Positions 1 through 64,000 of a stretch of 64,000 bases of DNA are shown here, piece after piece (positions within the stretch are counted from its first letter, which is position 1; each line of letters opens with the position of its first letter). The position numbers and the translations under genes are program-made. The DNA comes from Dokdonia donghaensis DSW-1 (lineage in GTDB: Bacteria; Bacteroidota; Bacteroidia; Flavobacteriales; Flavobacteriaceae), in contig NZ_CP015125.1 of the NCBI RefSeq assembly GCF_001653755.1, positions 3,092,194-3,156,193 on the forward strand, written 5' to 3'. Below the pieces are notes generated by a model that did not search any database, was not told the DNA's origin, and worked only from the letters and a program-made list of their open reading frames with translations.

Positions 1-345
1 CATAAGTAAGACCTCACTATCAAAAGGCTTATTAAGGTAATCATCTGCTCCTACTTTATATCCTTTAAGAACATCTTCTTTAAGCGCTTTTGCCGTTAAG
101 AAGATAATAGGAATTTCTTCATTCTTCTCTCTTATTTCTTTTGCCAGTGTAAATCCATCTTTGTAAGGCATCATCACGTCTAAGATACATAGATCGTAAT
201 CATCTTTTTTGAATTTTTCAAAACCTTCCATTCCATTCTTTGCGTGAGTGACGTCGTAGTCATTCATCATAAGGTAATCTTTAAGAACAGTTCCAAAGTT
301 TGGATCATCCTCTACTAGTAAAATCTTTTTGTTTTCAGTTTCCAT
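1..345 (-). CDS. Response regulator, partial; the N-terminal receiver domain is in the window and the C-terminus lies beyond the window start
   Basis: Reverse-strand translation from ATG (revcomp of cat at 343-345) gives METENKKILLVEDDPNFGTVLKDYLMMNDYDVTHAKNGMEGFEKFKKDDYDLCILDVMMPYKDGFTLAKEIREKNEEIPIIFLTAKALKEDV, a CheY-like receiver with the phospho-accepting D in DVMMP. It abuts the histidine kinase stop. Confidence 0.8.
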   Translation of the reverse strand, partial: METENKKILLVEDDPNFGTVLKDYLMMNDYDVTHAKNGMEGFEKFKKDDYDLCILDVMMPYKDGFTLAKEIREKNEEIPIIFLTAKALKEDVLKGYKVGADDYLNKPFDSEVLLM

Positions 346-346
346 A

Positions 347-1978
347 TTATAATGATATTAGTGGTAATTTGATTATGAATGTGCTCCCCATTCCTTTTTC
401 GCTTTCGACAGAGATTTCACCTTGGTGATCATCTACTATTCGTTTTGCATAGGCAAGACCTAAGCCGTGTCCTTTTACGTTATGTATATCTCCCGTGTGC
501 TCACGGTAAAATTTATCAAAGACTTTTTTCTGCACAGTTTTAGACATTCCATCCCCTTTGTCTTTAACCTTTATGATGATAGAATCTTTAGAGTTTTCTG
601 TATACACATCTATTTCTGGCGCTCTATCTTCTGGAGTATATTTTACAGCATTGTCCATTATATTGACTAATACATTTGTAAAATGTGACTCATTTGCAAG
701 CACTGGTGTGCGCTCTGCATCTAGATGTAGGTTTATATACCCACCACGATCTTCAACTAAAAGAAGTATGTGGTTACTAGCATCTTCAACAAGTTCGTGC
801 ATATCAAGGCGCTCCTTGTTAATATCTAATTCATTTTTTTCCAGCTTAGAGATGCGCAGTACATTTTCTACTTGACCGTGCATACGCTTATTTTCTTCTC
901 TTATAAGGCCTTGATAATAGCTTACCTTTTCTGGGTTACTAGAAATCTTTGAGTTTTTAAGTGCATCTAGCGCTAGGTTTATAGTAGCGATAGGTGTTTT
1001 AAACTCGTGGGTCATATTGTTTATAAAATCTGTCTTTATCTGTGATATCTGTCGTTGCTTATTGAGCTGGTGCAATGCACTTGAGTAGGCTATCACTATT
1101 ATAAGTGTAAAAATTATAGATAACCCTGCCATTCCTAATATAGAAGAGATAACAAACTTCTTCTCACCCGGAAACTGAACATATAATGAGTAATCACTTA
1201 CGTCTTTATCGTATAGAAATATAGGCTCGCTATATCCCGGTGCAGACTTTCTAAACTTAAAATCTTTAGATCGTACTCTTGTTAATAGATCATTACTATA
1301 TACTCCAAATTCAAAATCTGTTTCTAGATTGCGCTCTACAAGTTCTATAGTGAGAAGTTTACTAATTTCCTCTTCTGTAACCCGATTATGTATTGGAATT
1401 CTATTTGCTATATCACTTACTATTCCAGAAAATTGATATTTCTCATAATCAAGCAATCTTGAGAACTCTTGTATTCTATTTGATGTTGAGCTTTCATTAC
1501 CGTCTACACTACCCCTTTTTATAATTTGAGTAGATCTTCTGTTTGCATATCTTTTAAACTCTATACTATCCCCTTCTTCTCCTGTAACTCCTGGCGCTGT
1601 GATTTTAAAATCTTCTTGTAAAATGCCGCTACTGTATAAAGTAATCTCATTATTTACGAGATCTTCATTAATGTAAAAGTATTCTTCAAAAGACAACTCG
1701 TCTGGAAGCCCGATACTATCTACCATTTTCTGTACCGGATAATAGTAATCCTCTAGCTCTCGGTTTTCTATTCTATCTACCACAGCAGATAGTGCTTGCC
1801 TAGCGTTAAAGCTAAATTGCTCACGCTTAGCATCTACACTACTAGATATCCAATAGCCTTGTACAAATATGATACCTATGAGCGACAAGCTCATAAGCAC
1901 AATTAATAAGTAAAATAGTTTTTTATTCACTACCCAAAAATAAGATTTTAACATTTCAGGCGGTTTCGGTTTAACCAA
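347..1978 (-). CDS. Sensor histidine kinase (two-component system)
   Basis: One N-terminal TM segment and another around residue 270. H-box HEFKTPIATI. HATPase_c G-boxes DKGDGM and GHGLGLAYAKRIV...GMGSTF. Directly upstream of the response regulator. Confidence 0.85.
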   Translation of the reverse strand: MVKPKPPEMLKSYFWVVNKKLFYLLIVLMSLSLIGIIFVQGYWISSSVDAKREQFSFNARQALSAVVDRIENRELEDYYYPVQKMVDSIGLPDELSFEEYFYINEDLVNNEITLYSSGILQEDFKITAPGVTGEEGDSIEFKRYANRRSTQIIKRGSVDGNESSTSNRIQEFSRLLDYEKYQFSGIVSDIANRIPIHNRVTEEEISKLLTIELVERNLETDFEFGVYSNDLLTRVRSKDFKFRKSAPGYSEPIFLYDKDVSDYSLYVQFPGEKKFVISSILGMAGLSIIFTLIIVIAYSSALHQLNKQRQISQIKTDFINNMTHEFKTPIATINLALDALKNSKISSNPEKVSYYQGLIREENKRMHGQVENVLRISKLEKNELDINKERLDMHELVEDASNHILLLVEDRGGYINLHLDAERTPVLANESHFTNVLVNIMDNAVKYTPEDRAPEIDVYTENSKDSIIIKVKDKGDGMSKTVQKKVFDKFYREHTGDIHNVKGHGLGLAYAKRIVDDHQGEISVESEKGMGSTFIIKLPLISL

Positions 1979-2000
1979 ATGTTAACAAGCGGTAGTTATG

Positions 2001-2600
2001 CTATGCCCAACCCTTATCTAGACGCACCATAATATGGGTGTGAATGCGTGATACAGCGTTTTTTGCTTCTTCAAGTTTTATATTTTCTACAACGACATCT
2101 GCCATTGCAGCCTTACGATCATCAGACCATTGCGCTTTCATTCTCTTAATTACCTCATTTTCGGTCGTATCGTCTCTTTTTATAGTACGAGCAATACGCT
2201 CTTTTAATGGAGCCGTTACAAGTATGGTAAAGTCACATAAATTATACCCCCCATTTTCAAATAAAATTGCAGCTTCTTGCATAACATATGGTGCATTTTG
2301 AGCTGCAACCCAGTCTTGAAAATGTTTTCTAACTGCAGGATGTACTATAGCATTGAGACTAGACAACATTTTTTTAGAGTTAAATACTTTACTCGCTATG
2401 TAAGGTCTATTAAGTAAACCTTCCCTATATGCTTCTTCTCCAAAAAGGTTAATGATCTCCCTTTGCAATTCCTTGCTTGTGTTCATAAGGCGCTTTGCCT
2501 CATCGTCTGCAATATAAATCGGTATTCCTAACTCTTTAAAAAAACCTGCAATCGTCGTTTTACCGCTTCCTATGCCACCTGTAATACCTACTACTATCAT
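2001..2600 (-). CDS. coaE: Dephospho-CoA kinase
   Basis: N-terminal P-loop MIVVGITGGIGSGKTT at CoaE length (199 aa). Confidence 0.88.
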   Translation of the reverse strand: MIVVGITGGIGSGKTTIAGFFKELGIPIYIADDEAKRLMNTSKELQREIINLFGEEAYREGLLNRPYIASKVFNSKKMLSSLNAIVHPAVRKHFQDWVAAQNAPYVMQEAAILFENGGYNLCDFTILVTAPLKERIARTIKRDDTTENEVIKRMKAQWSDDRKAAMADVVVENIKLEEAKNAVSRIHTHIMVRLDKGWA

Positions 2601-2602
2601 AA

Positions 2603-3547
2603 CTAATTAATTACAATAAACTTTACTTGCTTGTTTATAAGTCTCGCGACCTTTACAGTGGCTGGCGCCTTTGCTATTTTTAGAGGTAAGTAAGCATCAT
2701 TATCTGTAGCGTTTTCATAGTCACAGGTAACGAGAAAATCTGATGGGGTGATTTTATCAAAATTTTCGAGTTCTACTATATAGCTTACTTCTGCAGTTTT
2801 AGGCAAAATTTTAACCTGCGTATCTAAATCATTGAGTATGGTAATAGGCACTATTATTTTACCCTCTGTATACTTAGCCACATCTTGTACTATATTTACC
2901 GCTATTTGCGACAACCGGACATCTTGAGGCAGCTTTTGAGTAGATAGTGCTACTTCTTGCGCTATCTTTTTATCTACCTCCATAAGTTCTTTTCCTATTG
3001 TAAAAACTTCTTTAATTGATGTTATAGAAGTTGCTGGCCCCACTACAGTAATACTATCTGGCTCGATACGTAACTTGCTTTTTGCTCCATAACCTGTTTT
3101 ATAGGAAACAGCAACATTAGATTGTACCGGGATACGTTTTGACGCTACAGAATCCACAGCTATACGTATTTGAGGAGGAACGATTGCAAGTACATTACTC
3201 GCATTATCTACAACTTCTTTTTGTGAAAGTGATCTTGCAGTTACTGTATATTCATATATATGAGACTCTACGCTCTGTAGCTCTGTAAAAGGCACTTTTA
3301 ATGTAGGCACCTCTATTGCGTTTGTAAGTAAGGAAAAACCAGAACCTTCTGCACTTACTTTTACATAGGCAGGTGTTAACTCTTGGATTGTTCGGTCTAT
3401 GGGGACATCTACCACTTCTATGGCTACCTCAAATTGCGTTTTATATGTTTTAGATAATTTTATGAGGCCCGCAATGATAGTAGTAAACAGCAAGAAGAAT
3501 AAAAACTCTCTTGCAGTCACGCTGTTTATTTTAATTCCTCTCAACAT
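2603..3547 (-). CDS. YbbR-like domain membrane-anchored protein
   Basis: N-terminal TM anchor then a beta-rich repeat region. Composition and length resemble YbbR/CdaR-like proteins. No catalytic motifs seen. Confidence 0.45.
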   Translation of the reverse strand: MLRGIKINSVTAREFLFFLLFTTIIAGLIKLSKTYKTQFEVAIEVVDVPIDRTIQELTPAYVKVSAEGSGFSLLTNAIEVPTLKVPFTELQSVESHIYEYTVTARSLSQKEVVDNASNVLAIVPPQIRIAVDSVASKRIPVQSNVAVSYKTGYGAKSKLRIEPDSITVVGPATSITSIKEVFTIGKELMEVDKKIAQEVALSTQKLPQDVRLSQIAVNIVQDVAKYTEGKIIVPITILNDLDTQVKILPKTAEVSYIVELENFDKITPSDFLVTCDYENATDNDAYLPLKIAKAPATVKVARLINKQVKFIVIN

Positions 3548-3556
3548 ATATGGTAG

Positions 3557-4573
3557 TTACTTTTGGGTCTCTAATGTACTAAAAAAAAGATGTGGATAAC
3601 GCTTTCGCGGAAGCTGTCTCAACCATTTTACTGCTATTGTAGAAGATAGAAACCCCGTACCATAGCCATAAAACTGAATGCCGGTTGCAACAATACTTAG
3701 ACAACCTATCATAAGGCTTTTATTTATGATACTTGAGTGCACAAAAATAATCGCAACATACAATGCGTAAAGCTTGAGCAGTATTGTATTACCAAGCAAT
3801 CCTATCATCAAGCTTGCTACTAAACCTATGATAAACAATGTAGGAAACCAGAAAGTGAGCTTTGCAGTACTAGGGTGCCATAAATTAAGTATAGGTCGGA
3901 CTAGTCCAAACTTATGGACTTGAGTATAAAATTTTTTCCAAGAGATGCGACGTTTATGATAGACAAAAGCCTCTGGTATAAGCGCCGTTTTAAAACCTAG
4001 ATCCCATAATCGCAATACAAGATCTGGATCCTCCCCGGGATGAATATCTCCAAAACCTTTACTAGCTTGAAAAGCCTTTTTAGACAATCCCATATTAAAA
4101 CTACGAGGTTGAAATTTTCCGGCATCTTCACTTCCGCCGCGTATGCCTCCAGTAGTAAAAAACGAAGTCATACTATAACTTATAGCCTTCTGCAAGTTAG
4201 AAAAGTCTGGATGTGCTGCATCTGGACCGCCAAAACAATCTACATATTGCTCCTTTAACTTTTTATCCATCACCTCAACATACTGTGGAGGCAACATACA
4301 ATCTGAATCTAGTATGATAAAATAATTCCCTCTCGCTCTCTCCATCCCATAGTTGCGAGAACTCCCTGGACCTGAGTTAGGCTTTGTTAAATAGGTAATA
4401 TCAAGATCTGGATAAGCATCTATGACTTCTTTACAGGGTATGCTAGAGCCATCTTCAATAATTACAATCTCATAAGGAATAGCAGTTTCTTGCTGGTTAA
4501 AACTAGCAAGGAGTTCGGCCACCTCATCTGGTCGATTATAAACGGGAATAATAAATGAATATGAAAGTTGCAT
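3557..4573 (-). CDS. Glycosyltransferase family 2 with C-terminal TM domain
   Basis: SFIIPVYNRPDEVAELLASF...IIEDGSS and DSDCML are GT2 DxD/ED motifs. The ORF track start at 4627 is probably an N-terminal extension, so I place the start at the MQLSYSFIIP methionine. Confidence 0.72.
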   Translation of the reverse strand: MQLSYSFIIPVYNRPDEVAELLASFNQQETAIPYEIVIIEDGSSIPCKEVIDAYPDLDITYLTKPNSGPGSSRNYGMERARGNYFIILDSDCMLPPQYVEVMDKKLKEQYVDCFGGPDAAHPDFSNLQKAISYSMTSFFTTGGIRGGSEDAGKFQPRSFNMGLSKKAFQASKGFGDIHPGEDPDLVLRLWDLGFKTALIPEAFVYHKRRISWKKFYTQVHKFGLVRPILNLWHPSTAKLTFWFPTLFIIGLVASLMIGLLGNTILLKLYALYVAIIFVHSSIINKSLMIGCLSIVATGIQFYGYGTGFLSSTIAVKWLRQLPRKRYPHLFFSTLETQK

Positions 4574-4656
4574 ATAAAACAAAGCTAAGACATCCCTAGA
4601 GGCTAGGCAATAAAAAACCACCGACATATAGACGGTGGTTGGTATGGGGTTGATTC

Positions 4657-4672
4657 CGCTTTCGCGAAAGCG
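4657..4672. repeat. Iterated palindrome copy (CGCTTTCGCGAAAGCG), intergenic, immediately 3' of fabI
   Basis: Perfect 16-bp inverted repeat containing the core GCTTTCGCGAAAGC. Confidence 0.9.
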
Positions 4673-4681
4673 TACTAAAGT

Positions 4682-5509
4682 TTATTCGTGTCCTTCGGCT
4701 TTCATAAATGCTTCCATCACCTCGTTGCTCACTCCGGTGTTGCTGAAACCTCCGTCATTATAAAGGTTTTGCATTGTTACACGCTTTGTAAGGTCTGAAA
4801 ATAGTGAGATGGTATAATCTGCACAGTCTTGTGCCGTAGCATTACCTAGCGGGCTCATCCTCTCTGCATAAGCGATAAAACCGTCAAAACCTTTTACTCC
4901 TTGACCTGCCGTAGTAGGTGTAGGTGATTGTGATATTGTGTTTACACGTACGTTCTTTTCTTTACCATAAAAGTATCCAAAACTACGTGCAATAGACTCT
5001 AAGTATGCCTTATTATCTGCCATATCATTATAATCTGGAAATACACGCTGCGCTGCCATATAGGTAAGGGCTACGATACTTCCCCACTCATTCATCGCAT
5101 CTTGCTTGTAGAGTGTTTGCATTACTTTATGAAAAGACATTGCAGATACATCTGTACCTTTTTGTGTCCAGTCATATTTTTGATCTGTATAAGCACGACC
5201 TTTACGTACATTTACAGACATCCCGATAGAGTGCAGTACAAAGTCTAACTTACCTCCTAGTATTTCTTGTGCTTTTGTAACAAGGTTTTCTAGATCTTCT
5301 AGCGATGTAGCATCTGCAGGAATAATTTCTGACCCTGTCTTTTCTGCAAGCTCGTTAATCTGTCCCATACGCATAGCGATAGGTGCGTTAGTAAGTACAA
5401 AAGATCCTCCTTCTTCGTGTACGCGCTCTGCTGTTTTCCAAGCGATTGAGTTTGCATCTAATGCTCCAAAAATAATTCCGCGTTTTCCTTTAAGTAAGTT
5501 ATAACTCAT
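4682..5509 (-). CDS. fabI: Enoyl-[acyl-carrier-protein] reductase (NADH)
   Basis: MSYNLLKGKRGIIFGALDANSIAWKTAERVHEEGG is the FabI N-terminal NAD-binding signature. Y..K catalytic region at SDR length. Confidence 0.9.
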   Translation of the reverse strand: MSYNLLKGKRGIIFGALDANSIAWKTAERVHEEGGSFVLTNAPIAMRMGQINELAEKTGSEIIPADATSLEDLENLVTKAQEILGGKLDFVLHSIGMSVNVRKGRAYTDQKYDWTQKGTDVSAMSFHKVMQTLYKQDAMNEWGSIVALTYMAAQRVFPDYNDMADNKAYLESIARSFGYFYGKEKNVRVNTISQSPTPTTAGQGVKGFDGFIAYAERMSPLGNATAQDCADYTISLFSDLTKRVTMQNLYNDGGFSNTGVSNEVMEAFMKAEGHE

Positions 5510-5599
5510 AATAACAGTAATGGTTTGATGTATTCTAGTTAGGTTTTCGGCCTGCGCCGTTATGGAGGTGTAAATATCGTGGTTTCTGCTTAAATCACA

Positions 5600-7252
5600 C
5601 TAGTTTAGTAGATTTTTTGCGTGGGCAATTGCCGCGTCGCTGTGCTGGCCTCCGCCTAGCATAGCCGCTATCTCCACAATACGCTCATCTTCATCAAGTC
5701 TTTCTATATAAGTCTGTGTGCGCTCGTTTGTATCTTTTTTGTACACTTTAAAATGTGAAGCGCCTTGACCCGCAATTTGAGGTAAGTGTGTAATACTTAC
5801 AAGTTGCATAGTACGACCCATTTTCTTTAAGATGGCTCCCATTTTTACAGCAATTTCTCCGCTCACACCAGTATCTATCTCATCAAAAATGAGTGTAGGT
5901 AATTGTTTATGTTTACTAAGCACAGACTTAAGGGCTAGCATTACTCGAGATAACTCACCTCCAGAGGCTCCTTTGCCTAATGGTTTTAAATCACTCCCCT
6001 TATTTGCTGAAAATAAAAACTCTAAGCTGTCTGTTCCTGTTGCTGTAAGAGTATCTTGAGAATCTAACTGTACTGCAAACTGTGCATTAGGCATCCCAAG
6101 TTCAACAAGTAATTTTTGTACTAGTGAGGTAAGGTGTGGTATTGCAGCAGCACGATCTTTATGTAACTGAGAAGCCAGTGCAAATGCAGTTTCCTTTTCT
6201 AATTGAATCTGAGCTTCTAGTGCTTCTATCTTATCATCTACCCCTGCGATATCTTGTAAATCATTATCTAGCCTGTCTCGTATCTCAATAAGCTCCTCTA
6301 CACTGGCTACCTGATGCTTTTTAATGAGCGAGTGCAATAATTGCATACGTGTATTGAGTCGTTCTAGCGTAAGTGGATCTGCATCTACATTATCAGAAAC
6401 TTGACTAAGTACTTCTCCTATATCTTCTAGTTCTAGTAGTGTACTATTAAGTCGCTCATACAATTCTGTGTATTGAGCACCATAGCTATTTAGCCTACCT
6501 AGTGCTGCTCTGGCAGCAGCAAGTTGATCTATAGCTCCTGTTTCATCTAGAGATATATTTTGTGCGGCTGTAGCCAGCTGCTGCATAATCTCATCTGCAT
6601 TGCTTAATGTGTTAAGCTCCTCTTCTATCTCTGTATACTCTCCTACCCTTAATGCTGCCTCGTCGAGCTCTGTAAAAAGAAAAGATTGATAATCATACTC
6701 TAGCTGGGCTTGCTTCTTTTTTTCTAAAAGTTCGACCAGGGCCGCTTTTGAAGCCTTCCACTGAGTGTAAGCCGTTCTATATTTTTTTAATAATGCCACA
6801 CTGTTTGAGAACGTATCAATCATCTCAAATTGAAAATCATTTTCTACCACCTGCAGCGTTTTATTCTGGCTATGTATATCTACTAGCCTAGCACCCAGTG
6901 TGGAAAGTTGTGCCAGTGTTACGGGCGTATCATTTATAAAGGCTCTACTTTTTCCAGAAGGTAAAATTTCCCTTCTTATAATAGTAGACGCATCATAATC
7001 GAGATCATTAGCCTTAAAGAAAGTTTTGAGGTGGTAGTCACTTATAGCAAAAACACCCTCTACTACACATTTTTGAGACGCATCTCCTGCGCTAGACATA
7101 TCTGCACGTTTTCCTGTAATAAGACCTAGTGCTCCTAGTAATATAGACTTACCAGCACCTGTCTCTCCAGTAATAACAGTAAACCCTTTATCAAACTGTA
7201 ATTGTACAGATTGAATAAGTGCATAATTTTTTATAGAAAGAGAAGTAAGCAA
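5600..7252 (-). CDS. recN: DNA repair protein RecN
   Basis: N-terminal Walker A GETGAGKS, central coiled coil, and C-terminal SMC-like signature and D-loop (LIFDEIDTGVSG). Confidence 0.9.
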   Translation of the reverse strand: MLTSLSIKNYALIQSVQLQFDKGFTVITGETGAGKSILLGALGLITGKRADMSSAGDASQKCVVEGVFAISDYHLKTFFKANDLDYDASTIIRREILPSGKSRAFINDTPVTLAQLSTLGARLVDIHSQNKTLQVVENDFQFEMIDTFSNSVALLKKYRTAYTQWKASKAALVELLEKKKQAQLEYDYQSFLFTELDEAALRVGEYTEIEEELNTLSNADEIMQQLATAAQNISLDETGAIDQLAAARAALGRLNSYGAQYTELYERLNSTLLELEDIGEVLSQVSDNVDADPLTLERLNTRMQLLHSLIKKHQVASVEELIEIRDRLDNDLQDIAGVDDKIEALEAQIQLEKETAFALASQLHKDRAAAIPHLTSLVQKLLVELGMPNAQFAVQLDSQDTLTATGTDSLEFLFSANKGSDLKPLGKGASGGELSRVMLALKSVLSKHKQLPTLIFDEIDTGVSGEIAVKMGAILKKMGRTMQLVSITHLPQIAGQGASHFKVYKKDTNERTQTYIERLDEDERIVEIAAMLGGGQHSDAAIAHAKNLLN

Positions 7253-7361
7253 TGATTTTTAGATTTAGTTAAAATAAACGCACAAAGTAAGATATAATAC
7301 TCAACAAAAAATTCCCGTTATACGGGAATTTAAAATTAAGGATTGTCTTTATTATATACTA

Positions 7362-8252
7362 TTAAAATGTGATTTGTCTCCAGTAATTTGATTTTGTTGG
7401 TGCTACCTGATTAAGTACCTCTACAAGAGATTTTACATTTACAGAAGGACCCCCAGAAAAGATAGAAGCAATCTCCTCTCCCTTAGTATCAAAAAATACA
7501 CGGGTTAAAAAATTATTAGGCCTCTTATTGTACATAGACCTAAATTGAGATAAGGTAGTTGCAAGTGTTTGCTTGCTACGCTTTTTATCTTCACCCATAA
7601 AATCAAGACCTGTACGATGATACGTGTACATTATACCTGCAAACTCTCTAAAGTTAGGAGAAAGTAAATCTTCATTTAACCTATATCTAGACTGCGACCC
7701 GTCTTGAGGGTTCCATCCCGTCTCACTACTAGGCTGTGCAGTAGTAACTATTTGCTTTGCAATCTGAAAATACCCATCACCGTCATTGAGCTTAAAGGTA
7801 TTTGCATCCATACCTAAGATAGTATAAGCATAAAAAGCAATTACAGAAACTAAGTTTGAGTCAAAGGTATTAGGATTAAAAATAAGCGGCTGAAACTCTG
7901 TGTACTCAAAATCAAACTGCTTATCATTAAAGTTAAACGTAGGTGTATCATAATTAGAACCAAAAACTGGTCGTGATGCTCCTACTTGTACGCTTGCGCG
8001 AAAGTTGTTACCATCCTGCTGAGTAATAATTACATTAAAAGAACAGTCTATACGTTCTTGTTGCTTAAAACGTTTATCTGTCCACTTTGTGGTATTTATA
8101 AACTCTGTAAGTGAGCGTTCTAAAGTTTTAAAAACTTGTAAATCTGCTTTATTAGTTTGCTCTGCGTTTATAATCACAACAGCATTAAGCTCTTGTGCTA
8201 CAAGGTTAAATGAGCAAAATAGAACCACTAAGAATGTAAGTACTCTCATCAT
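7362..8252 (-). CDS. Secreted hypothetical protein (DUF4835-like; typically between coaBC and recN in Bacteroidota)
   Basis: Signal peptide MMRVLTFLVVLFCSFNLVAQ. No catalytic motifs. The position is conserved in Flavobacteriia synteny (inference). Confidence 0.45.
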   Translation of the reverse strand: MMRVLTFLVVLFCSFNLVAQELNAVVIINAEQTNKADLQVFKTLERSLTEFINTTKWTDKRFKQQERIDCSFNVIITQQDGNNFRASVQVGASRPVFGSNYDTPTFNFNDKQFDFEYTEFQPLIFNPNTFDSNLVSVIAFYAYTILGMDANTFKLNDGDGYFQIAKQIVTTAQPSSETGWNPQDGSQSRYRLNEDLLSPNFREFAGIMYTYHRTGLDFMGEDKKRSKQTLATTLSQFRSMYNKRPNNFLTRVFFDTKGEEIASIFSGGPSVNVKSLVEVLNQVAPTKSNYWRQITF

Positions 8253-9454
8253 ATTTTTTCGGCTATTTTATCAAATATATCAATAGACACTTCGGCTTTA
8301 GTCTTTAAATCATACTCCGTAACCGAACCGTCTTTTTCAATAAACGTAATTTTATTGGTTTTGGTCTGAAACCCTGCACCTTTATCTCGCAAAGAGTTTA
8401 AAACAATCGCGTCAAGATTTTTCTTCTCGAGCTTTTTCTTTGCATTTTCTAACTCATTTTGAGTCTCTAATGCAAAGCCTAAAAGATATTGATCTTTTTT
8501 AATAGTTCCCAGTGATGCAAGAATATCCTTAGTTTTTACTAAGTCTATTTGCATCGAAGTGTCTTTTTTCTTGATCTTCTCCTCTGCTACTTGCGCTGGC
8601 TTATAGTCTGCCACCGCGGCTGCTGCGATTGCTACATCTACCTTATCAAATACGGCGTGTGCAGCATCATACATTTGCTCACCAGAGACTACATTATGCA
8701 CTGTAATTAAACTATGATTTACTTTTATAGCACTAGGTCCCAGTATAAGATCTACTGTAGCGCCTAGAGCTGCTGCTCTTAAAGCAAGCTCGCATCCCAT
8801 TTTACCACTACTGTGATTTCCTATAAAACGTACGGGATCTATTGCTTCATAAGTAGGTCCTGCTGTAATCATCACACGTTTACCTCTTAAAGGCAACTTA
8901 CCCATTACATCATTCTCAATAAATGTCAAGATATCCTCTGGCTCTGCCATACGTCCTTTACCTACCAGGCCAGAAGCAAGTTCACCACTGGTAGCCTCTA
9001 TCATTACATTACCGTAAGACTGCAGTTTCTGAAAAGAATTTGTAGATGAAGGATGGATATACATATCAAGATCCATTGCTGGAGCAAAATACACAGGACA
9101 CTTTGCACTTAGGTATGTGGCTAGCAGCAAATTATCTGAAGCCCCATTTGCCATTTTTGAAAGCGTGTTTGCTGTTGCAGGAGCTATAACCATAAGATCT
9201 GCCCACAGCCCAAGCTCAACGTGATTTGTCCACACCGCATTATCATCACCCTCAAGTGTAAATGATGAGTGCACCTCATTACGAGAGAGTGTACTTAATG
9301 TAAGCGGAGTAACAAAGTCTTTTGCCTTCTCTGTCATTACTACTTGCACAGAAGCGCCAGCCTTTATGAATGCTCTCACAAGACTGGCGCTTTTATATGC
9401 TGCAATGCCAGCGGTTACTCCTAAAAGTATTTTTTTACCGCTTAATACTGACAT
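8249..9454 (-). CDS. coaBC: Bifunctional phosphopantothenoylcysteine decarboxylase/phosphopantothenate-cysteine ligase
   Basis: N-terminal flavoprotein domain KKILLGVTAGIAAYK. C-terminal CoaB domain with GKMG motif. 401 aa. Confidence 0.9.
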   Translation of the reverse strand: MSVLSGKKILLGVTAGIAAYKSASLVRAFIKAGASVQVVMTEKAKDFVTPLTLSTLSRNEVHSSFTLEGDDNAVWTNHVELGLWADLMVIAPATANTLSKMANGASDNLLLATYLSAKCPVYFAPAMDLDMYIHPSSTNSFQKLQSYGNVMIEATSGELASGLVGKGRMAEPEDILTFIENDVMGKLPLRGKRVMITAGPTYEAIDPVRFIGNHSSGKMGCELALRAAALGATVDLILGPSAIKVNHSLITVHNVVSGEQMYDAAHAVFDKVDVAIAAAAVADYKPAQVAEEKIKKKDTSMQIDLVKTKDILASLGTIKKDQYLLGFALETQNELENAKKKLEKKNLDAIVLNSLRDKGAGFQTKTNKITFIEKDGSVTEYDLKTKAEVSIDIFDKIAEKI

Positions 9455-9458
9455 CTAT

Positions 9459-9797
9459 CTAGTCGTTACTTTTTTCTTCAGTAACAGATGGATCTCTGTG
9501 GTAAATACGATCTTCTAACCACTCTTGCACTGCTAGTGCGTGAGCCTTAGGAAGGCGCTCATAAAATTTAGACACCTCTATTTGCTCTTTGTTTTCAAAG
9601 ATTTCTTCAAGACTATCATTAAACGTAGCAAACTCATCTAGTTTTTCTGAAAGCTCCTTCTTGATCTCTGTATTGATCTGTGAAGCACGTTTTGCAATTA
9701 TAGAAATTGCCTCATAGATATTATCCGTAGGGGCATCTACAAGATTCTTGTCAATAGTCGTTGTGCTTAAAGGTGCATCTAAGTCCTTAATATTCAT
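9459..9797 (-). CDS. rpoZ: Putative RNA polymerase omega subunit (Bacteroidota type)
   Basis: YEAISIIAKRASQI resembles the omega-subunit core helix. Located between bamD and coaBC as in many Bacteroidota. Confidence 0.5.
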   Translation of the reverse strand: MNIKDLDAPLSTTTIDKNLVDAPTDNIYEAISIIAKRASQINTEIKKELSEKLDEFATFNDSLEEIFENKEQIEVSKFYERLPKAHALAVQEWLEDRIYHRDPSVTEEKSND

Positions 9798-9808
9798 AAT
9801 ATTCTTCT

Positions 9809-10621
9809 TTAATTTAAAGTTTCCATTGCAAGCAGCGCTTCATTTATAGCTGCTACTTCTTCTGCTGCCTGCTCGCTATACTTTCCTCCTGGAAAATACT
9901 TTTCTAAGGCGTTATATGCTTCTTTTGCATCCTCAAGTCTTTCTGCCTTACGACGTCTTACACTCCCTAATGCTAGTTGATATGCAGAGTTAAACTTCCA
10001 GTACAAAGCATCTTCACGATACTTAGACCCTGGGAAGTCTAGTAAAAAGTTATCAAACGCTTTTATCGCATTTGGAAACGTTACTCTACTCTCTCCTATT
10101 TTATTATATCCTTTTGCAATCTCGTAAGCTTTGAGCTCTATCTTCTGGTTAAGCTCCTGCACCTTAGCATTAGCATCATCAAGACGCTCAGAATCTGGAT
10201 ACTGATTTATAAAATCTTGAAGTTTACCCATTGCTATATACGTATCTCCTTGATCTAAGTTAAATCTAGGTGATCTATTATAATAGCTTTCTGCGCTTTT
10301 ATAAGCTGCCTCTTCTCTCTTCTCACTCTGAGGAAAAGATTTTACAAAACGCTCAAATTGATACCCTCCTTGATAATAATCTCCTAGCTCGTAAAATGTA
10401 TTTGCATAAAGATATGACACACGCTCTGCTTGAGGGCGTCCTCTGTATAGCGGCACAATCTGCTCCCAAAGCTTTAAGGCTTTTTTGTATTTACCTTGAG
10501 AATACAAGGAATCTGCAAATGTGTACTTTGCTTTAATATCATCGTTTTTAAGAACATCTTGATACGCCGAACAAGAGCCCAATAAAACAACTGCAACTAG
10601 TAGGAAAAATATATTCTTCAT
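9809..10621 (-). CDS. bamD: Outer membrane protein assembly factor BamD-like TPR lipoprotein
   Basis: Lipoprotein signal LLGSCSAYQ. Multiple TPR-like YxxA/LxxG repeats. Conserved position upstream of rpoZ-coaBC. Confidence 0.65.
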   Translation of the reverse strand: MKNIFFLLVAVVLLGSCSAYQDVLKNDDIKAKYTFADSLYSQGKYKKALKLWEQIVPLYRGRPQAERVSYLYANTFYELGDYYQGGYQFERFVKSFPQSEKREEAAYKSAESYYNRSPRFNLDQGDTYIAMGKLQDFINQYPDSERLDDANAKVQELNQKIELKAYEIAKGYNKIGESRVTFPNAIKAFDNFLLDFPGSKYREDALYWKFNSAYQLALGSVRRRKAERLEDAKEAYNALEKYFPGGKYSEQAAEEVAAINEALLAMETLN

Positions 10622-10744
10622 AAGGGTTAAAAACAGCAGGCAAAATTACGTAAAATCAATCACATAACATAACTTAATTAATATAGCCCAAAAATAAACG
10701 CTTTCACCCTAGCATTTATTTTGTTAGCATACGTTTAACAACTT

Positions 10745-11620
10745 CTATAAAGTGTTTAAAAATGCACCTATCTTTTGGTGTAGGTCATCTGTAGCTTTTA
10801 CTAGTGGTAATCTCACAAAAGGCTTGCACACACCCTGATGCGCTAGCAATGATTTAATACCTGCAGGGTTTCCCTCTTCAAAAATAAGATCTATAAGTTC
10901 AAGTATTTTAAAGTGTTCTTTATACGCTTTCGCGAAAGCGTCATTTAAACCATCATTAATAATCTCTGTAAAAACTTCTGGAATACCTTGACCTATCACA
11001 GATATCACACCACTACCTCCAGCCGAAACTAATGGCAATGAAAGTGTGTCATCTCCAGAGATCACCATAAAATCATCTGGGGTTTTGTGTATTAGCTCAA
11101 GCACCTGTGACATATCACCGGTAGCTTCTTTAATAGCTATAATATTATCAAAATCTCTTGCAAGTCTCGCCGTAGTTTCTGGTAACATATTGCTAGAAGT
11201 TCTACCTGGCACATTATAAAGTACTACTGGCAATGGGCTCGCTGTAGCTACACTTGCAAAGTGCTGGTATATTCCTTCTTGGGTTGGTTTATTATAAGCC
11301 GGAGAGACCGACAGTATAGCTTTTATACCATCATACTTACCATTTTTAAGTTCTGCTACAACTGCAGCTGTATGATTACCTCCTACACCTAGCACGATAG
11401 GCAAGCGCCCCTCTGCTACCTTTATGATATGAGCAACTACGGCCTGCTTCTCTTCACTAGATAACGTAGCACTCTCTGCCGTGGTACCTAGTGTGACAAG
11501 ATAATTTACACCGCCAGAAATACAATATTCCACCAGCTTAGTAAGTCCATTATAATCTATAGACAAATCTTCATTAAATGGTGTAACGAGAGCAACACCT
11601 GTACCCCTTAACTCCTGCAT
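10745..11620 (-). CDS. dapA: 4-hydroxy-tetrahydrodipicolinate synthase
   Basis: GVALVTPF...LVTLGTTAESATLS and Schiff-base lysine region IKEATG. 291 aa. Confidence 0.9.
   Translation of the reverse strand: MQELRGTGVALVTPFNEDLSIDYNGLTKLVEYCISGGVNYLVTLGTTAESATLSSEEKQAVVAHIIKVAEGRLPIVLGVGGNHTAAVVAELKNGKYDGIKAILSVSPAYNKPTQEGIYQHFASVATASPLPVVLYNVPGRTSSNMLPETTARLARDFDNIIAIKEATGDMSQVLELIHKTPDDFMVISGDDTLSLPLVSAGGSGVISVIGQGIPEVFTEIINDGLNDAFAKAYKEHFKILELIDLIFEEGNPAGIKSLLAHQGVCKPFVRLPLVKATDDLHQKIGAFLNTL
10924..10941. repeat. Iterated palindrome copy inside dapA (encodes AFAKA)
   Basis: ACGCTTTCGCGAAAGCGT. The protein reads DAFAKAYK. Confidence 0.9.
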
Positions 11621-12141
11621 TAATTTATAACTTTTAAAATTTTTAAATATTTTTCTAATTCTTTTGTAAAAACCACTTCTTGACCTGTAGCTACGTGTAT
11701 CGTAAGATCATTGTATGTTTCCATAGCTGGGTCAATCCCTACTTTAAACTTTGCAGCAGAGAGTGCTGTCATTGCTTTAAGTGATAAATTTTCTGGCGTG
11801 TAGTAGCTTATTAAAATATCAAAGGGAGTTGCACTAAAATCTTTGAGAGTCTTAGTTTTAAAAACTCCTTTCCACCCTACTTGCTTGTCTGAAAATAACT
11901 GTGGCTGCTCACGCTGCTCTTTTGTTAAGGTTTTCACATACTCAAGTATTGCTACATCTTTAGACTTTACTCCTATTGCTTTGCACAAAGAAGAAAGATT
12001 ATTTTGATTAAAAGGATTATCTACATCTTGTAAAATAGCAACGCTAGATACTGCAGTTGCGCTCGCCTTATAATTGCGTGCTTGTTGTGCTTTATCTATT
12101 TGTTTAATGATGGATTTTGCTTTTAATCCGGTTAAAAACAT
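11620..12141 (-). CDS. Hypothetical protein
   Basis: ORF without recognisable motifs. 1-nt overlap with the dapA start suggests co-transcription. Confidence 0.45.
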   Translation of the reverse strand: MFLTGLKAKSIIKQIDKAQQARNYKASATAVSSVAILQDVDNPFNQNNLSSLCKAIGVKSKDVAILEYVKTLTKEQREQPQLFSDKQVGWKGVFKTKTLKDFSATPFDILISYYTPENLSLKAMTALSAAKFKVGIDPAMETYNDLTIHVATGQEVVFTKELEKYLKILKVIN

Positions 12142-12198
12142 ATAACTTTACTTTTGAACAAATGTAGATAAAATTTACTGCTACCTACGCCATAAATT

Positions 12199-12972
12199 AT
12201 GAGGAGGACCACGCTTTTAACTATCATCTATGCGATTGTTATATATACAACAGCAATCTCTTGTAAGGAAGAATCTCACTACGCTCCAGAGCGCATAAAA
12301 GGTGAAATTATCCTTGTAAATCAAAATAGCCCAACGAGTGAAGAAATAACTCAAGCCATACTTCCATACAAGGAAGCTATACAGGCAGAAATGGATAGTG
12401 TGCTAGCCATTGCACCAGCATCGTACACAAAAAAGGATGGCAAGCTCAACACAGCAGTAGGCAATATGATGGCAGATGCTGTTTATGAAATGGCAAACCC
12501 TATATTTCAAAAAAGAACTGGATATCCCTTTAACGCAGTGCTTCTCAATTATGGAGGCATACGCTCTGCTCTTAATAAAGGAAACATCACCACCAGAACC
12601 GCCTACGAGATAATGCCTTTTGAAAACGAAGTGGTTGTCGTAGAGCTTAGTGGTAAGCAAATGAGATCTCTTTTTGAATATTTAAAAGGTGGAAGTGCAC
12701 ATCCCATCGCAGGTATGGAGATACAACTTTCTGCCACAGGTGATCTTTTAAAAACACAAGTGCAAGGTCAAGATATTAATGATAACGAGACTTACTTTAT
12801 CGCAACTAGCGACTACCTCAAGAATGGTGGTGACCATATGACCTTTTTTGAAAACCCGGTAAGCACGCTTACGCTAGATTACAAAATAAGAAATGTGCTC
12901 ATCGATTATTTTAAAAAATACGACACCATCGCACCCGTAAGAGATAACAGATTTACAAGAGATAGCAAATGA
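12199..12972 (+). CDS. 5'-nucleotidase C-terminal-domain lipoprotein
   Basis: Lipobox AISCKEE. Substrate-binding domain features of the UshA-family C-terminal domain (YGGIRSALNKG, ATSDYL..GGD). Confidence 0.65.
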   Translation: MRRTTLLTIIYAIVIYTTAISCKEESHYAPERIKGEIILVNQNSPTSEEITQAILPYKEAIQAEMDSVLAIAPASYTKKDGKLNTAVGNMMADAVYEMANPIFQKRTGYPFNAVLLNYGGIRSALNKGNITTRTAYEIMPFENEVVVVELSGKQMRSLFEYLKGGSAHPIAGMEIQLSATGDLLKTQVQGQDINDNETYFIATSDYLKNGGDHMTFFENPVSTLTLDYKIRNVLIDYFKKYDTIAPVRDNRFTRDSK

Positions 12973-13892
12973 TACGTAGAACTTTTATAAAACAAACCGC
13001 CGCAGCAACAAGTCTTGTAGGATTAGGAGGGTTAACAATGAGTATGGGTGTAGATACGCTTTCGCGAAAGCAAAAAAAGCACATCACCATTTTACACACT
13101 AACGATGTACATAGCCACGTTGAGCCCTTCCCTTCTAACGATCCAAAATATGCAAATCTAGGTGGTGCTGCCAGAAGAATGGGAGTTATCACGGCTGTAC
13201 GTAAAGAAAACCCAAACACATTACTTCTTGATGCGGGTGATATCTTTCAGGGTACTCCTTACTTTAATTTTTATGGAGGTGAGCTTGAGTTTAAACTTAT
13301 GTCTATGATGGGATATGATGCCGCTACCATAGGTAATCACGATTTTGACAATGGCATAGGTGGGCTAGCTGCACAAATGCCTAATGCATCTTTTGAACTT
13401 CTTACAGCAAATTATGACTTCTCAAATACCATAATGGATGGACTTACAAAGCCTTATAAGGTTTTTGTAAAAGATGGGATACGCATTGGTGTTTTTGGTC
13501 TAGGGATAGAACTTAATGGTCTCGTTAATAAAAATATGTTTAAAGAAACCAAATACCTAGATCCTGTCGAGATGGCCACAGACACCGCAAATACACTCAG
13601 ACAAAAAGAACGTTGTGACATTGTTATCTGTCTTTCTCACCTAGGCTATGAGTATCGCAGTAAAGACATTATCTCAGACGTAGCGCTCGCCAGAAAGACA
13701 GAAGGAATAGATCTTATTATAGGTGGACACACACATACCTTCTTAAAAAAGCCAACTATCGCACAGAACAAATCAGGAAAGTTTGTGCTTATAAATCAGG
13801 TGGGCTGGGGAGGCATTAACCTAGGAAGAATAGATTTTTATCTAGATGATGCAAAAAATATAGAGAGTAGAAGCCTCGTGCTTGATATATAA
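12969..13892 (+). CDS. Metallophosphatase (5'-nucleotidase N-terminal catalytic domain), Tat signal
   Basis: Twin-arginine motif RRTFIK. Calcineurin-like motifs DVHSH, GDIFQG, GNHDFD and GGHTH. ATGA overlap with the preceding gene. Confidence 0.75.
   Translation: MIRRTFIKQTAAATSLVGLGGLTMSMGVDTLSRKQKKHITILHTNDVHSHVEPFPSNDPKYANLGGAARRMGVITAVRKENPNTLLLDAGDIFQGTPYFNFYGGELEFKLMSMMGYDAATIGNHDFDNGIGGLAAQMPNASFELLTANYDFSNTIMDGLTKPYKVFVKDGIRIGVFGLGIELNGLVNKNMFKETKYLDPVEMATDTANTLRQKERCDIVICLSHLGYEYRSKDIISDVALARKTEGIDLIIGGHTHTFLKKPTIAQNKSGKFVLINQVGWGGINLGRIDFYLDDAKNIESRSLVLDI
13058..13071. repeat. Iterated palindrome core inside the metallophosphatase gene (frame LSRK)
   Basis: GCTTTCGCGAAAGC. The protein reads DTLSRKQKK. 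Confidence 0.9.
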
Positions 13893-13893
13893 T

Positions 13894-16654
<2,761 letters not shown>

Positions 16655-16673
16655 CTATTTATTATATAAAAAG

Positions 16674-17375
16674 TTAGTCTTCTATAAATAGATTTCTAAC
16701 TAATGCAGCACAAATACCACCTGCAATAGGTGTAACAATAAATAACCATAACTGGCTCATCGCTTTACCCCCAGCAAATAGTGCAGGACCCAAACTTCTT
16801 GCAGGATTTACTGATGTACCTGTGATAGGGATTGCAACCATATGTATTAATGCTAAAGAAATTCCAATAGCTAGACCTGCCATAAGAGGAGATGCATTTT
16901 TTGCCGTTGTTCCAAAAATCACGAGTAAAAACAAAAATGTAAATACAAACTCTGCAATGAGAGCAGATGTCATATTATAATTACCCAGATAGCCTTCACC
17001 CCAGCCATTACTACCTAGGCCCCACTCTGGCATAGTAAAACCAGCACTTCCAGAGGCTAGTAGATATAATACCCCTGCAGCTAGTATCGCTCCAATGCAT
17101 TGTGATATCACATACCCCACCGTATCTTTTGCGCTAAGTTTACCCGCAACAAGCATTGCAATTGAGATAGCTGGATTAATATGACAACCAGAAATTGGAC
17201 CAATAGCATATGCCATCACAACTACCGAAAATCCAAAAGCAAGTGAGATACCTAAGAGTCCTATTCCTTCTGGACCAGATTGTGAGACACTAGCAATAGT
17301 TGCCGCTCCACAACCAAACAAAACCAAGGCAAATGTGCCCAAACCTTCTGCAAAAAATTTTTTCTTTGTGTTCAT
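16674..17375 (-). CDS. aqpZ: Aquaporin Z / MIP-family water channel
   Basis: Two NPA boxes (HINPAISIAM and SVNPARSLG) across six TM helices. Confidence 0.88.
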   Translation of the reverse strand: MNTKKKFFAEGLGTFALVLFGCGAATIASVSQSGPEGIGLLGISLAFGFSVVVMAYAIGPISGCHINPAISIAMLVAGKLSAKDTVGYVISQCIGAILAAGVLYLLASGSAGFTMPEWGLGSNGWGEGYLGNYNMTSALIAEFVFTFLFLLVIFGTTAKNASPLMAGLAIGISLALIHMVAIPITGTSVNPARSLGPALFAGGKAMSQLWLFIVTPIAGGICAALVRNLFIED

Positions 17376-17521
17376 TTGTAAATAATTGTTTTAGTTAATT
17401 ACTACAAACTAGACATTTTTAGACAAAAGCTTAAACAAAATAAAGACACCTCTCAAGTAATAGACAAAAAACGCTTTTGCATCGCTTAAGAGTAAACTAC
17501 GTGTAAACTAACGCAGTCAAA

Positions 17522-18118
17522 CTACTCGTTTTCAGACAACGAAGCTTTTAACCACTTAGGCATTGCCATAGGCTCAAAGTTCTCCATCTGATTAAGAAGA
17601 CCATCAATAGTAGTATCTACAAGAAGGATATCATAATTTTCTTGTTTAAGAAAACCTTTGTCTACCATATTTTTAAGTGCACTTAGAAGATCATCATAAA
17701 AGCCATTTACATTGAGCATCCCCACAGGCTTTTTATGCAACGCTAGCTGGCTCCAAGTAAGCACCTCAAAGAGTTCTTCCATCGTTCCAAAACCACCAGG
17801 AAGCGTGATAAAACCGTCAGACAGTTCTTGGAGCTTCATCTTGCGCTCGTGCATCGTCTCATTTACGATAAGCTCTGTAAGTCCCGTATGCACCACTTCT
17901 TTAATTTGTAAAAATGCTGGTATCACTCCTATTACTTTGCCATTTGCATCAAGTGCTCCCTGAGCAACTGCTCCCATCACACCTATTTTGGCAGCACCAT
18001 ATACGAGTGTCATATCCTTTTTTGCCAGTGTGGCTCCTAGCAAGCGGGCTTGGTTTATAATCTCTGGATCAGTTCCTGCACTGCTACCACAGTACACACA
18101 AATAGATGCTAACTTCAT
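17522..18118 (-). CDS. LOG-family cytokinin riboside 5'-monophosphate phosphoribohydrolase-like protein (TIGR00730)
   Basis: VYCGSS...VYGGAKIGVMG...GGFGTMEEL are LOG-family motifs. Confidence 0.82.
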   Translation of the reverse strand: MKLASICVYCGSSAGTDPEIINQARLLGATLAKKDMTLVYGAAKIGVMGAVAQGALDANGKVIGVIPAFLQIKEVVHTGLTELIVNETMHERKMKLQELSDGFITLPGGFGTMEELFEVLTWSQLALHKKPVGMLNVNGFYDDLLSALKNMVDKGFLKQENYDILLVDTTIDGLLNQMENFEPMAMPKWLKASLSENE

Positions 18119-18170
18119 ACGATTTCTTTTTTTTCTAACAGTCTCTTTTAATAATCAAACGCACTTAGGT

Positions 18171-19067
18171 TTAAGCCATACACGCCTTAATCGACCTATC
18201 TTTACCAAACATATCTTTCCTAAGCACAACATCTGTAAAGCCTATATCTTTTAACAACGCTACAGTCTCTCTACCTAGATATTCATTAATCTCAAAATAT
18301 AGAGCTCCTGCGGGTGCTAAGCTTTTACTGGCCAGCTCTCCAATCTTTCTGTAAAAAATAAGAGGATCTTGATCTGAAACAAACAGTGCACTATCTGGCT
18401 CATTGCTCAGCACGTTTGCTCTCATCATTGCCTTTTCTTGCTCGCGCACATACGGTGGATTGCTCACGATAACATTATAAACCTCATCAAGCGCTTGCGT
18501 CTCAAGAATATTCTGGTTATAAAAGTCTACTTTCACCCCATTTGCCTTAGCATTTTGATATGCTGTGGCAAGCGCATTTTGAGAGATATCTACCGCTTCT
18601 ACTGTTGCTTTATTGATATTTTTTGCAAGCGTAATGGCTATACAGCCAGAACCAGTACCTATGTCTAAAAGACGTAGCATATCTTGTGCTTCCCCTTTTA
18701 ATAGACCTTGCGCCACATCATCTATAATCCAGGCAACGAGTTCTTCGGTTTCTGGTCTAGGTATTAACGTAGCAGGATTTACTTGAAAGTCAAGCCCGTA
18801 AAATGACGAGCTACCTGTGATATATTGTATAGGCTCACTCTTAGACAGTCTAGCTGTTATTTCTTCGAGCTCTACACGTTGTGAGGGGTGTATGTTTTGC
18901 TTTCGCGAAAGCGAGATCTCAACCCTATTCATTTTTAATACGTGCTCAAGCGTTAAGAAACAGAGGTTCTCGACCTCTTCTGGCTCATAAAGTGCTGCCA
19001 GTTGCTCCCTAAAATATGCGCGAAAATCGTCTATACTCATAATGTAATAAGCATATGAACGGGACAC
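18171..19067 (-). CDS. prmC: Release-factor glutamine N5-methyltransferase
   Basis: NPPY motif (VSNPPYV) and SAM-binding LDIGTGSGCIA. The true start may be the second Met (around 19040). Confidence 0.82.
   Translation of the reverse strand: MSRSYAYYIMSIDDFRAYFREQLAALYEPEEVENLCFLTLEHVLKMNRVEISLSRKQNIHPSQRVELEEITARLSKSEPIQYITGSSSFYGLDFQVNPATLIPRPETEELVAWIIDDVAQGLLKGEAQDMLRLLDIGTGSGCIAITLAKNINKATVEAVDISQNALATAYQNAKANGVKVDFYNQNILETQALDEVYNVIVSNPPYVREQEKAMMRANVLSNEPDSALFVSDQDPLIFYRKIGELASKSLAPAGALYFEINEYLGRETVALLKDIGFTDVVLRKDMFGKDRSIKACMA
18899..18912. repeat. Iterated palindrome core inside prmC (frame LSRK)
   Basis: GCTTTCGCGAAAGC. The protein reads ISLSRKQNI. Confidence 0.9.
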
Positions 19068-19522
19068 GAAAAGTGACCAGTGTTACCCATAGGCCCATCT
19101 ATATAGTCAAAACCGGTGCGCTTGTATAATTTTTGTGCTGCCTCCATATAAGGCATCGTCTCCAGATAGCATTGCTCAAACCCAAAATCTCGAGCCGTAT
19201 CTAGGCACTTCTTCATCATAGCCGACCCTAGACCCTTGCCTCGCGCTTCTTCTAAGAAATACATCTTTTGCAACTCGCACACATTACCGTCATAATTATC
19301 AAGTTGTGCGATGCCCGCACAGCCTATTACCGCACCATTATCTTCTACCACAAAATAGGCAGCTTTAGGCCTGTCGTAATGTTCATACATAGTATCTAGC
19401 GCCTCATCTGCATAAGCGGTTCCTACCTTTGGAGCGCCCATATCTACCAGCACCTTGCGCACTACGGCCGCAACCTGTGCATTATCTTCCTTTTGAATAG
19501 GTCTAATGATTGGTTTGTTCAT
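19037..19522 (-). CDS. GNAT-family N-acetyltransferase
   Basis: Acetyl-CoA-binding motif region RGKGLGSAMM. Start placed at MNKPIIRP because the ORF-track N-terminal extension is unlikely. Confidence 0.68.
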   Translation of the reverse strand: MNKPIIRPIQKEDNAQVAAVVRKVLVDMGAPKVGTAYADEALDTMYEHYDRPKAAYFVVEDNGAVIGCAGIAQLDNYDGNVCELQKMYFLEEARGKGLGSAMMKKCLDTARDFGFEQCYLETMPYMEAAQKLYKRTGFDYIDGPMGNTGHFSCPVHMLITL

Positions 19523-19548
19523 CACTATTAAACGTTTACTTTTGCGAT

Positions 19549-20550
19549 GTGAAGATACACAACACCTATATAAAAAGATGTATTGCCCTGGCAAAAAATG
19601 GGCTTCCGGCAGCAATGCCTAACCCCTCGGTAGGAGCAGTACTCGTGCATAATGACACGATTATTGCAGAAGGTTATACAAGTGCATATGGCGGTCCTCA
19701 CGCAGAGGTAAATTGTATCGCTTTCGCGAAAGCGAATACCCCAGAACTCATTGCAAAGTCCACCTTATACGTTTCGCTAGAACCTTGCTCACACTGGGGA
19801 AAAACCCCTCCTTGTGCAGATCTCGTTATAGACTCAGGAATAAAACGCGTAGTGATAGGCACCATAGACCCTTTTGCCAAAGTCGCCGGCGCCGGTATAA
19901 AAAAACTGATGCAAGCTGGAGTTGATGTGACCGTAGGTGTGCTTGATAAAGAATGTCAAGATGTAAACAAGCGCTTCTTCACCTATCACAATGAGAAGCG
20001 ACCATTTATAATTTTAAAATGGGCCGAAACCGCAAATGGTTTTATAGCTCCTGCTACCAGAGATAAGCAAGAACCGGTGTGGATTACAAACTCCCACTCT
20101 AGACAACTAGTGCACAAACTACGTAGCGAGGAGATGGGAATCTTAGTGGGCGGCAAGACCGTTATAGAAGATAATCCTACACTTACCACACGTGACTGGC
20201 ACGGCAGCAACCCGACTAGAATCGTGATTGACACACAAGGCAACCTATCTAAGGAGCTACACATATTTAATAATGAAGCTCCTACAATAGTGCTCAACGA
20301 CAGTGACCCAAAAAGTATCTGTAAAGAGCTTTTTGAGCATAACATACAATCTGTTATTGTAGAAGGTGGCGCTGCTACCCTACAAGGCTTTATAGATACA
20401 GCTTTATGGGATGAAGCGAGGGTGTTTACAGGCCTTACAAACTTTAATGCAGGTATAAAGGCTCCCAAAAAAACAAGCCAATTTACACTACAATCTAGTC
20501 AACACATACAAGGTGACAGGTTAGATACTTACACACGCAGCGACTCTTGA
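19549..20550 (+). CDS. ribD: Bifunctional riboflavin biosynthesis deaminase/reductase
   Basis: CMP/dCMP deaminase zinc motifs HAEVNCI and LEPCSHWGKTPPC. C-terminal RibG reductase domain. Probable GTG start at 19549; the ORF-track ATG at 19510 is an alternative. Confidence 0.85.
   Translation: MKIHNTYIKRCIALAKNGLPAAMPNPSVGAVLVHNDTIIAEGYTSAYGGPHAEVNCIAFAKANTPELIAKSTLYVSLEPCSHWGKTPPCADLVIDSGIKRVVIGTIDPFAKVAGAGIKKLMQAGVDVTVGVLDKECQDVNKRFFTYHNEKRPFIILKWAETANGFIAPATRDKQEPVWITNSHSRQLVHKLRSEEMGILVGGKTVIEDNPTLTTRDWHGSNPTRIVIDTQGNLSKELHIFNNEAPTIVLNDSDPKSICKELFEHNIQSVIVEGGAATLQGFIDTALWDEARVFTGLTNFNAGIKAPKKTSQFTLQSSQHIQGDRLDTYTRSDS
19718..19735. repeat. Iterated palindrome copy inside ribD (encodes AFAKA)
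   Basis: TCGCTTTCGCGAAAGCGA. The protein reads CIAFAKANT. Confidence 0.9.
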
Positions 20551-21416
20551 TTTACTTATTACTAAGCATAGCGGCTTCCAGTCTCATATTTGTAATCTTC
20601 AAGTTATTTTCAAAATTTGAAGTAAATACTTTGCAAGCCATTATCGTAAACTATGTGGTGGCCTTTACTTGCGGCATCTTGTTATATGAGGGCGGTACGA
20701 CACTAGCACAAATTCCAGAGCAGGAGTGGTTTTATGCATCAGCTGGGCTAGGTGTACTCTTTATTATCGTATTTAACTTAATGGCATACACCACACAAAA
20801 GAGTGGGCTCTCTGTAGTATCGGTTGCGACCAAAATGAGTGTAGGGATTCCCATACTTTTTGGCGTTTTCTATTACAACGAGTCGCTAGGCCTCTACAAG
20901 AGCCTTGGGATCATACTGGCTTTAATAGCCGTTTATCTCGCCTCTGTAAAAGCAAAAGATGGAATTGCTATAAAGAAAGAAAACCTCATCTTCCCAATTC
21001 TTGTGTTCTTAGGTAGTGGCGCGATAGATACTAGTCTTAAGTTTATAGAGGGTGCTTATGTAAGTGATGGAGATGTACCTATCTTTAGTGCAACTATCTT
21101 TGGCGCTGCTGCTTGTATTGGCTTTTTAATTATAGGGTATCAAATCATTACTAAGACATTTACATTTAAGCTCAAAAATATTGTGGCTGGTGTCTGTCTG
21201 GGTATACCTAACTATTTTTCTATCTATATGCTTGTGCAGGCTCTGCGAGACCCAAGATTTGACAGCTCTACACTCTTTACCATAAATAATGTTGCTATTG
21301 TGATGGTAAGTACCTTTATAGGAATCTTGTTTTTTAAGGAAAAACTTCTCCTCAAAAACTGGATAGGTATTGCACTTGCCGTGGCGAGTATTTTGCTAGT
21401 AAGTTTATTTAATTAG
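20547..21416 (+). CDS. EamA/DMT-family transporter
   Basis: Ten hydrophobic segments in two halves. 4-nt overlap with ribD. Confidence 0.65.
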   Translation: MIYLLLSIAASSLIFVIFKLFSKFEVNTLQAIIVNYVVAFTCGILLYEGGTTLAQIPEQEWFYASAGLGVLFIIVFNLMAYTTQKSGLSVVSVATKMSVGIPILFGVFYYNESLGLYKSLGIILALIAVYLASVKAKDGIAIKKENLIFPILVFLGSGAIDTSLKFIEGAYVSDGDVPIFSATIFGAAACIGFLIIGYQIITKTFTFKLKNIVAGVCLGIPNYFSIYMLVQALRDPRFDSSTLFTINNVAIVMVSTFIGILFFKEKLLLKNWIGIALAVASILLVSLFN

Positions 21417-21435
21417 AAAATAATTATATTTTTTT

Positions 21436-21455
21436 TACGCTTTCGCGAAAGCGTA
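21436..21455. repeat. Perfect 20-bp palindrome TACGCTTTCGCGAAAGCGTA, intergenic, 20 nt 3' of the EamA transporter gene
   Basis: Seen directly in the sequence. Terminator-like position. Confidence 0.9.
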
Positions 21456-21602
21456 CTCAACCACCCTCGCCCTATAATTTCACTAGCCTTGTTTATTTAA
21501 ATATCACCCTAAAACCCCGTTATTAAAGGGATTACAACATACAAGCTCTGTAACATTTTACAAAACACCTCAACATATCTATGTAACCAAAATGAAAATG
21601 AT

Positions 21603-21911
21603 ATGGGATTCGGTGGAGCAGCTCTTGCAGCAAATCAAGTAATAAAAAACAATAGAAACCTTCTTAAGCAAAAGCGTAAGAGAGGTGATCTATCTTTTGT
21701 ATCTACTGTAAACGAAAAGTGGGAAGATCCTAAAAAAGCGTCTTTTGATCAACTTATGGAAATACGTAAACGTATACGTAGAGATAACAAACGCTATAGA
21801 CGTAAGGTTCTAATCGTGACAATTATTGCCTTTATACTATTGGTGCTTGCGATAGCTGTAATACCTTGGGATCTCATTTTTACAAATGGATTTAATCCTC
21901 ATAAGTATTAA
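21603..21911 (+). CDS. Small basic protein with C-terminal TM anchor, hypothetical
   Basis: Lys/Arg-rich N-terminal region followed by one TM helix (LIVTIIAFILLVLAIAVI). No homolog recognised. Confidence 0.35.
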   Translation: MGFGGAALAANQVIKNNRNLLKQKRKRGDLSFVSTVNEKWEDPKKASFDQLMEIRKRIRRDNKRYRRKVLIVTIIAFILLVLAIAVIPWDLIFTNGFNPHKY

Positions 21912-21925
21912 TACCAAATCACAAA

Positions 21926-23101
21926 TTACTCTCTACGGTACTGCCTTGTCTCTTCAAAAACGTGATCAAGTATAGCGATGTCTTGTTCTGTAAGTTCTAT
22001 GTCACGACGTGCCATTGCTATTTTTGCCGTCTCGTAGGCCTTATTTGTTTTGTGCGTTACAAATCCACTAGCACCTCCCCAAGAAAATGAAGGAACAAAA
22101 TTACGTGGAAAACCACTCCCAAAAATATTAGAAGCTACACCCACTACGGTACCGGTATTAAACATTGTATTAATACCACACTTAGAGTGGTCACCCATCA
22201 TAAGACCACAAAACTGTAGCCCTGTATTTGCAAAGCGACCTGTCTCATAATCCCATAACTTTACGGGAGCATAATTATTTTTAAGGTTTGAGTTGTTTGA
22301 ATCTGCACCTATGTTACACCATTCTCCCAGCACACTATTCCCTAAAAAGCCATCGTGACCCTTTGAAGAGTACCCCATAAGCACGGCGTTATTCACCTCT
22401 CCTCCTACTTTACAGTGAGGACCTAAAGTGGTGCCGCTATAAATTTTGGCGCCCATTTTCACAGCTCCGTGATCACATACTGCAAAAGGTCCTCTTATGA
22501 GGGCACCTTCCATAATCTGGGCATCTTTACCTATATAAATAGGACCATCTGTCGCATTAAGATGTGAGTAGTGAACTGTTGCTCCTTCCTCAATAAATAT
22601 TTGACCTTTATTTATTGCTATTACGTGCTCCGGAATGTCTTGAGACTCTCTATCTTCGGTAAGCATCTCAAAATCTCTGGTGATTGCTTCTCCGTTTTTG
22701 GCAAAAATATCCCAAGTATGGGCTACCGTAAGAATATCTGGAGCAGTGTATTGTATACAGTCATAGGTGTCAAAATCTACTTCTTCACCCTCCCTTACAT
22801 AAAAGGCAATGATTTCTTCTCCATCAAAAATGGCTTGTTGTGGTTCTAGGCCTTTAATAATCTGGGTGAGATTAGGAGAAGGGAGATATGATGCATTAAT
22901 CATCACATTTACCTCCAGCTCTACCATAGGCCATCTTTCTGAGAGATACTCTTCTGTAACGGTAGAGGTTGTAGAACCTAGTACAAACTCCCATTTCTCA
23001 CGTATGGTAAGTATCCCTATGCGCAAGTCTGCTACGGGTTTTGTATAAGTAAAAGGTAAAAGTTGATTGCGTACGTTACCGTCAAAAAGGATATAGTTCA
23101 T
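21926..23101 (-). CDS. Putative sugar nucleotidyltransferase / GlmU-like left-handed beta-helix protein
   Basis: C-terminal hexapeptide-repeat region (GxxVxIG-like repeats). The N-terminal MNYILFDGNVRNQLLPFTY resembles the TIGR03991-type family. Confidence 0.55.
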   Translation of the reverse strand: MNYILFDGNVRNQLLPFTYTKPVADLRIGILTIREKWEFVLGSTTSTVTEEYLSERWPMVELEVNVMINASYLPSPNLTQIIKGLEPQQAIFDGEEIIAFYVREGEEVDFDTYDCIQYTAPDILTVAHTWDIFAKNGEAITRDFEMLTEDRESQDIPEHVIAINKGQIFIEEGATVHYSHLNATDGPIYIGKDAQIMEGALIRGPFAVCDHGAVKMGAKIYSGTTLGPHCKVGGEVNNAVLMGYSSKGHDGFLGNSVLGEWCNIGADSNNSNLKNNYAPVKLWDYETGRFANTGLQFCGLMMGDHSKCGINTMFNTGTVVGVASNIFGSGFPRNFVPSFSWGGASGFVTHKTNKAYETAKIAMARRDIELTEQDIAILDHVFEETRQYRRE

Positions 23102-23232
23102 CTCTAAGTACTGTTAGTCTGTTGTAAAAAATCGATTGCAAAAATGAGCATTGACTTATACCGCAAATGTAAAGACTCTTAGATAAAGAAATGTATCTAG
23201 TTATAAAGAATACACACTAGTACAACTGTGTC

Positions 23233-23697
23233 TTACTTCTTCTTTTTTACAAGAATCGTCCACTCAAAGTTAAACTCAGAAACCCGCACACCGTCTTTGT
23301 TTGTCCCTACAGCTTTCATCCAGCAGGTTTGACCCTCACCAGTAGCAACGGCTTTATCTATAGCCTCTTTAATCTGAGGGCCATTATCACACACAAAGTG
23401 TATTCTGCCCGTTGCTTTTTTTGTAAAAGTGGCATTATTATTTGCCACAAGCATCGATATTTTTTTTCCACTCTTTTGTATGTGTGCAATAACAAGTGCT
23501 CCTGTAGCAAGCTCTGCAGCCATACCCTGTACTGCCCAAAACATACTATTAAAAGGATTTTGATTAATCCAGCGATGTTTTACTGTGGTTGTACAAGACT
23601 CTGGTGATAATGACTTAACACGCACTCCCGTAAGCCACGCAGAGGGTAGCTTAAACATTGTGAACGTATTGAATTTACTAGGTGTAGGAAAGGACAT
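23233..23697 (-). CDS. Hot-dog fold thioesterase-like protein (DUF4442-like)
   Basis: About 150 aa. Pattern consistent with the PaaI/DUF4442 hot-dog fold (low confidence). Confidence 0.45.
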   Translation of the reverse strand: MSFPTPSKFNTFTMFKLPSAWLTGVRVKSLSPESCTTTVKHRWINQNPFNSMFWAVQGMAAELATGALVIAHIQKSGKKISMLVANNNATFTKKATGRIHFVCDNGPQIKEAIDKAVATGEGQTCWMKAVGTNKDGVRVSEFNFEWTILVKKKK

Positions 23698-23840
23698 ATC
23701 TATTGCTTTTAGACAAAAGTAACAATATTTATTAATACTATGCGTGCATATTAATATCTTAAATAAATGTTAATATTTAGTACTATGCGTAACAAAGTAC
23801 CTTTTTTTAGACATATATTTGCATAAGACATTAATAGACT

Positions 23841-24371
23841 ATGGAAACTAGCATACCCACACATCACAAAAATGTAGGAACATTAATACACCTTTCTACC
23901 TTCTGTAAATACCTTTTTCCTTTTGGAAATTTTATTGCGCCGCTCATTTTATGGAGCGCGCAAAAGCGCAACTCTTTATTTATAGACAAGCACGGTAGAG
24001 ATGCCATAAACTTTCAGCTCAGTATACTTTTATATTTTATTGCGCTGGCGGTAATAAGCATTCCGTTCTTTATTTACTTTATAGTAAGTGCTGGTGAGGG
24101 AAGCGCTAGCTTGCTTAACAATGGTTACATAAATGACCCTAGTGACTTTGCAGATCTAGGTGGTTTTCTCATCACTGCCATTGTGGTAGGTGTGCTGGCT
24201 ATAGGATTATTTCTTATAGAGATTATCACAGTAATTTCGGCAGCAGTGCAGGCATCACAAGGAGGCATTTACAAGTTTCCGCTTCTTATAAATTTTATCA
24301 AAGCTTCTGCCGTAGCAGAGACCCCAGATACTCAAGAGGACTCATCAACTCAAGAGCAACCTACTATATAA
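23841..24371 (+). CDS. DUF4870-like membrane protein
   Basis: Two hydrophobic hairpins. The N-terminus resembles DUF4870 proteins. Confidence 0.45.
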   Translation: METSIPTHHKNVGTLIHLSTFCKYLFPFGNFIAPLILWSAQKRNSLFIDKHGRDAINFQLSILLYFIALAVISIPFFIYFIVSAGEGSASLLNNGYINDPSDFADLGGFLITAIVVGVLAIGLFLIEIITVISAAVQASQGGIYKFPLLINFIKASAVAETPDTQEDSSTQEQPTI

Positions 24372-24389
24372 TGTAGTGGTATGACTATG

Positions 24390-24409
24390 TACGCTTTCGC
24401 GAAAGCGTA
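24390..24409. repeat. Perfect 20-bp palindrome TACGCTTTCGCGAAAGCGTA, intergenic, 3' of the DUF4870 gene and upstream of padR
   Basis: Seen directly in the sequence. Confidence 0.9.
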
Positions 24410-24483
24410 ACAACAATTAATCAATCACCTGACCCAAATCAGGACCAAAACGAACAGTTTAATGTATTTAAAAATGGAAATCT

Positions 24484-24825
24484 ATGAAGATTGAAAACAC
24501 CAAAGCGCAAATGCGAAAAGGCGTGCTAGAATACTGTATCCTCTCTGTATTAAAAGACGAAGATGCATATGTAGCAGAGATCTTAGGCACGCTTAAAGAC
24601 GCCAAGTTGCTGGTGGTAGAGGGTACAATTTACCCGCTTCTCACTAGACTTAAAAACGCTGGTTTACTCAACTATCGCTGGGAAGAATCTACCAGTGGTC
24701 CACCACGTAAATATTATGGACTTACCGAAACGGGTAAGATATTTTTAAAAGAACTCTCAACCACTTGGGATGAGTTACAGACAGCAGTAGCCGTAGTTAC
24801 ATCCACTAAAACCACAAAAAAATGA
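24484..24825 (+). CDS. PadR-family transcriptional regulator
   Basis: Winged HTH GVLEYCILSVLKDEDAYVAEI...GTIYPLLTRLKNAGLL. 113 aa. Confidence 0.85.
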   Translation: MKIENTKAQMRKGVLEYCILSVLKDEDAYVAEILGTLKDAKLLVVEGTIYPLLTRLKNAGLLNYRWEESTSGPPRKYYGLTETGKIFLKELSTTWDELQTAVAVVTSTKTTKK

Positions 24826-26618
24826 ACAAGACAGTTAATATAAATTTAGCAGGAGTATTTTTTCATATAGATGAGGATGCTTACGGTAAATTACAGAGAT
24901 ATCTCGCTGCCATCAAACGTTCTTTTGAAGGTATGCAAGGTGAAGATGAAATTATAGCAGATATAGAAGCTCGTATCTCTGAGCTATTTTCTGAGCGTAT
25001 TAAAGACGAGCGCCAGGTAATAGGCTCACAAGAGCTAGACGAGGTGATTGCTGTAATGGGACAACCAGAAGACTATATGGTAGATGACGATATTTTTGAA
25101 GATGAGCCTGCAGCTAGCAGCAACTCCTCAAAAAAGTCAAAACAAGCACCACGTATCGCACAACGCCGTTTTTACAGAGATACAGATAACGCTTACATAG
25201 GCGGTGTATCTAGCGGTATGGGGCACTATCTGGGTATAGATCCTTTATGGGTACGTATAGGCTGGGTGTTACTTATAGCGCTTACTTGGTTTACACTAGG
25301 AGGTACTGCACTTATCTATCTTGCCCTATGGGTTTTTGTGCCAGAGGCACAAACCACGGCAGATAAACTCGCAATGCGGGGAAAGGCAGTTAACATTGAC
25401 AATATCACAGAAAAAGTAAAAGAAGGATTTGAAAATGTGGCTGACACCGTAAAGAGTGTAGATTATGATAAGTATGGCAATAAAGTAAAAACAGGAGCTC
25501 AAGGTTTTTTCGGGACCATTGGTAAGATTATTATGTTTTTCTTTAAAGTCCTTGCAAAGATTATAGGGGTACTCCTTATTATAACTGGAGCTACCGTAGT
25601 TATCTCATTACTTATCACCTTCTTAACTGGTGGTGTAGTAGATATTTTCACCCCTAATCTAGCCGATTTACCGTGGGTAAATAATGAGACAGGACTGCCT
25701 ATCTGGCTTGTACTTCTTCTCACGTTATTTGCAGTTGGAATACCTTTCTTCTTCCTATTTTATTTAGGACTTAAGATTGTTTCTTCTAACTTAAAATCTA
25801 TGCCGGTGAGTGCAAAGCTTAGCCTCTTTGGTCTATGGCTTGTCTCTGCGATAGTAATAGGCGTATTTTCTGTAAAAGAAGCTATTAAGTATTCTAACAC
25901 AGAAACTGGTAAAGTAGTAGAGCGCACAGAGCTTGCGATAACGGCAAGTGACACGCTGCGCATACAGATGCGAGAGAGTGATCGTTATGAGATTCCTTTT
26001 GGGCGATCTACTGGATTTATGAGGACAATTAAGAGTGATACAGAAAATGTGACTATAGAGCGTGACGTACGTCTTATTGTGAGAAGTACTAAAGATAGTA
26101 ATGGCTACATCCAGATAGAAAAACGAGCAGATAACTTCACGTATGAAGAAGCACGTGAGCTAGCCTCATCTATACAGTATGATTTTAAACTAGAAGACGG
26201 TGTTTTATCACTAGATGGCTTTCTTACCTCACCTACTCAAAAATCATATGGCCACTGGAATGATCGCGAGGTACAAGTGATTGTATACCTTCCAGAAGGA
26301 ACTACCCTCATTGCAGATGATAATACGTACTCATACCACCGCAATGATAGTAGATACCGTGACATACTAGATAATGGAACAGAAGAGCAATACCTTACCG
26401 TGGGTAATGGCAAGCTTCTTTGTGACGGCTGTCCAGAAGATCGCAGTTATGATTACAATGATGATGATAACTCTTGGGAGCAATCTGGTAATGATTCTTG
26501 GGAAGAACGCAGTTATGAAGAAGGAGAAAATGCTCCAGAATGGGATCGTGAGCCAGAAGCACCCCAAGCTCCTACACCACCAGACACTCCTGACACAGAC
26601 GTGCTACGAAATAACTAA
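24822..26618 (+). CDS. PspC-domain membrane protein (stress-responsive, PadR-coupled)
   Basis: PspC domain RRFYRDTDNAYIGGVSSGMGHYLGIDPLWVRIGWVLL followed by TM helices and a large C-terminal domain. 4-nt overlap with padR. Confidence 0.8.
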   Translation: MNKTVNINLAGVFFHIDEDAYGKLQRYLAAIKRSFEGMQGEDEIIADIEARISELFSERIKDERQVIGSQELDEVIAVMGQPEDYMVDDDIFEDEPAASSNSSKKSKQAPRIAQRRFYRDTDNAYIGGVSSGMGHYLGIDPLWVRIGWVLLIALTWFTLGGTALIYLALWVFVPEAQTTADKLAMRGKAVNIDNITEKVKEGFENVADTVKSVDYDKYGNKVKTGAQGFFGTIGKIIMFFFKVLAKIIGVLLIITGATVVISLLITFLTGGVVDIFTPNLADLPWVNNETGLPIWLVLLLTLFAVGIPFFFLFYLGLKIVSSNLKSMPVSAKLSLFGLWLVSAIVIGVFSVKEAIKYSNTETGKVVERTELAITASDTLRIQMRESDRYEIPFGRSTGFMRTIKSDTENVTIERDVRLIVRSTKDSNGYIQIEKRADNFTYEEARELASSIQYDFKLEDGVLSLDGFLTSPTQKSYGHWNDREVQVIVYLPEGTTLIADDNTYSYHRNDSRYRDILDNGTEEQYLTVGNGKLLCDGCPEDRSYDYNDDDNSWEQSGNDSWEERSYEEGENAPEWDREPEAPQAPTPPDTPDTDVLRNN

Positions 26619-26624
26619 CCTACT

Positions 26625-27071
26625 ATGAAAAACCCAACCAATCTTCTTTGGATCCTGTTGCTGCTCCCCTTGATCGGAGTGGCGCAGGTGTCTGAGGATA
26701 GTAAACTTTATAAAGAAATTCTTGCTATAGACAGTGCTCTTTTTGGCTCATATAATAATTGTGATCTCGCAACTCACGAAGCGCTCATCTCAGAAGATCT
26801 TGAGTTTTATCACGACAAGGGTGGACTTTCTACTAGCAAAACAGAGTATATGAAGGCTCTCAAGGAGAATATTTGTAATAAAGTACAGAGAACACTTACT
26901 CCAGGCACCTTTGAGGTACACGAGATAGCGGGTTTTGGCGCGGTATCATTAGGAAAACATAGTTTTCATAACCTAGTAGAAGACAGCCATTCAGAACCAT
27001 CTAAGTTTATTACCATATTAAAAGACACCCCAAAAGGCTGGAAAATCACACGGGTGATAAGCTTGCACTAG
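26625..27071 (+). CDS. Secreted NTF2-like / DUF4440-family protein
   Basis: Signal peptide, 148 aa, SnoaL/NTF2-like pattern (low confidence). Confidence 0.45.
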   Translation: MKNPTNLLWILLLLPLIGVAQVSEDSKLYKEILAIDSALFGSYNNCDLATHEALISEDLEFYHDKGGLSTSKTEYMKALKENICNKVQRTLTPGTFEVHEIAGFGAVSLGKHSFHNLVEDSHSEPSKFITILKDTPKGWKITRVISLH

Positions 27072-27116
27072 CAATCTATACAACTCAGTCATAAATTACT
27101 ACAGTTGGGTAGGTTA

Positions 27117-27132
27117 CGCTTTCGCGAAAGCG
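27117..27132. repeat. Iterated palindrome copy, intergenic, 3' of the NTF2-like gene and upstream of the DUF2807 gene
   Basis: CGCTTTCGCGAAAGCG. Confidence 0.9.
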
Positions 27133-27210
27133 GACTTAGCTACATCTTTACATCATCAATCAAAAACAATCAATCAAACAAACGAACCAATCACCAAAAA
27201 TCCAATCATT

Positions 27211-27948
27211 ATGACAACGCTCATCAAAACAATTTTAGGAATCCTTACTGCTGTACTCGTCACCTCTTGTCAGTTTGACATTAATCTAGGGCAAATACAC
27301 GGCGACGGAAATGTAGTTACAGAAGATCTGAACATCACAGAAGACTTTGACGAAGTAGTCGCTGGAAATGGCTGGGAAGTATTTTTAGAAAAAGGAAGTA
27401 CAAACGGCGTAATACTGGAAGCAGACCAAAACCTAGTAGACGCTGCCGAAATTTATGTGAAAGACGGGAAGCTTAAAATATACTGCGAAGACAATATCAA
27501 AAGTGCTACCTCAAAAAAGGTGTTTGTAACCTACTCAGAAAATCTTACTGATGTGAGCGTAAATAGTGGTGCAAGTCTCACTACAAAGGAAACACTTACT
27601 GGAGATGATATTGAATTTGACGCATCTTCTGGAGGGACAATGCGCGTACAAGTTTCTGCAAAAAATGTAGAGACAGATGTAAGTAGCGGTGGCGTGGCAC
27701 GTATCTCTGGTAGTGCAGAGCGACTAGATGCTTCGGTTTCTAGTGGTGGTGTAGCAAGAATAAGTAAACTCAAATCTGTGAGTGCAAAGGCAGATGCTTC
27801 ATCTGGAGGCGTGATGGACGTTTACGCTTCTCAAGATCTTAAGGCGGAGGCCTCTTCTGGAGGAATCATAAATTACTACGGTAGCCCAAGAAATGTGGAT
27901 AAGCCTAAAAAAAGCTACTCTGGTGGGGTTATAAGAAGCAAAGAATAA
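27211..27948 (+). CDS. DUF2807 (Toast-rack / head-GIN domain) lipoprotein
   Basis: Lipobox LVTSCQF. Tandem SSGG(V/I)xxI repeats: DVSSGGVARISGSAERLDASVSSGGVARIS...ASSGGVMDV...ASSGGIINY. Confidence 0.65.
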   Translation: MTTLIKTILGILTAVLVTSCQFDINLGQIHGDGNVVTEDLNITEDFDEVVAGNGWEVFLEKGSTNGVILEADQNLVDAAEIYVKDGKLKIYCEDNIKSATSKKVFVTYSENLTDVSVNSGASLTTKETLTGDDIEFDASSGGTMRVQVSAKNVETDVSSGGVARISGSAERLDASVSSGGVARISKLKSVSAKADASSGGVMDVYASQDLKAEASSGGIINYYGSPRNVDKPKKSYSGGVIRSKE

Positions 27949-28028
27949 TTACAATAAATAACATCAATCAATCAACACAAAAAATGCTCGATACTATCGA
28001 GCATTTTTCTTTGTATAATAGTCAAGAG

Positions 28029-28784
28029 TTATAATCCAGCCTTTATTTTCATAAACTGGGCTTCTAGCAGTGCCATCTTTTCTTCTAGTCCATCTGCCAG
28101 TTCTGGCACTCTGTGATAGAAGACGTAGCGTATGCGCCAGAGTTCTTTAATTTCTTTTATAGGAAACTCTAGGTCGTCTATATTTTTATGATCTGCTCTT
28201 AGGGTAATAGTATTTCCAGAGAGATAGCAACGTCTTAATACTAGTCTATCATTAAAAACGGCTAGAATGAGATGTCCATTATTGAGCTTTTTATAAACGT
28301 TTTTTGGGATGTGCTCACCTATTACTATATCTTTTGGGAAGAGTCCTTTGTCATTACTACTCATCTCCAAGTTATCTACCGTAAAGGCTCTGAAATCTTT
28401 TTCTGGATTTACGGGTAGTTGTAACACAGGCATATCTGCTACAAAAGCTTCCCTGTCATTATATAATAGATAGTCATTTGTGTTTTTTGGTGTGATGCAA
28501 GGTATTGTAGCAAAGGTTTCCTTTGTAATCTGCTCGTGATCTGTAGTAAGGTCTGCTTTAAATTTGAGCAAACTATTTACAGTAAGCTCTTTTGTGAGCA
28601 AGTCATCTATAGGAATGCTAAAATAATTAGCAATTTTAATTATCGTATCTATTTTAGGTTCACTCCTACCCTCCTCATAAGCCCCTAACGTCCCTCTTTT
28701 CAGGTCAAAGAGCTCTGCAAACGACTGCTGACTAAGCGTCTTTACGGTTCTTATTTTTCGAATGTTTTTACCAAAGAATGACAT
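28029..28784 (-). CDS. XRE-family HTH regulator with C-terminal LexA/S24-like domain
   Basis: N-terminal HTH_XRE (IRKIRTVKTLSQQSFAELFDLKRGTLGAYEEGRSEPKIDTIIKIANYF). C-terminal beta-rich domain with a LexA-like LAVFNDRLVLRR segment; the catalytic Ser/Lys dyad was not confidently identified. Confidence 0.65.
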   Translation of the reverse strand: MSFFGKNIRKIRTVKTLSQQSFAELFDLKRGTLGAYEEGRSEPKIDTIIKIANYFSIPIDDLLTKELTVNSLLKFKADLTTDHEQITKETFATIPCITPKNTNDYLLYNDREAFVADMPVLQLPVNPEKDFRAFTVDNLEMSSNDKGLFPKDIVIGEHIPKNVYKKLNNGHLILAVFNDRLVLRRCYLSGNTITLRADHKNIDDLEFPIKEIKELWRIRYVFYHRVPELADGLEEKMALLEAQFMKIKAGL

Positions 28785-28792
28785 ATTTTGCT

Positions 28793-28817
28793 AATTTTAT
28801 TTGCAAATGACAAAATT
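28793..28817. promoter_or_regulatory. Palindromic candidate operator (aatttt-ATTTGCAAAT-gac-aaaatt) 15 bp upstream of the XRE/S24 regulator start, in the divergent promoter region
   Basis: 10-bp perfect palindrome ATTTGCAAAT with flanking inverted AATTTT/AAAATT. Located in the 265-bp divergent intergenic region between the repressor gene and the ybjN-pspA string. Confidence 0.35.
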
Positions 28818-29020
28818 GTTCGTATATTTACCTAACAATTTTAGCGAAAAGAATTCACTTATGCTAATTTATTTAGCTTTTTCGCAAAAGCGTAATAGCA
28901 TCATCAAACATTCATCAATCAAAAATCAAACATTATGACCACTTTAATTATTTACATCCTGAGCCACTTATAAACAATTGGGTATTTACAGAGACAAGTT
29001 TTCGTATTATTAACCTTCCA

Positions 29021-29446
29021 ATGTATTGGAACACAACATTGACACTCTTTATGAAGAACCACTTTACAATTATTCGAGATTTTTTATTAGAACTCAACTT
29101 TAATATCACTACAGAAAATACGGCAGATGGTATTATGGTTGTACAGAAGGAAAACTCAGGTATCAAAAACCTAATTCTGGGCATTGCTCCTCCTATTCTA
29201 ATTATCGAGCAATTTATTTTTACCATCAATAACCAGTCAGAAAAGATTTTTAAAAGTCTGCTGCAAAAAAACCGAGATATCATACACGGCGCTTTTGTAC
29301 TAGATGATACTGGTAAAAAGGTCATCTTTAGAGATACCCTACAGATAGAAAATCTTGACCTCAACGAGCTAGAGGGTAGCTTGAACTCCCTGAGTTTACT
29401 TATGAGTGAGTACTCAGAACAGATTATAGAATTTTCAAAATATTAA
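29021..29446 (+). CDS. YbjN-like (T3SS-chaperone-like fold) protein, PspA-associated
   Basis: About 130-140 aa acidic protein. The segment AFVLDDTGKKVIFRDTLQIENLDLNELEGSLNSL is typical of YbjN-family proteins. The stop is 11 nt before pspA. Alternative start at 29051 (MKNHF). Confidence 0.5.
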   Translation: MYWNTTLTLFMKNHFTIIRDFLLELNFNITTENTADGIMVVQKENSGIKNLILGIAPPILIIEQFIFTINNQSEKIFKSLLQKNRDIIHGAFVLDDTGKKVIFRDTLQIENLDLNELEGSLNSLSLLMSEYSEQIIEFSKY

Positions 29447-29457
29447 AAAACGACATT

Positions 29458-30171
29458 ATGAACATATTTAAACGACTTTTTAAAATAGGACAAGCAGAGG
29501 CAAATGCATCTATAGATAATATGGAAGATCCTATCAAGATGACAGAGCAAGGCATACGAGATATGAAAGAAGATCTAGCCAAAAGTGTAGAAGCAATGGC
29601 GCAAGTAAAAGCAATGGCCATACGCGCAAAAAACGAGCGTGACGAGCACGATGCAAAAGCAAAAGACTACGAGAGCAAAGCCATCGCTATTCTTAAAAAA
29701 GCACACGCAGGATCTATGGATGCAACAGATGCAGACAGACTAGCAAAAGAAGCCCTTGCCAAAAAAGAAGAAGCACAGTCACACGCCACTCGTGCTGGTG
29801 AGGATACTTCAAAATTTGAAGGGAATGTAGCTCAACTACAAGGTACTATCCAGACTATTAAAGATAACATAAGCAACTGGGAGAACGAGCTTAAAACACT
29901 CAAGGCACGTGTAAAAGTGAGCGATGCTACAAAGAATGTAAACAAGCAAATGGCTGCACTAGATAGTACAGGCACCGTGAGTATGCTAGAACGAATGAAA
30001 GAAAAAGTAGCGCAAGAAGAAGCTCTTGCAGAGGCTTATGGAGACATTGCAGATACTAATAAAAGTATAGATGATGAGATAAACGCTGCTGCAGATACTA
30101 GCGAGGAGAAAGTAGATGACGAGCTTGCAAAACTTAAAGAACAATTAGGGCTAGGTAAAGACAACGCCTAG
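29458..30171 (+). CDS. pspA: PspA/IM30/Vipp1-family protein (ESCRT-III superfamily)
   Basis: MNIFKRLFKIGQAEANASIDNMEDPIKMTEQGIRDMKEDLAKSVEAMAQVKA is the canonical PspA N-terminus. 237 aa, entirely coiled-coil. Confidence 0.85.
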   Translation: MNIFKRLFKIGQAEANASIDNMEDPIKMTEQGIRDMKEDLAKSVEAMAQVKAMAIRAKNERDEHDAKAKDYESKAIAILKKAHAGSMDATDADRLAKEALAKKEEAQSHATRAGEDTSKFEGNVAQLQGTIQTIKDNISNWENELKTLKARVKVSDATKNVNKQMAALDSTGTVSMLERMKEKVAQEEALAEAYGDIADTNKSIDDEINAAADTSEEKVDDELAKLKEQLGLGKDNA

Positions 30172-30199
30172 CCATCATAAACCTTAAAACCATCAACCA

Positions 30200-30913
30200 T
30201 TGGACAACTTTATAAATCTCATATTTTCAGAAGTTAATATCATCTTGAGCGTCTTATTGATACTCTTGATCATTTACTGGGTACTTACCTCGGTGAGCGG
30301 TATTGATTTTGACTACGATATGGACATCGACATAGATCTCGATGTAGATGTAGATGCAGATTTTGACATCAACACCGTAGACTCTGGCAGTATGGATTTT
30401 GAAGATGTCTCAAGTGCAGAGGTAGACAGGTCACACGTTGTAAATAAAAGACGTAAACCACTTAAGTGGTGGCAAGTATTTTTAATTTACTTCAACTTTG
30501 TAGGTCTTCCATTTATGTTCACCTTTACGGTATGGGTATTTTTATGGTGGCTTTGTACCCTAGTAACCACAAGTATTACTGGTAGCTATGCAACTAGTTT
30601 TGGTTACATACTTATGTTGAGCTGTATGATCCCTGCTTTGTTCCTTACTAAGATATTTACCACTCCATTTAAGTCATTTTTTAAAAACTTGAATAAAGAT
30701 GGTGATAAAGCTACAGACTTTCTAGGTCGTGACGCCGTGTTGCTATCTACCATTTCTGGAGATAAAATGGGTAACGCAGAGGTACTAGCAGATGGTAACC
30801 CGATGAGTATTTATGTAAAATCACTAGATGGGTCAGAAATACGCTTTCGCGAAAGCGTACTCATCATCAAACAGTCACCAGATAAAAATTACTTTTTAGT
30901 CAGTAAATATTAA
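30200..30913 (+). CDS. NfeD/YqiJ-like membrane protein (flotillin partner)
   Basis: N-terminal TM helix, acidic D-rich linker (DIDIDLDVDVDADFD), three TM helices and a C-terminal OB-fold-like tail (AEVLADGNPMSIYVKSLDGSEIRFRESVLIIKQ). Immediately precedes the flotillin gene, as yqiJ-yqiK does. Confidence 0.6.
   Translation: MDNFINLIFSEVNIILSVLLILLIIYWVLTSVSGIDFDYDMDIDIDLDVDVDADFDINTVDSGSMDFEDVSSAEVDRSHVVNKRRKPLKWWQVFLIYFNFVGLPFMFTFTVWVFLWWLCTLVTTSITGSYATSFGYILMLSCMIPALFLTKIFTTPFKSFFKNLNKDGDKATDFLGRDAVLLSTISGDKMGNAEVLADGNPMSIYVKSLDGSEIRFRESVLIIKQSPDKNYFLVSKY
30840..30859. repeat. Perfect 20-bp palindrome inside the NfeD-like CDS (frame FRES)
   Basis: TACGCTTTCGCGAAAGCGTA. The protein reads IRFRESVLI. 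Confidence 0.9.
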
Positions 30914-30967
30914 TTAAGCGTGTAAACGCACATTCATAATCAACCAAAAACAAAAATCATCAATTTT

Positions 30968-33034
30968 ATGGAAAACCTACCATCTATCGCCATCGCCCTC
31001 GTTGTAGGCATTGTGGCACTCATTGTTATTTACTTCCTCATCATTGCGATGTTCTACAAAAAGGTACATCAAGGTCAAGCCTTGGTTCGTACAGGTTTTG
31101 GCGGAACAAAAGTAGCGACAGATAAAGGGCTCTATGTGGTTCCTGTCTTTCACCGGGTAGAAGTAATGGATATTTCTGTAAAGAAAATTCAAATCGAACG
31201 TCTAGCGACCGAAGGTCTTATCTGTAAAGACAATATGCGTGCAGATATCAAGGTAGCCTTCTTTGTGCGTGTAAATAATGAAGTTGAGTACATTAAAAAA
31301 GTGGCGCAAACTATAGGTGTGCAACGTGCATCACGTCAAGAAACACTTGAAGACCTTTTTGAAGCAAAATTTTCTGAAGCGCTTAAAACCGTGGGTAAAA
31401 AGTTTGACTTTATACAGCTTTATGAGGCTCGTCGTGAGTTTCGCGATGAGATTGTAGACATTATAGGTACAGATCTTAATGGGTATACTCTTGAAGATTG
31501 TGCGATAGATTACCTAGAGCAAACTGCAGTCACACATCTTAAGGCAGATAACATACTTGATGCAGAAGGTATTAAGAAAATCACAGATCTTACAGCTGCA
31601 CAAAACATCAAAGCAAACCTTATTAAACGTGATGAGGAGAAAGTTATACGCAAGCAAGATGTAGAGGCTCGCGAGGCGATACTAGAACTAGATAAGCAAC
31701 TCGCCGAAAAAGAAGAACAGCAAAAACGTGAGATCTCAAACATAAAATCTCGTGAAGAGGCAGAGATTCTTAAAGTTGCCGAAGAAGAGCGTCTCAAGTC
31801 TGAAACCGCTCGCATTGCTACCGAAGAAAAAGTAAAAGTAGCCGAAGAGAATATGCAACGCCAGATCATCGTAGCTGAGAAAAACAAGCAACGTACAGAC
31901 AAGGTGGAGACAGAGCGTGTGGAGAAAGACCGTATGCTAGAACTTACCGAGAGAGAGCGCGTAGTGACACTAGCTCAAATTGAAAAAGAAAAAGTTGTTG
32001 AAGTTGAGAAAAAGAACATTCAAGATGTGATACGCGACCGCGTAATGCTCGAGAAAGGTGTGGTAGAGGAGCAAGAAAATATGAAAGATATTGAGGCTTT
32101 TAAAACTGCAGACCGTTCTAAGCAAGTAGCAATCACAAATGCAGAGGCAGCGGCTCAAGAAGATCTTATTAAGACCATAAAAGCAGCCGAAGCATCAAAA
32201 GAAGCAGCAAAACAAAAAGCCGAAGAGATTAATATCGAAGCACTAGCGCATAAGGAAGCAAGTGAAAAAGAAGCAGAAGCACGTAAAATTCTTGCCGAAG
32301 CACAAGCTAAGGAAGAAGCAACCGTGGGTATGTCTGAGGCACAAGTAATGCACGCTAAGGCAGATGCAAATGAGCGTCAAGGTATTGTTGAGGCAACCGT
32401 TATCGAGAAAAAGGCACTTGCAGAAGCTGCCGGAATTGAAGCAAAAGCTGAAGCAAAACGTAAGGATGGTCTTGCAGAGGCAGATGTGATTAAAGAAAAA
32501 GCCCTTGCAGATGCTGCAGGTATTGAAGAGAAGGCAAATGCTATGAAGAAACTTGACGGTGTAGGTAAAGAACACGAAGAGTTTAAACTACGTCTTGATA
32601 AAGAACTTCAGGTAGATCTTGCAGAGATTAATATCCAGAAAGATATTGCAGATGCCCAAGCACAGGTTATAGGCGATGCTCTTAAGGCTGCAAATATTGA
32701 TATTGTAGGTGGTGAGACAATGTTCTTTGACCAGATTATAGGGCAAATTACAAAGGCCAAAGGTTATGACAGACTCGTACACCACTCAGAAACGGTAACC
32801 GAAGTAAAAGATGCCATTTTAGGTAGTGATGATGTAAAAGGAAACTTGCTTGAAAAAGTAAAAGAATTTGCAGATAAGTACGGCATCTCTTCTGAAGATC
32901 TTAAAAATGTGACCATTGCAAACTTACTGATGGATTTAAAATCTAAATCTTCAGACAGCAGTGAGCAAACCTTATTCAGCAACCTATTTAACCTTGCAAA
33001 AGGATTAGGATTATCTGATAAGAAACTGAAATAA
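30968..33034 (+). CDS. Flotillin-family SPFH/Band-7 protein (YqiK-like) with long EA-rich coiled-coil
   Basis: N-terminal TM helix. SPFH domain (QALVRTGFGGTKVATDKGLYVVPVFHRVEVMDISVKKIQI...ADIKVAFFVRV). Several hundred residues of E/A/K-rich coiled coil. 688 aa. Confidence 0.85.
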   Translation: MENLPSIAIALVVGIVALIVIYFLIIAMFYKKVHQGQALVRTGFGGTKVATDKGLYVVPVFHRVEVMDISVKKIQIERLATEGLICKDNMRADIKVAFFVRVNNEVEYIKKVAQTIGVQRASRQETLEDLFEAKFSEALKTVGKKFDFIQLYEARREFRDEIVDIIGTDLNGYTLEDCAIDYLEQTAVTHLKADNILDAEGIKKITDLTAAQNIKANLIKRDEEKVIRKQDVEAREAILELDKQLAEKEEQQKREISNIKSREEAEILKVAEEERLKSETARIATEEKVKVAEENMQRQIIVAEKNKQRTDKVETERVEKDRMLELTERERVVTLAQIEKEKVVEVEKKNIQDVIRDRVMLEKGVVEEQENMKDIEAFKTADRSKQVAITNAEAAAQEDLIKTIKAAEASKEAAKQKAEEINIEALAHKEASEKEAEARKILAEAQAKEEATVGMSEAQVMHAKADANERQGIVEATVIEKKALAEAAGIEAKAEAKRKDGLAEADVIKEKALADAAGIEEKANAMKKLDGVGKEHEEFKLRLDKELQVDLAEINIQKDIADAQAQVIGDALKAANIDIVGGETMFFDQIIGQITKAKGYDRLVHHSETVTEVKDAILGSDDVKGNLLEKVKEFADKYGISSEDLKNVTIANLLMDLKSKSSDSSEQTLFSNLFNLAKGLGLSDKKLK

Positions 33035-33090
33035 AACTCAGTAAACAACGGCAGCTTGCACCCAGTGAGATGGCAAGCTGCTGGTTGTTT

Positions 33091-33112
33091 TTACGCTTTC
33101 GCGAAAGCGTAA
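33091..33112. repeat. Perfect 22-bp palindrome TTACGCTTTCGCGAAAGCGTAA, intergenic between flotillin and the giant AAA+ gene
   Basis: Seen directly in the sequence. 57 nt after the flotillin stop and 70 nt before the giant gene start. Confidence 0.9.
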
Positions 33113-33181
33113 TTACTACTACATCTCACAACTTTCATCACAAGAATCAATCAACAAACCAACGATTAGTTTCCAACATTT

Positions 33182-36100
33182 ATGGCAAACGAAACTCCAG
33201 ATATACAACCTAAAGCAACGCAAACTCTTGACGGCGGCACCTATGAGATTATACAAGGTAGACTGCAAAAACAAAAAACCGACTTACAACAGCGGTTACA
33301 AGAACTTAACGAGGAGCGTAAAAATGTTTTTGGTTCACTAGAAACAAAGCTCATTGCAAATGACCGTATCAATACAGAAAATAACTGTATTGCACGTGAT
33401 ATTGTATCGCTTAAAAACCTGTGTTTGTTTGGCTACAATGTGCATTTTGGACTACGCACAGACATACACCTAGGAGATGTTTTTAGTGCCTATGAGTTTA
33501 AAGACAATCGTTTTGAACCTCGTGATCTTTCACTTTTACAAGACGACACTTTTCTACTAGACTTTGCAAACCTCTACAAGTATTACCGTAATACCATCTT
33601 TTCAAAGTTTGCGATTATAGGTAACTACCTGTATATGGTATTTCAGCTTAGTGATAGTGTTACAGATATTAAAACATTTAAGTGGCTCATAAAAGAAGAT
33701 ACGTTACAGTATGTAGATAACCGTAGTGAGCACGAGTACCGCTTCCCACAGCAACACGATTTTAAGTGGCAAGAGGCTACGCGTGATATGCACCGTTATG
33801 GTGAGCACGCTCACGTATCTATTTTAGATAAGGTGTTTGTAGAGACTATAGGTGGTGATCTTACCATAAAAATAGAAGATAATACAGACCAAGGTAAAGG
33901 AATACTAGATGAGCCGGTAGAGCTTATAGACCAGACACTAGATGACGGTCAGTATCGCTATGCAGATCTGGGCAACCTACTTGCACTAGAGATTAAACCC
34001 TTTCAAGAAGAACCTCGCTATTTTGTATTTAATAACAAACTAAAGGAAGTTCAAAAAATACAGAGTGTAAAGGACACCTGTGTCTTACTTCCAGATGATC
34101 AAGGTATCATTTTCCCAACAGGCTACTACTTACAAACAGGAGAATACAACATTTTTGACAATGCCATCCCAAATGTAAAATTTCAGCAAAAGGTGAGTTC
34201 GCCTAACGGGGAGGACTTTTTATATGTCTTTTACTCGCCAGAAGAGGCGCTGTACAACTTGATGTCATATAATGTGATTACTCAAGAGATAAAAACTCCT
34301 ATTATCTGTAATGGTTTTACCGTATTGCAAGATGGGCAGCTATGCTATTTTAGAACCGAAAATGAGCAAACCAAGCATCACGTGATACAGATCTGGCAAA
34401 CCCCATTTTTAAAGGGTGACTATATGCCTTCTCAGCACGAAGACACCTTGCTTTACAAAATAGGAAATAAGGATATTGTAAAAGCAATGGCAGAGGTTAA
34501 TAGCCTCATCACACTGCTCAACAAAGAAGATAATTACGACGGCCTGTATAGCGATATTGCTAAGTTCTCAAAAGATATACTTGATGCTTACTACTGGCTT
34601 CCAGAAGCAGAAACCAAGCAACTCAACGTACCACTTGCAGAAATAAATGGTGCTGCAAATGCAGCTATAGATGAGTTTCAAAAAGTAGTACAGCTCAAGC
34701 GCAACGCTGCCAAACAGACTAAAGAAGTTGAGACCAAAGCCTCTGAGATTTTTGGCAAAATAAAAAGCACCTCTTTTAAGTCTATTAATGATTTTGTGGC
34801 GCTGCTCACACAGTTGCGATCATTACGTGGAGAGACCATCTCGCTTAATGATATACGGTATGTAGATCCCACTTTCGTAAAAACGCTAGAGGAAGAAATT
34901 GCTGTGCAAACACAAAAAATTTCTGAGAAGTGTGTACAGTTCTTACTAGATGACAAAGCGTTAAAACCGTATCACGATGCCGTAGCCGAAAAGAAACAGG
35001 CGATGGATGGCATCAAGAAAGTAATTGAAGCCAAAAAGCTCGAAGAAGAAGTAAACCAGATTGCAACAGATCTTGAGTTACTTATCGACATTGTTTCAAA
35101 CCTTGATATAGAAGACACCTCCCACTCTACTAAGATAATTGATGATATCTCGCTCATTTTTGCAACTATCAATCAGTTAAAGGCTGGGATTAAGAATAAG
35201 AAAAAATCACTGGGAAGTGCAGAAGCACAAGCCGACTTTGCTGCCCAATTGAAGCTTATTGATCAAAGTATCATAAACTACCTAGATATTGCCACCACGC
35301 CAGAAAAGTGTGATGAGTTCCAGACTAAAATCTCTATCCAGCTAGAAGAGCTAGAAGGAAAGTTTGCAGACTGGGATGAGTTTATCACACTTATTATTGA
35401 AAAGCGCGAGGAAGTGTACGGAGCTTTTGAAGCACGTAAAAACGCACTGATAGAGAAGCGCAATAAAAAGGCAATGGCATTAAAAAATGCCTCAGAACGC
35501 ATTTTAAAAGGCGTACGTAAAAAAGCCGAAAGCTTTAAAACAGCCTCTGAAATAAACGGATACTTTGCCGCAGACCTTATGATTAATAAGGTACGCGATA
35601 TCATACAGCAACTTAAAGAGCAAGAAGATACCGGAAAGGCAGAAGAGATTGAGACTGGACTTAAAACAGCTCGTGAAGATGCGCTGCGCAAGCTCAAAGA
35701 CAAACTAGATCTCTATGAAGATGGAGATACGGTAATACGACTTGGCAAGCATAAATTTGGTGTAAACAAGCAACCGCTTGACCTCACTATTGTGCTCAAA
35801 GACGGCGCGCTTAACTATCACCTCACAGGCACCGATTTTTATCAAGAACTCTCAAACGAGACCCTTCTCGCCTCTCGCGATATCTGGGATCAAGAATTTG
35901 TATCAGAAACTAGCGAGGTGTACCGCAGTGCCTACCTAGCTTATAAATTATTTAATAAACTAGACAAGCACACGCTACTAGAAGCTGGTGATGATGCGCT
36001 ACTTGCGATAGTACAAGAAGAAAGCCGCAATGATTATGCAGAGGGCTATGTAAAAGGTGTGCACGATGTAGACGCGACTAAAATTTTAAAGGTACTCGTA

Positions 36101-38059
36101 CACAAACACAACGAACTAGGACTACTCACCTACGCCCCAGAAATTAGAGCATATGCTCAGTATTTCTGGAACAGCATTGACCCAACTACTCAAAAAACGC
36201 TTAACCAGTCTATAAAGGCTTCGGGAGAGGTGTTGCAGTTTTTTCCAGATGCAAAGGAGTACCAATTTATCGTTGAGACGTTAAGTGAGGAGATACACGC
36301 TTTCGCGAAAGCAGAGTCCCTTTTCTCACCCGATTTAAGTCAGACCATTGCGACCTACATCTTTGATGAGCTTCAAGGTGACACAGAGTTTGTGCGTAGT
36401 AGTGTTGCGGTGCGTTTAAAAGACGCTTTCGCGAAAGCGTTAAAACAACAACAGGCAGATCTTAAGTTTAAGAAAAGTTATGAGTCACTCCCTAGCTTAA
36501 AAGGGAAAGTACAGCTCGTAAAACAGTGGGTGACGGCATTTGTACGCACCCAAGAAAGTCTTACCGATGTGCGCTACGTAGATGAAGTGGTGTGTTTACT
36601 ACTCTTTGAAGATGAGTCGGTTTTAAAAACAAAAGCGGCTTCTCCAAATGAAAAAATCACTGGCTTAAGCGGTGATCACAGCACGATAACCGATGGTGTT
36701 TTCAACTTTAACTACCACGACTTTACGGCAAGGCTCAACTTATTTGTAACAGATCAAGTACCTGCATTTGAAACATTTAAGAAGGCAAAACATACGGTTA
36801 CAGAAGAGTTAAAAGAAGCTTTGAAACTGGACGAATTTAAACCAAGGGTTCTTACATCCTTTGTGCGTAATAAGCTGATTGACCAAGTGTATTTCCCATT
36901 GTTTGGTGATAACCTCGCAAAGCAATTAGGAACCGTGGGTGATAATAAACGTACCGACCGTATGGGTATGTTGCTCCTCATCTCACCACCTGGATACGGA
37001 AAAACCACCCTGATGGAATATATCGCAAACCGTCTAGGACTCGTTTTTGTGAAAATTAACGGCCCAGCGATAGGTCACGAAGTTACGTCTGTAGATCCAG
37101 AAAGTGCTACAAATAGCGCTGCTCGTGAAGAGCTCAAAAAACTCAACGTCGCTTTTGAAATGGGGAATAATGTGATGCTATATCTAGACGATATACAGCA
37201 CTGTAATCCTGAGTTTTTACAAAAATTCATCTCCTTATCTGACGGTACACGTAAGATAGAGGGTGTGTACAACGGGAAGTCAAAAACCTATGACCTACGT
37301 AGCAAGAAATTTTGTGTGATAATGGCGGGTAACCCATATACAGAGAGTGGAGAGAAATTCCGCATACCAGATATGCTTGCAAACAGGGCAGATATTTATA
37401 ACCTGGGAGATATTATAGGAGATACTGAACACCTGTTTAAATTGAGTCTTATTGAGAATTCGCTCACTGCAAATGCGCTATTGCAGCAGTTAAGTAGTAG
37501 TCATTTTGAGGATGTGTATACCTTAATAGACCGCATAGAAAATGGGACGCAAGACAGTCAGCTCAAAGGAAATCACACCGCGCAAGAGGTAGCAGATTAT
37601 ACAAAAGTACTAGAAAAGGTAATCACCATACGTAACACAGTACTTAAGGTTAATGCAGAATACATACGCAGTGCCGCGCAAGAAGATGCCTATCGCACAG
37701 AGCCGTCTTTTAAACTTCAAGGGTCATACCGTGATATGAATAAACTAGTAGCCAAAGTGGTTCCCATTATGAATGACACTGAGCTTGCGACATTGCTCCT
37801 ATCACATTATGAAAGTGAGTCACAAACTCTCACTTCAAGCGCAGAGGCAAACCTCTTAAAATACCGCGAACTCATAAATGCGCTAGATGAAACGCAGCAA
37901 CAGCGCTGGAACACGATGAAAGAAACCTTTGTAAAAAATAATAAACTCAAAGGTTTTGGTGACAAGAACGAGATGGCACAAGTACTCTCTCAAATGATGG
38001 AGTTTACCGAGAATCTAGAAGGGATAAAAAAGGCGCTTGAGAAGGGGTTGGAGAAATGA
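33182..38059 (+). CDS. Giant (1625 aa) protein with a C-terminal AAA+ ATPase module; N-terminal region has no recognisable domains
   Basis: Single uninterrupted ORF. Walker A LLLISPPGYGKTTL (about residue 1260). Walker B VMLYLDDIQH. Sensor-1-like CVIMAGNPY. Arg-finger-like RIPDMLANRADIY, resembling MoxR/dynein/chelatase-type (AAA_5-like) ATPases. The N-terminal 1200 or so residues are partly coiled-coil. Two internal copies of the AFAKA palindrome. Confidence 0.8.
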   Translation: MANETPDIQPKATQTLDGGTYEIIQGRLQKQKTDLQQRLQELNEERKNVFGSLETKLIANDRINTENNCIARDIVSLKNLCLFGYNVHFGLRTDIHLGDVFSAYEFKDNRFEPRDLSLLQDDTFLLDFANLYKYYRNTIFSKFAIIGNYLYMVFQLSDSVTDIKTFKWLIKEDTLQYVDNRSEHEYRFPQQHDFKWQEATRDMHRYGEHAHVSILDKVFVETIGGDLTIKIEDNTDQGKGILDEPVELIDQTLDDGQYRYADLGNLLALEIKPFQEEPRYFVFNNKLKEVQKIQSVKDTCVLLPDDQGIIFPTGYYLQTGEYNIFDNAIPNVKFQQKVSSPNGEDFLYVFYSPEEALYNLMSYNVITQEIKTPIICNGFTVLQDGQLCYFRTENEQTKHHVIQIWQTPFLKGDYMPSQHEDTLLYKIGNKDIVKAMAEVNSLITLLNKEDNYDGLYSDIAKFSKDILDAYYWLPEAETKQLNVPLAEINGAANAAIDEFQKVVQLKRNAAKQTKEVETKASEIFGKIKSTSFKSINDFVALLTQLRSLRGETISLNDIRYVDPTFVKTLEEEIAVQTQKISEKCVQFLLDDKALKPYHDAVAEKKQAMDGIKKVIEAKKLEEEVNQIATDLELLIDIVSNLDIEDTSHSTKIIDDISLIFATINQLKAGIKNKKKSLGSAEAQADFAAQLKLIDQSIINYLDIATTPEKCDEFQTKISIQLEELEGKFADWDEFITLIIEKREEVYGAFEARKNALIEKRNKKAMALKNASERILKGVRKKAESFKTASEINGYFAADLMINKVRDIIQQLKEQEDTGKAEEIETGLKTAREDALRKLKDKLDLYEDGDTVIRLGKHKFGVNKQPLDLTIVLKDGALNYHLTGTDFYQELSNETLLASRDIWDQEFVSETSEVYRSAYLAYKLFNKLDKHTLLEAGDDALLAIVQEESRNDYAEGYVKGVHDVDATKILKVLVHKHNELGLLTYAPEIRAYAQYFWNSIDPTTQKTLNQSIKASGEVLQFFPDAKEYQFIVETLSEEIHAFAKAESLFSPDLSQTIATYIFDELQGDTEFVRSSVAVRLKDAFAKALKQQQADLKFKKSYESLPSLKGKVQLVKQWVTAFVRTQESLTDVRYVDEVVCLLLFEDESVLKTKAASPNEKITGLSGDHSTITDGVFNFNYHDFTARLNLFVTDQVPAFETFKKAKHTVTEELKEALKLDEFKPRVLTSFVRNKLIDQVYFPLFGDNLAKQLGTVGDNKRTDRMGMLLLISPPGYGKTTLMEYIANRLGLVFVKINGPAIGHEVTSVDPESATNSAAREELKKLNVAFEMGNNVMLYLDDIQHCNPEFLQKFISLSDGTRKIEGVYNGKSKTYDLRSKKFCVIMAGNPYTESGEKFRIPDMLANRADIYNLGDIIGDTEHLFKLSLIENSLTANALLQQLSSSHFEDVYTLIDRIENGTQDSQLKGNHTAQEVADYTKVLEKVITIRNTVLKVNAEYIRSAAQEDAYRTEPSFKLQGSYRDMNKLVAKVVPIMNDTELATLLLSHYESESQTLTSSAEANLLKYRELINALDETQQQRWNTMKETFVKNNKLKGFGDKNEMAQVLSQMMEFTENLEGIKKALEKGLEK
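36299..36312. repeat. Iterated palindrome core inside the giant gene (encodes AFAKA)
   Basis: The protein reads HAFAKAESL. Confidence 0.9.
36423..36440. repeat. Iterated palindrome copy inside the giant gene (encodes AFAKA), 124 bp from the previous copy
   Basis: ACGCTTTCGCGAAAGCGT. The protein reads KDAFAKALKQ. Confidence 0.9.
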
Positions 38060-38109
38060 TTTTAAAAACATCTCCCCTAACCCCTCTTTGAAGAAGGGAA
38101 TACTCACGA

Positions 38110-38144
38110 TACTTTTTAATTTTGCTTTGCAAAATTAAAAAGTA
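38110..38144. other. Perfect AT-rich stem-loop (14-bp stem, 7-nt loop) downstream of the giant gene
   Basis: tactttttaatttt-gctttgc-aaaattaaaaagta. Flanked by two related shorter hairpins (CCCTCTTTGAAGA(A)GGG at about 38081-38098 and 38161-38178) and a distal inverted pair catctccc/gggagatg. Confidence 0.6.
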
Positions 38145-38294
38145 TCAAACCACAACAGTGTCCCTCTTTGAAGAGGGAGTCAGGGAGATGTCCGCGAAGA
38201 GGAGATAAAGTCACAAAATGTGAGATATCCGCAAAGAATCACAAACAAAAAACGACAGCTCTCGCTGTCGTTTTAAATATATAAATTTTCGATT

Positions 38295-38678
38295 TTACAA
38301 ATCTTCTGGAGATGTTACAACAGTAATTCCCGTCACACAGTGCTCAATCATATCTCTTGGGAAATTTTTGATTTCTCCACTTCTTGTTTTTATAAAGTCG
38401 AGGTCTTGACTAAAATAGCAAGTCCCATCAATTTGCAGAAAATCAAAAACAAAATTTTTAAATTCCTGATCAATAGAGGGTCTATGTAGCGAAAGTTGAC
38501 TGAAATTATCTTTGGTAAAAGTTCCACTTTCAAATAAATCTCTGTCAGCTATGAGTTCTATTTCAGATGAAGTTTCTCTAATACTACCATATTTCGAAAA
38601 ACCATTCTTGATATCATCAACAGCAATTTTTGCTGGCTCTCCATCTTTGAACTTCCCAATAAAAACAGTATAACTCAT
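38295..38678 (-). CDS. Hypothetical cytoplasmic protein
   Basis: 127-aa ORF with no motifs. 5 nt downstream of trxB on the same strand. Confidence 0.4.
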   Translation of the reverse strand: MSYTVFIGKFKDGEPAKIAVDDIKNGFSKYGSIRETSSEIELIADRDLFESGTFTKDNFSQLSLHRPSIDQEFKNFVFDFLQIDGTCYFSQDLDFIKTRSGEIKNFPRDMIEHCVTGITVVTSPEDL

Positions 38679-38682
38679 TGAT

Positions 38683-39681
38683 TTAAGCTTTCACCTCATC
38701 CACATAAGTAGAGCCTACTCCTGGCTCATCTTGTGGAAGCTCGTCTTTTGACGCTAGGTAACGCTCTGCATCTAGTGCAGCCATACACCCTGTTCCGGCA
38801 GCGGTAATTGCTTGACGGTACACGTGATCTGCTGCATCTCCAGATACAAATACGCCTGGTACGTTTGTTTTAGAAGTTCCTGGTGTATTGATGATATATC
38901 CAGTCTCATCTAAATCTAAGTAGTCCTTAAAGATATCTGTGTTAGGCTTATGCCCTATCGCTACAAAAAATCCTGTTGCTGGGATATCGTGCTCCTCACC
39001 GGTTACATTATTCTTTACTCTTGCTCCTGTTACTCCTACATCGTCACCTAGTACCTCAACGGTTTCTGTGTTAAAAAGGATCTCAATGTTTTCTGTTTTC
39101 TGTACACGAGCAGCCATAATTTTTGATGCTCTAAACTCGTCACGACGTACGAGCATTGTTACTTTCTTACATAATTTAGAAAGGTAGTGTGCCTCCTCAC
39201 AAGCGCTATCTCCAGCACCTACAATTATGGTTTCTTGCCCACGGTAAAAGAATCCGTCGCAAACGGCACAGGCAGATACACCTCCACCCATTTTTAAATA
39301 CTTCTGCTCAGAAGGTAATCCTAAATATTTTGCACTCGCTCCTGTAGATATAATCACAGACTCTGCGTGTATTTCCTTTTCTCCGTTGATCCACGCTTTG
39401 TGCACATCTCCAGAAAAATCTACTTTAGTCACCCATCCGTCACGTACATCTGTATCAAAACGCTGTGCTTGTTTCATTAACTGCACCATCATTTCTGGTC
39501 CAGTCACACCATCTACATAACCAGGGAAGTTCTCCACCTCATTAGTAGTGGTAAGCTGTCCTCCTGGCTGCTGCCCTTGGTAAAGAACTGGTGCCATATT
39601 TGCACGTGCTGCATAAATTGCTGCGGTATATCCCGCTGGTCCTGAACCTATGATAAGGCATTTTACTTTTTCTACTGACAT
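38683..39681 (-). CDS. trxB: Thioredoxin-disulfide reductase
   Basis: FAD motif IIGSGPAGYTAA, redox CAVCDG and NADPH motif GAGDSACEEA. Confidence 0.92.
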   Translation of the reverse strand: MSVEKVKCLIIGSGPAGYTAAIYAARANMAPVLYQGQQPGGQLTTTNEVENFPGYVDGVTGPEMMVQLMKQAQRFDTDVRDGWVTKVDFSGDVHKAWINGEKEIHAESVIISTGASAKYLGLPSEQKYLKMGGGVSACAVCDGFFYRGQETIIVGAGDSACEEAHYLSKLCKKVTMLVRRDEFRASKIMAARVQKTENIEILFNTETVEVLGDDVGVTGARVKNNVTGEEHDIPATGFFVAIGHKPNTDIFKDYLDLDETGYIINTPGTSKTNVPGVFVSGDAADHVYRQAITAAGTGCMAALDAERYLASKDELPQDEPGVGSTYVDEVKA

Positions 39682-39697
39682 ACTGTATTATTTTTAA

Positions 39698-39711
39698 GCT
39701 TTCGCGAAAGC
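39698..39711. repeat. Iterated palindrome core 17 nt upstream of the trxB start codon
   Basis: GCTTTCGCGAAAGC in the 5' leader/promoter region of trxB. Confidence 0.9.
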
Positions 39712-39964
39712 GTAATAAACACTTTTACAATCGCACAATTCTTATTTATATCTTCCTTACAAAAGTAGGTTTTACAAGCCAAACCTTACAATCAAGTTAT
39801 CAAGAAAACGAATGGCTTTATCACCAAAAGTGATATAATTCATCACGAGCTTACTCTTGCATAGATTAAAGATAAGATTCTAACCTCTAACACGTGTTTT
39901 CAAATTGTTAATACATCATAGAGTGTGGTGATAATTCTGTAATTTGCCGTTAAAATCTGATACT

Positions 39965-41080
39965 ATGAAAAGTCGTTTTACTTATATCTTATTGTTACTT
40001 GTTGCAAGTGTGGCTTGCGCGCAAGAAACTAGAGAAAATGATGTCACACTAACCTCAAACCTAGATTACACCTATGAGGTTATTGTTCCAGAACTTACAA
40101 ACCCTTGGGGACTAGCTGTATTGCCAGATGAGTCTATGCTTATCACTGAAAAAAGTGGAGAACTCATACACTTTAAGGATGGCAAAAAAACAATGATTAC
40201 TGGTGCTCCAGAGGTGGTGACGCGTAATCAAGGTGGTTTACTTGACATACGCTTGCATCCAGATTATGCGACTAATGGCTGGATATACATCACGTACTCA
40301 TCACCAGAAGGCGATGAAGATGGGGCGATGACAGCACTTATGAGAGCAAAATTAAAAGACGGCGCGCTTACCGAAAAGAAGGTATTATATAAAGGAAGCC
40401 CAAATACGAGAAAGGGACACCACTTTGGGAGTCGTGTGCGTTTTGACAAAGATGGTTATGTGTACTTTTCTATAGGAGATCGTGGTGCTAGGGATGAAAA
40501 TCCGCAGGATATTACTCGTGATGGAGGAAAGATTTATAGACTTAATGCAGATGGAAGCATCCCTGCAGATAATCCTTTTGTAGGTAAAGACGGAGCAAAA
40601 GAAGCTATCTTCTCTTATGGACATCGCAATCCGCAAGGAATGACGGTGCATCCTAAGACAGGTAAGATATGGATACACGAGCACGGACCTCGTGGTGGAG
40701 ATGAGATTAATATCCCTGAGGCTGGTAAAAACTTTGGGTGGCCAGTAATCTCATACGGTATTAATTACAGCGGAACTACGTTTACAGAAATTACAGAAAA
40801 AAAGGGAATGAAGCAGCCAGTGTATTACTGGGTTCCTTCTATCGCTCCTTCTGGGATGGCTTTTGCAAATAATACTGGTGATGCAAAACTTGATGGCAAC
40901 CTATTAATAGGTTCGCTTAAATTTGAATACCTAGAACTTGCCATTTTAGAAAATGACAAGGTGGTTGCTCGTGAAAAGTTACTAGAAGATGTAGGTCGTG
41001 TGCGTAATGTGATTAATCACAATGGCACTATCTATGTAGGTGTAGAGGGCAAGGGAATCCTTAAACTAGTTAAGAAATAA
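39965..41080 (+). CDS. PQQ-dependent sugar (glucose/sorbosone) dehydrogenase, secreted
   Basis: Signal peptide. GSDH-family beta-propeller motifs (LTNPWGLAVLPD, IYRLNADGSIPADNPF, GHRNPQGM). The ORF-track start at 39944 is probably an N-terminal extension. Confidence 0.78.
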   Translation: MKSRFTYILLLLVASVACAQETRENDVTLTSNLDYTYEVIVPELTNPWGLAVLPDESMLITEKSGELIHFKDGKKTMITGAPEVVTRNQGGLLDIRLHPDYATNGWIYITYSSPEGDEDGAMTALMRAKLKDGALTEKKVLYKGSPNTRKGHHFGSRVRFDKDGYVYFSIGDRGARDENPQDITRDGGKIYRLNADGSIPADNPFVGKDGAKEAIFSYGHRNPQGMTVHPKTGKIWIHEHGPRGGDEINIPEAGKNFGWPVISYGINYSGTTFTEITEKKGMKQPVYYWVPSIAPSGMAFANNTGDAKLDGNLLIGSLKFEYLELAILENDKVVAREKLLEDVGRVRNVINHNGTIYVGVEGKGILKLVKK

Positions 41081-41505
41081 TGAAGCTACTTATAAGTTTA
41101 TGTACGGCAGGAGTTAGTGTGTTTTTATTTTTCGCGAAAGCGGAAAAAGAAGTTTACACCTCTCAAGACCCACTTGCAGAATCTATAGAACGTGGTGCAG
41201 AGGTATACCAAGACTTTTGTATACAGTGTCACCTAGGTAAGGGAGAAGGTGTAGCAGGAACTTTCCCGCCCCTTGCCGGATCAGACTGGCTCACAGAAGA
41301 TCGCTATAAAGAAGCCATAAAAGCTGTAAAATATGGACAGCAAGGCCCTATTACCGTAAATGGTGTTGCATATAATGGTGTGATGGCAAACCTTGAACTT
41401 TATGAAGATGAGGTGGCAGATGTAATGAACTACATTATGAATAGCTGGGGCAATAAACAGAAAGGAATGATTACTGAAGAAGAGGTGAAAGCGGTGACAG
41501 AATAA
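41080..41505 (+). CDS. Class I c-type cytochrome
   Basis: Heme-binding CIQCH. Signal/TM N-terminus. 1-nt overlap with the PQQ dehydrogenase gene (probable electron-acceptor partner). Confidence 0.75.
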   Translation: MKLLISLCTAGVSVFLFFAKAEKEVYTSQDPLAESIERGAEVYQDFCIQCHLGKGEGVAGTFPPLAGSDWLTEDRYKEAIKAVKYGQQGPITVNGVAYNGVMANLELYEDEVADVMNYIMNSWGNKQKGMITEEEVKAVTE

Positions 41506-41609
41506 TATCAACACGTAGAAAGCTTAGGTAGTGAATTAAGATTTTTTAGTAAAGAATTGGCTTTTAGTACGACAAAAAAGCGCTAACTTTTTGTGAAAAA
41601 GAAAATACT

Positions 41610-42722
41610 ATGAAAAAAATCATTACATCCCTATTTCTTATGATTGCTTTTTGCTCTGTACTTACAGCTCAAAATTACTCATCGGGAAGCATTACAGTAC
41701 TTAATAATAACCCACTAGAAGGTAGTGTCGCCATAGATTACCTTGCTCAAACAGTACTTTACAAAAAGAATTATAAAACCACCGTTTATACTTTTGACCA
41801 GGTAACTAGTGTCTCTCTCAACAATAGAAACCTTGATAAAATAGAAGTAGATAATATCGTTTATTTTGCCACACCATTGCAAGATGGAAAAGCGTCTTTA
41901 TATCAAATAAGTCCCTCAGAATATCTTATCACAAACGCTACTGGAACCTCTAAGGTTATCAACGTAGATAATGACAGAGCAAATATAGCTGGCACGCTTG
42001 CCGTACTTTTTTCTGATTGTAATTCCATACGAAGACCACTTAATGCTATAGATCAATTTAATGAGTCTGCACTTATACGTAATGTGCAAGCCTATAATGC
42101 TTGTGATTATGAGATTTATGCCCCAACGCCTAATGAGGTAGATGCTGCTGCTTCTTATAATACAGATGCTGCTAGTTTTTATCTGGGTGTAGGTACAAGC
42201 ATTAATAACTTGAAGTTTTTTGATAGTGACGAGTCTGAGTCTATTGTGACAGGGCAGGTACAACTTGGTGTAATAGCTACTCCAGGCTTTTTAGGAGCTT
42301 TACAAGGAAACCTTTACTTCTCTCTTGAAGGAAATGCAGCCTTATCTGGTGATAATAGTTTTGAGAACTTGCCTAATGATCTAAATTTTAAAATGAGGTC
42401 TTTTAGATTGTTGTTTGGTCTAGAGTATCAATTTAATAAAGAAGGAAAATTTAAGCCTTTTGTCGCAGCTGCAGTAGGTCCTACTGGTGATTATTATGAA
42501 GGAACTCTAGATGGTAATGATTTTGATATAAGTGGTGGTAACCCCATTTTTGTACCGCGTGTAGGCGTGAGATATGAGTTAAGCAACGGGCACCATCTAG
42601 GTGCTAGCCTAAGTTATATAACCGGTTATGATAATGACCTTACGTTTCCTACAGAAGAAGAAGTCATTCCACTACAAATAGATGTAACAACGCTCACACT
42701 AGGGGTAAACTACTACTTTTAA
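41610..42722 (+). CDS. Outer-membrane beta-barrel protein, hypothetical
   Basis: Signal peptide MKKIITSLFLMIAFCSVLTAQ. Alternating amphipathic beta-strands. C-terminal aromatic (VNYYF). Confidence 0.5.
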   Translation: MKKIITSLFLMIAFCSVLTAQNYSSGSITVLNNNPLEGSVAIDYLAQTVLYKKNYKTTVYTFDQVTSVSLNNRNLDKIEVDNIVYFATPLQDGKASLYQISPSEYLITNATGTSKVINVDNDRANIAGTLAVLFSDCNSIRRPLNAIDQFNESALIRNVQAYNACDYEIYAPTPNEVDAAASYNTDAASFYLGVGTSINNLKFFDSDESESIVTGQVQLGVIATPGFLGALQGNLYFSLEGNAALSGDNSFENLPNDLNFKMRSFRLLFGLEYQFNKEGKFKPFVAAAVGPTGDYYEGTLDGNDFDISGGNPIFVPRVGVRYELSNGHHLGASLSYITGYDNDLTFPTEEEVIPLQIDVTTLTLGVNYYF

Positions 42723-42840
42723 GACCACTATCAATCACAATATTAAAACCGAGATGCATAATCTCGGTTTTTTCATTTCTAATCCATTTTAATAACCCAT
42801 TTTAAATTGTATTTTTACCTCCTAATCGTCCTCAAATTTT

Positions 42841-43608
42841 ATGGGTAAAATAATTGCTATTGCAAACCAAAAAGGTGGTGTAGGCAAGACCACAACTTCT
42901 GTAAATCTCGCAGCCTCTCTAGGCGTGCTCGAGAAGAAAGTACTTCTCATAGATGCAGACCCACAGGCTAACGCAACCTCTGGCTTAGGTATAGATGTAG
43001 AGAGTGTAGAAGTAGGAACATACCAGCTACTAGAACATACTAATAAGGCAGAAGATGCTATTGTAAAAACCTCTTCTCCTAATCTAGATCTTATACCTGC
43101 ACACATAGACCTTGTAGCTATAGAAATAGAGCTTGTAGATAAAGAGGCACGTGAGTATATGTTAAAGAAAGCAATTTCTCACCTAAAGGATGTATATGAT
43201 TACATCTTGATAGACTGTGCACCATCACTAGGATTACTTACACTTAATGCACTTACCTCTGCAGACTCTGTAATTATCCCTATACAGTGTGAGTACTTTG
43301 CACTAGAAGGGTTAGGTAAGTTGCTTAACACGATAAAAAGCGTTCAGAAAATACACAATAAGGATCTTGACATAGAAGGATTACTTCTTACAATGTTTGA
43401 CTCACGACTACGATTATCTAATCAGGTAGTAGAAGAAGTTCAGAAACATTTTAGCGAGATGGTCTTTGAGACAATCATACAGCGTAATGTACGTTTAAGT
43501 GAAGCACCTAGTTATGGAGAGAGCATTATAAATTATGATGCTGCAAGTAAAGGCGCTACTAACTACTTGAGTCTTGCTCAAGAACTTATTACAAAAAACA
43601 ATAGCTAA
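42841..43608 (+). CDS. parA: Chromosome partitioning ATPase ParA/Soj
   Basis: Deviant Walker A KGGVGKTT and the DADPQANAT motif. Confidence 0.9.
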   Translation: MGKIIAIANQKGGVGKTTTSVNLAASLGVLEKKVLLIDADPQANATSGLGIDVESVEVGTYQLLEHTNKAEDAIVKTSSPNLDLIPAHIDLVAIEIELVDKEAREYMLKKAISHLKDVYDYILIDCAPSLGLLTLNALTSADSVIIPIQCEYFALEGLGKLLNTIKSVQKIHNKDLDIEGLLLTMFDSRLRLSNQVVEEVQKHFSEMVFETIIQRNVRLSEAPSYGESIINYDAASKGATNYLSLAQELITKNNS

Positions 43609-43611
43609 CAA

Positions 43612-44511
43612 ATGGCTAAAGCAACAAAAAAACAAGCACTAGGACGTGGTCTCTCGGCTCTGCTCAAAGACCCTGCAAATGATATAAACAGTGCAGAAGA
43701 TAAAAATGCAGACAAGGTTGTAGGTAACATCGTAGAGTTAGATCTAGAAGATATAGATGTAAACCCGTTCCAACCGCGTACTAGCTTTAATGAGGAAACG
43801 CTGAGAGAGCTTGCCTCATCTATAAAAGAGCTAGGGGTAATACAACCTATCACGGTACGTAAGATAAGCTTTGGTAAATATCAACTTGTATCTGGAGAGC
43901 GTCGTTATAGAGCGTCTAAGCTTATAGGTAACAAAACAGTACCTGCATATATACGTATTGCAAATGATAACGAGAGCCTCACGATGGCCCTTGTTGAAAA
44001 TATACAGCGTCAAGATCTTGACCCTATAGAGATTGCCCTTTCATACCAGCGCTTAATAGACGAGATAAACCTCACGCAAGAGCAAATGAGTGATCGCGTG
44101 GGTAAAAATCGCTCTACCATCACAAACTATTTGAGACTACTTAAACTAGACCCAATAGTACAAACAGGTATGCGAGATGGTTTCTTATCTATGGGGCACG
44201 GTCGTGCACTCATAAATATAGAAAACACTGGTGACCAGCTAGATATATACGAGAAGATTTTACAAGAAAAGCTCTCTGTGAGACAAACAGAAGCCCTTGT
44301 AAAAAACTATCACGCTACGGCAAATATTGAGACACCAGCAAAGGAAGAAACACCTAAGTTCATAAAGAAAGGCACAAAAGACTTTGCCGAATATTTTGGT
44401 GCAAAAGTTGACATCAAAGTTTCAAAAAATGGGCGTGGTAAGATTACCATTCCATTTTCTTCAGAAGAAGATTTTAGTCGATTACAGAAACTCATTAAGG
44501 GTGCAAAATAA
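43612..44511 (+). CDS. parB: Chromosome partitioning protein ParB/Spo0J
   Basis: ParB box VSGERRYRAS and an HTH region. Confidence 0.9.
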   Translation: MAKATKKQALGRGLSALLKDPANDINSAEDKNADKVVGNIVELDLEDIDVNPFQPRTSFNEETLRELASSIKELGVIQPITVRKISFGKYQLVSGERRYRASKLIGNKTVPAYIRIANDNESLTMALVENIQRQDLDPIEIALSYQRLIDEINLTQEQMSDRVGKNRSTITNYLRLLKLDPIVQTGMRDGFLSMGHGRALINIENTGDQLDIYEKILQEKLSVRQTEALVKNYHATANIETPAKEETPKFIKKGTKDFAEYFGAKVDIKVSKNGRGKITIPFSSEEDFSRLQKLIKGAK

Positions 44512-45100
44512 TAAACTCCTCTTACTGGTAGTACTCTTGTTTTTTTGCGCTTTCGCGAAAGCGCAAGAAGTCCCAGCATCTACACTTCTAGATACCGAGA
44601 CAGTTACTGCCGTAAGTGATCAGGATCCTTATGAACCGTTACGACCTGCAAAGGCTGCCTTTTATGGTGCCGTGTTACCAGGTCTAGGGCAACTTTACAA
44701 TAAAGATTACTGGAAGTTACCACTTGTATACGGCGCACTGGGATCAAGTATTTATGCGGTATCATTTAACTCTAACCAGTCTGAGCGTTTTAGAACCGCC
44801 TTTAAAGAACGTCTCGCGGGACGCATAGATGAGTTTACCACCGTAAATGAAGATGGCACTACTACCGAAATATTTTCTGATGACGCCTTATTAAACGGGC
44901 AAGAGCAATTTAGAAAACGTCGTGACTTGTTTATTTTGGTGTCGGCGGGAGTGTATATACTTCAGATAGTTGAGGCAAATGTAGACGCGCATCTATCGCA
45001 ATTTGACGTAGATGATGAGCTTACCCTTGGACCAGCAATTTACAATGATGATATGGGCCAAACTATGAACTACGGTCTAACCATAAATTATAAGTTTTAA
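44501..45100 (+). CDS. DUF5683-like secreted protein (conserved downstream of parB in Bacteroidota)
   Basis: With a GTG start at 44501 the product begins with a textbook signal peptide (M)QNNKLLLLVVLLFFCAFAKAQ. The ORF-track start at 44384 would overlap parB by 128 nt. The signal peptide is encoded through a 22-bp palindrome copy. Confidence 0.55.
   Translation: MQNNKLLLLVVLLFFCAFAKAQEVPASTLLDTETVTAVSDQDPYEPLRPAKAAFYGAVLPGLGQLYNKDYWKLPLVYGALGSSIYAVSFNSNQSERFRTAFKERLAGRIDEFTTVNEDGTTTEIFSDDALLNGQEQFRKRRDLFILVSAGVYILQIVEANVDAHLSQFDVDDELTLGPAIYNDDMGQTMNYGLTINYKF
44545..44566. repeat. Perfect 22-bp palindrome variant TTGCGCTTTCGCGAAAGCGCAA inside the DUF5683 signal-peptide coding region (AFAKA)
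   Basis: The protein reads FCAFAKAQE. Confidence 0.9.
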
Positions 45101-45101
45101 T

Positions 45102-45806
45102 ATGAAAATAGCACTTCTTGGCTATGGTAAGATGGGGCAAACTATAGAAAAAATTGCCGAATCTAGAGGTCACGAGATTGTAGCTCGCGTGAGCTCACCA
45201 GAAAATTTCACCCTTGAAAATGCAGATATTGCAATAGACTTTAGCATTCCAGATAGCGCGGTAAACCACATCACAAAATGTTTTGAAGCGGGTATTCCTA
45301 TTGTCTCTGGCACCACAGGCTGGCTAGATAGTTATGAAGATATGGTGGCGCTTTGTAAAGAAAAAAATGGTGGTTTTATCTATGCATCAAACTTTAGTGT
45401 AGGTGTGAATCTGTTTTTTGAGTTTAATAAGAAATTAGCTCAAATTATGGCTCCTCATAACGACTATAAAGTAGATATGACCGAGATACACCATACACAA
45501 AAACTAGATGCTCCTAGTGGTACAGCCATCACCCTAGCAGAAGGAATTATAGAGACTACTCCGTATACAGCCTGGTCACTTGCCGAAGGACAATCTATAA
45601 AAGATAACCACATACCCATCACTGCCGAAAGAGAGGGCACTGTACCTGGCACACATATTATAAATTACAAAAGCGACATAGACACCATAATCTTAAGTCA
45701 CGAGGCGCACTCAAGACAAGGCTTTGCGCAAGGTGCCGTAGTTGCAGCCGAGTGGTTACTAGGCAAACAAGGAAATTTCTCAATGCGTGATGTTTTAGGT
45801 CTATAA
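45102..45806 (+). CDS. dapB: 4-hydroxy-tetrahydrodipicolinate reductase
   Basis: MKIALLGYGKMGQ NAD(P)-binding N-terminus and EIHHTQKLDAPSGTA catalytic region. Confidence 0.9.
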   Translation: MKIALLGYGKMGQTIEKIAESRGHEIVARVSSPENFTLENADIAIDFSIPDSAVNHITKCFEAGIPIVSGTTGWLDSYEDMVALCKEKNGGFIYASNFSVGVNLFFEFNKKLAQIMAPHNDYKVDMTEIHHTQKLDAPSGTAITLAEGIIETTPYTAWSLAEGQSIKDNHIPITAEREGTVPGTHIINYKSDIDTIILSHEAHSRQGFAQGAVVAAEWLLGKQGNFSMRDVLGL

Positions 45807-45857
45807 CCGTAACATAATAGACAAACTTAAGACCTATCACAAACTAAAAGAATACAG

Positions 45858-47477
45858 ATGACACTTACACAATGGTTTATATTTTTTCTTATCGTTCAAG
45901 CAGTACACTTTGCCGGAACGTGGAAACTTTACGTACGCGCTGGTAGAAAAGCTTGGGAAGCAGGAGTACCTATTTACAATGCCGTAGTACTTATGGGGAT
46001 CATAAATAGACCTAAGTGGTGGACTATCTTACTCTTTGTACCTATTGTAAATCTTATTATGATACCAGTAGTGTGGGTTGAGACAGCAAGGTCTTTTGGG
46101 TTTAATAGCTTTAAAGATACAGCGCTCACAGTGCTTACAGGAGGACTTTATCTTTACTACATTAATTATGCGACAGATGCACCGCACATAAAAGGGAGAG
46201 ATATTAACCCTAAATCATCTAGCGGTGAGTGGACGAGTTCTTTACTATTTGCCATCGTTGCCGCGACTATTGTGCATACATATTTTATGCAGCCTTTTGT
46301 TATCCCTTCTTCTTCACTAGAAAAGACGCTACTTGTAGGTGACTGGCTGTTTGTAAGTAAGTTTCACTACGGTGCTAGAACACCTATTACGACCGTAGCA
46401 ACACCTATGCTACACGACACTATTTATGGTACAAAAACTAAGAGCTACTTAACAAAACCGCAACTGCCTTACTTTAGATTGCCAGGTTTTCAAGACATAG
46501 AGCGCAATGACATTGTTGTTTTTAGCTGGCCAGTAGACACTCTTGTAGATATTACACCTGGTAATATGCGTGGCAGTGTGAGAAAACCTATAGACAAGAA
46601 GTCTAACTATGTAAAACGTGCTGTAGGGGTACCTGGAGATTCTCTTGAAGTGCGAGATGGTTATGTATATATTAATGGTGAGAAAAATGATTTACCAGAT
46701 CGTGCACGTATACAATTTAGTTACACAATTGTTTCTAAGGAGCTTCTTGTAAAAAGAGCTCAAGATGCAAACGGAAACTATGTATTCCCTTCAGATCTTA
46801 TGAACGGTCGCTATGAGATTTCTGACATCTACCTCTCTGGTGTTCAAGGTGACAATGGACCTTATGTACACACTGCTCAAGCAAGTGAAGCTTCTATAGA
46901 AAAGCTCAAAAACAACTCAAACATCATAAGTATAGAGCGCACACATTATGATGCGATAGAAAATAACAAAGCGATTTTTGGCGCAAAACCAGGACGCGCA
47001 TCTAGTGTAGATAACTTTGGCCCTATATACATTCCTGAAGAAGGGAAGACTGTGGCAATTAACCCAGAAAGCCTTCCATATTACAAACGAATTATAGAAG
47101 TGTACGAAGGCTATGAAATGGGTAGAGAGCGCGACATCACGGTTAATGGCAATGAGATATTAATGAATGGTGAGCCGCTTACAGAGTACACCTTTGAACA
47201 AGATTATTACTGGCTTATGGGTGATAATCGTCATAACTCTCAAGACGCTAGAGCGTGGGGTTACGTGCCTTTTAATCACGTAGTGGGTAAACCAGTTTTT
47301 GTATGGTTTAGTAAAGATGCAAATGTACCTGGTCTTGCCGGCATACGCTGGGATCGTGTATTTACCACAGTAGGTGGTGAAGGACCACTAGTGAGCTATA
47401 GATACTGGTTTTTAGGAGCGTTACTGCTTTATATAGGTTGGTCATTTTTTAGAAAGAAAAAACAACCCAAAGCATAA
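45858..47477 (+). CDS. lepB: Signal peptidase I (long Bacteroidota form)
   Basis: Catalytic Ser box SSSLEKTLLVGD and box E GDNRHNSQDARAWGYVP. Confidence 0.85.
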   Translation: MTLTQWFIFFLIVQAVHFAGTWKLYVRAGRKAWEAGVPIYNAVVLMGIINRPKWWTILLFVPIVNLIMIPVVWVETARSFGFNSFKDTALTVLTGGLYLYYINYATDAPHIKGRDINPKSSSGEWTSSLLFAIVAATIVHTYFMQPFVIPSSSLEKTLLVGDWLFVSKFHYGARTPITTVATPMLHDTIYGTKTKSYLTKPQLPYFRLPGFQDIERNDIVVFSWPVDTLVDITPGNMRGSVRKPIDKKSNYVKRAVGVPGDSLEVRDGYVYINGEKNDLPDRARIQFSYTIVSKELLVKRAQDANGNYVFPSDLMNGRYEISDIYLSGVQGDNGPYVHTAQASEASIEKLKNNSNIISIERTHYDAIENNKAIFGAKPGRASSVDNFGPIYIPEEGKTVAINPESLPYYKRIIEVYEGYEMGRERDITVNGNEILMNGEPLTEYTFEQDYYWLMGDNRHNSQDARAWGYVPFNHVVGKPVFVWFSKDANVPGLAGIRWDRVFTTVGGEGPLVSYRYWFLGALLLYIGWSFFRKKKQPKA

Positions 47478-47486
47478 CCCATTATA

Positions 47487-48122
47487 ATGAAAGCTGCTCT
47501 TATCACACACGGCTACTGCGCCCCTATCATTCAATATGCTGTAATTGCTCAAACCGAGCAGCTACATATAGAGGCAAATGGAAATTTCCAGAAGCAGTCA
47601 TACCGCACCCGTATGAAGATTGCCACATCTACAGGCACGCTCATACTCATTATACCTATACTCCACCGCAAGGATAAAACAGAGAGACAGCGTTATTATG
47701 ATGTAAAGATTGAGAATAAATTTCACTGGCAGCGTGATCACTGGAGGTCTTTAAAAATAGCCTACCAGACCTCTCCATACTTTGAGTATTATGAAGATGA
47801 GTTTGAGCCACTTTATCATACCGAGTATGAGACACTCATAGAATTTAATAAAGCGTGTCACGCGATTATTATGGAGTGTTTACAGCTAGATATAACGCCT
47901 ATACTAACAGAAGAATATTTTAAAAATCCTGAGCAGGTAGATTGCAGACAGCTTGTAAATGCAAAAAAGGAGCCTCAATATCCTCTACCAGAATATCATC
48001 AGCTTTTTAATGAAAATCACGGGTATTTAGAAAACCTCACAGTTTTAGATTTACTTTTTAATCTTGGTCCTAGTGCACAAGATTACCTCGAGAAGATTGA
48101 CCTTACTGGCTTAAGCGCTTAA
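47487..48122 (+). CDS. WbqC-family protein
   Basis: MKAALITHGYCAPIIQYAVI..NGNFQKQSYRTRMKI is characteristic of WbqC-like proteins. Conserved position after lepB. Confidence 0.65.
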   Translation: MKAALITHGYCAPIIQYAVIAQTEQLHIEANGNFQKQSYRTRMKIATSTGTLILIIPILHRKDKTERQRYYDVKIENKFHWQRDHWRSLKIAYQTSPYFEYYEDEFEPLYHTEYETLIEFNKACHAIIMECLQLDITPILTEEYFKNPEQVDCRQLVNAKKEPQYPLPEYHQLFNENHGYLENLTVLDLLFNLGPSAQDYLEKIDLTGLSA

Positions 48123-49134
48123 AGGTTGCCATAGAAGGTTTGTGATCGGAAAGATCTATATCTCCATACGTTTCAAAATCTAAGACTTCTAGTTGCTCAT
48201 CTGCAAGTATAAAGTCTATGCGTAATGGTATGATGTCAAACCAGAAGGTTGCTCCTGTACCTGATCCCGCTTTCGCGAAAGCGTCAACCTTATCACTACG
48301 CACTTTGCGATACATATATGAAGTGGCGCTATTATTAAAATCTCCTGCGACAATAACCTTATATGGAGAGGCTGCCTCACTCTGTAAAAACTTTTCAACC
48401 TGATCTTCTTGTTTTTCGAAAGCAACTCCTAGCCTGCCGAGTAGCTTTTTTGAATTTTCCTTTTGTAGATTATTTAAACTAGGCGACAGTCGGAAAGATT
48501 GAAAGTGCATATTATAAACCCTTAATGTATCAGCTTCAACCTTGATATCTGCATAAATACCGTTGTTTCCTTTTTTTGCAAAATCAAGCGAGCCACTATT
48601 TACAATAGGGAACTTTGAAAAAATCACTTGTCCAAATTTGCTATTTGCAGGACGCATTACTTTATGCTTGAATGGATACTTCTTTGCATCTAGCTCAAAG
48701 TCGGGGTGATACTCTTGCAGGCAAACAATATCTGGATTTTGATCTTCTATAAATGCAATGGCGCGTTTACCAACATTAGCCTCTTCTACCCATCCATAAA
48801 CATTAAATTGGCGTACGTTATAGGTTAAGAGCGTGAGTGTGTCAACTTGTTTTGTATCACTACCACCACCAAAGCGTATGAGCGAGAATATATGTGTGAT
48901 CCCTAGTGCTAAGATTACTGCAGATAATAGTAATTGTCTTTTGGCTTTAAATAACCAAAATAAGAAGAATAAAAAATTAATAATAAGTAGCACCGGAAGC
49001 AATAGGCTCAGCACTGACAATGCCGGGAAAATATGTGGCGGAATGTAGGGTAATAAATAACTAAAAAGTAATAGCACCGCGCAGATACTATTTATGAGAA
49101 AAATAAACTTCTCAAGGAGATTTAGGTTTTTCAT
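48103..49134 (-). CDS. Membrane-anchored endonuclease/exonuclease/phosphatase (EEP) family protein
   Basis: Three N-terminal TM helices. EEP motifs LLTYNV, CLQE and a C-terminal SDHKP. Confidence 0.68.
   Translation of the reverse strand: MKNLNLLEKFIFLINSICAVLLLFSYLLPYIPPHIFPALSVLSLLLPVLLIINFLFFLFWLFKAKRQLLLSAVILALGITHIFSLIRFGGGSDTKQVDTLTLLTYNVRQFNVYGWVEEANVGKRAIAFIEDQNPDIVCLQEYHPDFELDAKKYPFKHKVMRPANSKFGQVIFSKFPIVNSGSLDFAKKGNNGIYADIKVEADTLRVYNMHFQSFRLSPSLNNLQKENSKKLLGRLGVAFEKQEDQVEKFLQSEAASPYKVIVAGDFNNSATSYMYRKVRSDKVDAFAKAGSGTGATFWFDIIPLRIDFILADEQLEVLDFETYGDIDLSDHKPSMATFKRLSQ
48268..48283. repeat. Iterated palindrome copy inside the EEP-family gene (AFAKA)
   Basis: The protein reads DAFAKAGSG. 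Confidence 0.9.
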
Positions 49135-49137
49135 TAG

Positions 49138-50022
49138 TTACTCCTTACCGGCTTTAAAAAGGAAATCTTTTTCGGCTTTTGAGAGGCTGTCATAGCCGCT
49201 CTTACTTATTTTATCAAGTATGGCATCTATGCGCTGTTGTTGCTCCCTCTTAGTAGCTGTATTTGTTTTTTTTACAGAGCGAACACTGCTCTTTTTATTT
49301 TTATGCACGGTGCGTAGTGGGCTTTTCTTTTGTTTTTTTGGCTTTTTAGTAAACCAGCCACTCACATTATCTATAAGTCTCTCAAACCACAGGCCTATAT
49401 CATTACCTGCTAGTAATTGTTTTGCATAATAAAACCCAAAGGCCGCACCACCCAAGTGTGATATAAGCCCTCCTGCGTTACCTGCATCGAGTAATAAAAT
49501 ATCCTTGACTACTATAAATGCAGCAATCCACCATAATTTTACATTAAAGGTAAATATACGCACCTCTGCATCTGGTGTGTATGTACCTATAAAAACCACA
49601 ATAGCATTTACTGCGGCAGATGCTCCCAAAAGTACACCAGTACCTCTAAAGACAGGTAATACATTATATAGTAATGCAAATAACACACCACCTGCAATAG
49701 CACCTAAAAGATATATAGCTAAGAACTTCTTTTCTGAAAACAGATTTAAAACAAATCTCGAAAACACATAAAGAAATACCATATTCCACAGGAGATGGCT
49801 AAAACCAGAGTGTAAAAAAGCATAAGTCACAACACTCCACGGTTGTTGTAAAAAGCGTATCACATCAGACGGTAATACGAAATACTGACTAAACGTTCCA
49901 GAGCCCAATCCTACTAGCCACGGGATGATATTGAACAGTACATAAACAAGCACATTTACAACAATGAGCTTTATGGCAATGTTTGCGGTTTTAAATTTAT
50001 ATGCTAGAGATGTGTTTGCCAT
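49138..50022 (-). CDS. Rhomboid-family intramembrane serine protease
   Basis: HxxxN (HLLWNM), GxSx catalytic Ser (LLGASAAVNA) and a downstream His in a TM helix (HLGGAAFG). Confidence 0.72.
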   Translation of the reverse strand: MANTSLAYKFKTANIAIKLIVVNVLVYVLFNIIPWLVGLGSGTFSQYFVLPSDVIRFLQQPWSVVTYAFLHSGFSHLLWNMVFLYVFSRFVLNLFSEKKFLAIYLLGAIAGGVLFALLYNVLPVFRGTGVLLGASAAVNAIVVFIGTYTPDAEVRIFTFNVKLWWIAAFIVVKDILLLDAGNAGGLISHLGGAAFGFYYAKQLLAGNDIGLWFERLIDNVSGWFTKKPKKQKKSPLRTVHKNKKSSVRSVKKTNTATKREQQQRIDAILDKISKSGYDSLSKAEKDFLFKAGKE

Positions 50023-50031
50023 ATGTGTATA

Positions 50032-50766
50032 TTAATACCTTCCTAATCCTTGTTTTTTCCAGTAGAACATCATTATAAAACCGAATAACGCCCCACCTAA
50101 GTGTGCCCAGTTTGCAATATTTGCTCCAAATATTGAGAAGCCTGTAACACCAGAAAATAAATCTATCCCTACTAAGATAGGTATAAAGTACTTTGCTTTA
50201 ATAGGCACAGGTATAAATAATAGCCCTAGTGACGCGTTAGGAAATAACATTCCAAACGCTACAAGCACACCCATTATTGCTCCAGAAGCTCCTACTGCTG
50301 GAACAGAAAATGACTCATAAAGCGATTGTGCAGTCTCTCTAGGTATCCTCTCGCTAAAAGAGCCAGTAGTAAGAATATCAGTAATATCTTGCGTATTAAA
50401 CCCTAAAGCCATTATAGCCTCACTTGCATTATTAAAGTGGTAATAATTAACTAAGGTATGTATCAAAGCTGCTCCAAGACCTGCTGAGAAGTAAAAAAAT
50501 ATAAAGCGTTTTTGCCCTAGAGCATTCTCTATAGGACTCCCAAACATCCATAAGGCATACATATTAAATGCTATATGCATAGGGCTTGACAAGTCGTGCA
50601 TAAACATATGCGTAAGTGGTTGCCATACCTGCCAGCTAGGATTTTCAATAAACCACAATGCAAATAATTGCATTGCTGGGTCCGGTTTTATAATAAACAG
50701 CGACCCTAAGTAAAAGATCACATTTACTATTAATAATATCTTAACCGTTTCTGTGATTCTTCCCAT
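50032..50766 (-). CDS. Rhomboid-family intramembrane serine protease (tandem paralog)
   Basis: HIAFNM, GASGAIMGVL and AHLGGALFG motifs. Confidence 0.72.
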   Translation of the reverse strand: MGRITETVKILLIVNVIFYLGSLFIIKPDPAMQLFALWFIENPSWQVWQPLTHMFMHDLSSPMHIAFNMYALWMFGSPIENALGQKRFIFFYFSAGLGAALIHTLVNYYHFNNASEAIMALGFNTQDITDILTTGSFSERIPRETAQSLYESFSVPAVGASGAIMGVLVAFGMLFPNASLGLLFIPVPIKAKYFIPILVGIDLFSGVTGFSIFGANIANWAHLGGALFGFIMMFYWKKQGLGRY

Positions 50767-50769
50767 AGG

Positions 50770-52650
50770 TTATTTAAATTTTCTATCAAGATCATCACCT
50801 GTGATGGTGATAAATGTTTTCTTGTTAGTAGGCGATATACTAGGTTCTTTACAAGCAAAGAGACTATTTACTAAGTGTTCTCTAGAAAGGCTATCTAGCG
50901 TCTCCCCTCCTTTTACCGCGAGGCTTTTTGCCATACTCTTTGCAAGTGTGTCTGTCTGGCTAAAACCGCTGTCTGGCACTTCGTTTTCTAAATCACTGAG
51001 CAATTGATCTATAACAACTGGTACTTGACTTTCTGTTATAGAAGTAGGGATACCATTTATTTCTAAAATATCTCCGCTTATGAGACCAAAGATAAAGCCT
51101 GTATTCTCCAGTCCTTCTTTAAGCTCTTCTATTAAAGCAAGCTCTGTTGTAGAGTATGTAAGCGTTAAGGGAAATAACAATTGCTGGCTCACAGATTCCT
51201 TTACCGTTATATTACGTAAAAACTCTTCATACAGCACGCGTTGATGCGCCTTATGTTGATCTATGATCACCATACCACTCTTTATGGTACTTACTATGTA
51301 TTTCTTATTGAGTTGATATGTAGAGGACTCGTCTTGACTTCCTGCTGTTGCGGTTATTGGTGCGGCTGCTTTTGTATTAAGACCGCTCTCAAACATATTA
51401 CCCGTGCTCACTTCCTTCTCAAAAGTCACGGTACTACCTGCAGTTGCTTGCGACTCCATTCCTTCATACATCTTCTCCCAGCCTGTTACATCTGGCTTCT
51501 CATAGTCGGGGCGCTGTGCTCCTCTTTTTGGCGCAGGGACGCTCTCAAAGGGATTAAAAGTGCGATCTACCTCAATCTTAGGAGTTACTACTCCTTTATT
51601 TTTGTAATCATAAGGAGTATCGAGTTCGCTATCTCTATTAAAATCAAGCACAGGTGCAATACTAAACTGGCCTAAGCTATGCTTTATGGTGCTACGTAAC
51701 ATCGCGTATAAAGCGTGCTCATCGTCAAATTTTATTTCGGTCTTTGTAGGGTGTATATTTATATCAATTGTAGCTGGGTCTACCTTGAGGTATAAAAAAT
51801 AACTTGCTCTCGCTCTATCTGGAAGTAGTCCATCAAAGGCAGCCGTTACTGCGTGATTTAAGTAAGCACTTTTTATAAATCGATCATTTACAAAGAAAAA
51901 CTGCTCACCACGTGTCTTTTTTGAAAACTCAGGTTTTACTACAAACCCATTTATGGTAAGTATATCTGTCTCTTCTTGTACGGGAACTAGCTTCTCATTA
52001 GTCTTCCCGCCAAAAATGGCAACAATGCGTTGTTTTAAATTACCCTTAGGTAATTGAAAAAGCTCTCCCTCATTATGATACATTGCAAAAGCAATATCAG
52101 GGTGTGCTAGTGCCACGCGCTGAAACTCATCTATCACGTGACGTAACTCAACGCTATTTGATTTTAAAAAATTGCGACGTGCTGGTATATTAAAAAATAG
52201 ATTCTTTACCGCAAGTGAGGTGCCCTTAGGCGTTGCACAAACCTCTTGGGTAATAATCTTACTACCTTCTATCTCTATATGCGTACCCACCTCTGCTCCT
52301 TCTGGGCGCGTCTTAAGTGCCACGTGAGCGACGGCCGCTATAGAGGCAAGCGCCTCTCCTCTAAAACCTTTTGTATTGAGGTTAAATAAATCATCTGCCG
52401 TGGTAATTTTTGAGGTAGCGTGACGTTCAAAACTCATACGAGCATCTGTATCACTCATACCCTTACCATCATCTATAATCTGGATGAGTGTCTTACCTGC
52501 ATCTTTTACGATAAGCTTTATAGAAGATGCTCCTGCGTCTATGGCATTTTCTAGTAATTCTTTAACCACAGACGCTGGGCGTTGCACAACTTCTCCCGCA
52601 GCGATCTGGTTTGCTACGTGATCGGGTAAGAGTTTAATAATGTCTGCCAT
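50770..52650 (-). CDS. mutL: DNA mismatch repair protein MutL
   Basis: GHKL ATPase N-terminus (ANQIAAGEVVQRPASVVKELLENAIDAGAS and DDGKGM) and a C-terminal dimerisation domain. Confidence 0.92.
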   Translation of the reverse strand: MADIIKLLPDHVANQIAAGEVVQRPASVVKELLENAIDAGASSIKLIVKDAGKTLIQIIDDGKGMSDTDARMSFERHATSKITTADDLFNLNTKGFRGEALASIAAVAHVALKTRPEGAEVGTHIEIEGSKIITQEVCATPKGTSLAVKNLFFNIPARRNFLKSNSVELRHVIDEFQRVALAHPDIAFAMYHNEGELFQLPKGNLKQRIVAIFGGKTNEKLVPVQEETDILTINGFVVKPEFSKKTRGEQFFFVNDRFIKSAYLNHAVTAAFDGLLPDRARASYFLYLKVDPATIDINIHPTKTEIKFDDEHALYAMLRSTIKHSLGQFSIAPVLDFNRDSELDTPYDYKNKGVVTPKIEVDRTFNPFESVPAPKRGAQRPDYEKPDVTGWEKMYEGMESQATAGSTVTFEKEVSTGNMFESGLNTKAAAPITATAGSQDESSTYQLNKKYIVSTIKSGMVIIDQHKAHQRVLYEEFLRNITVKESVSQQLLFPLTLTYSTTELALIEELKEGLENTGFIFGLISGDILEINGIPTSITESQVPVVIDQLLSDLENEVPDSGFSQTDTLAKSMAKSLAVKGGETLDSLSREHLVNSLFACKEPSISPTNKKTFITITGDDLDRKFK

Positions 52651-52664
52651 TGCGACCTACTACT

Positions 52665-52952
52665 TTATAGAGGGTTGGTAAAGATGGATAAATCAAAATC
52701 TATTATCCAGAGAAAGAGAAATATTAAAATGAGTACGATAAAAAATATAGTGCGGTTGTAACCTCCCTTTCGGCTTTCTTGAAGTTCATCCCAGGCGGTT
52801 GTAAACTTTTTCTTTAAACCTTTATTATAAGTTAAGGTTTTACGGTGCTCATCAAAGCGCCCTTCAATCTTAAAAGGACTCCCTTCTTTCTCGCTATTGT
52901 AATAGCGAGGCTCGTAGCTATACTTCTTATTTGTGCGTTTTACAAATCCCAT
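52665..52952 (-). CDS. Small membrane-anchored hypothetical protein
   Basis: 95 aa with a C-terminal TM helix. Lies between mutL and ribH. Confidence 0.35.
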   Translation of the reverse strand: MGFVKRTNKKYSYEPRYYNSEKEGSPFKIEGRFDEHRKTLTYNKGLKKKFTTAWDELQESRKGGYNRTIFFIVLILIFLFLWIIDFDLSIFTNPL

Positions 52953-53045
52953 AATATTGTTATTTCAAATATACGATTTCGTATCCAAAAAGCATACCGA
53001 ATTTGCGCTCGCTATGCGTTAAAGAGATTTGTTTTATGGGATAAG

Positions 53046-53065
53046 TACGCTTTCGCGAAAGCGTA
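53046..53065. repeat. Perfect 20-bp palindrome TACGCTTTCGCGAAAGCGTA, intergenic, 14 nt 3' of the ribH stop
   Basis: Seen directly in the sequence. Terminator-like position between convergent or tandem genes. Confidence 0.9.
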
Positions 53066-53078
53066 AAACTACTACGTA

Positions 53079-53576
53079 TTAAAACTTTGCGTCTTTACGT
53101 AATTGTGCCATTTTTATAGCTGCTATAGCGGCTTCTGTACCTTTATTACCGTGCTCACCACCACTACGAGCTCTAGATTGCTCGATATTATTATCTGTAA
53201 GCACACAGAAAATAACAGGAATATCTTGCTGAATGTTAAGGTCTTTAATGCCTTGAGTAACTCCCTCACAAACAAAGTCAAAATGCTTTGTCTCACCTTG
53301 TATCACAGTACCTATGACGATAACAGCATCTAGCATATCATAGGCTTGTGTCATTTTTTTTGCTCCGTAAATGAGTTCAAAAGCGCCTGGCACGTTCCAG
53401 CGCACAATGTTATCGTTTATAGCGCCACAATCTTTGAGCGCATCAAACGCTCCTTGAAAAAGTCCTTCTGTTATCTCACCATTCCACTCAGAAACAACAA
53501 TCCCAAACTTGAAGTCTTTCGAGTTTGGGATGGTTGTTTTATCATAGACAGAGAGGTTGTTACCTACTGTTGCCAT
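53079..53576 (-). CDS. ribH: 6,7-dimethyl-8-ribityllumazine synthase
   Basis: FGIVVSEWNGEITEGL...VPGAFELIYGAKK lumazine synthase signature. 165 aa. Confidence 0.9.
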   Translation of the reverse strand: MATVGNNLSVYDKTTIPNSKDFKFGIVVSEWNGEITEGLFQGAFDALKDCGAINDNIVRWNVPGAFELIYGAKKMTQAYDMLDAVIVIGTVIQGETKHFDFVCEGVTQGIKDLNIQQDIPVIFCVLTDNNIEQSRARSGGEHGNKGTEAAIAAIKMAQLRKDAKF

Positions 53577-53639
53577 AATATTATGTTTTAAAAGTTATAC
53601 CTTAAAGTTACGATATACTTTAAGAATATGACCTCTTAA

Positions 53640-54425
53640 TTAATTTCCTGCTTGTGCTTGACCTAGATATAGATCTACCTGCGCAGCATAGTCTGACGTT
53701 GCATACTCTTCTTTTACCTGTGTAAGGTACTTTACAGCTGCATCATTTTTACCTAGCTCTATAGCTGTCACACCCGCTTTAAATAAGAAACGTGGTGTTG
53801 TAAAATCGTTTGCATTAAGTCCTGCTGCCTTCTCATAGTATCCTAGAGCCTCTTCTGGTTGACCTAGTTGCATAAATGCATCACCTATCGCTCCTTTTGC
53901 AAGCGGCGCAAGCATCTGGTCGTCTGATGAGAAGTCTTGAAGGTGAGAGATTGCCTTCTGGTAATCTTTTACCTCAAGGTAAGACATCCCTGCGTAGTAG
54001 TTTGCTAGGTTTCCTGCTGCAGTACCACCGTAGTTATCTGCCACATCTAGAAGACCGTACTTACCATTCTTACCGTTAAGAGCCACCATATAGAGTGAGT
54101 CTTTTACAGAAGTATTAGTCGCCTCTAGTGCTGTTGTAAAGCTATCTTGAGCTAGTACAAGCTCATTTGCTGCTTCTGCCTCTGCAGGTTCTGCCACAAA
54201 TTTATTGTAAGCTAGATATAATAAAGCGATTACAAGAACACCTACTATAATACCTATTACTGGCTTTTGATTTTTTTCAAACCACTCCTCTGCTTTATTT
54301 GCTCCTTCGTCTAGTGATCCAAAAACCTCTGCAGTTGTACTCTCGCTATCATCTATAAACTCTTCAACTTCTTCCTTTACGGGCTTTGTTTTCGGTTTAT
54401 ATCCTCTTTTATTATATGTTGCCAT
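53640..54425 (-). CDS. Membrane-anchored tetratricopeptide-repeat protein
   Basis: One TM helix then TPR-like repeats (YYAGMSYLEVKDYQKAI..., GYYEKAAG...). Conserved upstream of ribH in Flavobacteriia (inference). Confidence 0.55.
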   Translation of the reverse strand: MATYNKRGYKPKTKPVKEEVEEFIDDSESTTAEVFGSLDEGANKAEEWFEKNQKPVIGIIVGVLVIALLYLAYNKFVAEPAEAEAANELVLAQDSFTTALEATNTSVKDSLYMVALNGKNGKYGLLDVADNYGGTAAGNLANYYAGMSYLEVKDYQKAISHLQDFSSDDQMLAPLAKGAIGDAFMQLGQPEEALGYYEKAAGLNANDFTTPRFLFKAGVTAIELGKNDAAVKYLTQVKEEYATSDYAAQVDLYLGQAQAGN

Positions 54426-54532
54426 ATTTCGTCGTTTATTAGTCGGGCAAAAATATAATATTTATTGAATTATGAAAGGGAAATTAATGCTTAATTTTGA
54501 AGACCTAATAAGCAATATTACTAGATGTTTAC

Positions 54533-54548
54533 CGCTTTCGCGAAAGCG
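54533..54548. repeat. Iterated palindrome copy in the divergent intergenic region upstream of recF
   Basis: CGCTTTCGCGAAAGCG, 21 nt before the recF ATG. Confidence 0.9.
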
Positions 54549-54568
54549 CGCCACACCTACCCCACCCT

Positions 54569-55660
54569 ATGATCTTAAAATCGCTCTCTCTTATTAACTA
54601 TAAAAACTTTGAGTCAAAGGCCTTTACCTTTGATGCAAAAATTAATTGTTTTGTTGGAAATAACGGCGTGGGGAAGACAAATGTGCTCGATGCGATTTAC
54701 CACCTTTCTTTTGGAAAAAGCTACTTCAATCCCGTCACAAGTCAAAACATAAACCACAATGCAGACTTCTTTGTAATAGATGGTTTATATAAAAAAGAAG
54801 AACGAGATGAGAAGGTTGTAGTAAGTGCAAAAAAAGGCCAGAAAAAGGTCATAAAACGCAATGCAAAAATATATGACCGCTTTGCAGACCACATAGGGTT
54901 TTTACCGCTGGTTATTATCTCTCCGGCAGATAGAGACCTCATCACAGAAGGGAGTGACACCCGCCGTAAATTTATAGATGGCGTGATCTCACAAAGTGAC
55001 AAAAGCTACCTTTCTGACCTACTGGGTTACTCAAAAATACTGTCGCAACGTAACGCCCTGCTTAAGTACTTTGCAGCAAATAATACATTTAATGCAGATA
55101 CACTTGCTGTATACAACGAGCAACTAGAAGGTTTTGGGACGCCTATTTTTGAAAAAAGACAACAATTTTTAGAACGCTTTGCACCTATCTTTAACGAGCG
55201 TTACAAAGCCATAAGTGGCGATACAGAAAATGTAACCCTTACTTATAACAGCTCACTGAGCACAATGCCGCTCAAGCACTCTCTTACTAATGCGCTAGCA
55301 AAAGACCGCTCTTTACAATACACAAGTGTAGGGATACACAAAGACGACTTACAGTTTGAGATAAATGGCCACCCGGTAAAGAAATTTGGCAGTCAGGGAC
55401 AGCAGAAATCATACCTCATCGCACTCAAGCTCGCGCAGTTTGATTTTATAAAACAAGAAAGTGGCACAACACCGCTACTTTTACTCGATGATATTTTTGA
55501 CAAGCTAGATGAAAACCGTGTGCAACATATCATTGAGCTTGTAAACACAAACGACTTTGGGCAATTGTTTATAAGCGACACTCACCCCGAGCGCACAGAA
55601 AATGTGGTAAAAAAAATACACCAGAGTTATGAGCTTTTTCATCTCGAACGAGCACAATAA
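54569..55660 (+). CDS. recF: DNA replication and repair protein RecF
   Basis: Walker [18 protein letters not shown] signature GSQGQQKS and Walker [13 protein letters not shown]. Confidence 0.9.
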
Positions 55661-55707
55661 GCTGTTGTTTTATCGTAATTTGCAGTACTCATTATTAAAA
55701 CACTTAC

Positions 55708-56124
55708 GTGAAAAAACTAGTTTACACCCTTATCGCCCTCCTCATTTTGAGCTGTAGCTCATCACCTCAAGAAAAACTTGCAAACATAAGCGGTTACTGG
55801 GAAATTGCCAGTATAGAGATGCCAGACGGCACCACAAGAACCTATGGAATGAGTCAAAATATTGACTTTTTTGAAATAAATGAAGACGGCACTGGCGTAC
55901 GTAAAAAAGTACAACCTAATGCACTAGGAGAGTTTATTACCTCAAACGATAGCGAGAACATCAATACAATTATAGAAGATGATATCCTTATACTATCATA
56001 CACCACAGCTCTAGACAACTGGCAAGAAACTGTAAAAAAAGCGAGCAAAGAAGAGCTCATTCTTATTAATAAAGACGATATTATCTATAAATACCGTAGA
56101 TATCAACCCCTTATCATAGAGTAA
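55708..56124 (+). CDS. Hypothetical lipoprotein
   Basis: Lipobox LILSCSSS. 138 aa. Confidence 0.4.
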   Translation: MKKLVYTLIALLILSCSSSPQEKLANISGYWEIASIEMPDGTTRTYGMSQNIDFFEINEDGTGVRKKVQPNALGEFITSNDSENINTIIEDDILILSYTTALDNWQETVKKASKEELILINKDDIIYKYRRYQPLIIE

Positions 56125-56417
56125 TGGCAAAAAGAAACGCAGACCCAATTTCTATAAGTCAAGCGCTGGGAGAATTTGTAGAAAAAAACAAACTAAGCAA
56201 AGGTATGGACAAAGTAGATGTCACAGCCGCTTGGTACAAGCTCAATCCAGCATTTGAGACGTATACTACTTCTATACGTTTTGACAGAGAGACACTCTTT
56301 GTAAACCTAAGCTCTTCTGTTTTTAGGGAAGAACTTTCTTATGGTAAAGAAAAAATACGCACAATGCTTAATGAGGAATTAGGCCGTGAGGTTATAAAAA
56401 AACTCATCTTGAGATAA
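56124..56417 (+). CDS. DUF721-domain protein (recF-associated)
   Basis: 97 aa. Conserved placement downstream of recF. 1-nt overlap with the preceding gene. Confidence 0.55.
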   Translation: MAKRNADPISISQALGEFVEKNKLSKGMDKVDVTAAWYKLNPAFETYTTSIRFDRETLFVNLSSSVFREELSYGKEKIRTMLNEELGREVIKKLILR

Positions 56418-56495
56418 CAACAAGCTACATTCTAGCATAAAAAAATGCGAGACTATTGTCTCGCATTTTTTGTTTCCTATTTCCAGTACTAAGGA

Positions 56496-58274
56496 CTACA
56501 TACGCTCTGGCACATCTATTCCTAATAATCCAAAGGCGCTCTCTATTACCTGCCCTACTTCTTTACTAAGCGCTACTCTAAAGCTCTGGTCTGCCACATT
56601 ATCTGTACCCAGAATCTGCACCTGCTGGAAGAATGAGTTGTACTCTTTTACCAAGTCATAAGTATAGTTTGCAATAATAGCTGGGCTCTTCTGGGCCGCG
56701 GCAAGCTGTATGGTTGCAGGATATTCTTGTACTAGTTTAATAAGTTCCTTTTCTTTAGGATGTAAATCTCTTGCTCCCTCTACAGTTGCAGGTACATTGA
56801 GCTCTTTAGCTTTGCGCAGTATAGCTTGTATACGCACATACGTATATTGTATAAATGGCCCTGTATTTCCTTGAAAATCTACAGACTCCTTAGGGTCAAA
56901 AAGAATTCTCTTTTTTGGATCTACTTTAAGAATGTAGTACTTAAGAGCTCCCAGGCCTATTGTTTTATATAACGCCTTCTTCTCCTCATCTGTATACCCG
57001 TCTAGTTTACCTAGCTCCTCAGAGATTTCTCCAGCGGTAGCAGCTACTTCATTTATAAGATCATCTGCATCTACTACGGTACCTTCACGAGACTTCATCT
57101 TTCCAGAAGGAAGATCTACCATACCATAACTAAGGTGAAAAAGATTTTCTGCCCAGTCGTATCCTAGCTTTTTAAGTATTAAGAATAACACTTGAAAGTG
57201 ATAATCTTGCTCGTTTCCTACTGTGTAAATCATACCACCAACATCTGGATGGTCTTTTACACGTTGTATCGCAGTACCTATATCTTGCGTCATATATACT
57301 GCAGTACCATCTGCACGCAATACAATCTTTCTATCTAGACCATCTTCTGTAAGGTCACACCATACAGAGCCGTCTGGATCTTTTTCAAAAACGCCCTTTT
57401 TAAGACCTTCTTCTATATTGTCTTTTCCTAGTAGGTAGGTGTTACTCTCGTAGTAGTAACTATCAAAATCTACTCCTATATTTTTATAGGTTACTTCAAA
57501 ACCGTCATACACCCAATGGTTCATTTTTTTCCATAGCGCGACAGTCTCTGCATCTCCAGCTTCCCACTTGCGTAGCATTTCTTGGGCCTCGAGCAATAAA
57601 GGAGCCTCTTTTTTTGCTTCCTCCTCGCTCTTACCTTGAGCAACGAGGGCAGCTACTTCTTTCTTATATTCTTTATCAAACTTTACGTAGTAATTACCGA
57701 CTAATTTATCTCCTTTAAGACCTGTAGACTCCGGAGTCTCACCTTTACCATAACGCTCCCAAGCCAGCATAGACTTACAGATATGAATCCCACGGTCATT
57801 AATGATTTGGGTTTTATAAACTTTAGAGCCTGCTGCCTTAATAATTTCTGACACAGAGTATCCTAATAACACGTTACGTACGTGACCTAGGTGAAGTGGC
57901 TTATTTGTGTTAGGCGAAGAGTATTCTACCATTACCGCTTTACCGGCTTCTGGTGTTTTTCCAAAATTTTCGGTGGCTTGTATCTCTGCAAAGGCGTTCA
58001 TATAAAACGCATCTGCCACTACTAAGTTTAAGAAACCTTTTACTACATTAAAAGCAGTAATCTCTTCAACTTGTGCTACAAGGTACTCACCTATTTGTGT
58101 CCCTATCTGTACAGGGTTTCCTTTTACAACACGTAGCATAGGGAAAACCACTACTGTGATATCTCCTTCAAATTCTTTGCGAGTTGCTTGAAATTCGACA
58201 GCTGGGAGTTCAGCTTTATAAATTTCGGCAACAGCGGCTTTTACGTGAGTTTCTATAGTAGATTGTAACGACAT
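56496..58274 (-). CDS. argS: Arginine--tRNA ligase
   Basis: HIGH-class motif PNTNKPLHLGHVRN and a KMSKS-like SGKMKSREG. Start set at MSLQSTIE; the ORF-track extension to 58355 reads through an intergenic palindrome. Confidence 0.9.
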   Translation of the reverse strand: MSLQSTIETHVKAAVAEIYKAELPAVEFQATRKEFEGDITVVVFPMLRVVKGNPVQIGTQIGEYLVAQVEEITAFNVVKGFLNLVVADAFYMNAFAEIQATENFGKTPEAGKAVMVEYSSPNTNKPLHLGHVRNVLLGYSVSEIIKAAGSKVYKTQIINDRGIHICKSMLAWERYGKGETPESTGLKGDKLVGNYYVKFDKEYKKEVAALVAQGKSEEEAKKEAPLLLEAQEMLRKWEAGDAETVALWKKMNHWVYDGFEVTYKNIGVDFDSYYYESNTYLLGKDNIEEGLKKGVFEKDPDGSVWCDLTEDGLDRKIVLRADGTAVYMTQDIGTAIQRVKDHPDVGGMIYTVGNEQDYHFQVLFLILKKLGYDWAENLFHLSYGMVDLPSGKMKSREGTVVDADDLINEVAATAGEISEELGKLDGYTDEEKKALYKTIGLGALKYYILKVDPKKRILFDPKESVDFQGNTGPFIQYTYVRIQAILRKAKELNVPATVEGARDLHPKEKELIKLVQEYPATIQLAAAQKSPAIIANYTYDLVKEYNSFFQQVQILGTDNVADQSFRVALSKEVGQVIESAFGLLGIDVPERM

Positions 58275-58311
58275 AGGATCTTGATAGTTGAAAATATAAT
58301 GGGACTTATTG

Positions 58312-58327
58312 CGCTTTCGCGAAAGCG
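58312..58327. repeat. Iterated palindrome copy upstream of argS
   Basis: CGCTTTCGCGAAAGCG, about 40 nt upstream of the proposed argS start. Confidence 0.9.
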
Positions 58328-58457
58328 TAATTACAACCACGCCACCGCTACACATATTTAAGTCACAGGGTGTCTAAAAATATGGCACAAATATATGTGA
58401 AAATTGAAAGAGCACATAGGGAAACACTAGCGAAACTCGTATCTTTAAAAGAAAAAA

Positions 58458-58889
58458 ATGCTTCTTAACGTATCTTACAACAATCCTGATGTAAAGCGCA
58501 AAATTAACGAAGAAGTGGGCGAGCCCTACGGATTGCGTGAGCGCATTAAACAAGGCGGCATAGGTATAGGTCACCTTGTCATTACAGAATCTAGTATACA
58601 GATCCAGAATTTTCTTGCTCTAGATAAATATCGCAATAAGTGCAATATAGAGCTTAGACCCCGTGGTATTATCATAGGTTTTAGAGCCTTACTAGACAGC
58701 TATGCGCTGGTAATTCCCTACTGGAAACTCAACCTTTACAAGGGTCGAGCAGAAGAGTATAGTGTCTATCGCGATAATTATTTTATCAAAATTGAAGCTA
58801 AGGCAAAAGACAAAAAAGTACACAATTTTATGAAGCGTATTCTTGACCAGAAAGCACAGCAATCTCCCACAAACATAGACGACCTGTAA
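58458..58889 (+). CDS. Hypothetical protein
   Basis: 143-aa ORF with no motifs. 5 nt before the next gene. Confidence 0.35.
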   Translation: MLLNVSYNNPDVKRKINEEVGEPYGLRERIKQGGIGIGHLVITESSIQIQNFLALDKYRNKCNIELRPRGIIIGFRALLDSYALVIPYWKLNLYKGRAEEYSVYRDNYFIKIEAKAKDKKVHNFMKRILDQKAQQSPTNIDDL

Positions 58890-58893
58890 GATT

Positions 58894-60330
58894 ATGAAAA
58901 TACTACTTACGGGTGCAAATGGATATATAGGGATGCGATTACTCCCTATGCTACTTGAGGCAAATCACGAGGTGGTATGTGTGGTGCGCAATGAGGCGCG
59001 GCTGTCTGTAAGTAAAAAAATAAAGGAACAGATTACTATTATAGAGATAGACTTTCTAGACAAACCAGAAGCAAATAAATTACCGAAAGATATAGATGTT
59101 GCCTACTACCTCTTGCACTCTATGAGCTCGAGCACCTCAGATTTTGACGAGAAGGAAGAGCTCTCTGCGCTCAATTTTAACACCTATCTCGCTCCTACTA
59201 GTTGCCAGCAGGTGATCTATCTAGGGGGTATTGCAAATGATAAAAACTTAAGTAAACACCTACGCTCACGTCAAAACGTAGAGAACACTCTAAAAAAAGG
59301 TAAAGCTGCTCTCACAGTACTTAGAGCAGGGATCATTGTGGGATCTGGGAGTTCTTCTTTTGAGATTATACGCGACCTATGTGAGAAGCTACCTGTGATG
59401 ATTACCCCAAAATGGGTCAATACAAAATGCCAGCCTATAGCTATACGCAATGTAATGCAATACCTCACTGGAGTTTTAGGCAACGAGAGCACTTATAATG
59501 ATCAATTTGATATAGGAGGGCCAGATGTGCTAAGCTATAAAGAGATGATGCAGTGTTATGCAACAGTGCGCAATCTTCCATTGTATATTTTTACAGTACC
59601 AGTAATGAGCCCAAAAATCTCTTCATACTGGTTGTATTTTATCACCTCAACATCTTATAAACTTGCGCTCAACCTTGTAGATAGTATGAAGGTAGAGGTG
59701 ATCTCAAGTGACTCTAGATTGCAAGATTTACTAGGCATCACCCCTATAAGTTATGAAGATGCTATTGATTTGGCTTTCGCCAAAATTGAACAAAATCAAG
59801 TAGCGAGCTCTTGGAAAGATAGTCTTGTAAGTGGTCGTATTAAAGTAAATCTAGATGACTATATACAAGTACCTAGCTATGGATGCCTCAAAGACAAACA
59901 AACCATACATCTAAAAGACCGAAACCTAGCTCTCGAAAATATCTGGGCAATAGGTGGTGACAGAGGCTGGTATTATGGTGACTGGATGTGGAAGATAAGA
60001 GGGTATATAGATAAACTTGTAGGAGGCGTAGGCCTGCGTAGAGGAAGAACACATCCAGATAAGATTTTTACAGGTGATGTAATAGACTTCTGGCGTGTGT
60101 TACTAGCAAGTAAAGAAGAGCCTAGGTTATTACTATTTGCAGAGATGCGCGTACCAGGAGAAGCTTGGCTTGAGTTTACAATAGATGAAAATGATGTGCT
60201 ACACCAGACGGCAACCTTTAGACCAAGAGGTATTTTTGGCAGACTATACTGGTATAGTATGCTACCCTTTCACTACTTTATTTTTGGTGAGATGATAAGA
60301 AATATTGCTACAAAGCGATTTGAGCAATAA
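58894..60330 (+). CDS. NAD(P)-binding epimerase/SDR-like domain fused to a DUF2867-like C-terminal domain
   Basis: Rossmann motif KILLTGANGYIGMRLL. Long C-terminal extension with a tryptophan-rich segment (WYYGDWMWKIRGYIDKLVGG). Confidence 0.65.
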   Translation: MKILLTGANGYIGMRLLPMLLEANHEVVCVVRNEARLSVSKKIKEQITIIEIDFLDKPEANKLPKDIDVAYYLLHSMSSSTSDFDEKEELSALNFNTYLAPTSCQQVIYLGGIANDKNLSKHLRSRQNVENTLKKGKAALTVLRAGIIVGSGSSSFEIIRDLCEKLPVMITPKWVNTKCQPIAIRNVMQYLTGVLGNESTYNDQFDIGGPDVLSYKEMMQCYATVRNLPLYIFTVPVMSPKISSYWLYFITSTSYKLALNLVDSMKVEVISSDSRLQDLLGITPISYEDAIDLAFAKIEQNQVASSWKDSLVSGRIKVNLDDYIQVPSYGCLKDKQTIHLKDRNLALENIWAIGGDRGWYYGDWMWKIRGYIDKLVGGVGLRRGRTHPDKIFTGDVIDFWRVLLASKEEPRLLLFAEMRVPGEAWLEFTIDENDVLHQTATFRPRGIFGRLYWYSMLPFHYFIFGEMIRNIATKRFEQ

Positions 60331-60582
60331 AAAAAGGCGAACCAGAACGTGTATTATCTGAGAGATAAATTCGGTCGCTTTTTAAATCCTACTAAAAAAA
60401 ATTACCCGTACTGTTTTACCAGTTAATTTTAAAAGTGAAAACTACAAACACTTATAAAATTGCTTCTCTCAATACATTATTCTAGAACGCCTATATGTGA
60501 TAAATATAATGCGTTATTCTCTAATTTCCTACACTTTAGATACCGATTCGTGTGAATTTAATACACTTTTACACAAAATCGT

Positions 60583-60990
60583 TTAAATAAGATCTATAAG
60601 TGATTTATTTTCTAATACTTTTAATGTCTGGTCTCTTACTTCTATCATAAGTATATGAAGACTACACTCCTCTTCTTTGGGACAATCATCACAATGCTCA
60701 TAAAAGTTAAGACTCACACAAGGCAATAACGCAATAGGTCCCTCTAGGGTGCGTATCACAGATGATATCTTTATATCTTCTGGCTTTTTAATAAGGTAGT
60801 ATCCGCCACCTTTACCTTTTTTACTACCTAGGTAGCCCGCTTTACGCATAGAAAGTAAAATACTCTCCAGAAACTTTTTTGAGATATTTTCAGAATCTGC
60901 GATTTCTTGTATAAGCACTGTTGTATTCTCTGGCTTTTTTGCTAGAAAAGTGAGTGCCTTTAATCCGTATTTTGTTTTTCGCGAAAGCAT
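60583..60990 (-). CDS. Rrf2-family transcriptional regulator
   Basis: MLSRKTKYGLKALTFLAK wHTH N-terminus. C-terminal Cys cluster (C..C.....C) consistent with Fe-S-binding Rrf2. Confidence 0.78.
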   Translation of the reverse strand: MLSRKTKYGLKALTFLAKKPENTTVLIQEIADSENISKKFLESILLSMRKAGYLGSKKGKGGGYYLIKKPEDIKISSVIRTLEGPIALLPCVSLNFYEHCDDCPKEEECSLHILMIEVRDQTLKVLENKSLIDLI

Positions 60991-61004
60991 AATACGAATA
61001 TACT

Positions 61005-61946
61005 TTATTCTTCCTTAGGAAGAAACACCTCTGCCATCATACATCTTGCACTACCTCCTCCACAAGTTTCTATCGTACTTAAGTCGCTACTTAAAATCTC
61101 ACAGTGTTTTTCTATCTTATTAACTTGATCCTTAGTAAGGCTCTGGTGTGCATCTGCACTCATCACTAGGTACTTCTTATCATCTGCTCCCAGTACCTGT
61201 AACATATTACCTGCAAAGTGATGCATTTGCTCTTCTGTGATAGATATCACTTGCTTGCCCGTTTCTTTTAAGTGTTTCAGCACATTTTTACGCTCCTTTT
61301 TATCATCTATAGTATCAAGACAGATCACACAAAACTCCTCTGCAAGACACATCATCACGTTAGTGTGATAAATAGGTAATCTCTTACCATCTACCGTTTG
61401 GTTTGCAGTAAACACGACTGGTGTGTACTCAAAATCTTCACAAAACTCAATAAACAAACTCTCGTCTGCTCTTGCAGATAAGGCGCAGTAAGCACGCTCG
61501 TTCTGGCGGTCCATAAGAATACTACCCGTACCTTCTAGAAAAACATCTTCATCTTCTGCCTCTGTGTAGTCTACAATATTGTTAATCGTAAATCCTTCAC
61601 TTTCTAGTCGTGTAAGCACTTCTTCCCTACGCTCTCTTCTTCTATTTTCGGCAAACATAGGGTACAGGGCTACATTACCACTTTCGTGAAAAGATACCCA
61701 GTTATTTGGAAAGACAGAATCTGGAGTATTCCCTTTTATATCGTCATTTTCAACAATAACATTTACACCCACGGCGCGCAGCTTTGCAACAAAGTCATCA
61801 AACTCTTGTTGTGCTTTTGTATTGATCTCATCATTTTTAAGACTTATATCTTCTTGAAAATAATTATTAACCGCCGTCTCCTCGTTCATTCTAAACTGAA
61901 CAGGACGTATCATTAAAATTGTGTTTGTAATTTGTCGTGATGCCAT
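61005..61946 (-). CDS. Amidinotransferase-superfamily hydrolase (arginine deiminase-related / CtlX-like)
   Basis: C-terminal catalytic Cys context IETCGGGSARCMMAEV and the family-typical fold length (313 aa). Confidence 0.6.
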   Translation of the reverse strand: MASRQITNTILMIRPVQFRMNEETAVNNYFQEDISLKNDEINTKAQQEFDDFVAKLRAVGVNVIVENDDIKGNTPDSVFPNNWVSFHESGNVALYPMFAENRRRERREEVLTRLESEGFTINNIVDYTEAEDEDVFLEGTGSILMDRQNERAYCALSARADESLFIEFCEDFEYTPVVFTANQTVDGKRLPIYHTNVMMCLAEEFCVICLDTIDDKKERKNVLKHLKETGKQVISITEEQMHHFAGNMLQVLGADDKKYLVMSADAHQSLTKDQVNKIEKHCEILSSDLSTIETCGGGSARCMMAEVFLPKEE

Positions 61947-62098
61947 AGCTTACCTCGTGTATGATATTTTTATAAGTAGTGGTGAATAAAAAACTATATC
62001 GATTGCGAATTTAGGCGAGAATTTGAGGAATACCTATCTCTTTTTGACTTTTTTATTTACCAAAAAAATCGCTCTAAAAATGCCTGGATTTACGCGCT

Positions 62099-63073
62099 TT
62101 ACAGCTTGGTTATAAGATCATCTATAATCATATCGCCGTGCTCACGTGTATTCTCTATAAAGAGTTTACTTGTGCGCATTCCTGCAGCAATTACCCCAGC
62201 AACATACACACGTTCTAGTGGCGTTTCTAGCGTCTCTTGATTATGAATAGGTGTGCGTGTCTCGTCATCTGTAACAGGCAGGCCTAACTTTTCAAACAAG
62301 GTATAATCTGGCTGATAGCCTATCATTGCGAGTACGAAGTCATTTTCTAAAACGACCTTCCCATCTGGTGTATTTAAAACTACGGTAGATGGTGTTATTT
62401 CTTTTACTGTGGTATTAAAATAGGCCTTTATGGAGCCTTCTTTAATTCGGTTTTCAATGTTAGGCTTGATCCAGTATTTGGTTTTTTCATACAGGCCTTC
62501 CCCACGTATTGCCATTGTCACCTCTGCATTTTTGTAGTAGGTTTCTAGCGCGACATCACAGGCAGAGTTTGCTGCTCCCACCACCAGTATCTTTTGATCT
62601 ACATATGGGTGCGGACTGTCATAAAAGTGTTTTACCTTAGGTAGGTCTTCTCCGGGTACGCCTAGTGCGCGAGCGACATCATAAAAACCGGTGGATACTA
62701 TAACCGCTTTCGCGAAAGCGTTACCCTTATCTGTCTCAATCTCATATCCATCATCTTTAGGCGTCATTTTCTGTACCTGAGTATAGAGTTTTAATCTTAG
62801 TTTCCAAGTGTCTTGCACTCTTCTATAATACTCAAGCGCCTCCTTACGAGTAGGCTTATCTGTATGAGATACAAAAGGAACGCGACCTATTTCTAGCAGC
62901 TTTGAGGTACTAAAAAAAGTCATATTTTCTGGATACCTGTAGATGGTATTTACGAGCACTCCCTTTTCTACAATAAGGTAATTAAGTCCTTTTTTATGAG
63001 CTGCAATACCGCAGGCAAGCCCTATAGGTCCTGCGCCTATTATTATGAGATCGTATGGTGATTGTGCAAACAT
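62099..63073 (-). CDS. YpdA-like FAD/NAD(P)-dependent disulfide oxidoreductase
   Basis: YDLIIIGAGPIGLACG FAD motif and a second Rossmann ILVVGAANSACDVA. Confidence 0.68.
   Translation of the reverse strand: MFAQSPYDLIIIGAGPIGLACGIAAHKKGLNYLIVEKGVLVNTIYRYPENMTFFSTSKLLEIGRVPFVSHTDKPTRKEALEYYRRVQDTWKLRLKLYTQVQKMTPKDDGYEIETDKGNAFAKAVIVSTGFYDVARALGVPGEDLPKVKHFYDSPHPYVDQKILVVGAANSACDVALETYYKNAEVTMAIRGEGLYEKTKYWIKPNIENRIKEGSIKAYFNTTVKEITPSTVVLNTPDGKVVLENDFVLAMIGYQPDYTLFEKLGLPVTDDETRTPIHNQETLETPLERVYVAGVIAAGMRTSKLFIENTREHGDMIIDDLITKL
62705..62720. repeat. Iterated palindrome copy inside the ypdA-like gene (AFAKA)
   Basis: The protein reads NAFAKAVIV. Confidence 0.9.
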
Positions 63074-64000
63074 TATCTATTTCTCCAGAAAAATGGGGTT
63101 AATAAAATAAGTACGGTAAAAAGTTCTAGACGCCCTATGAGCATTAAGAATGCCATCCACCATTTTGCTCCTATAGGTAACCACCCATAACTATCTACGG
63201 GACTTAACCCTCCAAAGGCTGGGCCTACGTTACCTAGTGCAGATGCAGATCCTCCCAGGGCTGTTCTAAAATCAAGTCCCATTGAGGCAAGTACACTTGC
63301 CCCTATAATCCAAGAGAGCATATATAATATAAAGAATGCAAGAATGTTAAATATAATAGAGCGATCTACAGACTTAGCATTATAGCGCACAGGTAATATG
63401 GCGTTAGGATGTAATGTTCTTTTAAACTCTACTATAGCATTACGTATGGTAAGCAGGTGGCGCACAACTTTAATACCTCCCGATGTTGACCCTGCAGATC
63501 CACCTAAGAACATAAGTCCAAAGAAAATAACGGTAAGAAAAGGTGTCCACATTGTGTAGTCTGCCGTGACAAATCCTGTGGTTGTTATAACTGCTAGCAC
63601 TTGAAACAACCCGTGACGAAAAGCAGCTTCTGCCTTACCCCACACCATAGGGTGCTCTATTGTAGACAGACTAAGGTCTGCATTAAAATACATTACTAAT
63701 GACACTAAAATACCAAAGCCAAAGACAAAAGCCATATAAAGTCTAAACTCCTCATCCTTTAAAATCTTCTGGATTTTACCCTTAAATGCAAAATAGCTTA
63801 ATACAAAGTTTGTACCCGCTAGAAGCATAAAGAACGTTATAATATACTGTATAACTGGCTTATCATTCCAGTAAGCAACACTTGCATTTTTTGTAGAAAA
63901 TCCTCCAGTTGAGAGCGTACTCAATGCGTGGTTTACCGCATCAAAAAATGACATACCAGCCAGCTTAAGCAAGATGGTTTCAATCACTGTAAAGCTTACG
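63073..64000 (-). CDS. TrkH/KtrB-family potassium transporter, partial; the N-terminal part lies beyond the window end
   Basis: Selectivity-filter-like STGGFS, GGSAGSTSGGIKV and LGNVGPAF. The ORF-track Met at 63987 is internal; the family is about 480 aa. Confidence 0.72.
   Translation of the reverse strand, partial: VSFTVIETILLKLAGMSFFDAVNHALSTLSTGGFSTKNASVAYWNDKPVIQYIITFFMLLAGTNFVLSYFAFKGKIQKILKDEEFRLYMAFVFGFGILVSLVMYFNADLSLSTIEHPMVWGKAEAAFRHGLFQVLAVITTTGFVTADYTMWTPFLTVIFFGLMFLGGSAGSTSGGIKVVRHLLTIRNAIVEFKRTLHPNAILPVRYNAKSVDRSIIFNILAFFILYMLSWIIGASVLASMGLDFRTALGGSASALGNVGPAFGGLSPVDSYGWLPIGAKWWMAFLMLIGRLELFTVLILLTPFFWRNR

Follow-up and report, generated by a model that had tools for sequence, protein, structure and literature searches.

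Iterated palindromes and recognition sequences of several kinds are known from bacterial genomes. Among the closest to the element described here is HIP1 (GCGATCGC) of cyanobacteria, which is subject to selection and has a quasi-periodic spacing (PMC5861425), and has recently been linked to transformation (bioRxiv 2024.09.10.611283; 10.64898/2026.06.24.733823). It shares with the Dokdonia motif the character of a perfect palindrome, enormous over-representation both in and between genes, a non-random, quasi-regular chromosomal distribution, conservation at orthologous positions, which points to selection, and a center rich in CpG, a potential site of methylation. However, HIP1 is 8 bp long as opposed to 14-20 bp, with another sequence and in another phylum, whereas the Dokdonia motif belongs to a single genus-level clade of the Bacteroidota, occurs about once per 3.2 kb (HIP1 reaches up to once per gene), is strongly enriched between genes and has C-poor, triplet-phased arms; further, we know of no cognate methyltransferase for it. 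The uptake sequences of Haemophilus (USS) and Neisseria (DUS) are likewise lineage-specific and common to related species, occur about once per 1-3 kb, originate by point substitution, sit in reading frames that tolerate them and in protein segments that vary, and are flanked by a more extended, weaker consensus; for USS, even spacing has been reported. The Dokdonia motif differs in being palindromic and longer, with far fewer near-miss copies.

REP/BIME/REPIN elements with their RAYTs are also dispersed palindromes with hundreds of copies, intergenic enrichment and stable orthologous sites, but they are imperfect, extragenic only, often arranged as doublets, tied to a RAYT gene and variable in sequence, whereas more than half of the Dokdonia copies in an unbiased stretch are intragenic, all are singletons and their core is invariant. 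Rickettsia palindromic elements (RPEs) and MITEs similarly place a repeated palindrome inside ORFs without destroying them, but they do so by inserting some 100-150 bp, which makes the host protein longer; the Dokdonia host proteins are not lengthened. Finally, parS, the Noc NBS, the SlmA SBS and MatP matS are likewise palindromes (14-16 bp) to which dimeric proteins bind, scattered over the chromosome and sometimes intragenic; a genome has a few to about 70 of them, confined to certain regions, as against an extrapolated ~1,000 evenly spaced copies in Dokdonia, whose sequence is unrelated to parS. The palindrome of 14-20 bases, present about once per 3 kb, is an apparently undescribed counterpart of HIP1 and the DNA-uptake sequences, and the analogy to HIP1 and USS drawn in the original prediction is upheld.

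Identification and distribution of the palindrome

The window, i.e. the whole 64-kb stretch of DNA from the marine flavobacterium Dokdonia donghaensis DSW-1 that was analyzed, contains 19 perfect copies of GCTTTCGCGAAAGC (Table 1) where none is expected (0.00 in dinucleotide shuffles and 0.00015 under a third-order Markov model), in agreement with the number, kind of position and excess over k-mer expectation originally claimed. Allowing up to two mismatches yields 24 matches versus 0.2 expected. The full consensus is TACGCTTTCGCGAAAGCGTA, a 20-bp perfect palindrome: 15 of the 19 copies extend to the 16-mer, seven to the 18-mer, five to the 20-mer and two to 22 bp. The motif is a 'highly iterated palindrome' of the Dokdonia clade, with TACGCTTTCGCGAAAGCGTA as its specified core, which includes CGCG and TCGCGA and hardly varies over its inner 14 bases. 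Copies with one or two mismatches are very rare: 284 exact versus 29 one-mismatch copies (~10:1) were found in 1.07 Mb, with the CpG transition GCTTTCGCAAAAGC among the commonest one-step variants. The list of degenerate copies offered earlier stood for the elements at 14916, 41128 and 60975 (two mismatches each), while that placed at about 28876 in fact begins at 28878 and has three; those at 3601 (one mismatch) and 7992 (two) had been overlooked.

Table 1. Copies and near-copies of the palindrome in the window
Element	Position	Location	Reading	Comparison with other loci
16-bp palindrome	4657..4672	intergenic, 10 nt past adh_short stop		ortholog in L123, L205, L206, L328, L329; variant in L207
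18-bp palindrome	10924..10941	dapA, minus strand	AFAKA	conserved in L123, L124, L205
14-bp copy	13058..13071	metallophosphatase N-terminal region, plus strand	LSRK	variable region, 12-nt length difference vs L124
14-bp copy	18899..18912	prmC/hemK, minus strand	LSRK	
18-bp palindrome	19718..19735	ribD, plus strand	AFAKA	
20-bp palindrome	21436..21455	intergenic, 22 nt past EamA stop		orthologs in L123, L205, L207
20-bp palindrome	24390..24409	intergenic, tandem genes either side		
16-bp palindrome	27117..27132	intergenic, tandem genes either side		ortholog in metagenome locus L272
20-bp palindrome	30840..30859	237-aa ORF near C-terminus, plus strand	FRES	
22-bp palindrome	33091..33112	intergenic, upstream of 1625-aa gene		
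14-bp copy	36299..36312	1625-aa gene	AFAKA	
18-bp palindrome	36423..36440	1625-aa gene	AFAKA	
14-bp copy	39698..39711	intergenic, divergent genes		
22-bp palindrome	44545..44566	238-aa ORF, N-terminal hydrophobic segment	AFA|KA	
16-bp palindrome	48268..48283	343-aa ORF, minus strand	AFAKA	
20-bp palindrome	53046..53065	intergenic, 16 nt past a stop codon		
16-bp palindrome	54533..54548	intergenic, divergent genes		
16-bp palindrome	58312..58327	codon 10 of 619-aa ORF, minus strand	LSRK	
16-bp palindrome	62705..62720	ypdA/Bdr-like reductase, minus strand	AFAKA	
one mismatch, GCTTTCGCGGAAGC	3601..3614			identical variant in L123
two mismatches, GCTTGCGCGAAAGT	7992..8005			
two mismatches, GCTTTCGCGAAAAA (also given as TTTTTCGCGAAAGC)	14916..14929	ligA		conserved in all Dokdonia-clade loci
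three mismatches, TTTTTCGCAAAAGC, then GTA	28878..28891			
two mismatches, TTTTTCGCGAAAGC	41128..41141			
two mismatches, TTTTTCGCGAAAGC	60975..60988	start of Rrf2-family gene		

The copies are both genome-wide and lineage-specific. Six more lie in the flanking 17 kb outside the window, giving 25 in 81 kb of contiguous genome, and extrapolation from the measured density predicts about 1,000 per 3.2-Mb genome. Every Dokdonia-clade locus sampled carries the motif, as do 120 marine metagenome loci, a sample anchored on the 18-mer in which the consensus at -1 to -3 is consequently inflated and the intergenic share somewhat so. Among the Dokdonia-clade dapA loci (ten, of 16-21 kb), 2-6 exact copies each are present in the window, L123, L124, L205, L206, L328 and L329, whereas L207 has one together with five ATTTTCGCGAAAGC variants; L203 (11 kb) also has one. 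No copy was found in L330 or in 78 loci (1.47 Mb) from other Flavobacteriaceae.

Genomic placement and coding context

Under both uniform and intergenic-weighted null models, copies are spaced far more evenly than expected by chance (CV 0.52, P<=1e-4), with 6.3 kb as the largest gap (P<=8e-4); a copy is present in any stretch of more than about 6 kb. All copies are singletons, with no doublets or clusters; the two in the 1625-aa gene, 126 bp apart, have unrelated flanks. Copies are some 6-8 times as dense in intergenic as in intragenic DNA: the unbiased 81-kb stretch has 1.21 copies per kb of intergenic versus 0.19 per kb of intragenic DNA, with 14 of its 25 copies intragenic. This enrichment is independent of gene orientation, with 1.43 copies per kb in divergent, 1.18 in convergent and 0.66-1.17 in tandem spacers (in the last at a median of 42 nt from the upstream stop), and the similar density across spacer types counts in favor of action at the level of DNA rather than transcript. 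Even spacing, orientation-independent intergenic enrichment and the strand-symmetric C-poor arms described below are additions to what was originally noticed.

Eleven of the window copies are within ORFs and eight are intergenic. The intragenic ones use all three phases with a preference for the mild reading AFAKA, as had been proposed: it is encoded by 7 of the 11 (dapA, ribD, twice in the 1625-aa gene, 44549, 48269 and ypdA) and by 40 of 80 coding copies in a larger set. The single FRES (30843) likewise stands, whereas LSRK is read by three copies (13058, 18899, 58313) and not by two.

Origin and conservation of the copies

Comparison with motif-free homologs shows that copies were made by base substitution in place, with length unchanged. 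In dapA, ribD, prmC and ypdA the motif substitutes for sequence of equal length: AFAKA of dapA shares its columns with GKVKEAY or KKVDDAY of other Flavobacteriaceae without an indel, these columns hold unrelated residues in over 60 aligned outgroup proteins, and several non-synonymous changes have been fixed. Similarly, L124 has non-motif sequence of equal length in place of the ribD copy, which pairs with IESAR of PDB 2hxv without insertion; the prmC/hemK copy aligns gap-free with L124 and with HemK (PDB 2b3t); and the ypdA copy pairs gap-free with VYECR of PDB 7a7b. No insertion was found in any of the five coding copies compared with motif-free homologs, nor are arms shared between copies. 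Copies arise at places where the surrounding sequence is already similar to the arms and where the encoded peptide can be tolerated.

Once formed, copies persist in perfect form, and at the same orthologous positions, as species split. The exact 14-mer is kept in 69 of 106 homologous pairs with flank identity down to 67%, orthologous copies remain perfect while their flanks are at 67-80% identity, and conservation is limited to +/-10 bp. All six sites shared by genomes at 93% identity are intact, and the intergenic copy after adh_short is retained in 6-7 species. The suggestion that degenerate copies reflect decay holds in part: one-step decay is clear in cases such as a CpG transition between loci 93% identical, whereas the clade-wide conservation of the ligA near-copy makes protein constraint more likely than decay, and this element may be held by the protein.

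Arms and center of the palindrome

On each strand, the ~17 bases 5' of the core are poor in C, rich in G/T and show T at every third base. C amounts to 4-10% at -19 to -3 in intergenic and coding copies alike, the T peaks at -13, -10, -7 and -4 are symmetric on both strands, and the skew is equal in arms pointing toward gene 3' and 5' ends. GTAG-containing words are enriched, but the arms show neither complementarity to each other nor sequence conservation; they are constrained in their composition and not in sequence. In the motif-free outgroup the dapA context is already skewed, so that the skew predates the motif; this points to a preference for context rather than a pure mutational footprint.

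In three lineages, a related insert of 36-46 nt lies exactly at the palindrome center, between the half-sites, and in L315 an insert is flanked by two copies of the central TTTCGCGAAA, suggesting the center as a point of cutting or insertion. The 20-mer folds into an 8-bp stem with a CGCG loop (-6.3 kcal/mol), flanked by T-rich sequence 5' and A-rich sequence 3'. This polarity is the reverse of an intrinsic terminator, and that identity was rejected, as were those of a promoter element and of a longer hairpin.

Functional interpretation

With a probability that we place somewhat short of even, the best explanation is a tag for DNA recognition of the HIP1/USS type that selection maintains and that most likely serves self-DNA uptake and/or recombination. 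The palindrome would be read by a putative two-fold-symmetric (dimeric) sequence-specific factor and maintained by purifying selection, or by selection together with conversion-type drive; the tag would be kept because every few kb of the chromosome must carry one. Its likeliest role would be to mark self DNA for uptake and/or homologous recombination, as with USS/DUS and as now proposed for HIP1. In favor of a tag are its over-representation, sharpness, lineage specificity, in-place origin, selection, even coverage and DNA-level placement, and its extended weak flanking preference resembles that of USS.

A nucleoid or chromosome-structure role would fit the even spacing and conservation equally well. 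Nevertheless, a site at regular intervals for a putative clade-specific chromosome-organizing protein (ParB/Noc-, SlmA- or MatP-like), or a topoisomerase/gyrase anchor, appears unlikely: the known parS, NBS, SBS and matS sets are 10-100 times sparser than one site per ~3.2 kb, direct comparison gave no parS match, and C-poor arms 5' on each strand go unexplained. What speaks for it is that a perfect palindrome of 20 bp is apt for a protein that binds DNA as a dimer, that gene orientation does not affect placement, that copies inside ORFs and copies between them are both conserved, and that HIP1 periodicity led to the same inference (PMC5861425). The arms would find their explanation in a signal acting on single-stranded or cut DNA, its center nicked, broken or folded into a hairpin, which we nonetheless regard as improbable. 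G/T-rich triplet-phased 5' arms are the strands ending 3' at the center, on which a RecA-type filament or a primase/restart factor would be loaded; another possibility is that they bear the footprint of deamination (C to T, A to G) left by recurrent single-strandedness. The central inserts, the TTTCGCGAAA duplication in L315 and the 20-mer hairpin agree with such a signal, but the outgroup dapA skew predates the motif, deamination does not account for a period of three, and 14-20 bp is short for a cruciform or SbcCD-type cleavage. Each strand carries GCGAAAGC, the very stable DNA mini-hairpin (properties reviewed in PMC13037366).

The scarcity of one- and two-mismatch forms, the origin by substitution rather than insertion, the CGCG and TCGCGA in the core and the frequent CpG variant could all follow if the motif had no function of its own and were left behind by a sequence-specific system of repair or methylation (Vsr-like biased correction) that turns near-matches into motif; in the same direction, a methyltransferase link has been proposed for HIP1 (PMC4390886). 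This is hardly probable, given that drive provides no cause for even spacing or a limited largest gap, that 14-20-bp specificity far exceeds that of known methylase/Vsr sites, and that several non-synonymous changes were fixed in dapA. The small propagating repeat originally entertained is rejected, and a REP/REPIN- or MITE-like mobile element spread by a transposase (e.g. RAYT) is very improbable and largely refuted. Dispersal, intergenic enrichment and the GTAG-containing words would suit such an element, and the TA-CGC...GCG-TA consensus could conceal a TA target duplication, but the same-length replacements reject mobile insertion, more than half of the copies are intragenic, without common arms, doublets or clusters, orthologous positions are stable across deep divergence, and even spacing would not be predicted. 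Least credible is an RNA-level hairpin acting as terminator, mRNA 3' stabilizer or Rho-entry signal: the position of tandem-spacer copies past the upstream stop, the stable fold and a rut-like 3' arm with C>G accord with it, whereas the flank polarity, the peak density in divergent spacers, the intragenic half of the copies and the absence of any Rfam match in the window do not.

As regards the self-DNA tag, known uptake sequences are 9-12 nt long and non-palindromic, and we know of no competence in Dokdonia, both of which count against an uptake role. A plain duplex-binding or uptake model would not lead one to expect strand-asymmetric, triplet-phased arms, and the density of the motif in (pro)phage contigs is close to that in the host, which is at best neutral for an uptake-driven motif. 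In support of its plausibility, Riemerella species, within the class Flavobacteriia, show natural competence with a preference for their own DNA (PMC7965970).

Abundance and placement of the palindrome

The 14-mer core GCTTTCGCGAAAGC occurs exactly 19 times in the window, the number of perfect copies originally predicted, against an expectation of 0.00 from dinucleotide-preserving shuffles and of 0.00015 from a third-order Markov model of the window: like the members of the highly iterated palindrome (HIP) class, it lies orders of magnitude above k-mer expectation. The symmetry frequently runs beyond the core, with 15 of the 19 copies extending to the 16-mer CGCTTTCGCGAAAGCG, seven to an 18-mer, five to the 20-mer consensus TACGCTTTCGCGAAAGCGTA and two to 22 bp. 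TTCGCGAA occurs 22 times in the window, always within TTTCGCGAAA. Five more copies are recovered in the window at up to two mismatches (see the table); a degenerate copy that had been placed at about 28876 is present, but it lies at 28878 and carries three mismatches. Confinement of the copies to the window, which the original prediction named as the mark of a local artefact, is not what we see: the window corresponds to about 1,101,311-1,165,310 of JSAQ01000001.1 (GCA_000769435.1), and joining flanks of 8 kb and 9 kb to it gives a contiguous 81 kb with 25 copies. The motif is thus not a local artefact, and the density of 1 per 3.2 kb extrapolates to a genome-wide total of ~1,000 copies.

The copies occur both within and between ORFs, again as in the HIP class: 11 of those in the window lie in ORFs and eight between genes, and the 81 kb holds 14 genic and 11 intergenic ones. 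Of the peptide readings predicted for the coding copies of the window, seven AFAKA and one FRES were recovered as such, while LSRK was counted three times rather than twice; the same bias of reading frame is seen in a larger set of copies (AFAKA 40, FRES 23, LSRK 17). Genes thus tolerate the element, and spacers are clearly favoured: its density in the unbiased 81 kb is 1.21 per kb intergenic vs 0.19 per kb genic, and about 1.0 vs 0.13 in the larger, 18-mer-anchored set. Divergent, convergent and tandem spacers carry about equal numbers per kb (1.43, 1.18 and 0.66-1.17, respectively), which therefore argues against a role as terminator or promoter. One genic copy (window 44545-44566) encodes ...LVVLLFFC-AFA-KAQEVP in an N-terminal hydrophobic segment, its A-x-A motif standing at the place expected for a signal peptidase site.

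Along the 81 kb the 25 copies are evenly spaced, with a mean spacing of 3.2 kb, a coefficient of variation (CV) of 0.52 and a largest gap of 6.3 kb. Under a uniform null over these 81 kb the probability is about 1e-4 (<=1e-4) for the CV and about 8e-4 (<=8e-4) for the largest gap, and the result becomes stronger when the null gives spacers a weight of 8-fold or 20-fold or admits copies in spacers only. Such non-random, regular spacing is a further feature of the HIP class. Avoidance of close pairs alone does not explain the capped largest gap, which is why we read the data as a sign of selection for coverage.

Origin by substitution and conservation of individual sites

The Dokdonia-clade 'G-AFAKA-Y' of dapA occupies the columns of GKVKEAY, KKVDDAY and the like in more than 60 other Flavobacteriaceae proteins, with several residues changed and no gap in the alignment. 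The ribD and prmC sites are matched by unrelated sequence of equal length in L124, a divergent Dokdonia locus, and the ypdA, ribD and prmC copies align with solved structures without any insertion in the Dokdonia protein. With no indels in dapA, ribD, prmC and ypdA, the copies thus arise by substitution and not by insertion; the only length change at the tested sites is a 12-nt difference at the metallophosphatase copy, in a variable N-terminal region. In orthologue pairs with the motif present in one member and absent from the other, the 14 bases have diverged further than their surroundings, with ~7 of the 14 identical at the motif vs ~74% in the flanks. Origin by substitution, tolerated reading frames and location in variable protein segments are also features of uptake sequences.

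Once present, individual sites are constrained. All six sites shared by the window and the Dokdonia locus L123 (93% identity over 20.9 kb) are intact, and of the 106 homologous pairs covering a copy, 69 keep the exact 14-mer, the flanks being 67-97% identical; conservation of sites beyond their flanks is likewise known of the HIP class. The intergenic copy that follows the adh_short stop codon by 10 nt is retained in five relatives (L123, L205, L206, L328 and L329), and as a variant in L207, within a spacer that is otherwise unalignable among them. A rough profile from the 15 pairs left after strict filters places the conservation footprint at about +/-10 bp of the centre, the arms beyond it being at background identity. 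Perfect copies predominate: 1.07 Mb holds 284 exact, 29 one-mismatch and 42 two-mismatch copies, and the CpG transition GCTTTCGCAAAAGC is among the clearest one-step changes that separate close relatives. The ligA near-copy TTTTTCGCGAAAGC (window 14916-14929) is identical in L123, L124, L203, L205 and L207, all of them Dokdonia-clade loci, and looks protein-held or itself functional rather than a decaying copy. Between the compared loci L321 (about 1893) and L250, with flanks 84% identical, one contig has a 20-bp copy where the other has a different small palindrome, GCAATGGATTGC.

Taxonomic range

The original prediction had proposed a comparison with related Flavobacteriia, and this sets the Dokdonia clade apart. 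In a dapA-centred sample of 80 species genomes, comprising two Dokdonia loci and 78 other Flavobacteriaceae loci (1.47 Mb), the motif is found only in the former, L123 (six copies in 20.9 kb) and L124 (five copies). The 78 other loci have no comparable dispersed palindrome, only tandem heptamer repeats. Four of these loci (L140, L143, L154 and L159) show tandem 6-7-nt repeats (GAGTAGT, ATTAGTC, AGAGGTT and ATCAACC) that are C-poor on one strand, a composition recalling that of the arms of the Dokdonia copies, i.e. the ~17 bases 5' of the core on each strand.

The closest named relative is Dokdonia sp. Asnod2-E02 (dapA 96% identical). Among additional syntenic relatives, retrieved via dapA homologues, two to four exact copies each are present in L205, L206 (Dokdonia sp. 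Hel_I_53), L328 and L329, one in L203 (11 kb), and one in L207 together with five copies of the variant ATTTTCGCGAAAGC; the next relative, L330, with dapA 63% identical and different synteny, has none. A metagenome scan by 18-mer yielded at least 120 loci with 245 copies in 885 kb, and the matches among the listed loci are all apparently marine, judging from contig names and sample identifiers. The motif is thus lineage-specific and shared by related species at a density (1 per 3.2 kb) on the scale of one per kb typical of uptake sequences.

The variant ATTTTCGCGAAAGC, a two-mismatch form, occurs in L207 and L329 mostly at orthologous sites where other species have the perfect motif. The two contigs belong to a single assembly, ERZ25039505, whose contig naming suggests long reads, and L207 has split genes; the variant is probably a real form and not a sequencing artefact, because TARA scaffolds and an isolate genome carry it too. 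It is not a replacement consensus, and a division into lineage 'dialects' was set aside. Scanning viral contigs with the 14-mer gave mostly single, chance matches, and a few genuine (pro)phage contigs with two to three copies at near-host density, which do not discriminate between the models considered below. Such copies in L039 and L056 lie in genuine (pro)phage regions with head protease, tape measure and integrase genes. One copy in L039 is only 8 nt away from the stop codon of the integrase, a possible place for an attachment site.

Positions of near-copies, variant copies, (pro)phage copies and centre inserts
Feature	Locus	Position	Context
Near-copy (<=2 mismatches)	window	3601	
Near-copy (<=2 mismatches)	window	7992	
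Near-copy (<=2 mismatches)	window	14916	ligA
Near-copy (<=2 mismatches)	window	41128	
Near-copy (<=2 mismatches)	window	60975	
ATTTTCGCGAAAGC variant	L207	2706, 3527, 4862, 10682, 16972	
ATTTTCGCGAAAGC variant	L329	3026, 4403	
(Pro)phage copy	L039	2735-2748	
(Pro)phage copies	L056	4210, 7851, 10955	
Centre insert	L203	7259-7314	dapA, AF|GSAEVYAERSRS|AKA; adds 12 in-frame residues
Centre insert	L204	2105-2160	as in L203
Centre insert	L207	8521-8576	metallophosphatase
Centre insert	L291	4024-4146	unit tandemly duplicated

Comparison with known systems and possible function

To our knowledge, highly iterated palindromes, a puzzle of 30 years' standing, are known almost only from cyanobacteria. 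We found no mention in the literature searched of the 14-mer, of a Dokdonia palindrome or of a highly iterated palindrome in Flavobacteria, and that literature raises uptake sequences in Flavobacteriia as no more than a possibility. HIP1 proper is GCGATCGC in cyanobacterial hosts, with cognate orphan methyltransferases that act on sub-sites inside it, and the present element is not HIP1 itself, because both sequence and host (Dokdonia, Flavobacteriaceae) differ. USS/DUS, which mark the DNA that competent cells take up by preference, have asymmetric cores 9-12 nt long, whereas the Dokdonia core is a perfect palindrome of 14-20 bp. Sites of the parS/Noc type have the sequence TGTTNCACGTGAAACA or ATTTCCCGGGAAAT and number from a few to about 70 copies, whereas the Dokdonia sequence differs and ~1,000 copies are implied. 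On these comparisons the element appears to belong to the HIP/USS kind as a variant, and would be a putative uptake sequence at most.

An origin as a mobile element of the REP or MITE type is contradicted by several of the results. REP/REPIN-RAYT elements are strictly extragenic and form imperfect stem-loops, often in inverted doublets or clusters, whereas 14 of the 25 Dokdonia copies are genic and the copies are perfect singletons, only one pair in the window being less than 500 bp apart; a linked RAYT (Y1 transposase) gene was not noticed within the 81 kb. MITE and RPE copies are insertions relative to empty orthologous sites and share the sequence of the whole element, whereas dapA, ribD, prmC and ypdA show no change of length and the Dokdonia arms have only their composition in common. 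An RNA hairpin is likewise contradicted: in an intrinsic terminator the hairpin precedes a T-run and lies at gene 3' ends, not in divergent promoters, whereas the Dokdonia flanks are the reverse, T-rich 5' and A-rich 3', with the density highest in divergent spacers, and an Rfam scan of the window gave no match. A purely mutational drive conflicts with the even spacing and its capped largest gap.

We infer that a symmetric factor reads the element as a recognition tag, most likely for self-DNA uptake and/or recombination. This proposal draws on the parallels with USS/DUS, on the selection and periodicity reported for HIP1 (PMC5861425), on new evidence that HIP1 promotes transformation (bioRxiv 2024.09.10.611283; 10.64898/2026.06.24.733823) and on Riemerella, a naturally competent member of the class Flavobacteriia that prefers its own DNA (PMC7965970). 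Spacing and conservation agree about as well with a nucleoid-organising site as with an uptake or recombination tag. Were uptake or recombination the true function, Bacteroidota would gain their first uptake-type signal; were it chromosome structure, a new nucleoid-organising system would be defined. Either way, hyper-abundance, origin in place, regular spacing and conservation both inside genes and between them bring HIP-like behaviour to another phylum and to a cultivable marine model genus, where what reads the tags, and for what, is a directly testable question: the 20-bp motif is long enough to serve directly as bait for the binding factor, and its presence or absence separates a clean clade from sister genera, making phyletic profiling possible. 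On the practical side, Dokdonia DNA can be binned by the motif, which might also help in the transformation of Dokdonia.

Strand-polar arms and centre inserts

In a set of 256 non-redundant copies with 512 arms, the 5' side of each strand has 4-10% C at positions -19 to -3 vs a background of 19%, with G raised, T peaking at -13, -10, -7 and -4, and G/T-only words such as GTTGT, GGTTG and TGGGT enriched several-fold, a pattern that holds in spacer copies and in deep-coding copies. Neighbouring gene ends are not its cause, arms toward gene 3' and 5' ends being equally C-poor; nor is a longer hairpin, the complementarity within copies matching that expected between copies beyond position -3. Hidden small ORFs ending in ...YAFAKA* were rejected, as the upstream open frames are short in all three phases, and so were copy families with common arms, produced by transposition or patch conversion, the slight excess of similar arms being mostly from orthologues. 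A skew is present even in the dapA arms of motif-free outgroups (10% C in the 5' arm, 9% G in the 3' arm) and is stronger in those of motif-bearing dapA (2% C and 4% G), which suggests that a favourable context precedes the origin of a copy.

A related sequence of 36-46 nt (...CACTTC..GCTCAGCATAAACTTCGGCA...) lies exactly between the half-sites of the palindrome at three loci in three lineages (centre inserts in the table); copies split into half-site, gap and half-site are essentially absent apart from rare special cases. As single-stranded DNA the 20-mer is computed to form a stem of 8 bp capped by a CGCG loop (-6.3 kcal/mol), and GCGAAAGC, found at the end of each strand, is a very stable mini-hairpin (PMC13037366). 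The strand-polar arms and centre inserts hint at a cut or a single-strand step, which neither of the simple models, tag or nucleoid site, predicts. They might even be taken to mean that each copy is a recombination or processing station new to bacteria, or equivalently that we see the first self-DNA uptake/recombination tag system in Bacteroidota, a speculation that we consider improbable. A programmed nick or break, or the formation of a hairpin, would then occur at the palindrome centre; the arms, polar, C-poor, G/T-rich and triplet-phased, would be the 3'-ending strands that load a RecA-type or other filament with a 3-nt register; and the hotspot so formed every ~3 kb would double as the landing site of the tiny 36-nt insert family.

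At about 6848-6920 of the compared locus L315, CGCTTTCGCGAAAAT and ATTTTCGCGAAAGCG stand on either side of an AT-rich stretch of ~35 nt; the central TTTCGCGAAA seems to have been duplicated around this insertion, which would imply that the palindrome was cut in a staggered way. Downstream arms, for example at 27133-27180, 33113-33160 and 24410-24440 of the window, pass into A/C-rich, G-poor leaders of the AATCAATCA/ACAACAAC type before the next gene.

Follow-up and report, generated by a model that had tools for sequence, protein, structure and literature searches.

We found six genes of a conserved cluster in the window, the whole 64,000-nt stretch of DNA analysed here. An earlier note on this DNA had read them as a membrane-remodelling or membrane-stress system, and all six of its ORFs were recovered, with their coordinates and most of the domain calls as claimed (Table 1). 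A regulator gene is divergent from five co-directional genes. The successive gaps between these five measure 11, 28, 54 and 147 nt, and 236 nt lie between the divergent regulator and CesT-like genes. The regulator, the CesT-like protein, PspA and the giant protein are the same at every residue as four proteins of Dokdonia donghaensis DSW-1 (accessions in Table 1). The hairpin beyond the giant gene is called on the minus strand, as the terminator of a 127-aa ORF.

Table 1. Genes, protein regions and nucleotide features of the locus (nt, window positions; aa, residues of the giant protein)
Feature	Position	Strand	Remarks
PSP-type module	nt 23841-27948	+	DUF4870, PadR, PspC+LiaI-LiaF-TM+Toastrack, DUF4440 (NTF2-like), DUF2807 (Pfam)
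Bidirectional terminator-like hairpin	nt 27980-28008		parts regulator from upstream DUF2807 gene
Regulator	nt 28029-28784	-	251 aa; ANH61661.1
Dyad GCTAA-N5-TTAGC, copy 1	nt 28617-28631		inside regulator gene
Dyad, copy 2	nt 28790-28804		divergent promoter region
Dyad, copy 3	nt 28831-28845		divergent promoter region
Dyad, copy 4	nt 28863-28877		divergent promoter region
CesT/Tir-like chaperone-fold protein	nt 29021-29446	+	141 aa; ANH61662.1
PspA/IM30 (ESCRT-III superfamily) protein	nt 29458-30171	+	237 aa; ANH61663.1
YqiJ/YuaF-type (DUF1449, NfeD-like) membrane protein	nt 30200-30913	+	237 aa; TTG start
YqiK/FloT-type flotillin	nt 30968-33034	+	688 aa
Two stacked hairpins	nt 33043-33112	+	flotillin-giant gap
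Giant DUF3686-family protein	nt 33182-38059	+	1625 aa; ANH61666.1
Giant: N-terminal helix, then beta-propeller	aa 55-406, nt 33344-34399
Giant: long helical region	aa 423-843		includes DUF7902 (aa 592-676)
Giant: small beta domain	aa 851-889
Giant: helical domain	aa 915-1141
Giant: single MoxR-like AAA+ module	about aa 1264-1454, nt 36971-37543
Giant: Walker A, SPPGYGKT	aa 1268-1275
Giant: Walker B, LDD	aa 1335-1337
Giant: pre-sensor-1 hairpin	aa 1358-1371
Giant: N1384 and R1402			inside AAA+ module
Giant: C-terminal helical extension			after AAA+ module
Hairpin, 11-bp stem	nt 38249-38274		downstream of giant gene; marks cluster end

The 141-aa protein belongs to CesT_Tir_1 (PF22550, E 1e-57), and the YbjN family is absent from its Pfam matches. 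Its gene always lies directly upstream of pspA in the anchored loci, with a median gap of 11 nt. PspA matches PF04012 (PspA_IM30, E 5e-45) over residues 2-230 and solved Vipp1/PspA chains over its full length (E 2e-14); its N-terminal helix-like stretch is MNIFKRLFKIGQ. The 237-aa product of the next gene has no Pfam match even at E ≤ 10 and no direct PDB match. Its earlier assignment as NfeD-like nevertheless stands, because the profile of its 59 homologs finds E. coli YqiJ with an hmmsearch E of 1.4e-11 and an hhalign probability of 95.8%. Two of its stretches are hydrophobic (residues 3-38 and 93-155). The protein opens with a TM segment at its N-terminus, continues through a D-rich acidic linker into another TM block and ends in a soluble domain. 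The flotillin (Band_7, E 5e-13 in Pfam) begins with a membrane anchor (TM segment at residues 1-34), followed by an SPFH domain, and ends in a long C-terminal stretch rich in E, K and A; its family profile matches E. coli YqiK with an E of 3.8e-72. The order YqiJ-like gene, then flotillin gene is shared with E. coli yqiJ-yqiK and B. subtilis yuaF-floT, but E. coli YqiK is shorter (553 aa) and its gene is not followed by a giant ATPase, PspA or repressor gene.

The giant protein has DUF3686 (E 1.5e-178), DUF7902 and one AAA/AAA_5 module in Pfam; neither a TM segment nor a protease domain is predicted. Its ATPase module is of the MoxR/midasin/dynein-like type with a pre-sensor-1 hairpin, and MoxR proteins are its best structural matches, RuvB and MCM also being among the Foldseek matches. 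Walker A, the DD of Walker B, N1384 and R1402 are invariant. Since Walker B ends in DD rather than DE, vigorous hydrolysis of the unfoldase type is doubtful. No structural match to the N-terminal 1180 residues was informative (TM ≤ 0.14 of query length). MoxR-type ATPases usually have a VWA partner. Compared with the MoxR-VWA systems CbbQ-CbbO, NorQ-NorD and RavA-ViaA, the giant differs in its Walker B, in the fusion of the module to about 1250 N-terminal residues and in having no VWA partner as a conserved neighbour. In line with the earlier note, a characterised relative of the giant is lacking, and no paper on DUF3686 was found in the literature searched.

We then investigated gene neighbourhoods in 80 genomic and 80 metagenomic loci, and the genes do form a conserved, functionally linked cluster. 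The flotillin gene adjoins the giant gene in 60 of 62 anchored loci, and the YqiJ-like gene lies directly upstream of flotillin in 58 of the 62. This core trio occurs in at least five phyla (Bacteroidota, Planctomycetota, Verrucomicrobiota, Desulfobacterota and Clostridia), as well as on Pseudomonas pQBR103 and a Streptomyces plasmid. The PspA module, on the other hand, accompanies it in 30/37 Bacteroidota loci and in 0/24 others. In CesT-anchored metagenome loci, the repressor is found in 56/56, PspA and the giant are found in 61/63 and 26/30, respectively, and a few loci hold the three-gene repressor-CesT-PspA module alone, without the giant. On pQBR103, a different CesT-superfamily/PspA operon, of the YjfI/YjfJ type, adjoins the core trio. 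Two modules are fused in this locus: the near-universal series of YqiJ-like, flotillin and giant genes (60/62), and a separable add-on, seen in Bacteroidota only, of the repressor and the divergent CesT-like and PspA genes. The earlier idea of PspA as the giant's partner gives way to flotillin and the YqiJ-like protein as its constant partners, PspA being absent from all 24 non-Bacteroidota loci.

The gap between the flotillin and giant genes holds two stacked hairpins (RNA fold -32.1 kcal/mol, z = -4.3, 0/200 shuffles as stable). The first, a strong one with a 16-bp stem followed by UUGUUUUU, is terminator- or attenuator-like, and the other is a single copy of a dispersed palindrome. Unrelated genes are inserted into this gap in 18 of 60 loci. 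Because of the terminator-like hairpin and these insertions, the giant gene may be transcribed apart from flotillin.

The divergent regulator belongs to the conserved cluster, as had been supposed: it is present and divergent in all 29 genomic and all 56 metagenomic loci carrying the CesT-like gene. It matches HTH_3 (E 6e-11), while its Peptidase_S24 match, at 16.5 bits, stays below the cut-off (23.3). Among 17 family members, nine match Peptidase_S24, the best with an E of 4e-9. The hhalign probability of the match to LexA is 59%. LexA K156 aligns to R185, and the position of the catalytic Ser falls on S142 in the LexA alignment or on E140 in the lambda cI alignment. In place of the Ser/Lys dyad, the regulator thus aligned has Glu140 (or Ser142, which is not conserved) and Arg185. 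The dyad is missing from most relatives, DNSM...RK being kept in only 1 of 17 (a Flavobacterium). Judged from its sequence, the regulator is an XRE-family HTH repressor whose predicted C-terminal S24-like (LexA/CI-fold) domain, aligned at this 59% hhalign probability, lacks the catalytic dyad. Derepression by LexA-type self-cleavage is therefore unlikely. With LexA and lambda CI the regulator shares an N-terminal HTH joined to an S24-like fold, a position divergent from its target and multiple dyad sites, but its HTH is XRE-type and the Ser/Lys dyad is absent. The window contains four matches to GCTAA-N5-TTAGC in total (≤1 mismatch), all inside 261 bp (28617-28877). In 29 loci, the density of the motif in the 5' end of the regulator gene and the intergenic region exceeds that elsewhere 153-fold, and its positions are conserved. 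These dyads are probably operators of the repressor.

Upstream, the genes at 23841-27948 form a second PSP-type module. The DUF2807 gene, previously taken for unrelated housekeeping, belongs to this PadR–PspC–Toastrack module by Pfam and is listed as TM+Toastrack in the table of Popp et al. The module is not kept beside the cluster in other genera, and no further conserved neighbour family was found across 80 loci.

These features point to a membrane-scaffold or envelope-stress system made of two fused conserved modules, a reading to which, as a whole, we give a probability of about one half. Its observed basis is gene content, domains, synteny, the ATPase clade, the loss of the catalytic dyad and the clustering and conservation of the motif. 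Module 1 (YqiJ-like protein, flotillin and giant) would be the ancient core, with flotillin and the YqiJ-like protein forming a putative SPFH scaffold at the cytoplasmic membrane. Onto this scaffold the giant may dock through its propeller and helical arm, docking on flotillin being a guess. The giant would spend ATP in assembling, remodelling or dismantling the scaffold, and its ring would be of the MoxR type, probably slow and switch-like. Module 2 would add, in Bacteroidota, an ESCRT-III-type membrane-sealing polymer of PspA, with the CesT-like protein as its putative holder or targeting factor. This module would carry its own divergent, autoregulated XRE repressor, which would bind the GCTAA-N5-TTAGC dyads and sense a signal through the non-catalytic S24-like domain. 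All physical interactions, the direction in which the ATPase acts, the inducing signal and operator binding are what we infer here. The terminator-like hairpin between flotillin and giant and the lack of a VWA partner conserved nearby speak against this reading. A partial precedent is B. subtilis ydjFGHI, where PspA and an SPFH protein (YdjI) are likewise encoded together, but the SPFH subfamily and partners (YdjG, YdjH) differ and no CesT-like, YqiJ-like or AAA+ protein is present. By experiment, YdjI is needed for PspA placement at the membrane (Scholz 2021, as cited in the literature searched). The published prediction for this operon class agrees with our reading in general outline.

A possible but less probable arrangement has the roles reversed, as in HflK/C-FtsH. 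Here the flotillin/YqiJ-like scaffold would serve as a platform or cage positioning and gating the giant, whose targets would be clients other than the scaffold: membrane-protein complexes, enzymes needing cofactor insertion as with MoxR proteins, or substrates of quality control. SPFH cages around an AAA+ machine are an established pattern (the HflK/C 24-mer structure, as cited in the literature searched). The MoxR relatives CbbQ and NorQ remodel client enzymes rather than scaffolds, the large propeller and helical regions could bind clients, and the linkage of giant and flotillin is strict. However, the conserved neighbourhood offers neither a candidate client nor a VWA adaptor, and no TM segment is predicted in the giant. 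HflK/C-FtsH, in which an SPFH cage encloses a membrane AAA+ protease, also shows an SPFH scaffold genetically coupled to an AAA+ machine, but its SPFH subfamily differs, and the giant, whose complex with the scaffold is putative, has no TM segment or protease domain.

A role for the giant as the bacterial counterpart of Vps4 in function, with the ESCRT-III-like PspA polymer as substrate, is unlikely. As in the ESCRT-III/Vps4 systems of archaea and eukaryotes, an ESCRT-III superfamily protein, here PspA, is encoded alongside an ATPase. The two share an operon in Bacteroidota and are juxtaposed a second time, independently, on pQBR103; Popp et al. (PMC11237479) drew the analogy for PspA-associated AAA+ ATPases, and a 2025 review states that no Vps4-like PspA regulator is known in bacteria. 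Yet outside Bacteroidota, PspA stands beside the giant in none of the 24 loci, where flotillin almost always does, and the regulator-CesT-PspA module also exists without the giant. Read as a family relationship, the earlier analogy is not supported: the 1625-aa giant is not a classical-clade AAA protein, since its module has a pre-sensor-1 hairpin and is of the MoxR/midasin/dynein-like type. Pfam detected no MIT domain in it, and it tracks flotillin rather than PspA.

We see no sign of a role in DNA repair or in phage defence. A defence system of the anti-phage or abortive-infection kind, raised earlier as an alternative, in which the membrane is damaged or sealed on infection under the restraint of a phage-type repressor, is very improbable. 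In its favour, the regulator HTH resembles regulatory proteins of phages and defence systems (RstR, RmrA, C-proteins), giant NTPases serve in some defence systems, and a few megaplasmids carry the cluster. However, PADLOC matches were limited to generic HTH and Walker A regions, none of the five structural genes being matched beyond the Walker A stretch. No copy occurs in 50,697 phage records and copies occur in 13 of 72,556 plasmid records, mostly chromids or megaplasmids; the neighbours are non-defence genes. The giant is at least 70% identical between Flavobacteriaceae genera with fixed synteny, which looks like vertical inheritance rather than defence-island turnover. Least credible of all is a DNA-repair ATPase under a LexA-like SOS repressor. 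It is favoured by the title 'ATPase involved in DNA repair' that Pfam gives DUF3686, the sole origin of the NCBI name 'DNA repair ATPase', by weak Walker A-region matches to RuvB, by the RuvB and MCM structural matches and by the S24-like fold. Against it stand the silence on DUF3686 in the literature searched, constant neighbours that are membrane proteins, conserved neighbours that include no repair gene, no detected nucleic-acid-binding domain and a regulator without the Ser/Lys dyad required for RecA-stimulated cleavage.

The novelty claimed in the earlier note does not survive, as this exact locus, with identical proteins, is already a published exemplar under the same ESCRT-III/Vps4 analogy. 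Popp et al. (mSystems 2024, PMC11237479) list ANH61662.1 and ANH61663.1 from D. donghaensis DSW-1 as exemplars of the operon class 'CesT/Tir-PspA + band-7/flotillin + novel AAA+ + YqiJ/YuaF' and propose an ESCRT-III/Vps4-like role. Their supplementary table has the genes in this order too, down to the divergent cHTH+Protease gene, with the upstream PadR/PspC/Toastrack genes in the same neighbourhood string, and gene content does not differ from ours. That study is purely computational and does not cover the ATPase clade, the catalytic residues of the regulator, the operator or a quantification of constant partners. No experimental characterisation of any component was found in the literature. 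The cluster, probably one for membrane stress, is real, is conserved widely and was described in 2024 by comparative genomics; to this our analysis adds the split into two modules, the repressor without the Ser/Lys dyad, a candidate operator and the PSP-type flank.

We found all five components of a described operon class in one co-directional cluster. This class, which combines CesT/Tir, PspA, flotillin, AAA+ and YqiJ genes, was reported by Popp et al. (mSystems 2024, PMC11237479; preprint 2020). The six open reading frames called in the earlier note are present, coordinate for coordinate (see the table); the five co-directional genes are spaced by 11, 28, 54 and 147 nt, and a divergent intergenic region of 236 nt separates the regulator gene from the CesT-like gene. 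An exact-sequence look-up identified the regulator as ANH61661.1, the CesT-like protein as ANH61662.1, PspA as ANH61663.1 and the giant as ANH61666.1. Popp et al. cite ANH61662.1 and ANH61663.1, and their supplement tabulates the neighbourhood of ANH61663.1 in D. donghaensis DSW-1, in a row that includes a divergent 'cHTH+Protease' gene and upstream PadR, PspC-Toastrack, NTF2 and Toastrack genes (PMC11237479). Because the window proteins are identical to these D. donghaensis DSW-1 entries, the window is the published exemplar locus itself, and the novelty first claimed for it does not hold. The feature is real and biologically interesting, yet already known as a computational prediction.

[quoted passage not shown] A second comparative study describes PspA with band-7/FloT, NfeD and HTH regulators (Popp et al. 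2022, PMC9239133). A review from 2025 on ESCRT-III-like systems in bacteria holds that these organisms appear to lack a Vps4-like ATPase, and describes the roles of the Band-7 partners of PspA as still undetermined. In our literature searches, we met with no experimental study of the system or of DUF3686, and with nothing for 'DUF3686', for 'flotillin' with 'DNA repair ATPase' or for the Dokdonia MED134 locus tags.

Table. Features of the cluster and its surroundings (window positions unless a cell states otherwise)
Feature	Position	Strand	Description
Upstream PSP-type module	23841-27948		DUF4870, PadR, PspC + LiaI-LiaF-TM + Toastrack, DUF4440 (NTF2-like), DUF2807 (Pfam)
Hairpins bounding the cluster	27980-28008 and 38249-38274
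Regulator	28029-28784	-	251 aa; HTH_3 and sub-threshold Peptidase_S24 (Pfam)
GCTAA-N5-TTAGC, four copies	28617-28877		at most one mismatch
Intragenic copy of GCTAA-N5-TTAGC	28617-28631		GCTAAAATAATTAGC; inside the regulator CDS
CesT-like protein	29021-29446	+	141 aa; CesT_Tir_1, E 1e-57 (Pfam)
PspA	29458-30171	+	237 aa; PspA_IM30, E 5e-45 (Pfam)
YqiJ-like protein	30200-30913	+	237 aa, TTG start; without Pfam match
Flotillin	30968-33034	+	688 aa; Band_7 (Pfam)
Double hairpin, flotillin-giant gap	33043-33112		two hairpins in a stack, with a U-run after the first; folding energy -32.1 kcal/mol (z = -4.3)
Giant	33182-38059	+	1625 aa; DUF3686 (E 1.5e-178), DUF7902, single AAA/AAA_5 module
Giant, N-terminal part (AlphaFold model)	propeller aa 55-406		N-terminal helix; beta-propeller; long helices of about 420 residues including DUF7902
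Giant, middle part (AlphaFold model)	aa 851-889; aa 915-1141		small beta domain; helical domain
Giant, C-terminal part (AlphaFold model)	about aa 1264-1454		one AAA+ module; helical C-terminal extension follows
Downstream ORF	38295-38678	-	127 aa; own terminator-like hairpin at 38249-38274
Dispersed palindrome, example sites	4657, 21438, 24392, 27117, 30842, 33094, 36298, 36424, 39697, 53048, 58312
L081, trio locus on plasmid pQBR103	84452-105326 of the plasmid		P. fluorescens SBW25; plasmid of 425 kb

The gene-neighbourhood check anchored on giant homologs, as proposed in the earlier note, was run on 80 genomic loci fetched from an alignment of 50 diverse giant-family members. These loci come from Bacteroidota, Planctomycetota, Verrucomicrobiota, Desulfobacterota and Clostridia, and their ORFs were searched with iterated profiles of each window protein. 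The trio of YqiJ-like, flotillin and giant genes is near-invariant: among the 62 loci having enough upstream DNA, 60 have flotillin immediately upstream of the giant and 58 have the YqiJ-like gene upstream of flotillin. Among the 37 Bacteroidota loci, 30 have PspA, 29 the CesT-like gene and 29 the regulator; the iterated profile search found none of these three in the 24 loci from other phyla. The constant partners of the giant are flotillin and the YqiJ-like protein, not PspA, with which it had been paired before. Metagenome loci anchored on the CesT-like gene have the divergent regulator (56/56), PspA (61/63), flotillin (32/38) and the giant (26/30), and several of them carry the regulator, the CesT-like gene and PspA without the other genes. 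These separate occurrence patterns indicate that the locus is a fusion of two modules, one with the regulator divergent from the CesT-like and PspA genes and the other with the YqiJ-like, flotillin and giant genes in that order.

The trio also reaches other phyla. On the Pseudomonas fluorescens plasmid pQBR103, a CesT-superfamily/PspA module has been joined to YqiJ-like, SPFH and giant genes a second time and independently; there, the operon preceding the trio is another kind of CesT-superfamily/PspA operon, the YjfI/YjfJ-polyamine type. This operon reads YjfI-PspA-rhomboid-DUF2491-DUF350-DUF1190-glutathionylspermidine-synthase (locus L081). The trio is also found on a Streptomyces plasmid. 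All-against-all clustering of the neighbouring ORFs revealed no seventh conserved gene; every family occurs in at most 8 of the 80 loci, and the recurring families sit at scattered positions. Downstream of the cluster are a 127-aa ORF and a thioredoxin-reductase-like gene. The ORF, which lies between the giant and the latter gene, has neither a Pfam or NCBIfam match nor a homolog in any of the 80 related loci, and was not counted as a system member.

On the other side, the DUF2807 gene upstream of the regulator had been taken for an unrelated housekeeping gene. It is part of a PadR/PspC/Toastrack module, a second PSP-type envelope-stress module, and appears as TM+Toastrack in the table of Popp et al. 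(PMC11237479). Dokdonia has two PSP-type systems side by side. Adjacency of the upstream module to the cluster is not conserved in the other genera sampled.

The CesT-like protein scores 194.2 bits against PF22550 (cut-off 27), which places it in the CesT/Tir type-III-chaperone-like superfamily. PspA scores 154.3 bits against PF04012 (cut-off 33.9) over residues 2-230, and aligns end to end with solved Vipp1/PspA chains (residues 1-230, E 2e-14). Flotillin has a TM segment at residues 1-34, a Band_7 match of 50 bits (cut-off 23.6) and an extended C-terminal region beyond the anchor and SPFH domain; its family profile matches E. coli YqiK (E 3.8e-72, hhalign 100%), and a PDB sequence search gave no match. 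The YqiJ-like protein consists of an N-terminal TM segment, an acidic linker, a second TM block and a soluble C-terminal domain. It has no Pfam family at E<=10 and no PDB relative by sequence. A profile of 59 homologs matches E. coli YqiJ with an hmmsearch E-value of 1.4e-11 and an hhalign probability of 95.8% (residues 86-230 against 49-197 of YqiJ), and this match, together with the place of the gene upstream of flotillin, bears out the original 'NfeD-like' call, of the YqiJ/YuaF type (DUF1449).

The giant is conserved at 70% identity or more over its full length across Flavobacteriaceae genera. An exhaustive search at E <= 0.001 gave 1376 clusters (50% identity) spread over many phyla, of which 416 reach E <= 1e-30, and homologs of 1600-1900 aa remain colinear with the query down to about 27% identity. 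AlphaFold models built from a 59-sequence alignment in two pieces, aa 1-1180 with a pLDDT of 84.9 and aa 1150-1625 with one of 87.3, are both confident. Foldseek found no informative solved relative for the model of aa 1-1180 (window 33182-36721). Matches to IFT-A, nucleoporins, Vps18 and clathrin reached TM <= 0.14 of the query, and homology of the N-terminus to membrane coats was rejected; its likeness to the eukaryotic beta-propeller and alpha-solenoid coats and IFT-A is probably one of architecture only.

For the ATPase module, a PDB sequence search of the giant matched only the Walker A region of Cdc48/p97/Rix7, and a place in the classical AAA clade was rejected after structure-based searches. 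The top Foldseek matches are MCM, the MoxR proteins CbbQ and NorQ, and RuvB. We place the module in the MoxR clade because of these matches, which count MoxR proteins among the best structural relatives; the modelled beta-hairpin between the Walker B and sensor-1 strands, Pfam AAA_5 above its cut-off and the motif AGNPYTESGEKFRIPDMLANRAD are consistent with this placement. Judged by the model, the module is MoxR/midasin/dynein-like and not Vps4-like. The Vps4 analogy thus fails as a clade assignment, the module being of the pre-sensor-1 hairpin type and Pfam having found no MIT domain in the giant. Nor is there a VWA partner among the conserved neighbour families of the 80 loci. Invariant positions in the giant alignment are Walker A (GYGKT), N1384, R1402 and an Asp-Asp Walker B (D1336, D1337) in place of Asp-Glu, so that the canonical hhhhDE Walker B is absent. 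The Walker B motif of DnaA is also DD. This shared feature hints, by analogy, at a slow, switch-like ATP hydrolysis by the giant.

In the most far-reaching reading, to which we give a probability of about 0.3, the giant would found a class of its own among machines that act on membrane scaffolds with the energy of ATP. MoxR-like subunits of 1625 aa would form a ring and, through the propeller and the helical arm, load flotillin cages, reshape them or strip them, and do the same to PspA/ESCRT-III polymers in genomes that have them. A relation like that of HflK/C to FtsH, in which the SPFH scaffold would organise the ATPase, agrees with the present data as well as the preferred reading does, but is held to be less probable. 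The anti-phage or abortive-infection role raised in the earlier note is very improbable. In searches with PADLOC-DB 2.0, no structural gene was matched beyond generic regions: the regulator was matched only by generic HTH models, the giant only at Walker A (mad8, E 6e-5; IetA, E 4e-3), PspA only weakly and probably through its coiled coil, and the CesT-like protein, the YqiJ-like protein and flotillin not at all. Phage records contain no copy, and plasmid records with a copy number just 13, most of them from megaplasmids or chromids; these searches lend no support to an origin in defence or in a mobile element. The high sequence and synteny conservation of the locus also speaks against a defence origin. 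The giant family is named 'DNA repair ATPase' or 'ATPase involved in DNA repair' in public databases. A repair function, to which only the Pfam title of DUF3686 points, is the least credible reading. Our searches turned up neither a paper about DUF3686 nor a conserved neighbour with a role in repair, and the name seems to be an annotation without backing, copied into thousands of entries.

The regulator has an XRE-type HTH. Its Peptidase_S24 score in the window protein is 16.5 bits, below the cut-off of 23.3, while 9 of 17 members of its family match S24 (best E 4e-9) and hhalign against LexA gives 59%. These profile comparisons suggest, for the family as a whole, homology between the C-terminal domain and the S24 fold. 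Alignments to LexA and lambda cI did not reveal a catalytic Ser/Lys dyad in the window regulator. The Lys position is Arg185, with mostly Arg and otherwise Gly in relatives; the Ser position is Glu140 in the lambda cI alignment or the non-conserved Ser142 in the LexA alignment. Both residues are kept only in one Flavobacterium member among the relatives (L011, DNSM...RK). With the dyad lost, LexA-type self-cleavage is unlikely in the Dokdonia regulator, against the LexA-like derepression first envisaged, and the S24-like domain more probably serves dimerisation or signal sensing.

The DNA dyad GCTAA-N5-TTAGC is probably the operator of this regulator, as a candidate. All four copies in the 64-kb window lie within one short segment (see the table). 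Over 29 loci, the density of the dyad in the 5' end of the regulator gene and the intergenic region exceeds that in the remaining DNA of the loci 153-fold. It sits at conserved positions in loci that range from Flavobacteriaceae to Bacteroides, Chryseolinea and Chryseobacterium. One copy overlies the HTH codons Ala-Asn-Tyr-Phe-Ser. Its place, -167 or -188 relative to the start codon, stays unchanged in most of the 29 loci, and the GCT and AGC codons are mostly kept. This reflects either a CDS under dual constraint or an intragenic autoregulatory site.

The gap between flotillin and the giant contains a predicted double hairpin that is terminator- or attenuator-like; expression of the giant may depend on attenuated read-through or on a separate promoter. 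A sigma-70 promoter scan gave 34 sites against 25.9 expected from shuffles, which is near chance, and the Bacteroidetes-type consensus TTTG...TAnnTTTG has no match in the locus. In other genomes the gap is an insertion hotspot, with unrelated small genes in 18 of 60 loci; the flotillin-giant adjacency is nonetheless near-invariant. The inserts include an IS200-like Y1 transposase, DUF559-like genes, GIY-YIG-like genes and lipoproteins, and as such heterogeneous insertions they were rejected as a conserved member of the cluster. The window also carries a dispersed 16-18-bp palindrome, (A)CGCTTTCGCGAAAGCG(T), with 20 copies in 64 kb at no more than two mismatches; for the related 17-mer, chance predicts 0.04 matches. 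Nine copies are intergenic and 11 lie inside long ORFs; the YqiJ-like gene is one of these, with the palindrome encoding RFRES, and the giant gene has two sites. In a set of 83 loci, the palindrome is found only in a Nonlabens MAG (L006, 7 sites), which has it at the equivalent place of the YqiJ-like gene as well. It resembles the iterated palindromes of the HIP1 or REP type and seems to be specific to the lineage.

The mechanistic analogy drawn in the earlier note repeats the published one and needs four corrections: flotillin as the constant partner, the MoxR clade, a regulator that is no self-cleaver and a PSP-type flank. Since the locus is published, the value of this analysis is a sharper testable picture and not a discovery. 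What is gained is that the giant pairs primarily with the YqiJ-like protein and flotillin rather than with PspA, and that the regulator has a defined candidate operator. Of the genomic candidates for an energy-dependent partner of membrane scaffolds in bacteria, this operon is the clearest. If the most far-reaching reading of the giant is true, it would be the missing energy-consuming regulator of bacterial SPFH and ESCRT-III scaffolds, evolved independently of Vps4.
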